Source: an uncultured delta proteobacterium (GTDB lineage: Bacteria > Desulfobacterota > Binatia > Bin18). Taken from it: a stretch of 64,000 nt of DNA. Position 1 is the first letter of the stretch. Every line of letters starts with the position of its first letter. A model generated the notes under the pieces. The model was not told where the DNA came from. It did not search any database and saw only the letters and a list, made by a program, of their open reading frames with translations. Positions 1-64,000 of the stretch are shown piece by piece. The position numbers and the translations under genes are program-made. The stretch spans positions 1-64,000 of the forward strand of contig CAVTCR010000007.1 in NCBI GenBank assembly GCA_963733195.1. Reading direction: 5' to 3'.

Positions 1-445
1 CAATGACTTCTCCATCGCCCGGGATCAGTTCTCCCGCCTCAATGACAACGATATCACCCTTGCGTAAGGTGGAGGCGGAGACTCGCTCTTCGCGGTTGTT
101 CACCAGGCGGCGCGCCGTGGTTTCCTTACGCATTTTTCGTAGAGTTGCCGCCTGTGCTTTGCCACGCCCCTCGGCCACGGCCTCGGCGAAATTAGCGAAC
201 ACGACGGTAAACCACAGCCAGAAACTCACCGCGGCGGTGAACCAGAGCGGCTGAGACTGCGGCGTCGGCGTAATCAGATCGCGCAGCAAGATGAGTGTGG
301 TGAGTACGCTACCAATCTCGACTATGAACATGACTGGGTTCTTGATGACGTGCTGTGGCGTCAGTTTGCGGAAGCTCTCCCAGACTGCCGGCTGCACGAT
401 CTCGGGATCAAATAGTGAGAGTTCTCTTTTCATGGAGTCTGCCAT
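1..445 (-). CDS. kdpB: K+-transporting ATPase subunit B, N-terminal part (runs off the window start)
   Basis: Manual translation from ATG at 445: MADSMKRELSLFDPEIVQPAVWESFRKLTPQHVIKNPVMFIVEIGS...FANFAEAVAEGRGKAQAATLRK...IPGDGEV, the typical KdpB N-terminus, directly downstream of kdpA. Confidence 0.95.
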   Translation of the reverse strand, partial: MADSMKRELSLFDPEIVQPAVWESFRKLTPQHVIKNPVMFIVEIGSVLTTLILLRDLITPTPQSQPLWFTAAVSFWLWFTVVFANFAEAVAEGRGKAQAATLRKMRKETTARRLVNNREERVSASTLRKGDIVVIEAGELIPGDGEVI

Positions 446-446
446 A

Positions 447-2166
447 CTAAAAGACCTTTCCATTTTTGGCCAAGAAGTGCTCGACGATCGGCCCGAGCGA
501 CAACGCCGGGAAGAAGGTAAGCGCCCCGACAATAATGACAACACTGACTAGGAGCACGACGAAGAGGCCCCCGTTCGTCGGGAAGGTTCCCGGCCCTGGT
601 GACACAACCTTCTTGTCAACCAAAGAACCCGCGATCGCCAATGCAGGTACGATCATTAAAAAACGGCCGATGAGCATGGCCAAACCAAGCGTCACATTCC
701 ACCAAGGCGTGTTGGCATTGAGTCCCGCGAAAGCCGAGCCATTGTTCCCAGTTGCGCTCGTGTAAGCGTAGAGAATTTCGCTGAGCCCGTGGGGACCAGC
801 GTTGTTCAAAGAGGACACCCCGTAGGGCGCGACAGCTGACCAACCGGAAAAATAGAGAATTGAGAGTGGAAAGATGAGGATGTAGAGCATCGCCAGCTTC
901 ACCTCTCGGGCTTCGATCTTCTTGCCCAGATACTCAGGCGTGCGGCCAACCATCAGACCGGCAATAAAAACAGACAACAGGACGAAGATCAGCATGCCGT
1001 ACAATCCCGCACCAACACCACCGAAGATCACCTCACCGAGCTGAATGTTCACCAGCGGCACGAGCCCACCGAGTGGCGTGAAGCTATCGTGCATAGCATT
1101 GACCGCGCCGCATGAGGCGTTAGTAGTAACCGTCGCAAAAAGGGCTGAGTTTACCACACCGAAGCGGACCTCTTTCCCTTCCATGTTTCCTGCTGTTTGA
1201 TCCACCGCCAAATTTTGAATTGCTGGATTGCCGGTGGACTCGAAATAATACGCAGTCGTTACGCCCATGAAGAACATCACCGCCATCGCGGCAAAGATAG
1301 CCCAGCCTTGCTTTTGATCCCGCGCCATATGGCCATAGGTGTAGGTCAGCGCTGCTGGTATGGCGAAGATCAACACCATTTCGATGAAATTCGTCAATGG
1401 TGTCGAACTTTCAAAGGGATGGGCACTATTCGCGTTGAAGAATCCACCGCCGTTAGTGCCGAATTCCTTAATGACTTCTTGTGAAGCAACTGGACCCATC
1501 GCGAGAGTTTGCTTGGCACCTTCCAGAGTAGTAAGGTCTACATAAGGCGAAAAGTTTTGAATCACTCCTTGAGAGACCAGGACTAACGCCACCGGAATAC
1601 AGATCGGCAGCAGCACGTATACCGTTGCGCGAATGAGATCAACCCAGAAGTTCCCCAGCGTCCTGGCATCACTGGGCCGTAATTGATACGTCAACCCGCG
1701 AGCCAAGGCGAGAGCGACACCGATACCAACGGCAGCGGAGATGAAGTTATGCCAGGCGAGCCCTGACATCTGCGTCAGATAGCTCATGGTGGACTCCCCC
1801 GAATACGACTGCCAGTTAGTATTGGTCGTGAAGCTCGCCGCGGTATTGAACGCAGAGCCTCTGGACCGGGCCAAACTGCTGCGGATTTAAAGGTAGGACA
1901 TGTTGCAACCGCTCAATCGCGTACGTCACCAGCAACGTCATGCCGCTAAAAAGGAGAAGCGCGATCGTATAGTCCGTCCACTTCTGCTGCTCCTTGGGAT
2001 TGACCCCGCAGAGCCGGTATAGCATTCGTTCAATCGGCCCAAAGAAGCGCGGCATAGGTTGCTGCTCTCCTTCGAAGACACGGAACATATAGAGACCCAA
2101 TGGTTTTGTGATCGCCAGGATCACGAGCGAATAGAGAAGAATTTGAAACCATCCATTTGCCGACAT
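447..2166 (-). CDS. kdpA: K+-transporting ATPase subunit A, split by one frameshift near 1860 (ORFs 1816..2166 and 447..1874)
   Basis: Motifs [70 protein letters not shown]. Confidence 0.95.
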
Positions 2167-2211
2167 TATTGCCCCCTAATGAGAACTCCCTGTTTGCCTC
2201 GCGTTGACCTG

Positions 2212-2301
2212 CTAGAACCGCTCTGGCCGCAGCAGCGCATAGACTAAATAGCCCATCAGAAGAACCGACAGGATGCCGCCAAGTACGTACTCGAGATCCA
2301 T
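2212..2301 (-). CDS. kdpF: K+-transporting ATPase subunit F (29 aa)
   Basis: MDLEYVLGGILSVLLMGYLVYALLRPERF*, with the KdpF C-terminal YALLRPERF motif and a GGAGG-type RBS. Confidence 0.9.
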   Translation of the reverse strand: MDLEYVLGGILSVLLMGYLVYALLRPERF

Positions 2302-2314
2302 AATTCCCCTCCTC

Positions 2315-2398
2315 CTAGAGACGGTCACAGGCCCGCGTGTAGGCCCACGCGACCGCAAAGAAGACCACAGCGATCACTATAAAGACGATATCTGCCAT
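2315..2398 (-). CDS. small membrane peptide upstream of kdpF (27 aa)
   Basis: MADIVFIVIAVVFFAVAWAYTRACDRL* with GGAGG RBS; resembles the extra small hydrophobic peptides seen upstream of kdpF in some kdp operons. Confidence 0.7.
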   Translation of the reverse strand: MADIVFIVIAVVFFAVAWAYTRACDRL

Positions 2399-2560
2399 AC
2401 GCCTCCCTCCGTAACGGACCCCAACCAATGCCCCACGCTTCTTCCTGTCTGGAAATGTGCTTCCCCATAGGGAGGCGGAGGCCTGGCATGGAGACACCGG
2501 ACGCTGCACCTGGGGGAAACGCAACAACCGTTGTCCGCAGGTTCCTTGGTTCCTAAGGTA

Positions 2561-2576
2561 GGCAGTCTTCATGCCA
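2561..2576 (-). promoter_or_regulatory. sigma-54 (-24/-12) promoter for the kdp operon
   Basis: Minus strand TGGCATGAAGACTGCC, GG-N10-GC spacing, ~165 bp upstream of the first kdp ORF. Confidence 0.65.
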
Positions 2577-2640
2577 GCCCCAATGGGACAAAAAATATCT
2601 GCAATTCTACGAGGGTTAAGGCGGCTCACCGGGGAAAACG

Positions 2641-2691
2641 CTCGTGCAAATTGCACGAGCCCGATCGATGTCTCCTTGCAATTTGCACGAG
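2641..2691. promoter_or_regulatory. tandem enhancer-binding-protein sites (UAS)
   Basis: Perfect inverted repeat CTCGTGCAA-A-TTGCACGAG (2641-2659) and a second copy TGCAATTTGCACGAG (~2677-2691), 65-115 bp upstream of the sigma-54 site. Confidence 0.55.
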
Positions 2692-3374
2692 ACTTTTGAC
2701 TTGGGCGCAATACCGAAGAACACGATGCAGTACTCTCATACGTGCTGGAGGTCCAGGCCACGTGCCGCGGATATCACCACAAGCCACACGGGGTCCGGAG
2801 GGGAGGAGAAAGAAGAGGACCGAGGTGGGACAAACAGCCCGGCCATTTTGTGAACAACGGATGAGGCCAACGCCACGTCGTGACAGGGTGGAAAGTCGCA
2901 AGAGGAAACAAGGGAGAAGGCGCTATCGGACGGTTTACGGGCGACGGACCTCACGCTCACCAAGCGACGGGGAGACAAAGGAATCGTTATGACTAAACGA
3001 AATCCCTTTCTATGATTAACGCGAATCCTGTGAAAGAAGTTACGCAATCAAGGATTGATGCGGGAAATCAGCAAGTAAACAGCCCAGCAAGTGCATGGGC
3101 AGTATATACGCTGCCCGACGGGCAGTACGGACCGCCCCGCAGGCACCTTATTAACCACTCGAAAAGTTCCTCTCACCCGATGGCGCAGTCGGAGGCGCGC
3201 CCGCTGACTTACGCACCTTGCCCGCCAAAATCAAAGCCTATAGTCTTCCTCTGCGTCGCCACCAGCGCGTCTCATGCCAGAGGGCAAAAGAACAGGGGAG
3301 CGGAGCATCAGTTTTCCTGGCGAGCGGAGATTTTTTTCTTCTCAGGAACGGAGCGGAAGGGGACAGGGATACGT

Positions 3375-5310
3375 ATGACACGCCAACATTTCTCCAGAAC
3401 ATCCGGGGACAACACGGACGAAGACCCCCCAAGTCATCGCCCCCGATCCACTGACACGCACACTGCCGGTGCACCTCCCCGTGAGTCGCATCCCTCACAT
3501 CTCTCTCCTCTGCTGGTCTGGGCCATCGTGTTCTGCGACATCGGCACCTCGGTCTACTACGTCCCCGGTATTCTTTACGGGCAGGTCGGTTCCCTTGCCC
3601 CGCTCTTTGTCATCTTGACGACGGTTGGGTTTCTCCTGTTAAGCGCGAAGTACGTCGAGATCTCGTGGCGTAATCCGGAAGGCGGAGGGGTGGTCACGGT
3701 CGCGACCAAAGCCTTCAACCCCCGCTGGGGATGTCTCGGCGGCATGCTGATTACCGTGGATTATTTCCTGACCTCCGCGATCTCCTCTGTCTCCGGCATG
3801 CAATACTTAGGGAGCCTGTTCCCCTTTGTGGATGCCCATATCGTCCTGCTCTCTACCTGTGCGCTGCTTCTGCTTGCGGTGGTCAACATTATTGGCATCC
3901 GTGAAAGTGCGGTCTTGTCGCTCGTTATGGCTTGTGCCGCCTTGGTGGTGAACCTTGTCGTCATTGGCGTTACGCTCGCCTTTATCGGGCCGCCGGAGTG
4001 GAGCACGATCCTGCGCCACCTTCGGCCTGAGCATCCACTCCCGCTGTCCGTGTTCCTCGTGGGGTTTGGGAGTGCGTGGCTCGCCTTCTCCGGGCTCGAA
4101 AGCATTAGTCAGTTGAGTCCTGCCATGCGGGCGCCAAAGAGATCTACGGCGCGGAACGGGATGGTGCTGGTCGTGGTCTCGATCCTGTGTACTTCCCCTG
4201 TCCTGACCCTCTTTGCGGTGGCATTGCTGCCGGACACCATTAAGCAGCACGAGACCGAGCGGTTCATCTCCGAACTCGGGGCGCTGTGGGGCGGGTTCTC
4301 CCTTAAAGCCTTAGTCGTTGGCTCAGCTTCTGTCCTGCTGCTTTTTGCCGCCAACACCGCCATCATCGGCGGCTATCACGTCTTTCTCGCGTTGGCGGAC
4401 CGCGGATTTCTGCCCGCAGTCGTGACGTTTCGCAATCGACGATTTGGCACGCCGCATTTCGCTATCGGCGTCGCGACCCTTGTTCCGATGCTCATCCTCG
4501 CCTTCACCGAGGGGCAGCTGACAATCCTGGGGGACATGTACGCGTTCGGGCTGCTCGGGGCCTTTGTCCTCAGCTCGGCGGGAGTGGATGTCATTCGCTG
4601 GCGGGAGCAGCGGCGCGGCGTCGGATTTTGGGTCGGGATAGTAACCACGATCATGGTCGTGGTGGCCTGGTCCGTGAACCTGGTCACGAAGCAATTGGCG
4701 ACGTTCTTTGGTGGCGGGTTGGTCATGCTTGGTATGGGGATTGCCGTTGCCACACAACAGGGACGGTTTGGCGAAGTATTCTACCGCATCCCGTTTGTCG
4801 CCCGGCTCGCCACCCGACATATCTCAGAGGCGGAGCGAGAAACGGAGGATATCCCGAATTTGATTAGCCTGAGCGAAGCGTCAGACATCGTGCCGTTGTA
4901 TCCGTCGCGCACGCTCGTCGCGGTGCGCGGGCCCAATTTGCGGCTGATTAACGAGGCGGTCGCGCGGGAAAAAGGCTGGGGGGGAACAGTGATTTACGCC
5001 CTGTACGTCGAAGAACGCGCGGGGCTGTTTGTCGGGGCGGAAGCGCGGGAGCCCGATGAGGAAGGGATTGCTTCGCTGCGGTATGCTGCCAAGGCGGCGC
5101 AACGGCAGAGATTTGAGTTGATTCCCGTGTGGACGGTGTCCTACAACGCGGCCGAAGCGATCGCCCGTGCGGCAGAAGTCTTGGAAGTAGATACCGTTGA
5201 TGATAGGGGTCAGCCGCCGCAGTGCGATTTACCACCTCCTGCGCGGCCACGTGGTGAACGGCCTCACGCGGCGCTTGCCGGCGAGCTGTCATCTGCTGCT
5301 GTACAATTAG
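3375..5310 (+). CDS. APC-family permease with C-terminal USP-like domain (KimA/YdaO-like K+ transporter candidate); frameshift near 5200
   Basis: ~12 TM segments, DIGTSVYY and EGGGVVTV motifs, AFSGLESISQ; shifted frame gives MIGVSRRSAIYHLLRGHVV...LLLYN* ending at 5310; divergent from kdp. Confidence 0.75.
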
Positions 5311-5928
5311 CGAAGGCATTGTCAACTTATTCGCACGGATGTAAGTATCAGAGCGAGTGAGAGTGGGTCTCACGAATTGTCTGTCCTTAGGCAGCCAAGG
5401 CGGGACTCGTGATTTCCCGCCAGCTCTGAAATCGTTTCTGCATCTCCTGACGATAGGCAGGAGCGGTGAACCGATGCCGGCGCGGGCGGAAGTGCTGCGC
5501 GATGAGGCCGTAGGCCGCGAGGAACCGTTGCGCCTGGCCCGGTGATTTGAACCATTGCATGCGCCGCTCCCGCTGGCGGGTCGGCTGGTGCGAGTTCTCC
5601 ACGATATTATTGAGATAGCGGTGCTGGCGATGTTCCACACTCGGGAGGATCTCGCGCTTGGCGGCCCCGTAGCTCTTGAGTTTGTTCGGTGATGATGACC
5701 CGCGGCACGTACGCTAATCCTGTGAGGAGTTTACGGAAGAACTTCTTCGCGGCCCGCTTATCCCGGTGCCGTTGGACCAAGATGTCGAGGACATTCCCGT
5801 TTTGATCTACGGCCCGCCACAGATAATGGCGCTCGCCTTTGATGGTCAGGAACACCTCATCCATCTGCCACTTGTCCCCGGGCCGGGGGCGTCGGCGTCG
5901 GAGCTGATTCGCATACTGCTAGCCGAAC

Positions 5929-7051
5929 CTCATCTTACGCGGAGCCCTGTACGGGCGTGAGGGTACGTAATGTGGAGAAAGCGGAGCGAAGCGCATTGAG
6001 ATAGAGCTTGGACTTCAGCGCAAAATGATTGAGCTTGGTTCCCATTTTCAACCGCTCCAATTTGATAAAGCCATCCAGCGCAGCAAAGAAATGATTGGTT
6101 TGGGTCGTGACGGTTTGGGTGGGCGACTTCGCCAACGAGACATTCTGTTTGAGCGACTTGTGATAACACTCCACTTGCCACCGTTCGTGATAGGTCGTGG
6201 TCAGGTCCTCAAACGACAAGGTAGTATCACTGGAGACCAGATAGCGAATGCCCACGCTGCCGTCCTCGTTTGTGAAGACTTGCTTGACGAGCATCAGCGG
6301 GAAATCGACTCCTTCGAGATAGATGATCTTGGAGGCGTGCGCTTCCAGCTCCAGCGTGTCCACTCTGGTATACCGTCCCTGGTGTTTGTCGGCCACACTC
6401 AAGGCGACTTTGCGATTAGTCTTGAGGGGACAGATAAAGTCGTGTTGTTGTTCCTGTTTGATGAAAACCAGGGTTTCCGCCGAGGCAAACCACACGTCGA
6501 AGAGCACAAAGCGAAAGGGGAGGCGGTTGGTCACCGCTTGCTTGATCACCTCCTGACACACCGCATTCTTAGACACTGGACTGCGCCGTTTCTCCTTCTG
6601 CGTCTTGGGGTCGGTATACTTCTCGGTCTTGGCCACCAAGTGGAACCCGACGGGCAAACTCACTCCCTGGCTGCTATACAGCGCCGTCAGAAAGTTGATC
6701 CCTTTGAGCACCCGATCTTTGGAGTGGTCATAATGCCAACAGACAATGTCGTTCTCGTCGGTGTACGGCTTCTCCTCGATCGAGTCGTCGATGATCAACA
6801 CTCCCTCCTCGGATTGCACTTCCCGGACCAACGGCTTGACGGTCCGCCACAGATCGGTCGCCGTTTTCTTCGTGCCCGCCAAGTACCGAGTCACTTGATC
6901 GTGGCTGACTTCCCCCTCCAGCAGTTGACTCAGGCCAGTGGCCGTGGTGGCCCCGAACGAGGCCAGCAAGTAATCGGAATATAAATCGGCTATCGATTGT
7001 GCTTTCATACAGGCGAATTTACACCTTTTTCGCTCCCGTCGCGTAAGGTGA
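5929..7051 (-). mobile_element. IS701-like (DDE_5) element with intact 357-aa transposase (5935..7008)
   Basis: IIDDSIEEK, FDVWF, RWQVECYHKSLKQ DDE motifs; IRs TCATCTTACGC / TCACCTTACGC; flanked by a 14-bp direct repeat ACTGCTAGCCGAAC. Confidence 0.85.
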
Positions 7052-8120
7052 ACTGCTAGCCGAACTTACGACACCACTTGCGGATCGCCTTATAGGTCAC
7101 GGTCACCCCGCGTTCCAATAGCAATTCCTCGACATCGCGGAAGCTCAGGCAGGACCAAAAGTACAGCCACACCTCATGGCTAATGATTTCCGTAGGAAAG
7201 CGACGATTCTTAGCGATTTCCGGGAAAAGTAATACCGTTGGACAACGCTGCCGGCCACGATGATCATGCAAACGAGCGACAAAACGAAGTGGAGAACACA
7301 AAGGGCAGGAATCTTGGATGGCAGTTGCAGCTCCCCGGCTCCAGGCCAGTCAGATTCATGACCTGCGCTTGGCCGCCGCGAAGATGACGGGGGCGGCCCG
7401 GCGCGCGTTTCAAGCGGAGATGACCCTGAAATACTGTCACGGCAGTGCCCGGCTGGCAGAGACAATCTTGGGCTGGAGTCGCGAGGCCGTGGAGGTCGGA
7501 TTGGCGGAACACCGTACGGGGCTTCTCTGTGTGGGGGCGCAAGCGGCCTGGAGTGGGCGCAAACGCTGGGAGGAGAAGTATCCGGAGGCGGCCACGGCGC
7601 TGCAAGTGCTGGCCGAAGCGCACGCGCAGCAAGATCCGACGTTTCGCACGACGCTGGCGTATACGCGGCTTACGGCCAAAGCCGCTGGGGAAGCGCTGCG
7701 GGCGCAAGGGGTAGCCGAGACTCAGCTGCCCTCTGCTAGCACTATGGCGGAGGTGTTAAACCGGATGGGCTATCGCTTGCGTAAAGTTATCAAAGCGAAG
7801 CCACAGAAAAAGATCCCGGAAACCGACGCCATCTTTGCCAATATAAAAAAAGGACCACGCGGGGAGGACGCCCCACGGGTCAAGCGTTTGAGCATGGACT
7901 GTAAAGCCACGGTCAAGATTGGCGCGTTCTCGCGCGGCGGGCAAACTCGCGGGGAGTACAAAGCGAGTGACCATGACCTCGGGTGCACGGAAAAATATAT
8001 CCCGTGCGGGATCGTTGACGAAGACACCGCTCAACTGTATGTGACCTTCGGCAGTTCCGCCAAGACGAGCGATTTCATCGTCGATACGCTGGCGGCGTGG
8101 TGGCAAGGGCTCAGCGCTAA

Positions 8121-9048
8121 GAGTCCGTCCAAGAAGTTCTTGAATGAAAGGGGGTTTGTGATTGAAAGGGGGTGGGAAGGAGGAACCACGCATGTGGACG
8201 AGGGAGAACCGCGCTCGTTACAATCGCGACCAGTTGCGATATCCCAGCGATGTGACCGAGGAGGAGTGGGCAGAGCTCGCCCCCCTGATTCCCCCTGCGA
8301 GACGGGGCGGACGCAAGCGGACGGTGAATATCCGCGAAGTCCTCAATGGGCTTTTGTATGTGTTGAGTACCGGGTGTCAGTGGCGGGCGATTCCGACAGA
8401 CCTGCCGCCCCGCAGTACGATCTTTGATTACTTTGGGCGGTGGCAGGCGGACGGCACGTTGCGGCAGATTCATGCCACACTCTATGTGAGGTGTCGGGAG
8501 CAAGCCGAGCGACAGGCGAGTCCGAGTGCGTGTATTATCGACAGCCAGAGTGTGAAAAGCGCGGAAAAAGGGGGGCTCCCATTGATCCGTCGGGCTTTGA
8601 CGCGGGCAAACGGGTCAAAGGGAAAAAGCGCCATGTGTTAGTGGATACGCTGGGGCTCCTGTTGCACGCGCTGGTGCATCCCGCCAACGTGCAAGATCGG
8701 GACGGGGGCATTATGCTGCTCTCTGCGCTCGCGGACCGCTTTCCGCTGCTGGCCAAGCTGTTCGCCGATGGGGCCTATCAAGGGCCGCTGTTTCGCAAAG
8801 CCCTGGCCAAAGTCCGCCCGCAGCTCAAGCCGGAGATCGTCAAACGGAGCGATCAGGCTCACAGGCTTTGTCGTCTTACCCAAGCGGTGGATTGTGGAGC
8901 GGACGATCGCCTGGCTCAATCGCTGTCGCCGGTTGGCCAAGGATTTCGAGAACCGCACCCGCACTGCCACGGCGTTCGTACAGCTCGCCTCTATTCGGCT
9001 GATGTTGCGAAAACTCTGTAATCCCTCCTAAACTTCTCGGACGGACTC
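8121..9048 (+). mobile_element. IS5-family element (IS1031-like), two-ORF transposase
   Basis: IRs GAGTCCGTCCAAGAAGTT / AACTTCTCGGACGGACTC, TAA duplication; [41 protein letters not shown]; slippery AAAAAGGGGGG near 8565. Confidence 0.9.
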
Positions 9049-9137
9049 TAAGGAGCAAGGCGCGATCGAGCAGGTACAGCTCAAGATGGACAACGGCCCG
9101 GAGTAGCGGCGTGCGCACGCAATTTCTCCATCGGCTA

Positions 9138-10347
9138 GTGGTTTTTCCATTTAATTTTTTATCAAAGTGTATTTGCTCTTCAGCTTTTCTCGCGCCATCG
9201 TTTGGGTGAACGTCCAGTTGACCGTCTTGTGAGCTTGATTGCGGCGCCGAGCCCACGCTAGCACTTCGCGTTCTAATCGGGCTTGATCGGCAATCCGACG
9301 GTCCAAGCATTGTTTAGCCAATGCCGCGAATTCAATTTCAGCCATGTTCAACCAACTCCCTTTCTTGGGTGTGTAGTGCAGCTCAAAGCGTTGGGCAACC
9401 GTAAATGCTTTAGCCGGAGCCCAGGCGTGGTAAAACGAGCCGGGGGTGTGGGTGTTCAGATTGTCCTGGACCAGCCGTACACGCTCCACGTGCGGATAAT
9501 GCCGCTGGACGAGATCGTGTAGAAAGTGCGCATAATCCACTGCCGTTCGCTGGGCACGCACTTGCACGTACCGAAACCCCGTCTGTGGTTCAAAGGCGAG
9601 CAGCACACAACATGTGCCGTGCCGTTCATATTCATAATCCACGCGCCGAGGCTGTCCCGGTTCCATCGGCAGCGGGACCAGCACATCGCCCAAGAGTTGA
9701 CAGGGCCGCTCATCATAACAGAGCAGCGGCTGGCGCGGATCATAGGGCCGGGCGTATTGGTCCAGGATGTCTTCCATATGCCAAAGATATTCGCCGGTGA
9801 TCTTCCCTATACACCACCGTTGCTGCAGCCAGGGCTTGAGGGCGTTTTTTTTAGTGCCTGGCGTACGCTCTCTAAACAAATCTCTTCCACCAGATTCATC
9901 TCGATCAACCGGTCTGCGATCAATTGGAGAGTCCATCGCGCGCTCCCCGGTGGCGCTTCCGAACAGGCAATCAGCGCCACGTGTGCCGCTACGCGACTAT
10001 CCACCTTCACGGGTTGTCCAGGTCGGGGGGCGTCCTGTAACACCACCAGGAGGTTTTTGCCTTCATGCTCCTGGGCCTTGCGACGCATCGTGACCACCGT
10101 AGGCCGACTCACCCCTAACACCTCCATAATCTCTTCATCGCTATAGTGCTCGTCGGCCAACAATAAAATGCGGGCGCGGGTGACGGCGCGGGCCGCAGGC
10201 TTGCCCTGTTTGACATACCGCTCTAATTGCTGCCGCTCGCGGACGCTTAACTGTACGTGATACCTTCTCTGTGACATACCTCACTCCTGTCTTTCGCAGG
10301 AAGAATACGTCACCTTCCGCTGTAAAGAAATTAAATAGAAAGACCAC
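9138..10347 (-). mobile_element. IS630-family element (HTH ORF 9807..10277 plus DDE ORF ending 9151)
   Basis: IRs GTGGTTTTTCCATTTAAT / GTGGTCTTTCTATTTAAT, TA duplication within CTAG; DNLNTH and TPKKGSWLNMAEIE motifs; A-run frameshift site near 9845-9852. Confidence 0.9.
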
Positions 10348-10902
10348 TAGTGCAGTTGGTCGAAATCATCGGCAAGCCGATCCAACTCCTCTATTATCCC
10401 CCCTATCACAGCAAGTATAATCCGATTGAGCGCTGTTGGGGGATTCTGGAATTGCATTGGAATGGAGCCCAGCTCATCGATGTGGCGACGATGCTCGAGT
10501 GGGCCAAGCGCATGACGTGGAAAGGAATCAAGCCAATGGTGGAACTGAGTCGCAGAGTCTACGCAAAAGGGGTAACGCTGAGCAAGACCGCGATGCAGAC
10601 AGTAGAAGCTCGCTTGGAGCGTAATCCGCTTTTGCCCAAATGGGACATTTTGATTCGCCCGGCCAGAGCAACGTGAATCGGGATATTCATTTTGAGAAAT
10701 CACCTTATATCGGTTGGCTGGAACTGCAACGTTCATACCGCAACTTTGTTACACTGCGCAGGTATCCAACAAGTTGATAATGCCTTTCTCACTCCTTGGT
10801 AGCGGTCTGTTCTTTGCCCCAAGGGTTCCAGAGTCTCTCACTGCTGAAGGAAGGAAATCTCTTGTTGATGGGAGAGGGGTAGAGGAAAGTGCTGCTGTGC
10901 CC

Positions 10903-12264
10903 TTACAACTCTTCATATTTTTTGCGTTTCCGCCACAACGTTGACGCATCGATACCAAGCACCTGAGCCGCCTCTTCTAATGTACTCGTGCGTGCAAGCA
11001 CACCCAGGATGTGCTCACGTTCAATCGTCTCTAGCGAATAATCGCCGCCGATGTACAGTCTAGAAGTAGTATGCGTAGCAATGCGTTCAGGAAACGCCTG
11101 GGGCTCAATGACCTGCGCAGGCCAGAGGATGACCGCGCGTTCAATCGCGTTGCGGAGTTCACGTACATTTCCCGGCCAGGAATAGTGCAAGAGCGCCTGC
11201 TCGGCAGCGGGCGAGAGACCGGGGAGTGACCGACGAGTGCTACGCGCAAAGAAGGCAAGAAACCAGCGAGCAAGGCGGAGAATATCTTCTTGACGTTCAC
11301 GAAGTGGAGGAATCGTTACCTCGATCACGTTGAGACGGTACAAAAGATCTTCGCGGAAGCGACCCGCCTTGACGTCGGTTTCTAAATCACGGTTAGTAGC
11401 GACGATCACACGGACGTCGGCGTGACGGGTTTTATTCTCACCCAGCCGCTCAAACTGTCTGTCCTGGAGGAACCGCAAGAGCTTCGCCTGCAATCCTGGT
11501 GCAATCTCTCCGATTTCATCGAGGAAGAGTGTTCCGCCCTGGGCCATTTCCACTCGCCCCGGCTGGTCACGTACGGCACCAGTAAAAGCGCCCCTGGTAT
11601 GTCCAAAAAGTTCGCTGGCCAGGAGTTCCTCAGACAAGGTGGGGCAATTGACTACCACAAAGGGGTTTGCGGCGCGATTACTGTGGACATGGAGCAGACG
11701 AGCGATGACGCTTTTGCCCGTGCCGGTCTCTCCACGAAAAAGAACCGGAGCGTCCGTTGGGGCGACGCGGGCAATGACGTCAAGCACGGCGCGCATTTTC
11801 GGTGAAGTCGTCTCGATATCGACCTCCGGAACGGCCTCCTGTAATCGCTCTTCGAGATCGCGAATGCGAGTAGTGAGATGACGCTGCTCAGCAAATCGCT
11901 CTACAAGATGGCGAATCTGTGCCGGAGTGAACGGCTTGGGCAGATAGTCTTTCGCGCCACGTTTGATGGCAGCAACTGCAGTATCCACCGTCGCATAAGC
12001 GGTAATGACAATGATCGCTATCTCCGGGGCTTCTGCGAGAAGCGTGGGAATAAGATCAAGCCCATTTGCCTGGCCAAGACGGAGGTCGAGGAACACCAAG
12101 TCAAAAGGTTGTCGCGCGAGTGCGGCAAGCGCCGCGTCTGGTGAGGCAACCGCAGTGACCTGGCACCCGATACTTTCTAAACAGGTCGAAAGAGTCACGC
12201 GGATATTTTTCTCGTCGTCGATAATCAATACGTGGAATTGTGAGAGAGTTGTCATATTTATCAT
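10903..12264 (-). CDS. sigma-54-dependent response regulator (REC-AAA+-Fis HTH; AlgB/ZraR-like)
   Basis: REC domain (IIDDE, FLDLRL, KPF), GETGTGKS, ELFGHTRGAFTGA, FLDEIGE, WPGNVRELRN, C-terminal HTH. Confidence 0.92.
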   Translation of the reverse strand: MINMTTLSQFHVLIIDDEKNIRVTLSTCLESIGCQVTAVASPDAALAALARQPFDLVFLDLRLGQANGLDLIPTLLAEAPEIAIIVITAYATVDTAVAAIKRGAKDYLPKPFTPAQIRHLVERFAEQRHLTTRIRDLEERLQEAVPEVDIETTSPKMRAVLDVIARVAPTDAPVLFRGETGTGKSVIARLLHVHSNRAANPFVVVNCPTLSEELLASELFGHTRGAFTGAVRDQPGRVEMAQGGTLFLDEIGEIAPGLQAKLLRFLQDRQFERLGENKTRHADVRVIVATNRDLETDVKAGRFREDLLYRLNVIEVTIPPLRERQEDILRLARWFLAFFARSTRRSLPGLSPAAEQALLHYSWPGNVRELRNAIERAVILWPAQVIEPQAFPERIATHTTSRLYIGGDYSLETIEREHILGVLARTSTLEEAAQVLGIDASTLWRKRKKYEEL

Positions 12265-12635
12265 CGAAAGATACTAAAGAAAGAGATCTGAATCCACGGG
12301 TAAAAAGTCGAAGATGTGGAAGGTATTGCAGAACACGCAAATAGATTCCAGGTCTCACGTTGCTCGCCTGGAACGACGAGGGTTGCGACCTTCGTCATTC
12401 CAGCCCTTCGACCAAGCTCAGGATAAACTCCAGCTGGAATCTAAGGGAGGAGTAGGGGGTGGAGATTTTGTTTCTGAGCAGCGAAGCGAAGAAGCTCAGC
12501 CCACGGCTGGCCGCGGAAGAGACTGACCCGGTGCTTGTTTCCCGCCTGCCGTATGTGGTAGCTCAAAAGTGAACAACCGGACCGGAGTGATAACATGGGT
12601 ATAGGAGCGAAGGGGAAAAATTGTGGGAGTAATGC

Positions 12636-13043
12636 ATGAATTGCCCCACTTGGTTCTACGTTGCACAGGAAAGTGAATTCCCCACAGTCGGTGACTTCAA
12701 GCTACTGAGAGTGGCGCAACGATCAGTCATTGTTGTCCGCGATGAGGATAGACAGATCCGAGTACTCTTTAATGTCTGTCGCCATCGTCGCGTGCCAGTC
12801 TGCCGCCAAGCGCGCGGCAATACGCGCACCTTTATCTGCACTTCTCATGGATGGGTCTATAACACGAAAGGAGCCCTGGTCGGCTTACAAGGTCCGGGCC
12901 GCTCGGTACGTGAGTTTCCGGAACGTGAAGGACTCCTGCCTGTGCCTCGGGTTGCAACCTCCCGGGGATGTATCTACGCCAGTCTTGAATCTGCTGGGGA
13001 AAGTCTGAGTGAATACCTAGGAAGAGTGGAGAGTGAAAAATGA
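12636..13043 (+). CDS. Rieske 2Fe-2S domain protein
   Basis: NVCRHR...FICTSHGWVYNTKG Rieske motif; no catalytic oxygenase domain. Confidence 0.85.
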   Translation: MNCPTWFYVAQESEFPTVGDFKLLRVAQRSVIVVRDEDRQIRVLFNVCRHRRVPVCRQARGNTRTFICTSHGWVYNTKGALVGLQGPGRSVREFPEREGLLPVPRVATSRGCIYASLESAGESLSEYLGRVESEK

Positions 13044-13070
13044 GGACTGAGAGCTGAGACTTTGGACTTA

Positions 13071-13105
13071 AAACCTGAAACTCGAAACTCGAAACCTGAA
13101 ACTTG
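13071..13105 (+). repeat. heptamer tandem repeat (AAACCTG/AAACTCG/AAACTTG) x5
   Basis: aaacctg aaactcg aaactcg aaacctg aaacttg in the intergenic region. Confidence 0.7.
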
Positions 13106-13114
13106 GAGAAACGT

Positions 13115-13984
13115 ATGGACTATGGCATTGTGCTGCCACACTTTGGGTCGTTCGCACGGGAAGATGCAACACAGCGAGTGATGACTGCGGCTGAGGCGGC
13201 GGAAGCGCTCGGCTTTAGTACAGTTTGGGTGGTTGATCACGTCGTGTTTCCGGAGAAGCTCGAAGGATACGCCTTTAATCCACTTGACCCGTTTCTTGAA
13301 CCGATGACCGTGCTTGGTGCGTTGGCCCTCAAGACGAAGCGGGTCAAACTCGGTACCGCGGTCCTCGTGCTTCCCTATCGCCATCCACTCTATACCGCGA
13401 AAGCGTTGGCAACGGTCGATGTGCCTGTCTGGTGGGCGATTGGTTGTTGGTGTCGGTGCTGGTTGGCTCGAAGGCGAGTTCAATGCCTTTGGCGTGCCGA
13501 TCGCTGAACGCGGCAGTCGCACCAATGAGACCATAGACATCCTGAAAGCCCTGTGGACTGAAAGAGACGCCCAACTACAGCGGCAAACATTTTCAGTTCG
13601 GTAATATCAAAGCGCTTCCGCAACCAATCCAAAAACCGCGCCCACCAATCCTGGTCGGCGGTATGACGAAAGGCGCACTCCAGCGAGTGGCGCGACGTGG
13701 AGACGGCTGGATTGCGATGGGGAAGGGGCCGGACGATATCAAAGCACCCCTCGACACGTTACGTGAACTTACGCTAAAAGCTGGCCGTAGTCCTGACAGT
13801 TTGCAAATCAACATGTTGCCGCTAGCGACCCCAAGCCTCGACCAAGTCATCAAGGATATTCCACGCTACAGTGAACTTGGCGTGCAGCATCGTGTATTTG
13901 TCGTTTCGCGCGTGGACGGCAAATTTCTCGCAACTCATGGAACTGATGACACAGTTTGCGCGCGAAGTGGGGATGAAGGCATAA
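13115..13984 (+). CDS. LLM-class (probably F420-dependent) oxidoreductase, several frameshifts
   Basis: AEALGFSTVWVVDHV, VKLGTAVLVLPYRHP, SGGRLVVGVGAGWLEGEF, PQPIQKPRPPILVGG spread across frames. Confidence 0.85.
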
Positions 13985-14126
13985 AACAGGGAAAGTGTTA
14001 GCGTAATACGTGTTACGTGTCTCGTCATTCTTGGGTTCACGTATCACGTTCCACGCATTACACTTTTGAAGGCGGACAACTGATAACTAATAATCCTCAA
14101 CCAGCTCGACTAAAAGGAGGTGTCCA

Positions 14127-14624
14127 ATGATCCACCCTGAACGTATTGCTCATATCGTCATTAAGGTTCGTGACCTGGAAAAATCCAAGGCGTTCTACAC
14201 CGAGACGCTGGGCATGCAAGTGATGAAGTATGTGCCGGAGATCAAGGCGGTCTTCCTCTCGTTTAATGGTCGTGACCATCATGAAGTGGCCCTTTTCGAG
14301 ATCGGCCAAAAGGCCGAAGGGCCGAAGATGAATCAGGTGGGACTGCTGCATGTCGCGTTTCGTATGCGCAACGAAGAAGACCTGCGCGCCGCCTACCAAG
14401 AACTGAAAGAAAAGAATGTCCATGTGACGTTCACCGTGAATCACGGGGTGAGCAAAAGCGTGTACTTCCATGATCCCGATGGAAATGAACTCGAAGTCTA
14501 TGCCGACAACGATATCCCGGAATTGATTGGGACGATGCCGAATGCGTATCTCGGTATGGAAAAACTCGAATTCGCGCCGACTGATCCGAGTTTGCAAGAG
14601 ATGCTGGCGTCGATGAGACACTAG
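14127..14624 (+). CDS. VOC/glyoxalase family protein (catechol 2,3-dioxygenase-like)
   Basis: IAHIVIKVRDLEKS, DHHEVALF, GLLHVAF, SVYFHDPDGNELEVY. Confidence 0.88.
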   Translation: MIHPERIAHIVIKVRDLEKSKAFYTETLGMQVMKYVPEIKAVFLSFNGRDHHEVALFEIGQKAEGPKMNQVGLLHVAFRMRNEEDLRAAYQELKEKNVHVTFTVNHGVSKSVYFHDPDGNELEVYADNDIPELIGTMPNAYLGMEKLEFAPTDPSLQEMLASMRH

Positions 14625-14791
14625 GAAAGTAGTCAGTAGTCAGTAAGGGCGCACGGCGTGCGCCCTGTCTCAAGGCGGGCTGCCATGCGCTTCTCGCTGA
14701 GGGGGATCAAAGATAGATTCCTTGAAAATTCCGGCTTTTTTAGAGACCGAATTACGCGCAGTCTTCAATTAAGTGGAATCGCCAGCGCTTG

Positions 14792-15178
14792 TCAGTTTCT
14801 CTCTCTCGGATCTTCCAGCCACTTCTGAGCATCCAAAACACTAGAGAATAATTTCACATTCACTGCTCGATTCACTGCCACGGTCTCAGCAAACTGCATT
14901 GCTCCCGTGTGATGTTCCGGGTTGACATCAATGTAGGCAATGCGCCGAACCACAGGCCAGACCTGATTGCCGGCTTCTGTGACGATATTGTAAATGATGC
15001 CGGTTCCTAAGCTTGGCCCTCTCAGGTTCTCTTCTATCAGCACGGTGGAACATTGGTGCTCTACACATTTGTCCCGTACCTCAGAGAGATAGTTCGCCAC
15101 ATTTTCAGGGGTATTGTCCCCTATCACCGTTATATGCAGGTATGCCCCTTTGTTTTCTACACTCAAGACATATGACAT
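14792..15178 (-). CDS. hypothetical protein (STAS/SpoIIAA-like)
   Basis: 128 aa with RBS; FAETVAVNRAVNVKLFSSVLDAQKWL C-terminus resembles SpoIIAA-like proteins. Confidence 0.55.
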   Translation of the reverse strand: MSYVLSVENKGAYLHITVIGDNTPENVANYLSEVRDKCVEHQCSTVLIEENLRGPSLGTGIIYNIVTEAGNQVWPVVRRIAYIDVNPEHHTGAMQFAETVAVNRAVNVKLFSSVLDAQKWLEDPRERN

Positions 15179-15257
15179 TGTCCTCTCCTTCCACGGCGAT
15201 GCAGTTTTTCATGAAGAACAGGCTGTCGGTGTCGCCGGTCTTGTCGGTGTGGGTGCC

Positions 15258-15805
15258 TAAGAGGTAGGCAGGCGGCTGGCGAAATTGGTGACTGCGGCTC
15301 CCTGTCGCGCGTGGGCTTGGCCTTTGATCATGAAGGTCAGAGTGTCACGGCTCCAGCCTTGCTCTACAGTTTGCCGGATATGCCAAAAGCGCGTAGGCAG
15401 GTCTTTGATTTTTTCCATGAGCAGGACATTATGCCCCTAGGGAATTCGAGTAAGAAACGATTGCAAATTTGCTGAAGGATCGTTGTCTGGTAATTGTGCC
15501 ACAGGTTGTGGCACTTTTGGCGAGGCGTTCTGATACTCACGATAAAATCGAAGCATTCGCTTGATGTTTCGTTCGGAGAACCCCTTCAATTCGGGCAGCT
15601 CATTGTGAATATCCCGAGCCAGCCGAGGAATGCCTCCGGCCCCCCAGCCTTCCTGCTGTTGGCGTTCATGAATCATCCGGCCTATATCCCGGTACATCTC
15701 AATCATTTCCGCGTTGAAAGAAAGTACCGCCTTGACTTGCGCCTGCCGGATACGGCTCTTGATCTCGTCCAGCAGTTCACCGTAGAAAGTCAGTTCGTTA
15801 CTCAT
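15258..15805 (-). pseudogene. YhcG/DUF1016 nuclease N-terminal fragment
   Basis: EMIEMYRDIGRMI..EGWGAG..KGFSERNIKRMLRFY; in-frame TAG at 15437 (IP*GHN); truncated before the PDDEXK domain. Confidence 0.8.
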
Positions 15806-16060
15806 CTCAATAGTGCCTCCGCCAGGATGGCTTTGAGCTGGTCGCGCAGGCGCGTCACAGGCGTGGACCTGACCGCGATCGAGGCTCACTCACACGACCT
15901 CTTCAGCAATGCGCCACTATTTCGCGTTACAGATCAAGGAACGAGCAATAGCATCAACACACGACCTTAGTCCTCCTTAGTTCAACGCACCACTGCTCCT
16001 CGGTGACCGTACGCGGGCCGCATTGCGAGTTCCGCGCGTGCGTCCCATTGGGGAGCGCTC

Positions 16061-16789
16061 CTACCATTCCAGCTCGGGCAGCTCCCGGAACACTTTGCGT
16101 ACGCCCTCGCTCCAGTCTGCGCTCAGCGCCGTGAAATAAGCGTCGCCCTCGTCGAAGCGGCGCCGCATGCGGATCTCCAGGCTGTCCCGCTCGTAGCACA
16201 CCAGATCGATGGGCATGCCCACAGACAAGTTGCTGCGCATGGTCGAATCGAACGAAACGAGAATGCATTTGGTGGCGTCCGCGAGCGTGGTGGTGGGCGC
16301 GATGACCCGATCGATGATCGGCTTTCCGTACTTGGCTTCGCCAGTTTGTAGAAACGGCGTATCGTCTCCAGCTTCGATGAAGTTGCCCTCTGCGTAGATG
16401 CGAAACAGCCGCGGCGGCTCGCCTTTGAGTTGTCCACCGACGATGAAAGAGGCGTTGAACGAAATGGGACCGCTTTCCAGGAAGGGCGCGTCGCGACGCT
16501 CGATGTCGCGCACGGCATCCGAAACGAGGACTGCCACATCGAACATGGTGCGCGCAGTCCACAGATTGGGCGGTCCATCCGTGACCTCACTGCGCTGCTT
16601 CAGCACGCTGATCACGGCTTGCGTCCCAGCCAAGTTGCCGGAGCTCAGCAAGACGAGCACACGATCGCCGGCCCGCTCGAACACGGTCATTTTGCAGAAC
16701 TTGGCGAAGTTATCCACGCCGGCGTGCGTGCGCGAGTCCGACGCGAGGACGATCCCATCCTTGAGCAAGATGCCGACACAGTACGTCAT
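16061..16789 (-). CDS. proteasome-type Ntn protease (Anbu)
   Basis: MTYCVGILL..SDSRTHAGVD, SGNLAGTQ, QTGEAKYGKPIIDR, SFDSTMRSNLSVGMPID. Confidence 0.92.
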   Translation of the reverse strand: MTYCVGILLKDGIVLASDSRTHAGVDNFAKFCKMTVFERAGDRVLVLLSSGNLAGTQAVISVLKQRSEVTDGPPNLWTARTMFDVAVLVSDAVRDIERRDAPFLESGPISFNASFIVGGQLKGEPPRLFRIYAEGNFIEAGDDTPFLQTGEAKYGKPIIDRVIAPTTTLADATKCILVSFDSTMRSNLSVGMPIDLVCYERDSLEIRMRRRFDEGDAYFTALSADWSEGVRKVFRELPELEW

Positions 16790-16843
16790 GCCCTGACTTT
16801 CTCGGCTGGCGGAACTCGACTTCGACTGCCCGTACGGCGCACT

Positions 16844-17656
16844 TCAGCTCGCGCTGATCTCATCCGTCCACACCTTGAAGCTTTCCAGCGTCGAGGGCCC
16901 GAAGCTGGTCGTGAGCGCGACATCCGCCGCGTCTCTGCCTCTGGCGATCAGGATGCGCCCGATGCGGGGCGTATTGTTGCGAGGATCGAAGGTGTACCAG
17001 CCGTCGCCGAGATAGGCCTCGAACCAGGCCGCAAAGTCCATGGGCGCATAGGGCGGAGGCATGCCGATATCGCCGAGATAGCCCGTGCAGTAACGCGCCG
17101 GGATATTCATACAACGGCAGAGCGTGACGGCGAGATGGGCAAAGTCGCGACACACGCCCTGGCGGTCCTGAAAAACTTGAAACGCGGTCTTCGTTGGGCT
17201 CGAAAGGCCGTAGCCGAACTGAATGTGTTGATGCACGAAATCGCAGATGGCCTGGACGCGCTTCCAGCCAGTCGGCGCCGCACCGAACAAGTCCCAGGCA
17301 GTCTCCGACAACAGGTCGGTCTCGCAATACCTGCTGCCGAGCAGGAAGAGCAAGGCCTCTTCGGGGAGCGCCTCCACGGGCCGCTGCTCGAGCCAAGGCG
17401 CTACCAGGTCGGGGTTGCCGGTGTCGGACACGACAGCATCGCTGCTCAGCCGGAGCTGTCCCGCGGGTGCCACGATGCGGCTGCACCAGTTGCCGAAAGA
17501 GTCCCGATAGGCCGTGACCGGAATGGACGGAGTGAGCAACAGGTGGTCGGGCTTGATGATGTCCGAGACGCGGCTGTAGTGAATACTCAACGTGACGATC
17601 ATCGGTGTCGGTTGTGGGCACCGATAGACCAGCTCGTAGCCGACTTGAATCTGCAT
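16844..17656 (-). CDS. transglutaminase family protein
   Basis: YRDSFGNWCSR, GSRYCETD, GVCRDFAHLAVTLCRCMNIPARYCTGYLGD, DFAAWFE, GRDAADV. Confidence 0.92.
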   Translation of the reverse strand: MQIQVGYELVYRCPQPTPMIVTLSIHYSRVSDIIKPDHLLLTPSIPVTAYRDSFGNWCSRIVAPAGQLRLSSDAVVSDTGNPDLVAPWLEQRPVEALPEEALLFLLGSRYCETDLLSETAWDLFGAAPTGWKRVQAICDFVHQHIQFGYGLSSPTKTAFQVFQDRQGVCRDFAHLAVTLCRCMNIPARYCTGYLGDIGMPPPYAPMDFAAWFEAYLGDGWYTFDPRNNTPRIGRILIARGRDAADVALTTSFGPSTLESFKVWTDEISAS

Positions 17657-17700
17657 GGGTAACGGCTCTCTCTCGATGTCTGAAGTTCTCAGACCTGATC

Positions 17701-18530
17701 CTAGCACTCTGCGTGCCTGGCGAGAAGCCTGGCCGCGAAACCGATCACGTTGGAAACAAGTGCGGCACCGCCGCCTCCAGAACGCCTGCCAAGGCGCTCG
17801 GCCCAACTCTGCACGTCGGATTCGCTGGCGAGCAGATCCTGCCGGATCTCGAGCTCCACATGCGGAATGCCGCGCTGCTCGCCGTGCACGATGATCGTGT
17901 AGTCGCTGGCATCGCTCACCGAATACGGCTGGTTGTCCCCGACGATGAGTGCGCCATCGCTGCGCAACCCCTCCCGCACCAGCCGGCCGAGTCGCGGATC
18001 TCGGCCGTACAGCACGCCGACGTGCCAGCGCCGCGCCTTCGTCCATGTAGACGGGCGTAAAGCTGTGCAGAGCGACCAACACGCTGGGGCATGCCCGTGC
18101 GCTGCGCGCATCCAGCTCGTCGCGAATGCGCTGGTGGTAAGGCTGGAACACCTCCTCGAACCGTTTGCGAGCGTCGCTGGACGAGAGACCTTCGTTTGCC
18201 GCGATTCGGGTGCGCTCGCAGAGCGTGGGGATCGAATCGGGTGCGCCTGGCGGACGGTTCGCGTCGATCACGAGTCGCGAGTAGTTGTGCATAATCAAGA
18301 ACGCGTCGAGGCGGGCGGAGAGCCGCCGTCCCAGCTCGGCCACGCCCAGGTCCCAGGCCACGTGCGTGGAAAGCTCGTGCTCGGAAAGGCCCAAGCTGGC
18401 CAGTTTGCGCGGGATCTCGCGTCCGGCGTGGTCGCACGTGAGCAAGAAGGCAGAGGTCCCCTTGGCGCGCTCGATCAGGAACACGGGCGGGTCGTCTTCA
18501 CTTAGCAGTGCGTCAAAGCTCACGAGCACC
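17701..18530 (-). CDS. N-formylglutamate amidohydrolase (frameshifted; start possibly truncated)
   Basis: TCDHAG, HVAWDLG, YSRLVIDANR, HSFTP, VGDNQPY, ELEIRQDL. Confidence 0.85.
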
Positions 18531-19217
18531 GTCCCCACAATTGTGCGGGGTGATCGCTGGACTGACTACCCTGCTTGGTCCTAGTGCTCGTGAGGGGTGG
18601 AGTTGGTGGCGGCAGCAGGGCCTGCTTGACCATCCCCCACAAGGTGCTCACCACCGCCCTAACAGCTTCGCCTTCGATAATGGCAATTTCGTCCTTAAAT
18701 CGCTCCAGGACGCCGTTTCCTGTCTCCTGCTGCGGCTGGGGATGAGCGGACGACTCGCTAGACGAGGCAGGGGTGGGACTTGCCGGAGAGAACCTTGGGT
18801 CATAGGCCGAGCCAGCCGCAGACGTGCGGCCATTCCCCCCGCTGCCGAGCAGGTAGCCCACCAGCAGTGACCCGCTCAACAGCAGCCACGGATGCTGCTC
18901 CATCTGGTGGTGCAGATCAAAGATGCGCTGCACCGTTTCTACGGTCTCTCCGACGGTTCCTTTCACATTCTCCGCGATATCTTCCACCGATGGCTTGCGC
19001 GCCCTCGATGCGTCTGCTTCATCGTTTCGACGGTCGTGTCCACGGTGTCTCTGACATTCTCCACCATCTCCTCCACCGATGACTGCGCTTCTTCGACGGT
19101 CTCTCGTACTCGCTCTTCCAGTATTTCTAGTTTCTCTGTCATGGCTGACCGGGTGTCCACGATATCTTGCCGGGTGTCTTTTATGCCTTGTTGGATGCCG
19201 TCTGCTCTGTGAGCCAT
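18520..19217 (-). CDS. DUF3618/ElaB-like stress protein (frameshifted)
   Basis: IVDTRSAMTEKLEILEERV..., acidic helical repeats, HPWLLLSGSLLVGYLLG. Confidence 0.7.
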
Positions 19218-19239
19218 TGCCCCTTCTCCTTCCTTGTCT

Positions 19240-19599
19240 TCAGCGTCTGTGAGGGACCACGTCGAGTTTCTCTGCTTTGGTTTTGCCCACGGCGAGCCAC
19301 ACCGCGCCAAGGACGACTAGCCCGCTCCCCATGATGCCGTAGCACTCCCAGAGCGGAATCTCCGTGAATGCCACCAGCACATGGACCAGCATGAGCATCA
19401 GCAACATCCCCCCGACAGCGACGACTCCTATCCCGATGCCCAGTGCTATCGCAGCGGTCTTCGCTTTACGCAGCTCCTCTTGCACTTCAAGCTTGGTCAT
19501 CGTCCATTCCTGCACCAGCAAATCTTTGGCATCGTTCATAATGCCACCCACCAGCGCCGCCAAGCTCGGCTCTGAGGTGTGTTGAGCCCCGTTTTCCAT
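19240..19599 (-). CDS. phage-holin-like / YqjE-type membrane protein
   Basis: SLAALVGGIMNDAKDLLVQEWTMTKLEV plus two TM helices; lies in the usual CsbD-holin-DUF3618 order. Confidence 0.75.
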   Translation of the reverse strand: MENGAQHTSEPSLAALVGGIMNDAKDLLVQEWTMTKLEVQEELRKAKTAAIALGIGIGVVAVGGMLLMLMLVHVLVAFTEIPLWECYGIMGSGLVVLGAVWLAVGKTKAEKLDVVPHRR

Positions 19600-19601
19600 G
19601 A

Positions 19602-20169
19602 TTACTCCTTCGTGCGTCGGGCCAGCCAATAGCCCAGGCCAACCCCAGCCAATAAAGATTGGACGGGATAGCGGCTAATCAAGGCGGTGAGGTCCGTGGC
19701 CACATTTTCGTATTTTTTCTCGTGCAGGTACGAGCCCGCCGATTCCAGCCCACCCGCTACTGTTGTTGCCGCGGTGGCTATCGCGCCCTTCATGCGGCGC
19801 ATGGTTGCGAATTACCCCCGCTAACGATCCTATCTGCTCCCCGACTGCGGTGGCTGCTTCACGCGCCGTGCTCACGGCCGCCGCGCCAAACTCCTGCGCT
19901 TTGGTCGCCATCCCAACAACGGCTTCAGTTGCGTTCGGCATCCCATTACCGCCGCGGTCACCCACGGTGTCGCCATACTCTTTCATGCGCCACTCCACCT
20001 CTTGCTGGGCCTGCTCACGAGTCTGGCCATATTTCTCTTGTACCAAACCGATCAGTTTGTCCTTCTGCCCGCCGATCCGCTCGAAGTCGTCATCGGCGAG
20101 TTTGCCCCACCACGATTTCAGTGTGCCCCGCATTTGCTTCCATTGGCCTGCAAAAATGTCTTGGTTCAT
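19602..20169 (-). CDS. CsbD family protein with ElaB-like C-terminus (frameshifted)
   Basis: MNQDIFAGQWKQMRGTLKSWWGKLADDD..GQKDKLIGLVQEKYG; C-terminus RYPVQSLLAGVGLGYWLAR. Confidence 0.85.
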
Positions 20170-20346
20170 TGGATTGTCCTCCATTGTCTGGTTAAGTGAG
20201 TTCATTGACTACATGCGACCACGCCCAGCACCCGGGCGAGCGTGCTGTCCTTTATCTATGATGTTCTCGCATGCTTGCTGTTTCTCCTTTGTCTTATGGG
20301 GTTGTCGTGACGTGCTCGTGCGTCGACCAGGACCAGTCAGGACCTT

Positions 20347-20496
20347 TTAGAGTCGGCCGGTGAGGAACATAACGAGGAGGACGAGCGCCACCACGCCAAA
20401 GAGGCCCGAGGGCGCATAGCCATACGAGTGATAACCAAAGTTGGGCAGAGCGCCCACCAGGAGCAGAATTAAGACGATCAACAATAATAGGCTCAT
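20347..20496 (-). CDS. DUF3309 family small membrane protein (49 aa)
   Basis: MSLLLLIVLILLLVGALPNFGYHSYGYAPSGLFGVVALVLLVMFLTGRL*, GGAGG RBS. Confidence 0.85.
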   Translation of the reverse strand: MSLLLLIVLILLLVGALPNFGYHSYGYAPSGLFGVVALVLLVMFLTGRL

Positions 20497-20583
20497 AATA
20501 CGTAACCTCCGTGATAATGAGTTACCCCTGCGTGAGGGAAAAGGGACACGTTAAAACAGAACCGGTTCTGCTTGTTGAGTAAG

Positions 20584-20651
20584 AAGGTAATACCGGCGGT
20601 CCGCGCTGTCTGTGAAATTCGTGCTACAAATGTTGGAATCGTGCGACAATC
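20584..20651 (-). promoter_or_regulatory. conserved AraC-type promoter element, copy 1 (heads DUF3309-CsbD-holin-DUF3618)
   Basis: Plus-strand core GTCTGTGAAATTCGTGCTACAAATGTTGGAATCGTGCGACAATC (20608-20651); -10 TACCTT at 20589-20584. Confidence 0.8.
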
Positions 20652-21120
20652 GGGGAAGAAAAGAGGGAAAGATGTCCCCACAGCGCACCTAGTGTTTGCG
20701 GTTCGCTCAGTCGTGCTGAATCTTTGAACGGAAAAGAATTCTTGTTAGAGCGCCGAGAGATCGCGCAAGCTCCGGCCTTAGCTTTTCTGTTTGAAGACGA
20801 TCTTAGAAACCCTCACAGCTACGAAATGTCAAAATTATCCTCACAAAGCTCGAACGTTATCTAACACGCGGCAAGCGCTAGCGGTGGGACTCCTCTTGGA
20901 AAGGGCTGAACTGCGGATGGAAGAGTTGGCAGCGCTTTGCCCTGGCGACTCCTACAGCGCGCCGCGCGCCCGCGGGAAACGAAAAGATAAGAAACGAGGC
21001 GATCGTACACCTCATTTTTGAGTCGTGTGGGTAATTTACGTGGTTGAATAGGGCTGTACTCCGCATGGATATTGGCTTGCAAGTATTTTCTAGTGCGCTC
21101 GGAATTGGCATCCTGGGCGC

Positions 21121-22350
21121 ATGGCTACCTCAACGAAACGAGCGGCGGTTCGTGGATGCGTATGCCTTCCCGGGTTTTCGTCGTCCCCCGCGATACGCGG
21201 GATCTTTGGCGATCCGAAGGCGTGCGTTATTGATCTGGTCCGGCTGTATAAAACAGCCTGCGGTTGCTGTGGTCGGATTTACAGTGGGTGGTACGATCGC
21301 CGCACCCGGCGCGCGCGCGATCTGTCTGTGGCGATCGCCGCGTCTACCTGCAATTTGAGGTTTGGCGTGTGCAGTGCAAGAGCTGTGGCGTGGTGAAGCG
21401 CGAACGGCTCGATTTTCTGGCCGCCAACCCCTTCTATACCCAGCGCTTCGCTCACTACGTCGAAACATGTCGCTCGGCGACGATCAAAGAGATTGCCGAG
21501 GAACTGCACCGGGATTGGGACACGGTCAAGGCGCTGGAGAAGCAGTACATGACGGCGCAAATGGCCAAGGCCGGAACGCCCGGGCCGCAGGTGATCGGCA
21601 TCGACGAGATCGCGATTCGCAAGGTCACACCTACGCATCGTGGTTACGATTTGATCCGATGGCGAGCGATCTGGTTTGGCGACGAGGTTGCTCGGAAGCG
21701 ATCTTGGGCAGTTCTACGAGTGGCTTGGCCAGAGGAAGACTGCGAGATTCGGCTGGCGGTGATGGACATGTGGAAGCCGTTTTGCAATGCGACTACGACG
21801 TATGCGCCGCAAGCGGCGATCCTGTTCGACAAGTTTCACATCATGTGTCATCTGGGCGACGCCCTCGACCAGGTGCCAAGGCCGAGTATCGGCGGCTCAG
21901 TGGCAAAGACCGCGCTACATCAAGGCAGAAATATACGCTGCTCTCGCATCGAGAATCGACGCGCCGCGCGCACTTGAAGGTCCTGCTCGCGGCGACAAGC
22001 GGCTGCACACCGCCACTCGCTCAGGAGACCTTCGGCCAGCTCTGGGACTACGAGCGCGAGGGCTGGGCACGGCGCTTCTTCGAGCACTGGCTCGCGAGCC
22101 TGAAATGGCAACGGCTCAAACCCTACGAGAAGTTCGCGTTGATCGATCGTCATTGGGATGGTATCGCCGCGTACTGCGAGCCCGCGAACAAGGTCTCGCT
22201 AGGCTTCGTCGAGGGGCTCAACAACAAGATTCGGGTCATCCAGCGCCGCGCTTATGGTCTGCGCGACGAAGAGTATCTGCGCTTGAAGATCCTCACCTGT
22301 ATGCTGCCGCCCCTGTGAAAACATCAAATTTTACCCACTCGTTTTCCTGA
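21121..22350 (+). mobile_element. ISL3-family transposase, heavily frameshifted
   Basis: VIGIDEI, MDMWKPF, FDKFHI, HWDGI, VEGLNNKIRVIQRRAYGLRDEEYLRLKI. Confidence 0.85.
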
Positions 22351-22488
22351 TTTTTATTCTATGCCTTGGGATTCTATCGTGGGTTACCTGTTCGCTCCGC
22401 TCGCAAATGATGAATAGAAAAAACGATGAACGCTGAATGATGAACGATGAATAGAGACGAAAGACAGCTCCTGGTTCTCATTCATAAT

Positions 22489-25400
22489 TCATAATTTCCC
22501 CCCCCCCTTCATGATTTCACTAATTGTGAATAAAAATGTAGATCCTTGCTCCGGCAGGGACTCCACCCAAATGCGCCCGCCGTGGCGCTCGACGATCTTC
22601 TTGCAGATTGCCAGGCCGATGCCCGTACCGGGGTACTCACGACGCGTGTGTAAACGTTGAAACACTTGAAAGATTTGCTCGGCGTGCTGCGGAGCAATGC
22701 CAATGCCGTTGTCGTGTACGGCAAACCGCCAGTGACCATTCTCCTTCCGGGCGGACACGTGAGCCCGCGCCGCGGCGGCGCCGCGGAACTTCAGCGCGTT
22801 CCCGATGAGGTTCTGAAAGACTTGGCCGAGGAGGGTCACGTCGCCGCGCACGGTCGGGAGCGGGTCATGGGTCACCTCTGCGCCGCTGTCTGCGACTGCC
22901 AGCCGTAGGTTGTCCAGGGTCTGCGTCAGCAGCGCTTCGCAATCCACCGGCTTGAATACGTCCGTGCTGCCGCCCACCCGGGTATAGGCTAGTAGATCTT
23001 TCAGTAACTCCTGCATGCGTTTAGCGCCATCGACCGCGAAGGCAATGTACTCATCGGCCTCGGCGTCCAGTTTTCCCTGGTAACGCTTGGCCAGCATGCT
23101 GACGAAGTTGGCCACCGTACGCAGGGGCTCGTTCAAATCATGGGAGACGATGTGGACGAACTGCTGCAATTCTCCATTCGAGCGTTGCAGCGCGGCTGCC
23201 TGACACGCGAGCTCCTCCTCGAGGCGTTTGCGCTCGGTGATGTCCTCAATGGCCAATAAGATCAGCTCCGTGTCGGTTGTCTGCGTGAAGACCTTCCGGG
23301 CATTGAGCCGCATCGTCTTTCGCCCGATATGAGGAAACTCGCACTTCAACTCAAAATCATCGAAGCCGCGATTCCCCACGTGCATCGCTCCTAACAGTTG
23401 GTGCAGTTCAGGAAGGTCCCATTGTCCACTGCCTAACGTGTAGAGCAAGCGGTCCTGTATCTCTGCGGGTGCGACCTGGAAGACCTGGTAGAATGACTGG
23501 TTCGCGGAACGCACATGGAGGGTCGCATCCAGCACCAGCAGGGGATCGCGGATCGTGTCTACGAGGCTCTCGGCATAGGCTTGGGCGATATGAGCAGCCT
23601 CTTCTGCATGTTTCAGGTCCGTCACGTCAACAAACGTCAGGACTACGCCGTCAATCACATGATCGATCGTGCGGTACGGTATAATGCGCATGAGATAATC
23701 GGCGTCGGCGTCCACCGTGTGCAGGGTGCGCTCGTGCCTGGAGAGCGTGCTGAGCGTGTCTCTGGCGTCGCTGATCAAGTCACTCCCGACGAAGCGCTGC
23801 GCCAGGTCGGTGAAGGGCCGGCCGACATCACCGGGGAGCAGCGGAAAGAGCGTACTGGCGGCCGGCGTGAAGTTTCTGATACGCAGTTCCCGGTCCAGGA
23901 AAATCGTCGCGACCTGCGTGCTGTCGAACAGGTTCTGCAGATCACTGTTGGTGCGGTCGAGATCATCGACCTTCCGTCTGAGCTCGGCATTCACCGTCTC
24001 CAGTTCCTCGTTAAGCGACTGGAGTTCCTCTTTCGAGGTTTCAAGCTCCTCGTTAGTGGATTGAAACTCCTCATTGGCAGAACCCAGCTCCTCATTGGTG
24101 GTTTCAAGTTCCTCGATAGTGGTTTGTAAGCGTTCCCTGGTGACCTGGAGTTCGTGCTCAAGGGACCGAAGATGGGCGTCCTCCGGGCCGAACGGAGGCG
24201 CATCGCGCCGCGGCGTGCGTCGGTGATGCTCGGCGGGGCCGACGTCCTGGAAGATGATCAGGTACAGGGAGGAGTCGTCGACGTGCTCGGTCATCGGCTG
24301 AACGACCAGGGTAATGGGCTGCACGTCGCCGTTGGTCTGGACCGGAATCTGCTCCCGCACAACCCGCTGATGCGTCGTCACCGCCTGCTGCAGGGCGGTG
24401 CGCAGCGGCAGCCGCAGGCCCGCGCGGGCCATGTTAATAACGTTGACGTTTGGCGTTCCGCTGGGCGGTTCGAGGTAGCGGCCGGTGCGGCCGGAGAAGT
24501 ACACCACCTCGCCTTGCTCGTTGGTCACGACGCAGGCGGGCGCATAGTAGTCCAGAATCGTTCGCTCGGCGAGGGCGCCGATATTACGGGCAGCGGCGGT
24601 GCGGGTACGTTCCGACTCTTCCTCTTGCCGCTGCGGGGGCCGGCGCACGTCCGAGAGCGGGAACTCGACGAGCTGACGGGAGACGGTGTCCTTCTTCTGG
24701 AAGAGGCGATGCTTTTTGTCGAGGGTGCGAAACAGTGCACTCTGCCCGGTGAGGGTCTCTGACGGCCCGAGAAACAGATAGCCGCTCGGACGCAAGGCGT
24801 AATGGAACAGCCGCATCAGCTTCTGCTGGAGTTCGGGGCCCAGGTAAATCAGCACATTCCGGCATGAAATAAGGTCCAGCCGCGAGAACGGCGGGTCCTT
24901 GACGAGACTGTGCACTGAGAAGAGGCACATCTCGCGCAGCTCTTTCTTCACCTGGTATAGATTGTCATGCTTAACGAAGAAGCGTTCCAGGCGCTCGGGA
25001 GTCACCTGTTCCGCGATGCCCAACGAGTAGCAGCCCTTACGGGCATTCTCCAGCGCCTGCTCGTCAATATCGGTGGCAAATACCTGAACTCGCGGCGCGA
25101 CGGCGAGCGTGGCCAGGTGTTCACGCAGGAGGATGGCGATCGAATAGGCTTCTTCTCCGGACGCGCAGCCGGACACGCCTACGCGCACCTGGCCGTCGGC
25201 GCCCTTGTCCGCGAACAGCGCGGGAATGACCTCTCGCTCCAGGGCCGCAAAGGCCTCTGGGTCACGGAAGAACTGCGTCACTCCGATCAGCAAGTCCTTG
25301 AAGAGCAAGTCGAGTTCTTTGGGGTCCTGTTTGAGGAGCGCCAGTAGGCATCCACGGCGTCGAGTTGCAGCACCTGCAAGCGGCGCTGTATACGGCGGAC

Positions 25401-26159
25401 GACGGTGTTCTCCTTGTACTGGCTGAAGTCATGTCCGGTCTGGCGCTTGAGTAGCCCATGGATCGTATGTAGGCGATCGCCCACCTCAGGGTGGGATCCG
25501 GTAGGGCCGTTGGTTGCACGGAGCGCGGTCAAGTGCGTGGAGTATTCTATCAGCTTGGCCGGCATCTCCTCGACTGGGAGGATATGGTCCACCAGCCCCG
25601 TGGCGATGGCGCTGCGTACAAGGCTGTCATACCGGGCCGATTCCGGAGTCTGGGCTATGGCGATGCCGCCGTGTTCCTTGACCGCCCTGAGGCCAAGGGT
25701 GCCATCGGCGCCGGCGCCGGAGAGGAGGATACACACAGCGTTCTCGCCCTGATCTTCGGCCAGCGAGCGGAAGAAGTTATCAATGGGCATGCGGTGGAGG
25801 CGGGGCTCAATCGGAGGCGACACGAGGTGCAGCACGCCGCGGTCGATAGTCAGAGTAGTGTCGGGCGGAATGACATAGACATGATTAGGCTCAACCGGCG
25901 TTTCCTCCTCGATCTGCCGTACAGACATGCGGGTGTACTTCGCCACCAGTTCCGGTAGGAGGCTCGCATGGTCAGGGGCGAGATGCTGGACGAGTACGAA
26001 CGCCATGCCGCTCTCAGGCGGCATCCGCGTAAAGAACTGCTCGAACGCCTCCAGGCCGCCTGCGGATGCGCCCAGGCCCACGATGAGACACGACGCGCGC
26101 GTCCCCCATGCCGCCTCGGCCCGCTCAATGGCCGATGATTCAGGGTCCTTCTGGATCAT
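22489..26159 (-). CDS. CheB methylesterase-CheR methyltransferase-PAS-histidine kinase fusion (frameshift near 25345)
   Basis: GASAGGLEA, GAGADGTLG (CheB); GCASGEEAYS, DLISCRNVLIY (CheR); NEELETSKEELQSLNEEL coil; PAS domains; SHDLNEPL H-box; GTGIGLAICKK. Confidence 0.92.
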
Positions 26160-26559
26160 ATCTTTTCCTCCCGGGAAATGGTGCGCTGCACCTACCGGCG
26201 GTTTTGCTTCCGCTTGCAGACATATCCTCTCCTACTCTTCCGGAGTCAACAAAAGGGCTCACTGCGTGTACGGACGAACGGCGGTCACTTCCGCCACACT
26301 ATCCAGCACCAGAGCAATAGGGGCATTGTGAGATTGCTCTAAAGGTATCGCCGGTGCAAGGGAGGAACATACTTCTCTGTCGAGATCTCGGGTAGGCCGG
26401 AGTAAGCGCGGGCCGTTTCATGACACAGACTTTCACGACAGTTATAATGTCCCGCTGTGAACAATTACCTGAGAGATTTTGTGAAGGAACGTTCTCGACG
26501 AGGGACGAGCGTGGGCCTCCGAACGTGACAGACTCAGGGCACACGAGCGAGGCCGGGGC

Positions 26560-26865
26560 TCATAAGAACTTGGCCAGATACGCGAAGAGGTCCGGGGCCA
26601 CAGCAAGTTCTTGGAGGTGGTACCGCCACGCCGGCTTATCAAGATCCTGGACCAGGGTGCCGCCGCTATCAGTGGGAACAACGATGCGGTGTGCTTCTCC
26701 CCAAAAAGCTAGCGCGAAGCCCCGGTTGAACAGCACCATATTTTCGTGCCCCATATGGATGAGGTCCTCAGCACGGCCCAGTACAAGAGGTTTCCAGTCG
26801 GGGTTGTTCGCCCTAGCCTTGACCAGGGCCCGCTGAAGAATTTCGACGTTACTGAGCGCTTGCAT
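26560..26865 (-). CDS. hypothetical protein, copy 1 (101 aa)
   Basis: MQALSNVEILQRALVKARANN...GFALAFWGE...AWRYHLQELAVAPDLFAYLAKFL; AGGAGG RBS; paralog at 32851..33156. Confidence 0.75.
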   Translation of the reverse strand: MQALSNVEILQRALVKARANNPDWKPLVLGRAEDLIHMGHENMVLFNRGFALAFWGEAHRIVVPTDSGGTLVQDLDKPAWRYHLQELAVAPDLFAYLAKFL

Positions 26866-27376
26866 TAGGAATCCTCCTACCGTCAACGAGCAAGTCCGAT
26901 ACTTTCATGACGTCTCCCATGCGCGCTTTCCTTGGCCAGGAAAAATTCTCGTCAGAGTCACCCTCATGCTCTGCAGGATGCGATTGACTGGTGGCCAGCG
27001 TGAGCAGGAGAGCTGATTCCTCAAGGGCTTCGACCTCGTGGCGAATCCCTGCCTGGAGTGCGAGCATTTGCCCTTTCTTGAGTGTAACCGGCTCTGAATC
27101 GGTACGAACTTGCAGGCGACCCTCGACAACCTGCACACTCAGCGGGCTTTCCGCCTGATGTGAAGGAATCGCGGTACTCGCGTGCATGACGATAAGCACC
27201 ACCCGCAGTCCATGATCCTTGAGCAAGGTCATGGCATTGCGCTTTCCGGTGCGCCACAGATCTTCGTGCTTAAGTTGCGCCAGCAGCGTTGGGATATCGA
27301 ACGTTAAGAGTGGAGCGTCCAGGGAATACTCGGTCAAGGAACGTTCTGTTGTTGTCTGATGTCTGTCAAGAGCCAT
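26849..27376 (-). CDS. cupin domain protein
   Basis: SHQAESPLSVQVVEGRL...GIRHEVEALEESALLLT cupin motif; the 3' end may be over-extended. Confidence 0.8.
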   Translation of the reverse strand: MALDRHQTTTERSLTEYSLDAPLLTFDIPTLLAQLKHEDLWRTGKRNAMTLLKDHGLRVVLIVMHASTAIPSHQAESPLSVQVVEGRLQVRTDSEPVTLKKGQMLALQAGIRHEVEALEESALLLTLATSQSHPAEHEGDSDENFSWPRKARMGDVMKVSDLLVDGRRIPNASAQ

Positions 27377-27578
27377 ATCCTTCCTCCTTCTCTACGACTG
27401 GCCGCCAGTTGCCCCTTAGTAACCTTTCTTACTCGTGAATGGCGTAGCACGTGACCGCTGACGGACCTGACGGGTATTATCGGACTGCCTGCGTGACCTC
27501 CTCCAGGGGTACGGAGAAGCAGCAGGTGAAGAAAAAAGAACGTGTTGAAGCCAGAACCGGTTCCACTCGTTCCTTCGA

Positions 27579-27618
27579 AAAGTAACGCAGGCATCCCGCG
27601 CCGTCTGTGACATTCCTG
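27579..27618 (-). promoter_or_regulatory. conserved promoter element, copy 2 (proximal half-site only)
   Basis: GTCTGTGACATTCCTG at 27603; -10 TACTTT at the same spacing as copy 1; the distal half-site is replaced by the end of the upstream gene. Confidence 0.65.
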
Positions 27619-27635
27619 TTTTTGAACTGGCAAGC

Positions 27636-28022
27636 TTATGTTTGAAAGTACTGGCGGACTTTTGCCGCAATCTGCCGCTCGGTCATCTTGTCCTCTGTTT
27701 CCACCTCAACGATGCGCGCCCCAAGCTTCTCCTTCTCCAGACGTTTTTTGAGCTCGCCCTTTGCCTCACCCGGACCCAAGAGCAGAATGGCGTCAGCCTC
27801 ACGAATCTCCGCGATGACCTCGTCATAGTATCGGTTGAGATGCTCCGTAAAGCGGCGGTCTCGCTGATCCTCTCCCGAGCGATCTCCTGATTTCGACCCA
27901 CCGGAAAAGCGGACATGCTTCTCCATGTCCGCTTCTATGTGTCGCGTTTCTTCTCCGTGCTCTCCGAGAGTCACGATAATCGTCTCCCGGTGGTCAATCC
28001 ACAACCCGATTTGTTTTTTCAT
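27636..28022 (-). CDS. host-attachment / eRF1-like (baeRF) protein
   Basis: GLWIDHRE, ILLLGPGEAKGEL, ETEDKMTERQIAAKVRQYF. Confidence 0.75.
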   Translation of the reverse strand: MKKQIGLWIDHRETIIVTLGEHGEETRHIEADMEKHVRFSGGSKSGDRSGEDQRDRRFTEHLNRYYDEVIAEIREADAILLLGPGEAKGELKKRLEKEKLGARIVEVETEDKMTERQIAAKVRQYFQT

Positions 28023-28258
28023 AAATTCCTCCTTGAGCCATAAAGGCCGCTTCGGCTTCGGTGTCAGTGTTGTAGACTCTCACCACTGCGCTGTTTTTAG
28101 CTATGATGTATCTCCGTGTTATGGTGCCGAGTGAGGCGCTGGCGCCGTAATCGTCGCATCCTCGCTGTTCTGCCGACTTGCCCGTCAGGGCGCGGCCCCC
28201 CCGCCATCGCGGTGGGGAAAACCGTCGGCAACTGGAAAATCCCTCGTGACGCTCCGGG

Positions 28259-28333
28259 CTACCGCAGTCCGAGGTAGTTGAAAATGAAGAGCACTACCAC
28301 CACGACGCCAATAATGTAAAAAATGCTGTTCAT
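28259..28333 (-). CDS. small membrane protein (24 aa)
   Basis: MNSIFYIIGVVVVVLFIFNYLGLR* with AAGGAG RBS; absent from the ORF track. Confidence 0.7.
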   Translation of the reverse strand: MNSIFYIIGVVVVVLFIFNYLGLR

Positions 28334-28450
28334 GTCGAGTTCTCCTTTCTTTCGCGTGATCGGATCACCGTTGAGTTAACCTCAGTCCTGAGTTGCAACA
28401 GTATGGTGAGACGGGCGTCATGGGCCCTTCTTGCTACTGTTCAGGTAGGT

Positions 28451-28654
28451 CTATTGAATCACTTCCGTCGTAGAGGATTTCTTCTCTACTACTGTTGTGG
28501 AGCTTCTTTCCTGTACAACAGGCGGTGGAGGAGGTGCCTCTACACTCGAAGAGGAATACGACCGCTCCACGGTATTTTCCCGCACCACACGTGGGCCGCA
28601 CGCTATTACGCTCGTTGTCAGAGCCAAGATCGTGACTACAAGAATCTTTTTCAT
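28451..28654 (-). CDS. small putative lipoprotein
   Basis: MKKILVVTILALTTSVIAC lipobox; Pro/Ser-rich. Confidence 0.7.
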   Translation of the reverse strand: MKKILVVTILALTTSVIACGPRVVRENTVERSYSSSSVEAPPPPPVVQERSSTTVVEKKSSTTEVIQ

Positions 28655-28785
28655 GATCCTTCTCCTTACCCAGAGACAGGTCGCGCGAGAGGAGCGGGAT
28701 GGCGGGCTGTGCGCTCCTGCCTTCTCTAACCTTTCTCGGGCAGCCCACGCTTGTCACTGGGCTAGGCGGCGGGGATTGTTGCCTG

Positions 28786-28977
28786 TCAGGCGTTCTTCAT
28801 TGTGTCCGCCGCCCTCTCTACTTTTTCCTTCACCTTCTCTGCTACCTTTGCCGCTGTTTCCTTCACCTTTCCCACCATTTGATCTCGCTGTCCTTCTCGT
28901 TTAAGGCTTTCGTCATCTGAGAGCGCCCCTGCTGCCTCTTTGATCCGTCCTTTGACTTGGTCCATCTTGCCACTCAT
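28786..28977 (-). CDS. csbD: CsbD family protein (63 aa)
   Basis: MSGKMDQVKGRIKEAAGALSDDESLKREGQRDQMVGKVKE. Confidence 0.9.
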   Translation of the reverse strand: MSGKMDQVKGRIKEAAGALSDDESLKREGQRDQMVGKVKETAAKVAEKVKEKVERAADTMKNA

Positions 28978-29149
28978 TGTCGTTTTCCTTTCGTTCACTG
29001 ATGTAACTCGCGTGCGGGTCGCACCAAGTGGTTGTGCGGCGACGTGCGCCGCGTTGTTGATGAAATAGTGCCGTTCTGTACGTGTCTGTCTCCAGTAGAG
29101 CCTGCCGATACTGCCCGACGCATAATGCAGGCGTAGCGAGCCAAGACGG

Positions 29150-30199
29150 TTAGTTCTTGGCGGTGGTGAGGCGCAGCTCGTTCTCAACCGCGCGTACGCC
29201 CGGGACCGCACGCGCCGCCACTGTCGCCTCCAGGCGTTGCGCCCCAGTGGGGATGGTCCCCATCAGCCGCACGACACCGTTCTTCACGTCCACCGTAATG
29301 TCCTTGAACTCTAGGGTAGCGAGTGCTTTCTTGACGTCGCGCTCGAGCTCCTCGTCCCGCACCTGGCCCGCGGCCTGCTTGACGCTCGCGACGACCTGCA
29401 GTTCGTTTTCCACATGCTTCACCCCACTCACCTTGTGGGCGTCGGCTTCAGCCGCCGCCTTCGCTTGCTGCGAGGGCACGATCCCGAAGAGAGTTACCAC
29501 TCCCGCCCAGGTGTCCACATTGATGTCGAGTGCCGGGGTTTGGCTGTCAGCTAGCAAGCGCATCCTGATGGCTGAAGTGAGCCACATGTCGCTGGCCGTC
29601 TCCCACATGCCGTGCTCTTCGCTGGATGCTGGCGGCGTGGACTCACGCCAGATCTCCGCATCGGCCAGGGTCTCAGGACTCTGCACCTCACTGGCGATCC
29701 GGCGCACGCCTGGGATGCCAGCCACCACTTCGATGGCGCGCAGGTCCGCGCTTAAGGTCTTGGCCGTGCCACCCAGGAGCACTACGCCCTTGTTCACTGA
29801 CTGGACGGTGATCTGGCTGCTCTTGAGGGAGGAATCGGTCTGTAACCTTTTCTCGATCCGCTGCTTGAGCGCATCATCGGACACTTGTATCGCCTGCGCG
29901 TGCTGTGGAGTAACCACCTGGAGCAGATTGTGCACGCTCTTCACGCCGTCGATCTGCTGGGCGATGATCTCGGCGTGCTTCTTCTCCACCGTAGAGCCTA
30001 CCTTGCCGTGTAGGGTGACTTGTCCCATGACAGTATCCACCTTGATGGCGGTTCCGCTCACACCCTCTGTGGTCAGGAGGGCGAGTTTGGTCTTGGTTGT
30101 AATCCAGGCGTCTGGCGTAGCCGCCCAGGCTGGGGTGGCCAGCGCTACGCCTACGACCACTACGAGTAGGCTGGCCCGAAGCCATGAGATTCTCTGCAT
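29150..30199 (-). CDS. BON-domain protein (OsmY-like, four BON domains)
   Basis: Signal peptide, then DAWITTKTKLAL..GQVTLHG, DDALKQRI..GVVLLGG, DMWLTSAIRMRL..GVVTLFG, DEELERDV..GVVRLMG. Confidence 0.9.
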   Translation of the reverse strand: MQRISWLRASLLVVVVGVALATPAWAATPDAWITTKTKLALLTTEGVSGTAIKVDTVMGQVTLHGKVGSTVEKKHAEIIAQQIDGVKSVHNLLQVVTPQHAQAIQVSDDALKQRIEKRLQTDSSLKSSQITVQSVNKGVVLLGGTAKTLSADLRAIEVVAGIPGVRRIASEVQSPETLADAEIWRESTPPASSEEHGMWETASDMWLTSAIRMRLLADSQTPALDINVDTWAGVVTLFGIVPSQQAKAAAEADAHKVSGVKHVENELQVVASVKQAAGQVRDEELERDVKKALATLEFKDITVDVKNGVVRLMGTIPTGAQRLEATVAARAVPGVRAVENELRLTTAKN

Positions 30200-30403
30200 A
30201 AATCTTCTCCTGTGGGTTAAAAGTGGATTGTAATGTGAAGGTAAGCCGCGCAACTGGATTGTCGCTACGCCATGAAGGAGCCGCCGCAGTGTCTCACTGG
30301 AGGGTGCTGTGGCAGCCCGAAAGTGGCAGGAGAGATGTCGTCTCTGTGTCTGCTCTCGATTCTTTGCCCTAGCTCTCTGCCAGCCAGATCCGGGCGGCAC
30401 CAT

Positions 30404-30553
30404 TTAGAGTCGTCCAGCGAAGAGCAGCACGAGGACGACAACGACCAGCACCCCGGAGAGGCCCGAGGGCATATAACCGTACGAATGATAGCCCCAGTTG
30501 GGCAGACCGCCGAATAGGAGCAGCAGTAAGATGACTAGCAATAATAGACTCAT
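30404..30553 (-). CDS. DUF3309 family small membrane protein, second paralog
   Basis: MSLLLLVILLLLLFGGLPNWGYHSYGYMPSGLSGVLVVVVLVLLFAGRL*. Confidence 0.85.
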   Translation of the reverse strand: MSLLLLVILLLLLFGGLPNWGYHSYGYMPSGLSGVLVVVVLVLLFAGRL

Positions 30554-30641
30554 GATAAGTTACCTCCGTCATAGTAAGTTGTTCTGGTGCGAAGGAAAAA
30601 GAATACATTGAAGACAGAACCGGTTCTTATCGCTCATCCAG

Positions 30642-30709
30642 AAAGTAACGCAGGTGTGTCGCGTCGTCTGTGATATTCCTGCTGCAAATGTTGGAATCGT
30701 GCGATAATC
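30642..30709 (-). promoter_or_regulatory. conserved promoter element, copy 3 (heads DUF3309-BON-CsbD)
   Basis: GTCTGTGATATTCCTGCTGCAAATGTTGGAATCGTGCGATAATC at 30666; -10 TACTTT. Confidence 0.8.
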
Positions 30710-30996
30710 ATACAAGACGAGAGTAAGAAAAAGGCGCACAGGCATGATTCTTCATGCCCGCAGCAAATCTACTCTCTCACTTTGGTAGTGCTGCCCAGGT
30801 AATGATGCACATTTAGTGAGGTTATAGCCAACCTGGCGTCCATGGTAATCCAGACCCATTGCCGGGTTACTTTCTTCCCCATAAAGCTCCAGAGTTCGTC
30901 TACATCGGCTTTCAGCCGAGGTAGACTCAGCGCGTGCGTGCCGGCGGTCGGCTGGGCATACAGATTACCCTTGCGTCAGCTTTGCTATAGCAGGGC

Positions 30997-32138
30997 CTAA
31001 TAGAGCGACTGCAAGTTGAGGATTTGTGACAACACAGCGGTCAGGATGGCATACTTGCCGTCAACGTAACTCCCATATTGAGAGCGACTGTTGTAGCCAT
31101 CGTCATAGCCACGACGGAATCCCGAGCGGAAGTAGTAGCGGTACTCGTTCGGGTCTACATAATAGCCGGTATAGCCGGCGGTCGCGTCCTGGTAGGCATA
31201 GGAGTCTCGGGAGTTGGAGCGCCAACCATCCTCCTGGTCCGCCTGTCCTGCACGGAAGCCATCCTCATAGCCGAAGTTCACGGCCTGCCGGAGTACATCC
31301 GCCCCATATTGATTCGTCTCGTAGCGCTTGCCGCCCCGAGAGTACCGCCAATTCGGAGCCGTGGAGAAGTAGGGATCACGATCGTAATCATAGTCGCGCT
31401 CGGGTTGGAGACGGAGGTGCTGCTCACGCAGGCGCTCGACATATTGTTGCTCAAATCGATACTGGGCCTGACGGTGTTGGTGCTGGAGCGAGGCGACGCG
31501 CTTTTGCGCCCGTCGCGTCTGCTGTTCCAGTTGTTGATGATATGACACCGAACGCTTTTGCTGCTCTTTAATCAGCTGGCGCTGACGCTGCTCTGACAGA
31601 CGCTGTTGGCGCTCCTGCTGCTGCTCTTGGACTCTTTGTTGTTGGCGCTCCTGCGTTCTCTCTGCTCTTGAACTCTTTGTTGTTGGCGCTCCTGCTGTTG
31701 CTGCTGCTGTTGCTGAGCTTTTTGTTGTTGTCGCCCCTGCTGTTGTTGCTGCTCTTGAACTCTTTGCTGTTGGCGCTCCTGCTGTTGCTGGGCTTTTTGT
31801 TGTTGGCGCTCCTGTTGTTGCTGCTGTTGTTGTTGAGCTTTTTGTTGTTGTCGTTCTTGCTGTTGTTGCTGCTCTTGAACTCTTTGCTGTTGGCGCTCCT
31901 GCTGTTGCTGGGCTTTTTGTTGTTGGCGCTCCTGTTGTTGCTGCTGTTGTTGTTGAGCTTTTTGTTGTTGTCGTTCTTGCTGTTGCTGAGCTTTTTGTTG
32001 TTGGCGCTCCTGCTGTTGCTGCTGCCGCACCTGCTCCGGTTGTTCTGGCTGCGCGGTGGCCGGTAGGCGTCCTCCTTCCAGCGACAACACACTGATGACC
32101 AACGCCACTATCACCTGCTTTCCGATCTTGACTTTCAT
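30997..32138 (-). CDS. secreted Gln-rich low-complexity protein with Tyr-rich C-terminal domain (frameshifted around 31550-31640)
   Basis: Signal peptide, long QQQQERQQQKA repeats, then YETNQYGADVLRQAVNFGYEDGFRAG...YYFRSGFRRGYDDGY. Confidence 0.75.
31670..32025. repeat. 120-bp coding tandem repeat (~3 units)
   Basis: 31741-31860 is identical to 31861-31980; the flanks are degenerate copies. Confidence 0.85.
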
Positions 32139-32182
32139 TGGACTTCTCCTTCTCATGATGAAAGAAGTCTTACCCATTACGC

Positions 32183-32494
32183 TTAACTACCAGCCTTCTT
32201 CGCTTCGATCTTGTTCGCTACGGTTTTGCCATCCTTCGTGTCGGTGGTCACCGTGACCATGTCGCCCACCTTCACATCGGTGAGCCCGCACGTTTTGCCT
32301 TCACAGGTGATGGCCGCATCAGAGGCCACCTCATGGGTGTGTTGATTCTTGTCCGCCATATCCGTCATCGTCAGCTTGCCGACGCCAACCTCGACTACCT
32401 TCCCTTCATGCATGGCCGGTGCGCTTCGGCAGCCCAACGCCCCCATGGTCAGCGTAAGGGCCACAAAGAATACTGACAGCACTCTCGATAACAT
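32183..32494 (-). CDS. putative lipoprotein (OB-fold-like)
   Basis: ALGC lipobox; EGKVVEV..KVGDMVTVT. Confidence 0.7.
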   Translation of the reverse strand: MLSRVLSVFFVALTLTMGALGCRSAPAMHEGKVVEVGVGKLTMTDMADKNQHTHEVASDAAITCEGKTCGLTDVKVGDMVTVTTDTKDGKTVANKIEAKKAGS

Positions 32495-32725
32495 GACAGT
32501 CTCCTTTCATAACAAAAACTTAGCTCTATACATGTGAGACAATCGTGGATCGCCTCACTGTTCTCCTGAAATGTTAAGGGTTAATGACCGACGATCTCCA
32601 GTTGGTTATCCACTTTGGTCGCCCCTGCGATTTGGTGGGCTTTGGCGTCAATATTTGCTTTCTCTTGGGTACTGATGACCGGGCCCCGCGACATGCGAGG
32701 CCTCTTTTCCATCTCATTGACCAAG

Positions 32726-32793
32726 AAGGTAACGCAGGCCTTCCGCGCCGTCTGTGAAATTCCTGCTACAAATGTTGGAATTCTGCGACAATC
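32726..32793 (-). promoter_or_regulatory. conserved promoter element, copy 4
   Basis: GTCTGTGAAATTCCTGCTACAAATGTTGGAATTCTGCGACAATC at 32750; -10 TACCTT. Confidence 0.8.
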
Positions 32794-32850
32794 TCACGGA
32801 CGTAAATCCCCGAGCGTGACGGATTCGGGACACACGAGCGAGGCCGAGGC

Positions 32851-33156
32851 TCATAAGAACTTGGCGAGGTACGCGAAGAGGTCTGGGGCCACAGCAAGTT
32901 CTTTGAGATGGTACCGCCACGCCGATGTATCCGGATCCTGGACCAGGGCGTCGCCACCAGGGGGGCCACCGAGGTGCTGCGCCTCCTTCTCCCAAAAGGC
33001 TTGGGCGAACCCCCGCTCGAACAGCACTATATTCTCGTACCCCATCTGGAGGATATCCTCGGGACGGTTCAGTAAGATCGGCTTCCAGTCGGCGTTGTTC
33101 GCCCTAGCCTTAGCCAGTGCCTGCTCAAGAATTTTGACGTTACTGAGCGCTTGCAT
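32851..33156 (-). CDS. hypothetical protein, copy 2 (101 aa)
   Basis: Paralog of 26560..26865 with an identical C-terminal ELAVAPDLFAYLAKFL and the same RBS region. Confidence 0.75.
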   Translation of the reverse strand: MQALSNVKILEQALAKARANNADWKPILLNRPEDILQMGYENIVLFERGFAQAFWEKEAQHLGGPPGGDALVQDPDTSAWRYHLKELAVAPDLFAYLAKFL

Positions 33157-33355
33157 TAGGAATCCTCCTACCGTGTGAAATTCGTGGGGTTTTTAGTAAA
33201 TCTGCGATGATGCCCGGCAGCGCGGTCGTAAAGCACCGAGCAAGTCCGACAGAGCCTGAAGGATGGGTGTGATTGGCGTTCCTCCGATAGCGACACTGTC
33301 TTAGCAAACGCCAATCAACGTTCATATGTCTATTAGGAGCACCCTGGCCACAGCG

Positions 33356-33628
33356 TTAGGCGATACGGCTTGGACTACTACGCATGAAGCTCGCCAACCA
33401 CAGCAGCACGGAGGACCCTATGATAGCAGTCACCCAACTCCCCATATTCCAGAACCGGTAGGGATCAGGATCCTGGGTGAACATTGCCCATAAAAAGCCG
33501 CCGAGGACAGCGCCGACCACGCCAACAATAATATTGAGCAGGATGCCTTGCTGGGCGTCGGTGCCCATGATTTTACTAGCAATCCAACCGACCAGACCGC
33601 CGAAGATTAACCAACCGATGATACTCAT
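33356..33628 (-). CDS. GlsB/YeaQ/YmgE stress-response membrane protein
   Basis: MSIIGWLIFGGLVGWIASKIMG..GILLNIIVGVVGAVLGG. Confidence 0.9.
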   Translation of the reverse strand: MSIIGWLIFGGLVGWIASKIMGTDAQQGILLNIIVGVVGAVLGGFLWAMFTQDPDPYRFWNMGSWVTAIIGSSVLLWLASFMRSSPSRIA

Positions 33629-33827
33629 ATGTCTATCCTTTCTAATGTAAATCCGAGAGAGATGGGTAACAGTGGCATAGTCTTTTTCATGTCTTTTCTC
33701 CTTGACCCCTGAGAGATTCTCACTCTCAAGGCTCTGTTTGCGTTGGTTGTAAGGTTGAATAGATTCGTCAACTGCGTGAGGGAAAAGGGACACGTTAGAA
33801 CAGAACCGGTTCTGCTTGTTAAGTAAG

Positions 33828-33895
33828 AAGGTAATGCCGACGGCCCGCATTGTCTGTGAAATTCTTGCTACAAATGTTGGAATCGTGCGATAATC
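33828..33895 (-). promoter_or_regulatory. conserved promoter element, copy 5
   Basis: GTCTGTGAAATTCTTGCTACAAATGTTGGAATCGTGCGATAATC at 33852; -10 TACCTT. Confidence 0.8.
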
Positions 33896-34154
33896 GTGCC
33901 GGAGAGAGGAAAAACGCTCTTAATAACTAGACGTAATATTTACACTCATATCATGACAACAGCGGCGCCTCTTCGCCTTCCTGCTTAGCCAGCGACAAGA
34001 ACAGCACACCCTTCAGAGCCTCGAAGAAAGCAATAGTGCGTACCCCACGAGAGAGCTGTGTAGGGATAACAGTCTTATGCAAGGAGGATTTCCCCATCCT
34101 CATTCGATCACGGCTTCCACGCTCTCTGCCGGTGGTAACGTTATTCACGTTCCA

Positions 34155-35615
34155 TCAAGCGACCATTTTCTTTTTTTGCTCTGAGTCGGAGTCTTTGCGG
34201 TGTGGCGTTGTGTCTGTTGTCCCATTCGGGTCCGAATGATCCTGCGCTTCTGTCACCGCGGTTTCCACGCGCTCCACCGCCTCTTCCATCTGCTGGGTCG
34301 CGTGATTCAACTGTGCGAGCGGCATCTCTCCAGGAGGTCCGGTCGGCTCCGCATCCTCCTGTGCTGTGGCAATCATGGTCTCGACCCGCTCCACCGCCTG
34401 TTCAATTTGTTGATCCGTCGCGTCCACCACATGGTCTGGTATCTGTGGGTCAATCCCCATACGGGTGTCCCGCCCGCGCAGCCGTAGCCGCATCTGCTGC
34501 CGCAGCGCGTGCACGCGCGCGCGCAACGTCGTCAGCGGGCTGGCCGCCACAGTAGTGTCTTCCGGCACCGGCTCCGGGTTAATCACCATCCGATCCAGAA
34601 GCACTTGCACCACCACGGTCAGAGGGATAGCGATAAACACCCCCAGGATACCGTACAAGGTGCCGAGGGCGAGCACAGCGAACATTCCGACCAGGGCGCT
34701 GATGCCGACCGCGTGGCTCATGATCCGCGGGATCAGGACGTTATTCTCGAACACTTGCAACAGAATAGAAAACCCGATGACCAGCAGCACCGAGGTGAGT
34801 CCCAAAGGCAAGGCCACCAAGATGGCCGGAACAGCGGCCAGAATTGGCCCGATGAGCGGCACTGCCTCAAACAGCCCGGCCAAGACGGCGAGCGCGAGGA
34901 CGTTGGGCAGCCCGATCAGGACATAGCCGATGGCGGAGGCAGCCCCGATGATCAGCATCGCCAGCCCTTGGCCCCGTATGTAAGCGCCTAGCTTAAACTC
35001 GATTTCGTGCCAGGTATTCAACACTTGAGGACGACGCGCGACTGTGAACAGCGACAGGATCAGACGCTCCACGCGTGGCACTTCCATCGTCCAGTAGAAC
35101 CCGATGGCCAACACGACCACCAAGTAGGTGAAGAAGCTAACCGTACTGGTCACGACGCCTACCGCGTTAGCAAAAAAGGCTGGAGCCAGATCAGCGATGT
35201 TCTGAGCGAGGACTGCAAAAGGAGGGATTCTGTCACCCAAGCGTTGTAGCAGCGGGGTCGGGCTGGCGTGCAACCGCTCCACAAAGTTGGCGTACTGCTC
35301 GGGCAAGCTCACCGCTAAGGCGTGGATTTGCTCGATCAGCACCGGTCCTATGAACAGAACAACGAGCGCGATACCGACGATAAAGAGCAAATAGATCAGG
35401 AGCACGGCCAGCCCTTTGGGAACCCCGAGTCCACACAGCCGTACGTGTCCCGGCTGTAACGCAGCCGCCACGACAATGCCGAGGAAGAACACCACCAGGA
35501 GGTCGATCAGGGAGTATAAGAGAGCAGCCACCCCGACCATGCCAAGGGCGAGGGCTATCAACGCGGCAGCGTTGCCTAAGTCTAGTTTTCGGATTTCCGA
35601 AGTATTGTCGCTCAT
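34155..35615 (-). CDS. AI-2E family transporter with C-terminal extension
   Basis: LGAYIRGQ, AGLFEAVPLIGP, QVFENNVLIPRIMSHAVGIS, YGILGVFIAIP. Confidence 0.9.
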   Translation of the reverse strand: MSDNTSEIRKLDLGNAAALIALALGMVGVAALLYSLIDLLVVFFLGIVVAAALQPGHVRLCGLGVPKGLAVLLIYLLFIVGIALVVLFIGPVLIEQIHALAVSLPEQYANFVERLHASPTPLLQRLGDRIPPFAVLAQNIADLAPAFFANAVGVVTSTVSFFTYLVVVLAIGFYWTMEVPRVERLILSLFTVARRPQVLNTWHEIEFKLGAYIRGQGLAMLIIGAASAIGYVLIGLPNVLALAVLAGLFEAVPLIGPILAAVPAILVALPLGLTSVLLVIGFSILLQVFENNVLIPRIMSHAVGISALVGMFAVLALGTLYGILGVFIAIPLTVVVQVLLDRMVINPEPVPEDTTVAASPLTTLRARVHALRQQMRLRLRGRDTRMGIDPQIPDHVVDATDQQIEQAVERVETMIATAQEDAEPTGPPGEMPLAQLNHATQQMEEAVERVETAVTEAQDHSDPNGTTDTTPHRKDSDSEQKKKMVA

Positions 35616-35709
35616 TGTGAGGATCTGTCAGGCGAGGTTAATAGATGTGGTGTGTTGATACGTCGGCTTTATTCTTGATCTCCAGCAGCTCGCTGACTCG
35701 CGCTTCGTA

Positions 35710-35907
35710 TTATTGGACGGTGTGTCTCTGAAAACGAGGCCATAGTGACGGCATGACGCGACGGCTTGCCAGTCCACCAATAAAAAGCAGAGCGAGGCTC
35801 ACAACCAACCAGAGCCACAGAGGCTCTGGCATGATACCAGCAAGTCCATGCGGGCCACGAACGTTGGCAATAAGTCGAATGAAGAGAAACGATAGTGTCA
35901 AGCTCAT
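35710..35907 (-). CDS. small hypothetical membrane protein
   Basis: 65 aa with a TM helix and AGGAGG RBS. Confidence 0.5.
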   Translation of the reverse strand: MSLTLSFLFIRLIANVRGPHGLAGIMPEPLWLWLVVSLALLFIGGLASRRVMPSLWPRFQRHTVQ

Positions 35908-36129
35908 AGCCGGCCTCCTGTGCTGTGGTCACGATGGCGACGCGTGAACAGAACAACAGCGTCTGCGTCGGAGAGGCTCAGGGCGTAGGCTTATCCCTTG
36001 CCCTGACTTCGTCCATAAAAGCGGTGAAGAGAAGCAGATAGGCTGTCCCGAGCATAATGACTGGAGCAATGATATCGAGGAGGTTCATGGTCGTTCCTTA
36101 CAGTCCTTTGGCGAGAACCGCCTTCGAGC

Positions 36130-36197
36130 AATGTAATGCAGGCACCCCGCGTCGTCTGTGAGATTCGTGCTACAAATGTTGGAATCCTGCGACAATC
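36130..36197 (-). promoter_or_regulatory. conserved promoter element, copy 6
   Basis: GTCTGTGAGATTCGTGCTACAAATGTTGGAATCCTGCGACAATC at 36154; -10 TACATT. Confidence 0.8.
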
Positions 36198-36315
36198 GTG
36201 CCGGTGGCGCACCGACAAATATTAACTCCGAGTTTGCTCTCGGTAGGCTGAGGGGGCTGGGCGACGCGCGCCGTGAGACTTCAGCAGAGTGCTTGTCAGT
36301 TCTGCACCGCTAGTT

Positions 36316-36546
36316 CTACCAGCGAAACCACTCGCCACCATTATACCGACCTCTCCCATTATCCTGGCCCCAACCGTTATACGAGTCTCTTCTGTCGTAA
36401 CGGTCTACAGAAGATCCACGGTCGTACGCCTCATCGTGCCACGCATCGCGCTCGTGATGGAACCGACGGTGGCCACTACAGGCACTCACCGCTAAGAAGG
36501 CGAGTGGCAGGGCCAGAAAGGCAATTCTTGGTAATAAGGTTCGCAT
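36316..36546 (-). CDS. small putative lipoprotein
   Basis: MRTLLPRIAFLALPLAFLAVSAC lipobox; AAGGAG RBS; charged, Gly-rich tail. Confidence 0.6.
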   Translation of the reverse strand: MRTLLPRIAFLALPLAFLAVSACSGHRRFHHERDAWHDEAYDRGSSVDRYDRRDSYNGWGQDNGRGRYNGGEWFRW

Positions 36547-36801
36547 AGCAAACTCCTTTCGTCGACATAGCAAGTGAGTAGGGTCAAGGTGATGAGAGTT
36601 CGGATGCGTGATGCCGAACTCCTCGAAGATCACACGGGGCGCGTCGTGGGCAGCCACTACGGGAACAGTCACCAGCAAACCCGCGTTAGACAGCTAAGCC
36701 ATCACGTTTTTCGAGCATATCGCGCAGCCACTTTATTCTCTTTGTCACTAGAAGTTTACTTGACAAGTCCCACTAGCCTCCTGAGGGACAGGGCAGAGGA
36801 A

Positions 36802-37014
36802 TTACTTTGTCTTGTCAGTGACGGCACGATCGAGTTCTTTCCCGGCCTTCTCTGCCGGCCCAGGCGGATTCACCACGTCTTTCATCTTTTCAACCGCTTG
36901 GTCGACCTCTTTGCCAGCCCGCTCGGCTGGTCCTTGACGCTCACAGCCGGTAGCCAGGAACGTAATGCCGATTATTAACATGGTACCCAACGCCATTGCT
37001 GCGATCTTTTTCAT
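36802..37014 (-). CDS. small lipoprotein (YtxH/OsmY-associated type), copy 1
   Basis: LATGC lipobox; GPAERAGKEVDQAVE / GPAEKAGKELDRAV repeat. Confidence 0.8.
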   Translation of the reverse strand: MKKIAAMALGTMLIIGITFLATGCERQGPAERAGKEVDQAVEKMKDVVNPPGPAEKAGKELDRAVTDKTK

Positions 37015-37087
37015 TGTGATTCTCCCTTCTGCTCTGCACGCGCTGTCTGCGTGTGTAGTTTTTAATGATGTGCTTCTAGAGTTCGTG

Positions 37088-37255
37088 CTACACGACCGAT
37101 CCGTGACGCTCGGTGATCAGGCTGACGGTGGACCCGACTAAAAAGACGACAGACAAGATCCAGGCGATCTGACTGGCAGTCCCGGCTAAGCCAGTAAACC
37201 CCAACACAGCGGCGATCAGTGCAAGAATGAGAAACGTCATTGTCCACGTTAACAT
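37088..37255 (-). CDS. DUF1328 (YtjA-like) small membrane protein, copy 1
   Basis: [40 protein letters not shown]. Confidence 0.88.
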
Positions 37256-37481
37256 AACGTTACCTTCCTTTCCGTAATGAGAGCGCTTACCAAAATCGTC
37301 CAAGTCCAGTTCAACATGTAATGACCCTCCTTTCTGTGTTTTTTTGCTATTCGTGTGGTGTTCCGGTGACTTGCTGATTGCGGACCGCATTGCTTCACCT
37401 GCGCGTGCGGCCACCGACTGTGGTCTCGTAGGGAAAGGGTAAGGGTTCCGAGCCTGGCGAGACCTTTTTCTACTTGTTCCC

Positions 37482-37549
37482 AATGTAAGACTGGTGGCGC
37501 GCGTCGTCTGTGAGATTCCTGCTCCGAATGTTGGAATCCTGCGACAATC
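37482..37549 (-). promoter_or_regulatory. conserved promoter element, copy 7
   Basis: GTCTGTGAGATTCCTGCTCCGAATGTTGGAATCCTGCGACAATC at 37506; -10 TACATT. Confidence 0.8.
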
Positions 37550-38091
37550 ATAGAAGAGGAGAGAAGTATACCCTCACAGCGAGCCGTGCTCCGTCGTTAG
37601 CGGTCCACCACTAAACCAAGATGCAGGAGATTGGCACAGTTGCCGCCTGGCGCTGAAGTACCAGGCTCAACAAACAAAGGGGACTGTCGTCCCCTGAGAG
37701 CCCGGTTCACCGGGCTTGGTAGTGTGAGCCCGACGCTTGAGCGTCGGGCGGAGGCTGCACAAGCAGTAACCGCAGTGTACGAATCTCTTGACGTTTGATT
37801 TAGACGGTGAGCTCAGGAACAGGACCACCACCGTACGCTATGGTGCGGCACCGCCGCGACGGTTTAGGGTCTACGGGACCGCTCCCGGCGGAACTCCGCG
37901 CGATCCTAAACCGAACCACACGAGATTCGTGCAGATGCTCACCTGTTCTCTCTGGTAGCGTGCGCCATGCGCACGAATGGCGGTGGCTGGGGGTCGCGCG
38001 CACAGCGCGCGCTACGCGAAGTGTCCCCATGTTCTGTGGTTCGATTAGGACGCCCGTGCCAGAGGCACTGATGGCGGCGCGTCGTGAAGAA

Positions 38092-39048
38092 CTAACTTCT
38101 TGTGCTGTCTCTGTAAGCTTTGGGAGTGAGCGCGACGTGCTTGCGAAAAAGGGCGGTGAAGTGGCTTTGGTCTGCACACCCGACCTGAGCACCGATCTCG
38201 ATAAGCGGCATGTCGGTCTCGGCCAGCAGCCGCTTGGCTTGCTCCATCCGACACGTAATCACGTATTGGTGGGGCGATAACCCGGTGGTGTGCCTAAACA
38301 GGCGGGCAAAATGGGCGGGGCTCGTCTGCCCCACAGCGGCGAGTGTAACCAGGGATAAGTCTTGTTCCAGATGTTCCTGGATGTAGGCGGTGGTACGCCG
38401 CAGCTTGTTCGGTGAGAGTCCGCCGGTCACCTCGCCTAGGGAGGGCCGAGAAGCGGCATAGCGTCTGAGGAAGTGAACCACTAAGGCATCGGCTAACGCC
38501 TTGGCATACAGCTGCCCCGCCACGCCTTCGCCTTCGAGTGCTACTTGCAGCACTAACGCGATGTGGTGGAGGAGGGGATCGTGGACGGCAAGGGAGGGGA
38601 CAATCGTGACGTGTTCCGCCTGAAGCGACTCATAGGAGGAATGCATTAGCAGCGCGGGGTGCACAGAAGAGATAGAGGACTCCGTCTTCTCAAGCCACGG
38701 AATCCACACCAGTTCGCCATTCGCTTCGGGAACTACTCCGTGGGCGATGGCCGCGAAGAGGACCAGATCAAGGGAAAAGGTCACACGTGCCGCCTCTTGT
38801 TCCCATGCTATCCTCTGTGGGGGGACCAGAGGAACAAGGCGAATCTCGTCTGTCGTCAAGTAGGAACTGACTCGGCGTACTATTGCCGGTGGTTCCTTGG
38901 CCTGAAAGACAGACAGCCGAGCAGGTGCTGAGACAAGGACGGGCCCCACATCCTGAAACATGCTGCTTCTGCCGTCCCACTGGAGCGTGGTGCCTGCCGC
39001 CAGCGGCAGCGTGGCGCTCGCCACTACCACTCTGGCCTTTTCAGCCAT
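38092..39048 (-). CDS. AraC family transcriptional regulator
   Basis: DPLLHHIALVL, GGLSPNKLRRTTAYIQEHL, SPAHFARLFRHTTGLSPHQY, IGAQVGCADQSHFTALFRKHVALTPKAYR. Confidence 0.93.
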   Translation of the reverse strand: MAEKARVVVASATLPLAAGTTLQWDGRSSMFQDVGPVLVSAPARLSVFQAKEPPAIVRRVSSYLTTDEIRLVPLVPPQRIAWEQEAARVTFSLDLVLFAAIAHGVVPEANGELVWIPWLEKTESSISSVHPALLMHSSYESLQAEHVTIVPSLAVHDPLLHHIALVLQVALEGEGVAGQLYAKALADALVVHFLRRYAASRPSLGEVTGGLSPNKLRRTTAYIQEHLEQDLSLVTLAAVGQTSPAHFARLFRHTTGLSPHQYVITCRMEQAKRLLAETDMPLIEIGAQVGCADQSHFTALFRKHVALTPKAYRDSTRS

Positions 39049-39434
39049 GACCGCCTCCTGCGAGAGAGTTCCGGATTGGTTACAGCGTGACATCAGCAGC
39101 TTATGATATATAACTGAGTACGGTTTTACCCCTCACAAAATTCGCGAGTGAGAAGAGGGCAGAAGTATCGCGACAGAACTACCACGTCGCCTGCAGAGCC
39201 CACGACTTGCCTGAGGGTGTTTTTACTACACTCACCATATCATATGTTATAGCAGTGTCTATAAGCATTAATCTCATTGGAAGCATGGCATTGTTGCATG
39301 GTCTACGTAATACAAATGCCAGATGATCCTCGGCCACTACTTGATGCCTCGTTCATGCTTTGACGGGGCTTAGCAGGAGAGGAGGGGGGATCACGCTTTG
39401 AAGGGTAGGTTTTGCATCGAGTGAAAAACCGCGG

Positions 39435-39462
39435 CGTCATTCCCGCGAAAGCGGGAATCCAG
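39435..39462. repeat. REP/RS3-like palindrome
   Basis: CGTCATTCCCGCGAAAGCGGGAATCCAG; related partial copies near 12392 and 62589. Confidence 0.65.
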
Positions 39463-39741
39463 GAAAAGGCCGACTGGCGGTGAGAACCCGCCTGGATGCC
39501 CGCTCCCAGTAGGAACCTGGGACAAGCTACGCGGGCATGACGGGCTAGTGTATCTGGGCGGGTAATAAACCCGCGACAACTGCAGGTTTGGAGGAAAAAA
39601 CATACCCTTATGGGTGCACGGGGGTTCTCGCCATTGCCGCTCGCGTTCCGCCGGCGGCGTTGAGTATCTTCAAAATGAAGGTGCGACATCAAATCTCGCA
39701 GCTTGCTCTCTACGTTCCCGTTCAGCGCGGCTGTTTGCCCC

Positions 39742-40245
39742 TCAGTCGTGGAGGTGTGCTTCTAAGATCCAGAGTTGCTTATCGACCCCGCGCGAGATGT
39801 CGGTATAGACCGCCGCACTGCCCGCGTCCTCGACATCGGCGGCGAGCGCAATAGCGCTCCGCATCACCGTAGCGTAGTGCGCGAAGCGCTCCACCAGTGC
39901 CAGCACATGAGTGTTGCCCTCTACGAGGGCGCTGGGATACTCAGGCACCCTCGACTGCAGGGCCGCTGTACGGGCCGTTCCCATCACCACTCCCCCCAGC
40001 ACGGCGATGCGTTCGGCCACCAGGTCGGAGTAGACTTCGAGTTCGGTCGCCATGGTGGCGAAGAGGGTATGCAACGGAGCAAAGTCTTTACCCTTGACAT
40101 TCCAGCAGGCTTGTTTGACTTGGGAGCGCAGATCCACGGTGCAGGCCAGGGTCTGATTCAGCAGCGTAATCACGTCCAGGCGGATTTCCGGGGGCATATC
40201 GATCCGCGTGGGATGGAGGGCGGGGGCATGGTTGCTGTTGTTCAT
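39742..40245 (-). CDS. dps: DNA starvation/stationary-phase protection protein Dps
   Basis: LNQTLA..DLRSQVKQACWNVKG..LHTLF..DLVAERIAVLGG..DKQLWILEAHL. Confidence 0.92.
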   Translation of the reverse strand: MNNSNHAPALHPTRIDMPPEIRLDVITLLNQTLACTVDLRSQVKQACWNVKGKDFAPLHTLFATMATELEVYSDLVAERIAVLGGVVMGTARTAALQSRVPEYPSALVEGNTHVLALVERFAHYATVMRSAIALAADVEDAGSAAVYTDISRGVDKQLWILEAHLHD

Positions 40246-40339
40246 ATACTTTCCTTTCGGCTCTCCGCATCGTCTTGTCTGCATGTGCGGACGCTGGCGA
40301 GGGTCCCGAGCCAGGCGAGGCCCCTGTCTGTTTGTTCAC

Positions 40340-40407
40340 AATGTAACGCCGGCCTTCCGCGCCGTCTGTGAGATTTCTGCTACAAATGTTGGAATCATGC
40401 GACAATC
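40340..40407 (-). promoter_or_regulatory. conserved promoter element, copy 8 (heads dps)
   Basis: GTCTGTGAGATTTCTGCTACAAATGTTGGAATCATGCGACAATC at 40364; -10 TACATT. Confidence 0.8.
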
Positions 40408-40614
40408 GTACAGCTAAGTACAAGCCACAGGGATTCTAATGGAGTGTCATTCAGAGGAGCAACGCGAAGAATCTTCTTGGAGGGGCAGAGGGGGAGATTC
40501 TTTGCCTTCGCTTTGCTGCGGCTCAGAATGGCTGTACCCCTCAGCTTCTCTGTGACTGTGCTTAGATCCTCAGCTCTAGAGAAGGTCAAGGATCTCGAGG
40601 TTTTTGAGAGTTGC

Positions 40615-42240
40615 TCAAGCAGAGGGAGTGTTGCCGCCACTTGGTACCCATACACGAAACGTCGAGCCGTGCCCAATCGTACTCTGCACCTCTATCGTCC
40701 CGCCCAACATCTCCAGGAGTCGCCTCACAATATGCAGCCCCAGCCCAATACCTCCATAGCGGCGCGTCGTGGAGCGCTCGACTTGAAGAAAGGGCTCGAA
40801 AATATTTCGTACCTCCGCTGGGGGAATGCCAATCCCCGTGTCACTGACGCTAATCGTTATCCCTCCTTGCTGGCCGTGTGCCTCCACCACGATGCTGCCC
40901 TGCTCAGTGAACTTGACCGCGTTGCCGATGAGGTTCTTGATGACCATCTTCAACTTTCCCGGGTCCGTGTGTAATGACGGCAGCTTGTCGGTGACGTTCC
41001 ATACAAAGGCGAGCGGTGACTGCTCCCATACCCCCTGGGTCTCCGCCTTAATCTCCTCTAGCAATGCAGGCACCTGGATCTCTTTCATTTCTAGCGGGAG
41101 CCGGCCCGCCTCCATGCGGCTTAAATCGAGGATAGCCGTGATGAGATCAAGTAATTCAAACGCATTCCGCCGAATCATCCGCAAGGCACTGACCTCCTGC
41201 TCCATGAGCGGGCCAAAGGTGCCCTCGCTCAGAATGTCCGTGTAGCCGATCACGACACTGAGCGGCGTGCGCAGTTCATGACTCATGGTGGCGAGGAACT
41301 CGCTCTTGGTCCGGCTTGCCGCCTCGGCTGCCTCTTTCGCGGCGCGTAATTCTTGCTCTGCCTCATAGCGCGGAGTGATGTCGCGGAAGACCATCACCAC
41401 GCCATGCAGTGTACCATCGCTGCTGCGAATCGGTGCCCCGCTATCGGCCACCGGGATTTCGCGGCCGTCGCGGGTTTTTAACATCGTCCGAGTGGCCATC
41501 CCAACAATCGTTCCCTCCCGTAGCACCCGGTTGACCGGGTTTTCCACCAGTTGTCGGGTGTCCTGATTGATCAACACCAAGACCTCATTAATCTCGCGGC
41601 CGCGTGCGTCCTGGGTTGTCCAGCCCGTGAGCCGTTCAGCCTCGGGGTTCAGAAACGTGATAGCGGCGCTGGTGTCTGTAGCAAGCACCGCATCGCCGAT
41701 ACTGGACAGGGTGACATCGAGCCAATCATGGTCTTGCCGTAACAGCCGCTCTGCCCGCATGCGCTCGGTAATATCCTCCATTGCCAGGAGGATCAGCGGC
41801 GCTCCAGCACCGTCCCGGTCAATACGGCGCGCGTTGAGCAACATAGTCTTCTTCCCGATGGTGGGGAACTCAGGGGTCACGTTGAAATCCTGGATTGCGG
41901 TACCTGTGGGTAGTACATCCTTAAGAAGGTGTCTCAGCGCGGGAATATCCCACTGGCGGTTGCCCAAGTCGTAGAGGAGTTGGTGCTCCGTTTCCTTCGG
42001 TGTTACCTGGAATGTTTGGTAGAAAGCTCGATTCGCCGAGATAATACGAAAGTCCCCGTCGAGAACTATCAGCGGCTCGCGGACTGCCGCCATAATACTT
42101 TCAGCATCGAGCCGGGCCGCGTGCAGCGTCACTTCCGTTCGCTCAGGTGCGGTGTCCGAGTCTTGGAGTTCCACAACTTGTTGGCGCAGGAGAGCTAATT
42201 CTTTGAGCAGTTGGTGCTTCGGCTTGTTGTTATCGTCCAT
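40615..42240 (-). CDS. PAS-PAS sensor histidine kinase
   Basis: Two PAS domains, FLATMSHELRTPL H-box, NLIGNAVKFT, DTGIG, GGIGLGL. Confidence 0.92.
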   Translation of the reverse strand: MDDNNKPKHQLLKELALLRQQVVELQDSDTAPERTEVTLHAARLDAESIMAAVREPLIVLDGDFRIISANRAFYQTFQVTPKETEHQLLYDLGNRQWDIPALRHLLKDVLPTGTAIQDFNVTPEFPTIGKKTMLLNARRIDRDGAGAPLILLAMEDITERMRAERLLRQDHDWLDVTLSSIGDAVLATDTSAAITFLNPEAERLTGWTTQDARGREINEVLVLINQDTRQLVENPVNRVLREGTIVGMATRTMLKTRDGREIPVADSGAPIRSSDGTLHGVVMVFRDITPRYEAEQELRAAKEAAEAASRTKSEFLATMSHELRTPLSVVIGYTDILSEGTFGPLMEQEVSALRMIRRNAFELLDLITAILDLSRMEAGRLPLEMKEIQVPALLEEIKAETQGVWEQSPLAFVWNVTDKLPSLHTDPGKLKMVIKNLIGNAVKFTEQGSIVVEAHGQQGGITISVSDTGIGIPPAEVRNIFEPFLQVERSTTRRYGGIGLGLHIVRRLLEMLGGTIEVQSTIGHGSTFRVWVPSGGNTPSA

Positions 42241-42881
42241 CGCGATTTCCACCTGCCCCAGGCGACAGGATACAGATAGATTCCTTATGTGAGATTATAA
42301 AAATAACTCTTTGTTAGTAATAATGTCCTGTGAAGTTGCTCGCTTTCCCTGTCGACGGCTGAGGAAGCGCCTGGGCGTTGTTGTTGGAATGGGACAGCTA
42401 TCGCAGGTGACATCGTTAAGAGTTCTCTCCCTTCCTTCTACCCAATACCCCGATTAACGAGACTCATATTGTTATCGCTTGACCAGTGCGGAACAGCAGT
42501 ATTCCTACGGACGCTGTTGCACAGGAAAGCGAACTGGAAGCAGGAGACTATGACAGCGCTGCATCCATACTTCCTCGTGATGCCAGGCCACAGCCAGAAA
42601 GATCCCCAAAAGTGGGCCATAGATAGTCATAAGCCCCAGGCCAAACAGGAAAAGCGCGCGCGTCATGGTTTACCTCCTCAGCGAGCAGCAGTAAAAAGAA
42701 AAATATAGGCCGTCGCCAATATGCCGACCGAGACCAAGACATCAAATAGTTCCAGACTGCCACATCCTTTCTGGTGTGATTTTCACCCTTTACCTTTGCG
42801 GCTCTCCGCATCGTATTAATGTCACGAGCGGCCGCCGGCGAGGGTCCCCCAGACAGGCGAGACCCTTTTCTACTTATTCAC

Positions 42882-42949
42882 AATGTAACGCTGATGCCCC
42901 ACATCGTCTGTGAGATTCGTGCTACAAATGTTGGAATCCTGCGACAATC
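42882..42949 (-). promoter_or_regulatory. conserved promoter element, copy 9
   Basis: GTCTGTGAGATTCGTGCTACAAATGTTGGAATCCTGCGACAATC at 42906; -10 TACATT. Confidence 0.8.
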
Positions 42950-43356
42950 GTGCCGGGGGACGTTTGGCGGACAGCGGACAGTTACCGGAGGGATACCTGG
43001 TGTCCGCTGGCACAGCGTGCCAGCGGACACTGTCGGCGAGCGCACCGACAAGAATTAACTACGCGATTTGTCTCGATAGGGGGTGAAGGTCTGGGCGCCG
43101 TGAACCCGAAAAGAGCGCACTGTAAGTGACTATGCGTCCGTGTAGAGACTGTTTGTCAATGTGCCGCGAGCTCGATGATTGTACGTTGATCACTACATGT
43201 GAATCATTGTCATACTCTTGTTGCGTGCCTCCAGACGGCCCGGGGACTGCGAAGCGCTTGGGACGCTCCCGAATTTCTTTGACAACGTCCACTTCATGCT
43301 TAGATTCTATGGTACACACAGACTCAGCACGACTGAGCAAAAGGAAGTAACCAGAA

Positions 43357-43845
43357 ATGATGAACAGATTATCTACTTGGCCTATCCCCTTCCGCATTCT
43401 CAACACCTCCCATGATCTAGATGAGATCTTTAGCCGCTTCCTGGGCGACTGGGAACAGGGCAGAATACCGAGGCGTTCGGTGCCCACGGAGTATGTCCCG
43501 CAGGTCGCAAGTTACGTAGATGGGAACAGCATCTGCATCAGAGCGGACCTTCCTGGGGTCGATCCTAAAGAGGTCGAACTCACAGTGAAGGAAAACCAGC
43601 TCACCATCAAGGGCGAGCGCAAAGCAGAGCAGGAGCAGCAGAACGGGAACCGCATCTCTCAGGAGGTGCAGTATGGATCTTTCGCCCGTACCTTCACGCT
43701 GCCGGAGGGAGTGACGGCAGAGGAGCTGCAAGCGCGCTATCACAACGGGGTCCTAGAGGTGACGATACCGTTGCCAGCGGCGAAGCTGCCGAAGAAAGTA
43801 CCAGTACAAATCAAGAGCGAGGAGCACCAGGCAATCGCGTCCTAA
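43357..43845 (+). CDS. Hsp20/alpha-crystallin small heat shock protein
   Basis: ADLPGVDPKEV, LTIKGERK, YGSFARTFTLP, ARYHNGVLEVTIP. Confidence 0.92.
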   Translation: MMNRLSTWPIPFRILNTSHDLDEIFSRFLGDWEQGRIPRRSVPTEYVPQVASYVDGNSICIRADLPGVDPKEVELTVKENQLTIKGERKAEQEQQNGNRISQEVQYGSFARTFTLPEGVTAEELQARYHNGVLEVTIPLPAAKLPKKVPVQIKSEEHQAIAS

Positions 43846-44077
43846 CCGCGACCTCTTGTTGATTAAGGCCAGGAGCCAAGGACTTTCCCTTAGCTCCTAG
43901 TTTTTTCGACGCTGAGGCAAAAAGTCACTTCTGAGGCCATCCCAGAAGATTGGGCAGTGTAATATCAATGACTTCTAGTACGCGAAAAGGGTGATTAAAC
44001 AGATTACCCGCTTGCCCTTTGAGGATGTGACTGTCATGCTCATCTTGATGGCTTGCGCCATCGATATGGAGGCAGCA

Positions 44078-44218
44078 ATGGGAGACAAGTCACTCAAGTC
44101 GAAACAGCGCGATCAGAAGCAGAAGGACGCCGCCAAGGCAGGGAGCGCAGCCACGGCAAAGTCCAAGCAAGACAGCTTCACCCGTCCCCCGCAGCCCGTG
44201 GCGAAGGGCAAAAAATAA
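44078..44218 (+). CDS. small basic hypothetical protein (46 aa)
   Basis: MGDKSLKSKQRDQKQKDAAK... with GGAGG RBS. Confidence 0.6.
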   Translation: MGDKSLKSKQRDQKQKDAAKAGSAATAKSKQDSFTRPPQPVAKGKK

Positions 44219-44298
44219 CTCGCCGGGATAGGCGCTTGCAAAGCGACAAAGAATGAGCGCGCGAGTTCCTCGGTTACCTGCATTAGGTCCTTTGTGTC

Positions 44299-45943
44299 TT
44301 ACGTCCGGGAGAAAGACTGGCAAGCGTTTGCATTCTTGATGGCATACTTTACGTCCGGCACTAATGCAGCGGGAACGCTGAACGACCTGAGCCCTGCTCT
44401 CAACAAACTGGGGATAACATCAATCCGGCCCGCAAGCTCCCCACATAGAGAAACAGGCGTGTCACCGGATTCCCTGATCACTAATTCGATGAGCCGTAGG
44501 ATACTCGGATGGTCGTCGATGAAATACGCCATCACCAGGGGATTCTCTCGACCGGCGGCCATGGTGTATTGGGTGAGATCATTCGAGCCGATGCTGAAAA
44601 AGTCCACGTACTTCTTCAGAGACGGGACTGACAAGGCCGCTGCTGGCGTCTCGATCATCGCACCAAGCCGTGGCAACTTGCGGATGCCCATGTCATCGGC
44701 CAATTGATGGAACCGCTGCGCGACCTGAATCACATCGCTCTCCGTCGTCACCATCGGGATCAGAACTCCAATAGAGAAATGCTGGGATACTTCCAGCACA
44801 GCCCGCAACTGCGCCTCCAACAGCTCGGGATACTCAAGCAGCACACGCACGCCACGCCGTCCCAGAAAGGGATCGGGCTCTGGTGGTAGAGTGAAGGTAG
44901 ATCGGATTCTTGTCGGCGCCAATGTCGAGAAGACGCACGTCAACATATCTGCCTTGTGCCAAGTGAAGACTGTCAAAAAGAAATTCCGCGAATTCTCTGT
45001 CTGAGGGAAAGTGCTTGGTTGAGAGGAAGAAAGGCTCTGTGCGAAACAACCCGATCCCATCAGCACCGCAGTGCATTGCTAGCTCCACATCTTCACGACT
45101 GCGGACATTGGCCATAACCGCGATCTCAATTCCATCCAAAGTAACCGCGTGCGCACTACGACTCACGTGCGCCATCGTCTCCCTGCGCTTTTGCTCTTTG
45201 GTCAAGATCTCTTTCGAACCGTTGCCGGGCGTGAGCGGTTGGGGTTGATCACCGCCGTTCCCTGGTCCCCGTTCACCAGCACGACGTCTCCCGTGTGGAC
45301 AGTTTCTAAGAGTTCAGCAATTCCCCCCACACAGGGAATCCCAAGCTCGCGAGCCAGCAGCGCCGCATGCGCTGCGGGGCCAGCAAATTCTGCCAGGACA
45401 GCGACCGTGGACAAGCGCGAGAGAAACACCGTATCCGAAGGGAGCAAGTGACGGGCGACGAGCACGGTATTCGCAGGCAGGTCTTCGAGGCTATGAGCGT
45501 AAATTCCGGCCAACGACAGCAATAACCTACGGGATAAATCGTCTATATCATCACCGCGCTCCCGAAACATTTGCATTACTCATGTCTCTGAATCTGCGCG
45601 CCAACAGTCTGAATACTGTTCTCACGACCTGCTCAGCATTGATTCTCTCCACTTCCAAGGTTCGTTTGAGTTCCTCCACCACAGAGGGGTCAAGCAGGAT
45701 CTCCTCTTGAGCGCGGAAGATATCCGCCAATTTTTTACCTACCCTCTCCTCAATCCGCTGCGCATCGAGAGTCAGGCTCTGCCGTACATCGTCGATTGCA
45801 TCCTCAATTCGGACCTTCTCTTTCTCGATTTGGGCGTGGTCTATTACATAGAGTTCGGAGTCTCGTTGAAGTATGTCTCTGTAGACAAAAGCCTTCCCCT
45901 GAGCCAGTCCCGGTGAGACACCTTTCCCCACCAATGTGACCAT
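44299..45943 (-). CDS. ptsI: phosphoenolpyruvate-protein phosphotransferase (PTS enzyme I), in four frameshifted pieces
   Basis: GKGVSPGLAQG, AHAALLARELGIP, GADGIGLFRTE, LDIGADK, FLGRRGVR, MIETPAA, SIGSNDLTQY, SLCGELA. Confidence 0.85.
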
Positions 45944-46144
45944 TGTCTCTTTTCTCAACGCTGTCTTCCTCCATTATAGCCCCTTGGCAATCTACTTGGC
46001 CATGATAAACGATTTTGCCTGTAGGGTATCATACTCAGGTCGAAGGTATGAGTATAATAGAGGAAGGAGTGAATACGTAAGTCGGCGGTCCTTGCAGCAC
46101 GGCATATCCTTGAAAATACTGTTCACTCTTCTCTGGAGGATAGG

Positions 46145-46351
46145 ATGAACGAAGATACCTTCAATATGGAAGTGCGGAAATTCCTCAAAAAGGTCGGCGT
46201 CACATCCCAGCGAGAAATCGAGAACGCGGTCAAAGAGGCGGTAAAGGGCGGGCACCTGGCTGGGAACGAGAAACTCAAGGCGCGCGTGACGCTCGAAGTC
46301 ACAGACGTACATCTGGAACTGGTGATTGAAGATGATATTGCCTTGTCCTAA
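46145..46351 (+). CDS. DUF6494-like small protein
   Basis: MNEDTFNMEVRKFLKKVGVTSQREIE. Confidence 0.75.
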   Translation: MNEDTFNMEVRKFLKKVGVTSQREIENAVKEAVKGGHLAGNEKLKARVTLEVTDVHLELVIEDDIALS

Positions 46352-46399
46352 ATAGAACCATACGACATTCGTACACTCGACAACGTGACCACTCATTCT

Positions 46400-46490
46400 T
46401 GTCATTCTGAGCCCTTCGACTACGCTCAGGATAAACTCCGCGAAGAAATCTCTCTGAGAGACCTTTCACTTCGTTCAGGGTGACAAATCT
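46400..46490. repeat. REP-like composite palindromic element
   Basis: TGTCATTCTGAG...GCGAAGAA...CTTCGTTCAGGGTGACA; related copies at 40445-40535, 49445-49553 and (inner part) 12403-12430. Confidence 0.7.
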
Positions 46491-46516
46491 CGTGTCTCAA
46501 TCTTTTGTGGCCTAAT

Positions 46517-47266
46517 TTAGCGTTCATGTAGAAAAGCGGAGAGCAGGTCGATCGGCAGCGGAAATAGCGTAGTCGAGTTATTCTCCGTCGCGACTTCGGC
46601 GAGGGTCTGGAGGTAGCGCAACTGGAGCGCGACCGGGTGCGGCTCAATAATCCGCGCGGCGTCGACTAAGCGCTGCGCCGCCTGAAATTCGCCCTCCGCG
46701 TTGATTACCTTAGCTCGTCGTTTGCGTTCGGCTTCGGCTTGTTTGGCAATCGCTCGCTGCATATCCTGCGGCAGGTCGATTTGTTTGACCTCCACCACTG
46801 ACACTTTGATGCCCCATGGTTCGGTCTGCGTGTCGAGGATTTCCTGTATACGCGCGTTAATTTTTTCCCGTTCTGCCAGTAGTGCATCTAACTCGACCTG
46901 TCCACATACGCTGCGTAGCGTAGTCTGCGCGAGCTGGGATGTCGCAAAAAGATAGTTTTCGATCTCCACTATAGCTTTATTGGGATCAACAACGCGAAAA
47001 TACAAGACCGCACTAACCTTCAGTGATACATTGTCACGCGTAATCACATCTTGGATGGGAACCTCCAACGTAATCGTCCGCAAGGCTATCCTGACCATCT
47101 GTTCCACCAACGGGATCACGTAAATGATGCCCGGCCCACGGCAAGGAACCAAGCGGCCGAGCCGGAAGATGACCGCCCGTTCATACTCGCGCAGAATCTT
47201 GAGACCACTCACAAGCACCACTACCCCAAGCAGCACCAAAGGGATAACCGCGCCAAAACTACCCAT
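46517..47266 (-). CDS. SPFH/slipin (stomatin-like) protein
   Basis: [58 protein letters not shown]. Confidence 0.92.
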
Positions 47267-47309
47267 GATTAGTCCTCTGTAAGTAGAAGCAAAAACTGTT
47301 AGGAGGGGA

Positions 47310-48667
47310 ATCGAGTAAGGCCTGCTCATTCCGGCCTTCGGCATAGGCAAGCCAAGCAGCCGCCGTGCGTCGCTGAATCTCAACCTGTTCCGCCCAGTAG
47401 CTTTGCTTTGCCTCAGCTAACGCATCGTGGAGGGACTGGAGCTTCTCGACCTCCTTTTGGGCCTGGGCGCTGTCACCGCTGCGGGCAGCGCCAAGGGCAC
47501 GGGCAAAATACACATTAGCCTCGGCCCAGCGGTAGCGGCTCCAGGGGAATGTCCTAGGGTGCAACGTTAACGAGGCTGCTTCAGTCCACGCACGCCGTTC
47601 GAGCGCGTAGCGGGCTGGAATCGCTGTAAAGGCATAAGCTGAGCCCCGCTCCTCCGGTTCGGCTTTCTGTACCACCTTGAGGTCGATCAAGAACACCCTT
47701 CGCCTCTTGTTCTTGCGCGCCCTGCAAGTACGCATACACTAGATAGTCTAGGGCAATGCAGCTCTTGAAACCACGTGCGGCCCGGGAACTGCCTTTAATC
47801 CATACTCTTTGGCGGCAGAGGCAGAGGCGCGGTTCGAGTCAATGGCCTCCTGCCACAGCCCGAGCCGAATAAAGATGTGAGAGGGCATGTGCAGTGCGTG
47901 CGGCGCCGTGGGAGCAATCTTCGCATAGCTGCGGGCGGCGGACCAGTGCCCGGTCCGCCAGCGGTGGGTAGTCGTAACTATGGATGAGGTAGTGCGCCAC
48001 TCCGGGATGATTCGGTTCCGCTGTAAACACCTTCTCCAGAATCGCGCCAGCCTTTTGCTGATTCGCGTAGGTCTTGTCGGTCGGCAGCGCCGTCGCGTCG
48101 AGCGCCAGCGTGTAGAAGACCGCCGCCTCGTGATCCTCCGGATAGCGGAGGTACACCTGTTCCATCGCCTTCTCGTAGGCCAGAGCCCGCGTGCGATAGT
48201 CACGCTTATCCGCCTCCTTGTAAAAAGCCTCGATCGCTGCGATATAGTCCCGCTCACGGTCGGTCTTTGCGCCTACGGCTTTTGCCTTGGCGACGGCCTC
48301 CCAGCCGTGCTGCAAAGCCGTTGCGTCAGGTGGTTCCCAGAGGGGATGGTAGAGGCTCATAGCGATGCCCCAGTAGCCCATGGCGCAACCGGGGTCTGTC
48401 ACGGTGACTGTGGTAAACGCCTTCCCCGCCTCCTCGAACCAGAAGGAGTGCTGGATGGCGACCGCGCGCTGAAACTGCGCTTGCGCTTCCGCATTGCACG
48501 AGACGGCAAAGTTCACGGTCCCAAGTTGTTCAGGATTCCCAGCCGGATGCTGGTGTTCTTCGTGCGCTGAGACCCAAGTAGCGAGAGCGAGAATGACCCA
48601 AGCAAACAGCAACCACTGCGAAACTGGCCTGATACCTCTATTACTAGGAGTGGCGTTGTTGGTTCAT
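47310..48667 (-). pseudogene. secreted TPR-like protein, frameshifted and C-terminally truncated
   Basis: LGTVNFAVSC, HSFWF, PNHPGVAHYLIHSYD, APHALHMPSHIF, IPARYALER; breaks off just upstream of the SPFH gene. Confidence 0.7.
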
Positions 48668-48779
48668 ACAGTTCTCCTTTCGCTAATGCCCGTATTTGCG
48701 TGTAATACCCAACGCTTACTGGAAGGGACTCAGCTCAATGGTGTGCTTGCACAGGCGTGCAAAATAAGTGCTATTTCAC

Positions 48780-49334
48780 TCATGCCCTAAGCAAGGAGAA
48801 CGCCAGGAAGTCCTTCAGGATGCTTTCGCTCCCGTCCTCCGCTCCTCCCTCGAGTGCAGGGTTGAGGCGTTGCCAGACTATCTCTCCGTGGACCGACACG
48901 CCTACACTCCAATGAGCCTGTCGGAGGGTAGCGGCATGATACGGATGAGGGGAGGTCAACACGCGGACCGTAGGGGCGAGAAGATCGGCCCGAAAGGGAG
49001 GTGCCGCATCTATTTCAAACTCAATCGTGGGACTCTCCTCTTGCAAACCTCTCACACTCAACAACGTGCCCCGACGCATGTAGGTGGTCGTTCCCTGTGG
49101 ACTCTGGGCGTAGGACAACACGCTCAGGTCAGGGAAACGTTGCGTGTGTTTGAGCGCCTGGACTAATCTGGTGAGAATGCGCACGACTTGATCCATCCCG
49201 TTGACCCAGACGGTCTCGGCTTGGGTTTGACTCAAGCGGCTCGCGTGCTGTTGTTGTTCCTGCGCCTGCGTTTTGCGCTCGGCTATAGCAGCCATCTCTT
49301 GTGCCCACGCGGCCAGGGATCGAGAGTTCTCCAT
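48780..49334 (-). CDS. hypothetical protein
   Basis: 184-aa ORF with AAGGAG RBS. Confidence 0.6.
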   Translation of the reverse strand: MENSRSLAAWAQEMAAIAERKTQAQEQQQHASRLSQTQAETVWVNGMDQVVRILTRLVQALKHTQRFPDLSVLSYAQSPQGTTTYMRRGTLLSVRGLQEESPTIEFEIDAAPPFRADLLAPTVRVLTSPHPYHAATLRQAHWSVGVSVHGEIVWQRLNPALEGGAEDGSESILKDFLAFSLLRA

Positions 49335-49584
49335 AGAGCGATTTCTCCTTTTCGGTCGGCCCGCCGAGCGGTTGCATGGGGCCGTTCCCTGCTAAACCAG
49401 AAGGCATGACATTGGTACACTTTACGATACGACTACTCTGCCATGTCATTCTGAGTGCAGCGAAGAACCCTTCGACTGCGCTCACCTGTGCCTGCGGCAC
49501 TGGCTCAGGCAGGACAGGTCTCTCTGAGACCCTTCACTTCGTTCAGGGTGACAACTCCGGCGTGCCAATCTCTTGCAGTCCGGT

Positions 49585-49935
49585 TTAGGCCAGCGCATCG
49601 CGGGCGTCGTGGACTTCGGGGAGCTGCCCCAGCGCCTGGGCAAAGTGGTGCACGGTGTCGTGATGATCCGTGTCGTCCAGGAACGCCTGCCAGGCTTTCT
49701 TATGAGTCTTCAGAAACGCCTCTCCTTTTGGAGTGAGGCGAAAGGGTGACGCTCCGACCCTGGAGCAGATCAAATCTTTGCGCCACAGCGCGCCGGTCGC
49801 GGCACCGACCGCTGCCTTGCCACGCACGTCGCCCCAATACCAGCCTGAGGTACGTGAGTCCGTCTGTACGGCTTCCAGCACTTCTAAGCAGTGCACTGTC
49901 TGTCCGACATCCATTTCTAATAGTTGGTTCATCAT
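49585..49935 (-). CDS. hypothetical protein (possible winged-helix)
   Basis: 116-aa ORF with GAGGAG RBS; FRLTPKGEAFL. Confidence 0.55.
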   Translation of the reverse strand: MMNQLLEMDVGQTVHCLEVLEAVQTDSRTSGWYWGDVRGKAAVGAATGALWRKDLICSRVGASPFRLTPKGEAFLKTHKKAWQAFLDDTDHHDTVHHFAQALGQLPEVHDARDALA

Positions 49936-50182
49936 AGCTCCTCTTATTTCACGCGCTGTCTGTACACTCGCGTGAGGTTAATGGTGGAGACTCGCGTTTC
50001 TTCGTACTCGATTTTCGCTCTGAAGAGCGAGCCCTACGTTAAGAGTTATCGCACTCGTTCGGTAGCAAAGAGAGGCTTTTGCACTGAGAAGCAGAGACAG
50101 ACCCGACAGAAGATAATCCTCCACCACCGCCAGAGTTGTCCGATATGTCCGCATTTCCTACACATAGTGCCTCGCTGTCTAT

Positions 50183-50647
50183 TTACATGTGCACGCGTAA
50201 CACCCGAGGAGTGGTAACGAAACGGCGAATCTTCTTGAGTGGCACGTTCCTCCAGGACGGGAGGTCCCGCAGTAACGCTTCTCGAACCGCTACAGGCTCT
50301 AGTCCAAGTACCTCACAAATAGATACGAACGCAAATGGCCAGTGGACATCTTCACTCAAAAACCAGGCCTCCGCCTCTTGTGCCAAGCGTCGGCCCCGGT
50401 GTCCTGTCGAGATAAAATGACCTTGCAGACACAGCAGTGCATCTTCCAGTACTGCCCGCATCAGCGCTGCCTCGGGACATAGAGTGCCCACGTTCACACG
50501 AGGGCCGAAGAATTGCTCTGGGAGGAGACTGTCGTCGGGTATTTGCGCACGTCGCCGATTCACAGCGGCAGCCGCGGCGGGAACAGCGCGTGTTGGTACG
50601 ATGCGGAGTAATGGACTGCGGGAAGCGAGGAAACCTGTGGTACTCAT
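50183..50647 (-). CDS. hypothetical protein
   Basis: LLPEQFF..EAALMRAVLEDA..EAEAWF..FVSICEVLGLEP pattern looks like a conserved family. Confidence 0.7.
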   Translation of the reverse strand: MSTTGFLASRSPLLRIVPTRAVPAAAAAVNRRRAQIPDDSLLPEQFFGPRVNVGTLCPEAALMRAVLEDALLCLQGHFISTGHRGRRLAQEAEAWFLSEDVHWPFAFVSICEVLGLEPVAVREALLRDLPSWRNVPLKKIRRFVTTPRVLRVHM

Positions 50648-50740
50648 ATTAGCCTTTTGTCGTGTTCGCCTTGGCAACAATAGTGAGGAGTGAGGTACAA
50701 TAGGACTGCTTCGAGAAGAATAGGTGCGTCCTGTCTTCTT

Positions 50741-51958
50741 TTACCTTTTTACCACCACCAGTTCCAAGCGACGGTTTTTCGCCCGTCCCTCTTCGGTATC
50801 GTTTGACGCGCGGGGATGGGCCTGGCCGTAGCCCGCGGTCGTCAGGCGGGGTGCGTCAATTCCTCTACGAATTAGCGCGGCTTTCACTGCTTCCGCTTGG
50901 TCCAGGGATAACTTCGTGTTACCCGCAATGTCACCCCTGCTGTCACTATACCCGTCGAGCTGCACCTCCGTCGTTGGATAGGCTGTCAGGATGGTGCTCA
51001 GCTCCTTCACGGTCTGTTCCGACTCAGGCGTTAGGGTTGGTGTGCCGGAGATGAAGTAGACATGGTCAAAGACAAAGGTCTTGGGAACTACCGTCGCCGT
51101 GGCGTCTCCTAAAAACGTGGCGAGGTTGGAGGTAAAGGAGCCTGCTCGCAAGGAGAGGACGGCTCCATCTGGTAGCGTGACCGTTGAACGTGTTGTTGGC
51201 GATCCCAGTGCAAGTTTTGCTATCTGGGGTGAGGCGGATGTCCGTAGCAGCGTAGCCTCTGTCCCTTGTCCCCATAACAAATAGACCACACTCAGCGCCA
51301 CGACGCCGAGAAGCAGTGCCCACCATGGCGGCCACGCACTTCTTTCGCCTCTTTTTTCCCACGTCGCCCACGTTTTTTCGTTCGGTGCCATCCATGTTGT
51401 CGTACCAGGACGCTCTGCGCCGAGATTCGTCCCAAGAACGCTGGCCAACCCCGCCGGCGCTAGTTCCGCGATGCCCTCCTTCTGGCCCAGTAGCAACGTT
51501 GTGAGCCCGACAGCGTTGAGTCCCTGCGCCGTCCGTGCGCGCGCGACAACACCCAAGACCACGGGTGCCGCTAGGCTCAGCAGAGACGACGCAGAGGTAT
51601 TTTTGATGCCACTTGACGTGGTAATCAACTCACTCACGGCAGGCAGCTTACCAGCGAACACCAAGCTCAGAATGTTCCGGCCGGAGCTCATCATCCTCTC
51701 CGCTGTGTTGCCCTCATTCAGCAAGCCAGACAGGTTGTTTAAGACATTCCCATAATCGCCGTGGGTGATGAGATCAACGAGTTGGGTGGCACCGCTTCCG
51801 GAGGAAGAGAAATTCATAACGCCAGCGAGCAGGGTGGGCAGAACCTCGTCGACGGCCTTTTGCGTATTGACCGGGCTCTCACCCAGGAGCGAGCTGAGAT
51901 GTTGCACCATATCGGGAGTCAACTGTGTTTTGATATCGCTTAACAAACTTGTAGCCAT
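50741..51958 (-). CDS. DUF937 + OmpA/MotB peptidoglycan-binding domain protein
   Basis: N-terminal helical DUF937-like region, TM helix, C-terminal DGYSDSRG..NTKLS..GYGQAHPRASNDTEEGRAKNRRLEL. Confidence 0.88.
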   Translation of the reverse strand: MATSLLSDIKTQLTPDMVQHLSSLLGESPVNTQKAVDEVLPTLLAGVMNFSSSGSGATQLVDLITHGDYGNVLNNLSGLLNEGNTAERMMSSGRNILSLVFAGKLPAVSELITTSSGIKNTSASSLLSLAAPVVLGVVARARTAQGLNAVGLTTLLLGQKEGIAELAPAGLASVLGTNLGAERPGTTTWMAPNEKTWATWEKRGERSAWPPWWALLLGVVALSVVYLLWGQGTEATLLRTSASPQIAKLALGSPTTRSTVTLPDGAVLSLRAGSFTSNLATFLGDATATVVPKTFVFDHVYFISGTPTLTPESEQTVKELSTILTAYPTTEVQLDGYSDSRGDIAGNTKLSLDQAEAVKAALIRRGIDAPRLTTAGYGQAHPRASNDTEEGRAKNRRLELVVVKR

Positions 51959-52106
51959 AGATTCCTTCCTCTGAGAGACTCCAGGCCTCTCTGCAAATGG
52001 TAGGGTGGGCACCCCACGTGCGTATCGGCAATGGGGTATTGAGAAATCGGTAACGAGAACGCTACTTACGAAACGCTTCTCGTTTCGGGTGCCTATTGGT
52101 CCCTAG

Positions 52107-52174
52107 ATAATAAGCTCAGCATTCTGCGGCGTCTGTGAGAATCGTGCTGAAAATGTTGTAATCTTGCGATAATC
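52107..52174 (-). promoter_or_regulatory. conserved promoter element, copy 10 (most diverged full copy)
   Basis: GTCTGTGAGAATCGTGCTGAAAATGTTGTAATCTTGCGATAATC at 52131; -10 TATTAT at the same spacing. Confidence 0.75.
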
Positions 52175-52688
52175 GTGTGGGGGAGAGGAAAGAGCATCAG
52201 TCCTGATGTACGAGCGCACGCGCAGCTTCTGGTAGACCTGGTTTTCGTTTTAAGGCCAAATGTCGGTTTTTTGGGCTGCCCTGCTCCGCGTATGGGTTCC
52301 TTCTCCCTGTGGGGGAAGGTCACGGATGAGGGAAGCAAGAAGCAAGAAGTCCCTTGTTTCACCCCCTCACCCTAAGTACAATCGTCAGTGTGAGAGGATG
52401 AGGGGTTGTCATTGCGAGCTAGCGAAGCAATCTCTGTGGAGGGAGTGTGGGTTACAGAGATTGGCTTAGGACGTCGCTCACGCTCCTCGCAACTGAACCC
52501 CTCAACCGACCACCCGGACGCAGCTACCTAAATGCGCCAGGCCCACACGAGCGTCTAGGGCACACGACCGATACCGAAACCGCTCATCCTGAGCGTACCG
52601 CAGCGAAGTCGAAAGGCGGGCAGAGATCTTTACGGCACATCTCATTTAGGTTCACTATATGTCTGTTAGGAGCACTATGACCGCAGCG

Positions 52689-52958
52689 TCAGGCGACACG
52701 ATTTGGTCTCCGCATGAAGCTCACCAACCACAGCAGCAAAGAGGACCCTATGATAGCGGTCACCCAACTCCCCAGACTCCAAAACTGATAAGGATCGGGA
52801 TCCTGGGTAAGCATTCCCCATAAAAAGCCACCGAGGACGGCGCCGACAACGCCAACAATGATATTGAGCAGGATTCCTTGCTGGGCGTCGGTGCCCATGA
52901 TTTTACTAGCAATCCAACCAACCAGACCGCCGAAGATTAACCAACCGATGATACTCAT
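52689..52958 (-). CDS. GlsB/YeaQ/YmgE membrane protein, copy 2
   Basis: Near-identical to 33356..33628. Confidence 0.9.
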   Translation of the reverse strand: MSIIGWLIFGGLVGWIASKIMGTDAQQGILLNIIVGVVGAVLGGFLWGMLTQDPDPYQFWSLGSWVTAIIGSSLLLWLVSFMRRPNRVA

Positions 52959-53109
52959 ATGTCTATCCTTTCCAATCTAACAGCAAATCCGCATTGGACA
53001 GCTAAGCCGTCACGTTTTTCGAGCATATCGCGCAGCCACTTTGTTCTCTTTGTCACTAGAAGTTTACTTGACAAGTCCCACTAACCTCCTGAAGGACAGA
53101 CCACAGGAA

Positions 53110-53322
53110 TTACTTTGTCTTGTCAGTGACGGCACGATCGAGTTCTTTCCCGGCCTTCTCTGCCGGCCCAGGCGGATTCACCGCGTCTTTCATCTTTTCA
53201 ACCGCTTGGTCGACCTCTTTGCCAGCCCGCTCGGCTGGTCCTTGACGCTCACAGCCGGTAGCCAGGAACGCACCACCGATTATTAGTGTGGTACCCAATA
53301 CTATTGCTGCGATCTTTTTCAC
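53110..53322 (-). CDS. small lipoprotein, copy 2 (GTG start)
   Basis: Near-identical to 36802..37014. Confidence 0.8.
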   Translation of the reverse strand: MKKIAAIVLGTTLIIGGAFLATGCERQGPAERAGKEVDQAVEKMKDAVNPPGPAEKAGKELDRAVTDKTK

Positions 53323-53383
53323 TGTGATTCTCCCTTCTGCTCCGCACGCGCTGTCTGCGTGTGCAGTTTTTAATGACGTGCTT

Positions 53384-53563
53384 CTAGAGTTCGTGCTTCA
53401 CGACCGATCCGTGACGCCCGGTGATCAGGCTGACGGTGGACCCGACTAAAAAGACGACAAACAAGATCCAGGCGATATGACTGGCAGTCCCGGCTAAGCC
53501 AGTAAATCCTAGTACAGCGGCGATCAGTGCAAGAATGAGAAACGTCATTGTCCAAGTTAACAT
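53384..53563 (-). CDS. DUF1328 small membrane protein, copy 2
   Basis: [40 protein letters not shown]...VVKHEL*. Confidence 0.85.
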
Positions 53564-53791
53564 AAGGTTATCCTCTCCTTTCTGTAATGAGAGTGCTTAC
53601 CAAAAACGTCCAAGTCCAGTTCAACATGTAATGACCCTCCTTTCTGTGTTTTTTTGCTATTCGTGTGGTGTTCCGGTGACTTGCTGATTGCGGACCGCAT
53701 TACTTCACCTGCGCGTGCGGCCACCGACTGTGGTCTCGTAGGGAAAGGGTGAGGGGTCCGAGCCAGGCGAGACCTTTTTCTACTTGTTCCC

Positions 53792-53858
53792 AATGTAAGC
53801 TGGTGGTGTGCGTCGTCTGTGAGATTCCTGCTACGAATGTTGGAATCCTGCGATAATC
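53792..53858 (-). promoter_or_regulatory. conserved promoter element, copy 11
   Basis: GTCTGTGAGATTCCTGCTACGAATGTTGGAATCCTGCGATAATC at 53815; -10 TACATT with a spacer 1 bp shorter. Confidence 0.8.
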
Positions 53859-54044
53859 GTGTGGGGGAGAGGAAAGACCCTCTGCCCTAACGTTTCGATC
53901 GACATTCACGGGGAACCACTGAGCGGAACTTCACTCTGTTGCCATTTGCATGTTGCCTTTTGCCCCTTTGTGAAAGGCTGTCTTGACACTACACAAGCGG
54001 CTGTGATGAAGAGAGACCGACCATATCTAAGAGGAGGTGAACGT

Positions 54045-54786
54045 ATGGATATCAAAACCGAACGTGTCAGCATCGGCCTTGACGGAAAAACGATGAGCGC
54101 CTATATGGCGCGTCCGAACGACGACGCGCAGCACCCGGCTGTGCTCGTGTACATGGAAATCTTTGGTGTGAACTCTCACATTCGTGATGTCACTGATCGT
54201 GTGGCTCGTGAGGGGTATGTCGCGCTCGCTCCAGACTTCTTTCACCGGTACCGGACCGGGAGTAGAATACGGATACGATGAGACTGGAATGACCGAAGGC
54301 ATCAAGCTCTTAACTCAACTCAAGGCAAGTGAGATCGTTGCCGATGCCCGTGCGTCGTTATCGTTCCTGAAGCGGAAGAATTTTGTCAAAGGCGATAAGA
54401 TCGGCGCGATGGGCTTCTGTGTCGGCGGGCATGTAACCTATCTCACTGCGTGTGAAACTGAAATCAAGGCTGCGGCCAGCTTTTATGGTGGCGGAATCGC
54501 CGGAGAAAAAGGCTTCGGTGGAGAGCCTTCGACTATCGGGCGCACCAACAAGATTACCGGCAAAATTATCTGTTTCTTTGGTGCCAAGGATGCACATATT
54601 CCTATGGATCAGGTCAATGCTGTTCGTGCCGAGCTGGAAAAGCAGAAAATCCGACACGAAGTAATTGTGTATCCGAACGCTGACCACGGCTTCTTCTGCG
54701 ACCAGCGTGCATCGTATGACAAGGCATCAGCAGATGATGCCTGGGCGAAAGTGAAGAAGTTGTTTGCGGAAGAGTTGGGGAAGTAA
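54045..54786 (+). CDS. dienelactone hydrolase family protein (frameshift near 54250)
   Basis: EIFGVNSHIRDV, GYVALAPD, GFCVGG, YPNADHGFFCDQRASY. Confidence 0.9.
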
Positions 54787-54922
54787 GAAAAGATGGACTG
54801 TAGGTTCCCTCTCATTGGGAGAGGCAGGGCAACTGGGAGAAAAGATTGCTTCGCTCTCTCCATGACGTTTCCGTAGTCGGAGGAGGGCAGGGTGAGGGAA
54901 CTGTAAGAAAGGTGAAGAAGCC

Positions 54923-55735
54923 ATGGGTGTTCTCAACGGCAAAGTTGCAATCGTTACTGGCGCGGGGCGATTACGCGGTATTGGTCGTGCAGCAGCGCTA
55001 GCCTTGGCTGAGCTTGGAGCGGACGTTGTGGTGACTGGTACAGGCCGCGATCCTGCGAAGTATCCGCCGGATGAAAAAGCTGCTGGATGGCGTGATATTG
55101 AGAGCACAGCGGAACAAGTGCGTCAGCAGGGGCGGCGCTGTTTGCCGATTGTGGCTGATGTGATGAAAAGCGACGACGTGAAACGCACGATCGCTGCGAC
55201 GCTCAAAGAATTTGGCCGTATCGATTTCTTGATCAATAATTCTGCTTTCGCTCGAGGGGCTGATCGGGTACCGCTGCTCGAACTTTCCGAAGAGTTGTGG
55301 CATCAAGTATTGGAGATCAAGCTCACGGGAAGTTTTCTGATGAGCCGTGAGGTTTTGCCGACGATGATAAAGCAGCAGCAAGGTGGGGCGATTATCAACG
55401 TGTCTTCGATCGCAGGAAAACGCGGCTTTGCCAATACGACGGCGTACTGTACCTCGAACTTTGGCATTCAAGGATTCACGCAAGCTTTGGCCATGGAAGT
55501 GGCACCGCATCAGATCCGCGTTAACGCAGTGTGTCCGGGAATTATTGACACTGCACGGATGGATGTCGTCGGTCGTGGTGAAGCGTGGGATAAGAGTATT
55601 GAGCAAATGGTTCCTTTGCGACGAGCGGGAACAGACGAAGAAATTGGGAAATTTATTGCTTATCTCTGCACGTCGGATGCGTCATACATTACCGGCCAGT
55701 CTCTGAATATCGATGGCGGAGCTGTCATGTGGTAG
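54923..55735 (+). CDS. SDR family oxidoreductase
   Basis: VTGAGRLRGIG, LINN, YCTS, VNAVCPG, TGQSLNIDGG; the catalytic YxxxK reads YCTSN. Confidence 0.9.
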   Translation: MGVLNGKVAIVTGAGRLRGIGRAAALALAELGADVVVTGTGRDPAKYPPDEKAAGWRDIESTAEQVRQQGRRCLPIVADVMKSDDVKRTIAATLKEFGRIDFLINNSAFARGADRVPLLELSEELWHQVLEIKLTGSFLMSREVLPTMIKQQQGGAIINVSSIAGKRGFANTTAYCTSNFGIQGFTQALAMEVAPHQIRVNAVCPGIIDTARMDVVGRGEAWDKSIEQMVPLRRAGTDEEIGKFIAYLCTSDASYITGQSLNIDGGAVMW

Positions 55736-55740
55736 CACGT

Positions 55741-57772
55741 TTACGCCAGCCGCACAGTCAAAATATCTCTTCTCGCATCCACATGCCCGATGGCAACGTG
55801 TACATTCGTGCCGAGCGGTAGGGGTGGAGAAGCGTTCACGGCAACGATCAGTAGCGTCTCGTCGAGTTCGATAAAGCTGCGGCCATATTGTTCGCGGACG
55901 ACCTGCCCCTGAACGACACGCCCTTTCTGTTTCTCTAAATAGCGTAACAGCCAGTAGCGTGTGCTTTCACGCTCGCAACGCCTCGCGTTGCCACTGGCCT
56001 CTTGGGCACCAGCGGCGATGATCTGCAACTGTTCTTCACTGAATAGCGCCGTCCCGTGAGTCAGATGATGCTTAATCTGATGCTGCATTTGCAGGTCGTG
56101 ATAGCGGCGCAACGGCGATGTCGCCTGCGTATAGACGCTTAAGCCAAGGGCGGCATGAGCCGCTGGAGTCGTACCCATCTGGGAGGGTTTCATCGCCCGC
56201 CGCGCCGTGTGCACGTGCACGCGCTGAGTAGGGAAGGTAGTTAAGGCTGGTACAGGCTCATCTGGTTGTGGTTGGGCAATGTACAACGCAGGCAACTGAT
56301 GGACGTGACAATAGCGTGCGGCCATCTCATTCGCGAGGATCATGCATTCACTTACTAAGGCGCGTGAGGGTGAATCTGGCGGAAACACGGCAACGGAAAT
56401 TTCACCATTTGTCACTCGGACTTTGACTTCTTCGCCTTCGATAATAACTGCGCCTTGAGCGACCCGCAGTGCTTTCCGTGCCTGTGTGATACGTAACAGA
56501 CTGTACAAGGCCGAGGCGCACGGGTCAGTCTCCTTCGTCATTCCGCAGCAGGGTGTCAGCTTCGCCATAGGTGAGTCGGCGGCCTACACGCAGAACGCCA
56601 CGACAGATACGCTCATCATGAATGTTCCCTTCTTCGTCGATGTGAGCGAAGAAACTGAGGGAGGGGCGGAGGGAGCCTGCACAGAGACTGGCTTTTTCTT
56701 CACTCAGGATAGGAGGAAGCATAGGAAGCTTGCGCCCAGGGAGATACACCGAAGTGCCACGAGCAAGCGCAGCTTTGTCGAGTTCACTCCCTGGCGGGAC
56801 AAAATAGCCAACATCGGTGATGTGGATGCCGACGATGATCTTGCCTTCCTCTACGTGGATACTGAGCGCGTCATCAATATCCGTTGTCTCAGCGTCGTCG
56901 ATGGTAAACGTCAACAGCGATGACAGATCGGTATAATTTTGTGTATCAGGAGAAAATGTTGGGGCGTCTTCTGCCGCTTGTAAGACTTCAGCGGAAAATC
57001 GTGTAGGAATCTGATAGCGTAAAAGACTTAACTCCTCATCAGGCGTCCATACGCCGAGAGCAACCAGCAATTGAAACGCGACATCCCAAGGATGGCCTTT
57101 GCTGCGAAACCCAATCTCATCAAGCAGCTTGAGGGCCTGTGTTCTTTTGTCATAGAACTCACCGTGCAAGGCGAGGCCCTTGATCAAATCAAGGTAGCGA
57201 TCTGCACCGCTTGGTGGTGCAACGGAATGTGGTCCGGCCAATTGTGCTCGTAGCCAGGCGAAGAACCCTTCTTGAGCCTGAGCGCGCTCTTGTTCTCGTT
57301 GCTGTTGGTGAAGGACTTCCTCGATGCTTTTGGCATCACGCAGAGTAAACTCTCCGGCTTTGCGTTCCTTGAAATACAAATTCTGACCGTACAGTGCTTC
57401 GAGGACACCGGCGGTGGCAATTGGGGTGTCTTGCGCAGACAGCACAAGACTGGCGAGTTCCCTCCACGGCCAGGCTTCCGTGGTTTCCTCTCGTAGTAGC
57501 TCCCATAACTCTTTGAGATCAACAGTCTGGGCAGAGGAACGAATCTGCTCGTGCAACGACTGTAATTGTTTTTTCAGTTCGGCTGACGGTCCGGCAAGCA
57601 CCAGGGTCTGTTTGCAATCAAACATGATCCGGTCTTGGGTGAGGGTGGTTTTTTTCCCATCCTCAGCTGTGAGTTCGACTCGCACCGTATCTGAGGAAGA
57701 GGAGATCTTGTGTACAACACCCAGAATCAGGTGGCCGTGCTCACGATAAACAACAACGCTTCCGCTCTGCAT
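55741..57772 (-). CDS. RNB-domain ribonuclease (RNase II/R family), frameshift near 56530
   Basis: TIDDAETTDIDDALS, RGTSVYLP, ECMILAN, YTQATSPLRRYHDL. Confidence 0.9.
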
Positions 57773-57858
57773 AGTGGTAAATTTCTGTATCCAGCAAGGA
57801 CGTGCAATGATGCGTTCAACCGATGAGACCCTTGCTTCTTCTGTAATGCCCGCCAATA

Positions 57859-59034
57859 ATGCCGAGTAGTATGTTGCAAGTCAAAGTCATCAAAAGCATG
57901 GCCGAAGTCGACCGTACGGCTTGGGATATTCTAGTGGGTGATGGTTCCCCCTTCATTGAATGGGATTGGCTGGCGTGTATGGAGGAAGCTCGCTGCACTG
58001 GTCCGAGAACTGGTTGGCAATCCCAACACCTCACGGTCTATGATGGAAAACAGCTCGTTGCCGCGTGTCCGCTATACCTTAAAGGGAACAGCATGGGCGA
58101 ATTTGTCTTCGACCACTCCTGGGCTGACGCGGCGCAACGGGCAGGGATCGAGTATTACCCAAAGATGCTGGTTGCCGCGCCGTTCACGCCGGCGACTGGC
58201 GTACGTTTTCTGACGGCACCGGGAAGCGATCGTTCGGAACTGATTCGGCTCTTGGGGCAAACGCTCCAGGCTGTGTGTGAGCAAAACGATCTGTCCTCCG
58301 TTCATGTCAACTTCTGTCTCGCCGACGAAAGTGAGATTCTTGCAGAACTGGGCTACCTCAAGCGTGTGGGATTACAATACCAATGGCTCAATCACGGCTA
58401 TCAAACCTTCGACGACTATCTTGCGCATTTCCGTGCGAAGCGACGTAACCAAATCAAACGGGAGATGCGCGAAGTCGATGAACAAGGGGTACGGATCGAG
58501 GCCCTCTATGGTGAAGAGATTCCTACTGCGATGTTTCCGCAAATGTTCGCGTTGTATAAAAACCACCTCGATAAGCTCTATTGGGGGCGGCAGTATTTGC
58601 AAGCGCAATTCTTCGATCTTTTAGGCCAACGGTTTAAGCGCAATTTATGTTTCGTCGTTGCCCACTATGAAGGCAAGATTATTGCCGGAACGTTTAACGT
58701 ACAAAAGAACGGCGTGTTTTATGGCCGCTACTGGGGCGCGTTTCAGGAACTCCGCCATCTACACTTTAACGTCTGCTACTATGCCGCGATTGACCATTGT
58801 ATTAAGCACGGGTTTGTCCGTTTCGAGCCTGGTGCCGGAGGCGATTTCAAGCGTCTCCGTGGATTCGATCCACAACCAACTGTGAGTATGCATTTCTTCG
58901 CCGAACCTCGCTTGGCGAAGGCGGTCGCCCGCTTTCTCGACAGTGAGCGTGACCAAGTCCATCGGACGATTGACTATCTGCAAGAGGAAAGCGAATTGAA
59001 GCTGAACACTGACGACGAAAAAGGTGAGACGTAG
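57859..59034 (+). CDS. GNAT/FemAB-like protein (DUF482)
   Basis: SMGEFVFDHSWADA, YYPKML..PFTPATG, YGRYWG, LHFNVCYY, FEPGAGG. Confidence 0.9.
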   Translation: MPSSMLQVKVIKSMAEVDRTAWDILVGDGSPFIEWDWLACMEEARCTGPRTGWQSQHLTVYDGKQLVAACPLYLKGNSMGEFVFDHSWADAAQRAGIEYYPKMLVAAPFTPATGVRFLTAPGSDRSELIRLLGQTLQAVCEQNDLSSVHVNFCLADESEILAELGYLKRVGLQYQWLNHGYQTFDDYLAHFRAKRRNQIKREMREVDEQGVRIEALYGEEIPTAMFPQMFALYKNHLDKLYWGRQYLQAQFFDLLGQRFKRNLCFVVAHYEGKIIAGTFNVQKNGVFYGRYWGAFQELRHLHFNVCYYAAIDHCIKHGFVRFEPGAGGDFKRLRGFDPQPTVSMHFFAEPRLAKAVARFLDSERDQVHRTIDYLQEESELKLNTDDEKGET

Positions 59035-59080
59035 TGCGTGAGACGTGATGCGTAATACGTAAGACTTTGGACTCTAGACC

Positions 59081-60484
59081 TTGGACCCTGGACATCAGAC
59101 TTCGGACGCCGCACCTCGGACGCCGCACTCATTGAGTTTATTCAGCGCTACCATGCTGGTGGTGGGCAACACCATTGGCGTCGGTATCTTCACAACTAGT
59201 GGTATCGTTGCCGATGCGATCCCGAGTCCGGGGTGGTTATTGGCCGTCTGGGGTCTTGGGGGGCTTTTGTCGCTCGCTGGAGCGCTGGCGTGGGCCGAGC
59301 TTGGGGCAACATTTCCACACGCTGGTGGAGAGTACGTCTATCTGCGCGAGGCTTTTGGACCGTTCTGGGGCTTTCTGTGCGGCTGGGCGATATTTATTGC
59401 CAACTTCTCTGGTTCTATTGCCGTATTGGCCATTGCCCTAGCCGGATCGCTGGCGCATGTGTTGTCGCTAGGCACGTCCGATACGGTGCTGTGGTCTGGT
59501 ACTGTCGGAGGCCTGCCGTTCTCGCTGTCTCATAACCAATTGTTTGCACTCGTTCTTGTTTGGATCGTGTCATTGATTAATTACCGTGGACTCCACCTTG
59601 GCAGTCTGGCGCAGAATGTGCTCAGCGTCAGCAAACTCGCCGCGATCACTGGGTTGTTGGTGGCTGGATTCTGGTGGGGAACAGGCACGTGGACTCATTT
59701 TTCGCCCCTCTTTACCGGGACGGAGGTGTCTGGGCGCCTATCGGCTGTAGGAGTTGCACTTATTCCGGTCTTGTTCGCCTATACGGGATGGAACGCTGCT
59801 GCCTACATCGCCAGTGAAGTTCATCATCCAGAGTGGAACTTACCACGTGCGTTGTTGTACGGGACGCTCGTTACCCTGAGTGTCTATCTCCTCCTGAATG
59901 TTCTGTATCTGTATGCTGTGCCAATCGCTGCGCTTAAAGGAGTGGTGCAGGTTGGTGAACTGACAGCGTCGGCGCTCTTTGGGGCAAAAGCGGCATGGGT
60001 CATTTCTCTGCTGATTGCGCTCTCAGTTGCCAGCGCATTTAACGTGATGATCCTCACCGGCGGATGGATATACTTTGCCATGGCGAGAGATGGCGTGTTC
60101 TTTCAGAGCGCAGCCCAATTGCATCCCCGCTTTCAGGTTCCAGGGCAGGCTCTGCTCCTGCAAGCAGCGTGGACGTCGGTGTTGATTTTGTCAGGAACGT
60201 TTGAACAACTCCTGACCTATGCCACTGTCGTGCTTGTCGGGTTCTCTGCCCTGACCGTAGGGGCCTTGTTTGTTTTACGTTGGCGACGACCAGCTTTGCC
60301 ACGTCCGTACCATGTGTGGGGGTATCCGTGGCTTCCAGCCTTTTACATTGCCGCCTCGGTTGGTATCGTGCTCAATGCGCTGTGGGAACGTCCACTTGAA
60401 TGTGTTTTGGGACTTGTGCTCTGTGCTGTCGGCATACCAGTGTATTATTGGTGGCAGAAAAGCAGAACAATGCTGGGAACGTGA
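59081..60484 (+). CDS. APC family amino acid permease
   Basis: GNTIGVGIF, AELGATFPHAGGEYVY, FAYTGWN, RPYHVWGYPWLP. Confidence 0.92.
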   Translation: MDPGHQTSDAAPRTPHSLSLFSATMLVVGNTIGVGIFTTSGIVADAIPSPGWLLAVWGLGGLLSLAGALAWAELGATFPHAGGEYVYLREAFGPFWGFLCGWAIFIANFSGSIAVLAIALAGSLAHVLSLGTSDTVLWSGTVGGLPFSLSHNQLFALVLVWIVSLINYRGLHLGSLAQNVLSVSKLAAITGLLVAGFWWGTGTWTHFSPLFTGTEVSGRLSAVGVALIPVLFAYTGWNAAAYIASEVHHPEWNLPRALLYGTLVTLSVYLLLNVLYLYAVPIAALKGVVQVGELTASALFGAKAAWVISLLIALSVASAFNVMILTGGWIYFAMARDGVFFQSAAQLHPRFQVPGQALLLQAAWTSVLILSGTFEQLLTYATVVLVGFSALTVGALFVLRWRRPALPRPYHVWGYPWLPAFYIAASVGIVLNALWERPLECVLGLVLCAVGIPVYYWWQKSRTMLGT

Positions 60485-60500
60485 CTGCCCAAATCGCATG

Positions 60501-62357
60501 TTACTCTTCCAGTGCCATCACTTCCTGAGTCAGCCTGCCCGCTATCTCGGCAGTGGTACGTAACAAGTTTTGTAAGAGACCGACCTTCAATTGGACATGT
60601 GTTTTCTCCAGACACTCGAAGGCTTCTTTAGTCAAGGTGCAACACTCGACGGGCGTGTCGGCCCGTACATCTGCTGACCGGACTCCTCCATCTATTATGG
60701 CTAACTCGCCGAACCCCATACCAGCTGAAAGGGTAGAGAGTCGCTTAGGTTGTCCGTTAGGTAAATGAATGAGTACACTGACTTCGCCGCTCATGAGAAA
60801 GTACAGTTTATCTGCAGCTTCTCCTTTCCGAATGATCAGGTCGCCGGAGTTGAAGCGCTCTCGTTCTACCAAGCTTTCCAAATGTGTCACGTCGATTTTC
60901 TTAAGGCCCTTACAGAGCTGATGCTCTGAGAGACTTGCTAACCTCGGCGATTCGTGTTCCAGGCAATATTTCACAAATAGTTGGGTTTCACACCACTCGA
61001 GTGCAGGGTCCAATTCTGGGAATGTGACCACCCTCGCATCTTCATCACGACTCCTTGCCTCCTCCAAGAACCGCCGAAACCTTGGGTGGCTTTGTACGTG
61101 CGTGAAGAGGAGTTGCTTGCCGTGCGCAACGAGCGTGCGAACCAATTGAAGGAGAATCCGGCTGGCTGCAGGGTCGATGTGGATCACTCGCTTCAAGTCG
61201 ATAATCGCAACTATCAATGCCTCGCTTGCCTTGATAATTTCCCGGACGATTACTTCTATTGCTGAGAATTTGAGATCTCCCTGCAGTTCATACACTTTGA
61301 CCCGATGACCCTGGGTATCGAGGAATTGTCCCTCGTTAGCCGTCCGACGTCGTTTGGATCTGATGGTGGAGAGGCTATAGCGTGAACGGATGACAGAAGC
61401 TGAAGACCGAGGCGGGTGGAGAAAGTGGAGATTGAGATCGTGCGACAACTCTTCGCACACTTTGACCCCGCGAACGCTGTTGCCGCGTGCATCCAAAGGG
61501 GGCGAGAATACACCGATTCCTAGCTGTCCAGGCAGAACAGCGAGGATGCCACCAGCCACACCGCTCTTAGCTGGCATGCCGACACGGTACACCCACTCTC
61601 CTGCGTAGTTATACATACCACAGGTTGCCATCACACTGAGGATATTCTCTACTAACTCAGAGCGGACCACTCGTTCTCCGGTTACCGGATTCACCCCTCC
61701 ATTGGCTAAGCTGGCCGCTATCACGCTCAGATCGCGACAGGTAACACCTATTGAACACTGTTGAAAGTAGATATCGAGAGCGGGCTCTGGGTCCTCGGTC
61801 AAAATGGCGAAGTTACGCAGCATGTGTCCGATTGCTCGATTACGGTGGCCAGTGGCTCTTTCCGATTCGTAGACAACTTGGTCGATTGTTAGTTGTCGGC
61901 CTGCGTACAGTGAAATCACACTGAGAATACGTTTCAGCTTATCCTCGTATGAGTGCCCCGCGATCAAGGAGGTCGCGGCAATTGCGCCGGCATTGATCAT
62001 AGGATTGAGCGGACATCCAGTCTCTGGAGCCAAACTGATCGAGTTGAACGCATCGCCCGTTGGCTCGACACCGATCGCTTTGAGCACTATCTCTCGTCCA
62101 CGGTCTTCGAGGGCAAGGCCGTACACGAAGGGTTTCGAGATCGACTGGATAGTGAAAGGCTGGCGTGTGTCTCCTACCTCGTACACCTGGCCGTCAGTAG
62201 TCGCAATGCAGATGCCGAACCAGTCAGGGTTCGCAGTAGCGAGTTCAGGGATGTAACTGGCGACCTCCCCTGCCTGCAGCTGTGCATACTTACTGTGCAA
62301 ATTCTCTAGATAGTCGTTGATAGGAGAAATAAGCCCGTTCCCTCTAGTGTTACCCAT
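60501..62357 (-). CDS. glsA: glutaminase with STAS and cNMP-binding domains
   Basis: YIPELA, FTIQSISKPF, NPMINAGAI, PAKSGVAGG, then a STAS-like region and GFGELA..RSADV cNMP motif. Confidence 0.92.
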   Translation of the reverse strand: MGNTRGNGLISPINDYLENLHSKYAQLQAGEVASYIPELATANPDWFGICIATTDGQVYEVGDTRQPFTIQSISKPFVYGLALEDRGREIVLKAIGVEPTGDAFNSISLAPETGCPLNPMINAGAIAATSLIAGHSYEDKLKRILSVISLYAGRQLTIDQVVYESERATGHRNRAIGHMLRNFAILTEDPEPALDIYFQQCSIGVTCRDLSVIAASLANGGVNPVTGERVVRSELVENILSVMATCGMYNYAGEWVYRVGMPAKSGVAGGILAVLPGQLGIGVFSPPLDARGNSVRGVKVCEELSHDLNLHFLHPPRSSASVIRSRYSLSTIRSKRRRTANEGQFLDTQGHRVKVYELQGDLKFSAIEVIVREIIKASEALIVAIIDLKRVIHIDPAASRILLQLVRTLVAHGKQLLFTHVQSHPRFRRFLEEARSRDEDARVVTFPELDPALEWCETQLFVKYCLEHESPRLASLSEHQLCKGLKKIDVTHLESLVERERFNSGDLIIRKGEAADKLYFLMSGEVSVLIHLPNGQPKRLSTLSAGMGFGELAIIDGGVRSADVRADTPVECCTLTKEAFECLEKTHVQLKVGLLQNLLRTTAEIAGRLTQEVMALEE

Positions 62358-63223
62358 GAAACCATTCCTTACTGGCAGAATACCTTCTAGTTGTTTCCTT
62401 ACGGAAAGTAATGATGGACTGTGAGTAAAGCCCCTTTTGAAGGAGCAAAAGACTTGCCAATACCTAAGGGAGGGGTCGTCGTGGAAGAGTCGCCAGGCAA
62501 CGATTGCTTTGTCCCTCACTGTCATTGCGAGTTGTCCATAGCGCGGGTGCTAAGAGTGGAAGTAGAAATGCGGGGTGATTCTGGTGCCGTCATTCCCGCG
62601 CAGCTTATCCCAAGCCCTACTGGGACCTGTCCCAGGTTCTACCGGGAGCGAGAGTCCCTTAGGGAACTTCCGTAGTCACGGCTTGTGCTGTCGCTTACTA
62701 AAACGGCAGATCTCTGTTTTAGTGCCGTTTTTTTGAGCAGCGACGACGAGCCCGTTGTTTGCCATGGCCCTCGAGTCTTTTCTTTTCCATAACTTCTGTA
62801 CTTGCGCGGCTGGAATGCTCTGTGGCTCAGTCTTTGCGAAGAAATAACCAGTTTGCTTCCTAACGGATCAATAGAACAAAGTTGCAGACTGTAGCAAAGA
62901 ACAAAGATGCGATTGTGCTTATACGGATATCTATACGTCGACGTAGGAGTCTGTCGCGGGCTGTGATGATACAGTAGCGCCACATAACGGTATCCTGCTT
63001 TATGAAGTCACTTTTCTTTTTTCCCCACCTCACATACATTAGTGATGCATCTGAAGTACCTTCTACCTCCAGTACACCTAAACTGAGAACCTAAGATACC
63101 CAAGAAATGAACAAGCTAAGCCTCGCCTTGTATTCAAGCCTGTCACCCGCAGGAGTCGTCAACAGCAAAAGCCAGTCAAGACTACTTTCTACTCTGGCTT
63201 TCTATCGCGAGTAGAGGTAGGAA

Positions 63224-64000
63224 GTGAAAAGAGGGGTGGTTCCTCTTTTCTTCTGTCTTTGGGCAGCTCTTTTGACGATATGGCCATCCCCTTTTATTTC
63301 TTTCGCTCAAACACAGAGCGACTGGGTTGCAAAGGCGGTTTCAGTACAAGGGACCGTCGAAGTCCAACTGGTGGGGAGCACTCAATGGCAACCGGTAAAG
63401 TTAAATGACACCTTTCGCCCCGGTGACACGATTCGGGTGCTTGAGAGAAGCCGGGCTGACATCGCCATGCTCGACCAATCCGTGCTGCGCTTGAATGCGA
63501 ACACCAGCATCACTATACAAGGCGTCAAGGACGGAGGAACCGGGCTGCTCAATCTGCTCAAGGGGGCGGCTCATTTCCTCAGCCGTGGTCCCCGTAGCCT
63601 GGAAGTGCAGACTCCCTTCACTGTTGCGGGCGTCAGGGGCACTGAGTTTCTCGTTAGTGTTGAAGTAGACAAGACTTACGTGACGGTATTTGAAGGAACC
63701 GTAGTAGCAGAGAACCAAGCGGGGAGCCTCACTCTCACTGATGGCCAATCTGCGGTTGCTGAGGCAGGAAAAGCTCCTACGTTGCGGATTGTGGCGCGTC
63801 CCCGTGATGCCGTGCACTGGACATTGTACTATCCACCGGTGATCTATCTTCGTCCCGATGAACTTCCACCTGGACCAGACTGGCAAGCGGTGCGACAATC
63901 TACCGAGTTTTATCTAAAAGGAGACCTCCAGCGGGCATTTCAGAGTATTGCCACTGTTCCCGGAACCCTTAGTGACTCACGCCTCTTTGCCTATCGCGCC
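63224..64000 (+). CDS. FecR-domain protein, probably followed by TPR (runs off the window end)
   Basis: Manual translation: signal peptide, VSVQGTVEV..GDTIRV..SVLRLNANT..VQTPFTVAGVRGTEF..VTVFEGTV. Confidence 0.85.
   Translation, partial: MKRGVVPLFFCLWAALLTIWPSPFISFAQTQSDWVAKAVSVQGTVEVQLVGSTQWQPVKLNDTFRPGDTIRVLERSRADIAMLDQSVLRLNANTSITIQGVKDGGTGLLNLLKGAAHFLSRGPRSLEVQTPFTVAGVRGTEFLVSVEVDKTYVTVFEGTVVAENQAGSLTLTDGQSAVAEAGKAPTLRIVARPRDAVHWTLYYPPVIYLRPDELPPGPDWQAVRQSTEFYLKGDLQRAFQSIATVPGTLSDSRLFAYRA

Follow-up and report, generated by a model that had tools for sequence, protein, structure and literature searches.

Classical members of the AraC/XylS family carry an N-terminal cupin-type AraC_binding domain for ligand binding and dimerisation, and AraC at araI1-I2 occupies site positions as in the XylS-type layout. 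The family also includes activators of stress-protection gene sets (GadX/GadW, MarA/SoxS/Rob); the Gad genes are clustered in the E. coli acid fitness island, and their regulators are encoded there too. As described in PMC5481539, XylS sites are two 15-bp direct repeats, each with a box A (TGCA), N6 and a box B, and the sites of activator and RNA polymerase overlap.

In the stretch of DNA analysed here (the window, 64,000 nt from an uncultured bacterium), a 44-bp element occurs ten times in full and once as a half copy, always on the minus strand and upstream of genes. The initial annotation had given 11 positions for the element; a minus-strand copy is present at each, and no copies lie elsewhere in the window. 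The cassettes, their predicted target genes and the features around the AraC-family gene are as follows.

20584..20651, minus strand: cassette copy 1 (44-bp element, 18-nt spacer, TACCTT -10); predicted targets DUF3309, CsbD-domain, Holin-X/YqjE-like and 155-aa genes
27579..27618, minus strand: half copy (proximal repeat, spacer, TACTTT -10); cupin gene (26849-27376) downstream
30642..30709, minus strand: cassette copy; predicted targets DUF3309 (30404-30553), 4xBON protein (29150-30403) and CsbD (28786-29211)
32726..32793, minus strand: cassette copy; predicted targets a 103-aa lipoprotein-like ORF (32183-32494) and low-complexity ORFs beyond
33828..33895, minus strand: cassette copy; predicted target Transgly_assoc (GlsB/YeaQ), 33356-33628
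36130..36197, minus strand: cassette copy; predicted targets a 36-aa membrane peptide ORF (35978-36088) and probably an AI-2E family transporter (34155-35615)
37482..37549, minus strand: cassette copy downstream of the AraC gene; predicted target DUF1328 (37088-37255)
38092..39048, minus strand: AraC/XylS-family regulator, 318 aa from M16 of a long ORF, with a C-terminal double-HTH domain
39261-39234, minus strand: sigma70-like promoter match for the AraC gene
39429..39448, minus strand: terminator-like hairpin with T tail, between dps and the AraC gene
40340..40407, minus strand: cassette copy; predicted target dps (39742-40245)
42882..42949, minus strand: cassette copy; predicted targets a 53-aa ORF (42505-42666) and a PAS histidine kinase (40615-42252)
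52107..52174, minus strand: cassette copy with a TATTAT -10; predicted targets DUF937-OmpA (50741-51958), a 165-aa ORF (50183-50680), a conserved 116-aa protein (49585-49935) and a 184-aa ORF (48780-49334)
53792..53858, minus strand: cassette copy with a 17-nt spacer; predicted targets DUF1328 (53384-53563), a 70-aa lipoprotein-like ORF (53110-53322) and Transgly_assoc (52689-52958)

Searching the window with the distal-repeat pattern GCANGATTCCAACA and allowing at most two mismatches gave 15 matches against 1.73 expected, a number reached by none of 100 shuffles. Eleven of the matches fall in the ten full copies (the copy at 52131 was matched twice), and the remaining four (10758, 16765, 35829 and 60358) are two-mismatch matches outside the cassettes. 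Across the 6.95-Mb genome, a 37-nt pattern found 18 full copies: ten on the contig of the window (C7), seven on contig C22, where they form a second island, and one on contig C62. The genome thus holds eight more outside the window, and the count remained at 18 genome-wide when six mismatches were allowed. All 18 copies lie on the minus strand of their own contigs. The half copy at 27603 is the only exact copy of the proximal half alone in the genome.

The two repeats of the element, GTCGCAnGATTCCAACA and GTAGCAnGAATYTCACA, are strongly conserved in 48 unique copies. Each is bipartite and 15-17 bp long, (C/A)GCA-N6-CAACA and AGCA-N6-TCACA, and their starts are 20 bp apart, not 21 bp as counted earlier; as at AraC/XylS-type class II sites, the homologous direct repeats are separated by roughly two turns of the helix, here with a 20-bp period. 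As the initial annotation stated, the spacer between ACAGAC and the -10 has the same length in all but one of the 11 window copies: it is 18 nt in ten of them and 17 nt in the copy at 53815. Among unique copies of the window's genome (G000) and its relatives, TAYnnT stands exactly 18 nt past ACAGAC in 45 of 49 (background 0.4% per position), and of 94 metagenome copies 91 keep the same distance. Information content is high over both repeats and the TTA of the -10 and low between them. No -35 was found in the cassette. With the -10 taken as -12..-7, the fixed 18-nt distance of TAYnnT would put the proximal repeat at about -50..-34, and the distal one is predicted at about -70..-54, which would match the arrangement of XylS at Pm and AraC at araI. 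Each copy is followed by a same-strand ORF with a Shine-Dalgarno-like sequence, and at least 13 unrelated gene families are preceded by the element. The sequence evidence supports the view that the element behaves as an activator-dependent promoter common to clustered stress-type genes.

The Pfam families found behind the copies comprise CsbD, BON (x4), ferritin/Dps, DUF1328 and Transgly_assoc (GlsB/YeaQ), and further DUF3309, cupin, AI-2E transporter, PAS histidine kinase, DUF937-OmpA and a Holin-X/YqjE-like protein; SPFH is also among the island's stress-protection genes. The gene list of the initial annotation was recovered for CsbD, BON, Dps, DUF1328, GlsB/YeaQ and the YqjE-like protein, but DUF883/ElaB had no match among the scanned ORFs. 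It is from this gene content that we infer the label "general-stress regulon". Contigs assembled from four RNA-library runs and matching at ≥88% identity had their highest summed depths over the dps, glsB and DUF1328 regions, depths from which transcription is not certain and which do not show induction. An ISL3 transposase is also present in the island.

Another reading takes the copies as relics of segmental duplication or a small mobile repeat without a shared regulatory role. Several pairs of recent duplicates, with leaders and genes, do occur in G000 (37506/53815, 20608/33852, 52131/C22:60001 and 42906/C62:203545); G000 also has the highest copy number, and the ISL3 transposase lies within the island. 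We give this explanation hardly any credence, however, as the element stands ahead of at least 13 unrelated families in constant orientation and at a fixed distance to the -10, and is conserved nearly base for base over seven genera despite diverging flanks.

It is also very improbable that the conserved block is an extended promoter read directly by the holoenzyme of an alternative sigma factor, with no activator. Comparable gene sets are under sigma control in other bacteria (RpoS, SigB, EcfG), the genome encodes 13 Sigma70_r2 proteins, and the spacer is partly conserved and GC-rich. Yet the conserved region, at about -74 to -31, is made of direct repeats and lies far upstream of sigma contacts, the sole conserved downstream element is a housekeeping-type TAYnnT, and neither C7 nor C22 has a Sigma70_r2 gene. 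The distance from GGAAT to the -10, about 24 nt, is too long for an ECF-type promoter, and the combination of a shared sigma-consensus promoter with a dedicated sigma/anti-sigma module that marks alternative-sigma general stress regulons was not found here (both judged against established consensus sequences).

The most likely candidate for an activator of the cassette is the lineage-specific AraC-type regulator encoded at 38092-39048; just past the stop of its gene there is usually a copy, and then dps. The protein has a bona fide AraC-family DNA-binding domain with two HTH motifs: Pfam HTH_18 scored 81.1 bits (cut-off 33.6) and HTH_AraC 56.6 bits (cut-off 26.6), a profile search matched 25 AraC-family DNA-binding domains of the PDB, all in query residues 214-322, and the AF2 model has a pLDDT of 75-95 over this domain. 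The N-terminal ~220 aa (residues 1-237) had no Pfam match, and the AF2 pLDDT there is <50, which gives no support for dimerisation. Look-alike clusters in the Atlas carry AraC_binding with scores of 0.90-0.91, which is a lead only. Named AraC-family equivalogs were considered and rejected, since all 25 listed NCBIfam models scored below cut-off; AraC PRK10572 was the best match (71.8 bits versus a cut-off of 208), and GadX (26.5/500), SoxS (44.7/174) and MarA (32.5/202) fell short likewise. A separate promoter, preceded by a terminator, seems to serve the AraC gene; the contigs of relatives in the RNA-run comparison stop matching at 39433/39434, within the hairpin.

Among 55 genomes of the family, 15 contain the element (84 matches), whereas it was found in none of 16 relatives outside the family, and reversed-pattern controls gave zero. 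The initial annotation had called for a scan of the genome and its relatives for co-occurrence with the AraC ortholog; the ortholog occurs in 10 of the 55 genomes, all ten of them motif-positive (10/15), and in 0 of 40 motif-negative ones. It was not found, profile search included, in the other five motif-positive genomes (G001, G005, G008, G013 and G070), which are fragmented assemblies, 74-91% complete and in 650-1250 contigs; G005 has an 18-kb contig with six copies and no AraC. In 79 loci (1.13 Mb) of AraC-DBD relatives from a species-representative genome collection, the motif is present in eight, all among the ten closest AraC matches (L023-L032), and in 0/69 of the more distant ones. 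These eight loci have a same-strand copy about 50-500 bp past the AraC match (the gap is about 540 bp in G000), and dps follows the AraC-adjacent copy in four of them. In the metagenome data, an AraC-like match lies next to a copy in 9 of 80 loci. These observations support a tight and specific linkage of the AraC gene to the element, but co-occurrence of the two is not independent evidence, because the gene is physically inside the island. CsbD had no match in four motif-negative relatives and island-type Dps none in five, from which it follows that genes, promoters and AraC come and go together. Judging by this pattern of presence, the locus is a self-contained accessory stress island.

Alternatively, the cassette might be an activator-dependent promoter served by another factor, either the 116-aa protein of the island (49585-49935) or a regulator whose gene lies elsewhere, e.g. 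an OmpR/PhoB-type response regulator working with the island PAS kinases, while AraC would be a mere island gene or a local dps regulator. The 116-aa protein is often directly behind a copy and is distributed much like AraC (11/15 motif-positive and 1/40 motif-negative genomes), including four AraC-less genomes (G001, G008, G013 and G070). Its low-confidence model has a helix-helix-helix-hairpin order, a possible winged-helix topology, and the top fold matches are winged-helix repressors, all non-significant (best E 0.36). It is, however, present in the motif-negative G014, was not found in G003 (100% complete, six copies), G005, G016 or G024, and had no Pfam or NCBIfam match. As for a response regulator, another way to divide the element is into four GATTnnnnCA-like sub-repeats that begin 11, 9 and 11 bp apart, reminiscent of tandem response-regulator sites, two island kinases lie behind cassettes or within the islands, and the genome has 103 receiver-domain matches. 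None of these matches is inside either island, the 11/9/11 spacing agrees better with a pair of bipartite 20-bp units than with evenly spaced response-regulator sites, and an island of such patchy distribution would more likely bring its own regulator. We consider a factor other than AraC unlikely on the whole, although it deserves more weight than relics or a sigma factor.

The explanation that fits best, and that we regard as somewhat probable, is a -35-less, AraC-activated promoter heading about 18 accessory stress-island operons. The cassette (44-bp element, 18-nt spacer, TAYnnT -10) would be activator-dependent, with two molecules of the island-encoded AraC-family protein on the two repeats, each bound via both HTH motifs. 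The promoter-proximal molecule would touch RNA polymerase and so replace the -35 contact, and the divergent N-terminal domain may sense a signal. Here we infer AraC binding, from linkage only, as well as activation, the start site and the stress signal. The AraC-driven stress regulon proposed initially is thus upheld as to an activator-type promoter, conservation across genera, linkage to AraC and the lack of an island sigma gene, and weakened by the motif-positive genomes without AraC and by the similarly distributed 116-aa protein. A wider reading, offered tentatively, is that this portable island constitutes a complete general-stress/desiccation response in an uncultured soil-type family, with its own AraC-family master regulator bearing a novel sensor domain and a near-identical plug-in cassette copied before more than 12 unrelated protective genes; it would stand in for the alternative sigma factors of other bacteria, and gain or loss would affect the whole island at once, even among members of one genus.

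Should AraC prove to be the activator, the genome would hold an unusually clean natural one-factor, one-cassette regulon of 18 near-identical promoters, with hydrophilin-type and membrane-protective proteins under its control, in a lineage for which metagenomes are the only source. The regulator would travel with its promoters and the stress genes in one accessory island, the sequence-to-regulator pair is directly testable in E. coli for bacteria that cannot be cultured, and the compact, strongly conserved activator-dependent promoter is possibly useful as an orthogonal expression part. No principle is overturned, since stress gene sets under the control of AraC-family proteins have been described before.

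Compared with XylS/Pm (PMC5481539) and with AraC/araI1-I2, the locus shares two homologous bipartite direct repeats (GCA-containing box A, N6, 5-bp box B), a putative activator site reaching into a poor or missing -35 region and an AraC-family protein with two HTH motifs. Unlike these systems, it has a repeat period of 20 bp instead of the canonical 21, CAACA/TCACA as box B, an N-terminal domain of no recognisable family and, as predicted from sequence, some 18 promoters of stress-protein genes as targets, in place of a single catabolic operon. By analogy, the association of an AraC-family protein with a stress gene set recalls the GadX/GadW acid fitness island and MarA/SoxS/Rob, which makes the system less unprecedented than the initial annotation assumed; the window protein does not qualify as an equivalog of any of them, the site has another sequence, the gene set is a different one, and the cassette copies vary far less among themselves than gad or mar boxes do. 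The gene content (Dps, CsbD, OsmY/BON, YeaQ/GlsB, DUF1328) overlaps with that of the RpoS, SigB and EcfG/PhyR regulons, and DUF1328 and CsbD are reportedly mentioned in an RpoS proteome study (PMC5437024). Unlike those regulons, the island combines a housekeeping-type -10 with upstream direct repeats and has neither an alternative-sigma consensus nor a sigma gene of its own.

All eleven window copies of the 44-bp element claimed by the initial annotation were found on the minus strand (window, 64 kb, 55.8% G+C, the first 64,000 bases of contig C7; source assembly, 6.95 Mb in 87 contigs). Searched with up to 2 mismatches, the pattern of the distal repeat gave 15 matches in the window against 1.73 expected, a number reached in none of 100 shuffles, and 11 of the 15 fell inside the ten full copies. 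Across the whole genome (G000), a 37-nt pattern retrieved 18 copies, to which raising the tolerance to 6 mismatches added none: ten in the window, seven in a second cluster on contig C22 (45994-69360) and one on contig C62, every one on the minus strand of its own contig. Some are recent duplicates along with their genes (e.g. 37506/53815), which inflates the count of 18 without explaining the spread over unrelated genes. The genome holds a single exact copy with the proximal half only, at 27603. In this natural single-repeat variant (27579-27640) the distal repeat is swapped for unrelated sequence, with the proximal repeat, the -10 and a class A leader (see below) intact.

The consensus of 48 unique copies from G000 and its relatives reads ACGATTGTCGCAnGATTCCAACATTTnnAGCAnGAATnTCACAGAC, 18 nt, TTACnTT, the 18-nt stretch being GC-rich and conserved only in part. 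As had been proposed, the spacer to the -10 is nearly fixed: ten of the 11 window copies have 18 nt, and the copy at 53815 has 17 nt. One detail of the initial annotation had to be revised: the direct repeats, described as 21 bp apart, start 20 bp apart. The cassette copies have no recognisable -35, where a weak one had been assigned. TAYnnT stands exactly 18 nt past ACAGAC in 45 of 49 unique copies (background 0.4% per position) and, among the matches listed, in 91 of 94 metagenome copies. If this hexamer is taken as -12 to -7, the element spans about -74 to -31 and its 17-bp repeats lie at -70 to -54 and -50 to -34, each of them bipartite, with NGCA followed by six bases and CAACA or TCACA. 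This is the same 4+6+5 format as that of the XylS sites at Pm, where, in the part of the source consulted, the sites of activator and RNA polymerase overlap (PMC5481539). By analogy, the cassette would operate like a XylS or AraC class II promoter. Downstream of every copy lies a same-strand ORF with a Shine-Dalgarno-like sequence, behind a leader of about 40 to 230 nt. We regard the cassette, with considerable confidence, as a shared activator-dependent promoter. ECF/EcfG and sigma-54 readings were discarded, the spacing, counted here against the consensus sequences, being unfit for either.

The genes behind the cassettes belong to the following families (identified with Pfam).

Window, minus strand: DUF3309; CsbD (two); four-BON-domain protein; cupin; AI-2E transporter; Transgly_assoc (GlsB/YeaQ; two); DUF1328 (two); Dps-type ferritin; PAS histidine kinase; DUF937-OmpA; Holin-X/YqjE-like protein
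C22 and C62, minus strand: alpha/beta hydrolase; two SPFH proteins; second Dps; second DUF937 operon; DUF1207

One cassette therefore heads at least 13 unrelated families. Both islands also carry a CheB-methylesterase/CheR-methyltransferase/PAS/histidine-kinase module (window 22489-26159; C22 ~50050-54060, equal to L102:10057-14058), which could be a sensor feeding the regulon; no partner response regulator was found near these modules. Several window genes are apparently split into overlapping or adjacent ORFs, namely an ISL3 transposase (21264-22318), a PEP-utilising enzyme in three pieces (44299-45958), a dienelactone hydrolase (53859-54786), an RNase II (55741-57856) and the CheB/CheR-PAS-kinase (22489-26159), which points to either assembly indel errors or real pseudogenes. 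No tRNA genes that could serve as island borders were found within the window.

Two types of leader follow the cassettes.

20489-20577, 27480-27578, 30546-30635, 33700-33827, window: class A leaders
L104:6229-6318, L103:13205-13294, and in L009 and L010: class A leaders at other loci
37300-37480, 40250-40340, 42700-42880, 53600-53790, window: class B leaders

The class A leader, conserved in several genera, lies after the -10 and ahead of DUF3309 genes. About 15 nt past the -10 it has a palindrome or short hairpin of the GAACCGGTTC type and, further on, a CU-rich stretch and a putative hairpin (CCCTCA..GAGGG) ahead of the Shine-Dalgarno sequence. RNAalifold gave six class A leaders a weak consensus (-6 kcal/mol) with compensatory change in 2 of 13 pairs. 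A scan of the window at Rfam gathering thresholds returned 0 matches, which places the conserved leaders outside the known RNA families. The class B leader (GAAAAAGGTCTCGCCnGGCTCGGnACCC...) precedes DUF1328, dps and kinase operons, and in other genera, too, a GATGCGGAGAGCCGnAAAGGA block is found directly ahead of dps-type start codons; it may serve to stabilise the mRNA or to control translation. Between dps and the gene for the AraC/XylS-family protein (AraC; 38092-39048, minus strand) we found a hairpin resembling a terminator (39429-39448) and a match to a sigma70-like promoter, which suggest that AraC is probably driven from its own promoter. In contigs of three RNA-library runs the match to the window ends at 39433/39434, within this hairpin after dps, so that promoter, dps and terminator seem to form a module whose downstream neighbour differs among relatives.

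Relatives were surveyed with a 33-nt pattern (up to 3 mismatches) alongside reversed-pattern controls, which gave 0 matches. The element was present in 12 of 41 genomes counting G000, that is, in 11 of 24 others of the same family and in none of 16 from other families of the order and class. Family-wide it occurs in 15 of 55 genomes (84 matches) and seven of ten genera, with none in the 28 genomes of genus g8 or the eight of genus g3. An exact-match scan of metagenome contigs yielded at least 120 stretches, of which 80 loci were examined; among the matches listed, these hold 95 copies, and dps is the gene most often found behind a copy (23), ahead of CsbD, BON, PAS kinase and GlsB. G002, a 100% complete genome of the same genus, has neither a cassette copy nor AraC. 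CsbD gave no match in four motif-negative genomes (G002, G009, G015, G017), and the only two CsbD genes of G000 both lie within the window island. Island-type Dps was absent at E 1e-15 or better from five motif-negative relatives, in four of which the Ferritin family model found other ferritin-family genes. The stress island is accessory.

The candidate activator belongs to the AraC/XylS family and has a clear AraC-family double-HTH domain; it does not qualify as an equivalog of a named regulator. For its N-terminal ~220 residues no family was recognised, and the AlphaFold2 prediction (7-sequence alignment), confident for the DNA-binding domain alone, gave no usable model; Atlas look-alikes carry AraC_binding, which we take as a lead only. 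Full-length orthologs (42-59% identity to the window protein) are confined to the cassette-bearing family. The co-occurrence expected under the initial annotation held in one direction: ten of the 55 family genomes have an ortholog, every one of them carrying the motif, and the 40 without the motif have none. In the other direction it was incomplete, as 5 of the 15 motif-positive genomes (G001, G005, G008, G013, G070) gave no ortholog, nor did a profile search at E 1e-5 that covered four of them. The assemblies of these five (completeness 74-91%, 650-1250 contigs) have most of their copies no more than a few hundred bases from the end of a contig, as would be expected if assembly had broken off at the repeated cassette, though this is no proof. 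An 18-kb contig of G005 bears six copies without AraC.

We examined 79 loci (1.13 Mb in total) around relatives of the AraC DNA-binding domain in a species-representative genome collection. Eight contained the cassette motif, all within the ten loci closest in AraC match; the more distant 69 had none, and stress genes around distant relatives (L032-L101) showed no comparable synteny. In the eight, a same-strand copy follows the AraC match by ~50-500 bp (~540 bp in G000), with dps behind it in four, and the AraC-cassette-dps order recurs in independent metagenome contigs among the matches listed. Just upstream of copies at two further sites (C22:60152-60343, or L103 ~4150-4350, beside C22:60001; L144:1295-1507) we noted remnants 72% and 61% identical, respectively, to the last ~65-70 residues of AraC; they resemble leftovers of a duplicated AraC-cassette unit. 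In G024 the most divergent ortholog (42-43% identity, both recognition-helix regions changed) adjoins the most divergent cassette (C168:7289-7321; L017, L030), with 5 mismatches, mostly at box-B positions, and 2 copies only in that genome. Factor and site may co-vary there, in too few cases to generalise. The case for AraC is entirely one of linkage, and since the island itself contains AraC, co-occurrence does not test the link independently. On balance, we lean slightly towards AraC as the activator of the cassette.

Its main rival as cassette regulator is a conserved 116-aa island protein, encoded in G000 at the following places.

Window 49585-49935: 116-aa protein
C22:58040-58384: 116-aa protein
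C22:63440-63784: 116-aa protein

Its gene, often directly behind a copy, occurs in 11 of the 15 genomes with the motif and in 1 of the 40 without it; no match turned up in G003, a 100% complete genome with six copies. The AlphaFold2 model is of low confidence (mean pLDDT 58), and a Foldseek search of the PDB, with a best E of 0.36, returned nothing at the 0.001 threshold; a possible winged-helix fold is a lead only, the resemblance not being significant. The protein has no Pfam or NCBIfam match and is 73-92% identical across genera, with a weaker fourth G000 match on contig C3; its Atlas look-alikes are hypothetical proteins in clusters labelled Myxococcota, Binatota and Methylomirabilota. Alternatively, the element can be read as four shorter sub-repeats, and a response regulator encoded elsewhere could possibly act on it; the single receiver domain on C7, the contig of the window, however, lies at 11.9 kb, outside the island.

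Contigs at least 88% identical to parts of 33300-43200 were present in four RNA-library runs, with the highest summed depths over the glsB, dps and DUF1328 region. These are Logan contigs of relatives, free of start-site information and open to DNA carry-over, with small shares (0.10-0.15 of sampled words), and they give a weak hint that soil and ice metatranscriptomes are rich in genes of the island type.

Taken together, the system is a stress island that is self-contained and specific to its lineage, and its activator-type promoter cassette is unusually uniform. In the openly accessible literature searched, we found no description of the motif or of an AraC-controlled CsbD/Dps/BON island of this type. 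In the accessible part of a study of Nostoc punctiforme, induction of an AraC-family gene coincides with that of CsbD/BON genes, with no link between them shown (PMC7660261). Sigma-factor general stress regulons differ from the cassette system in their defining features, and neither C7 nor C22 carries a Sigma70_r2 gene (13 in the genome). Among AraC-family regulators, GadX/GadW, with the acid fitness island, and MarA/SoxS/Rob activate stress genes. The window AraC falls outside those subfamilies, and the likeness lies in AraC-family activators serving stress genes.
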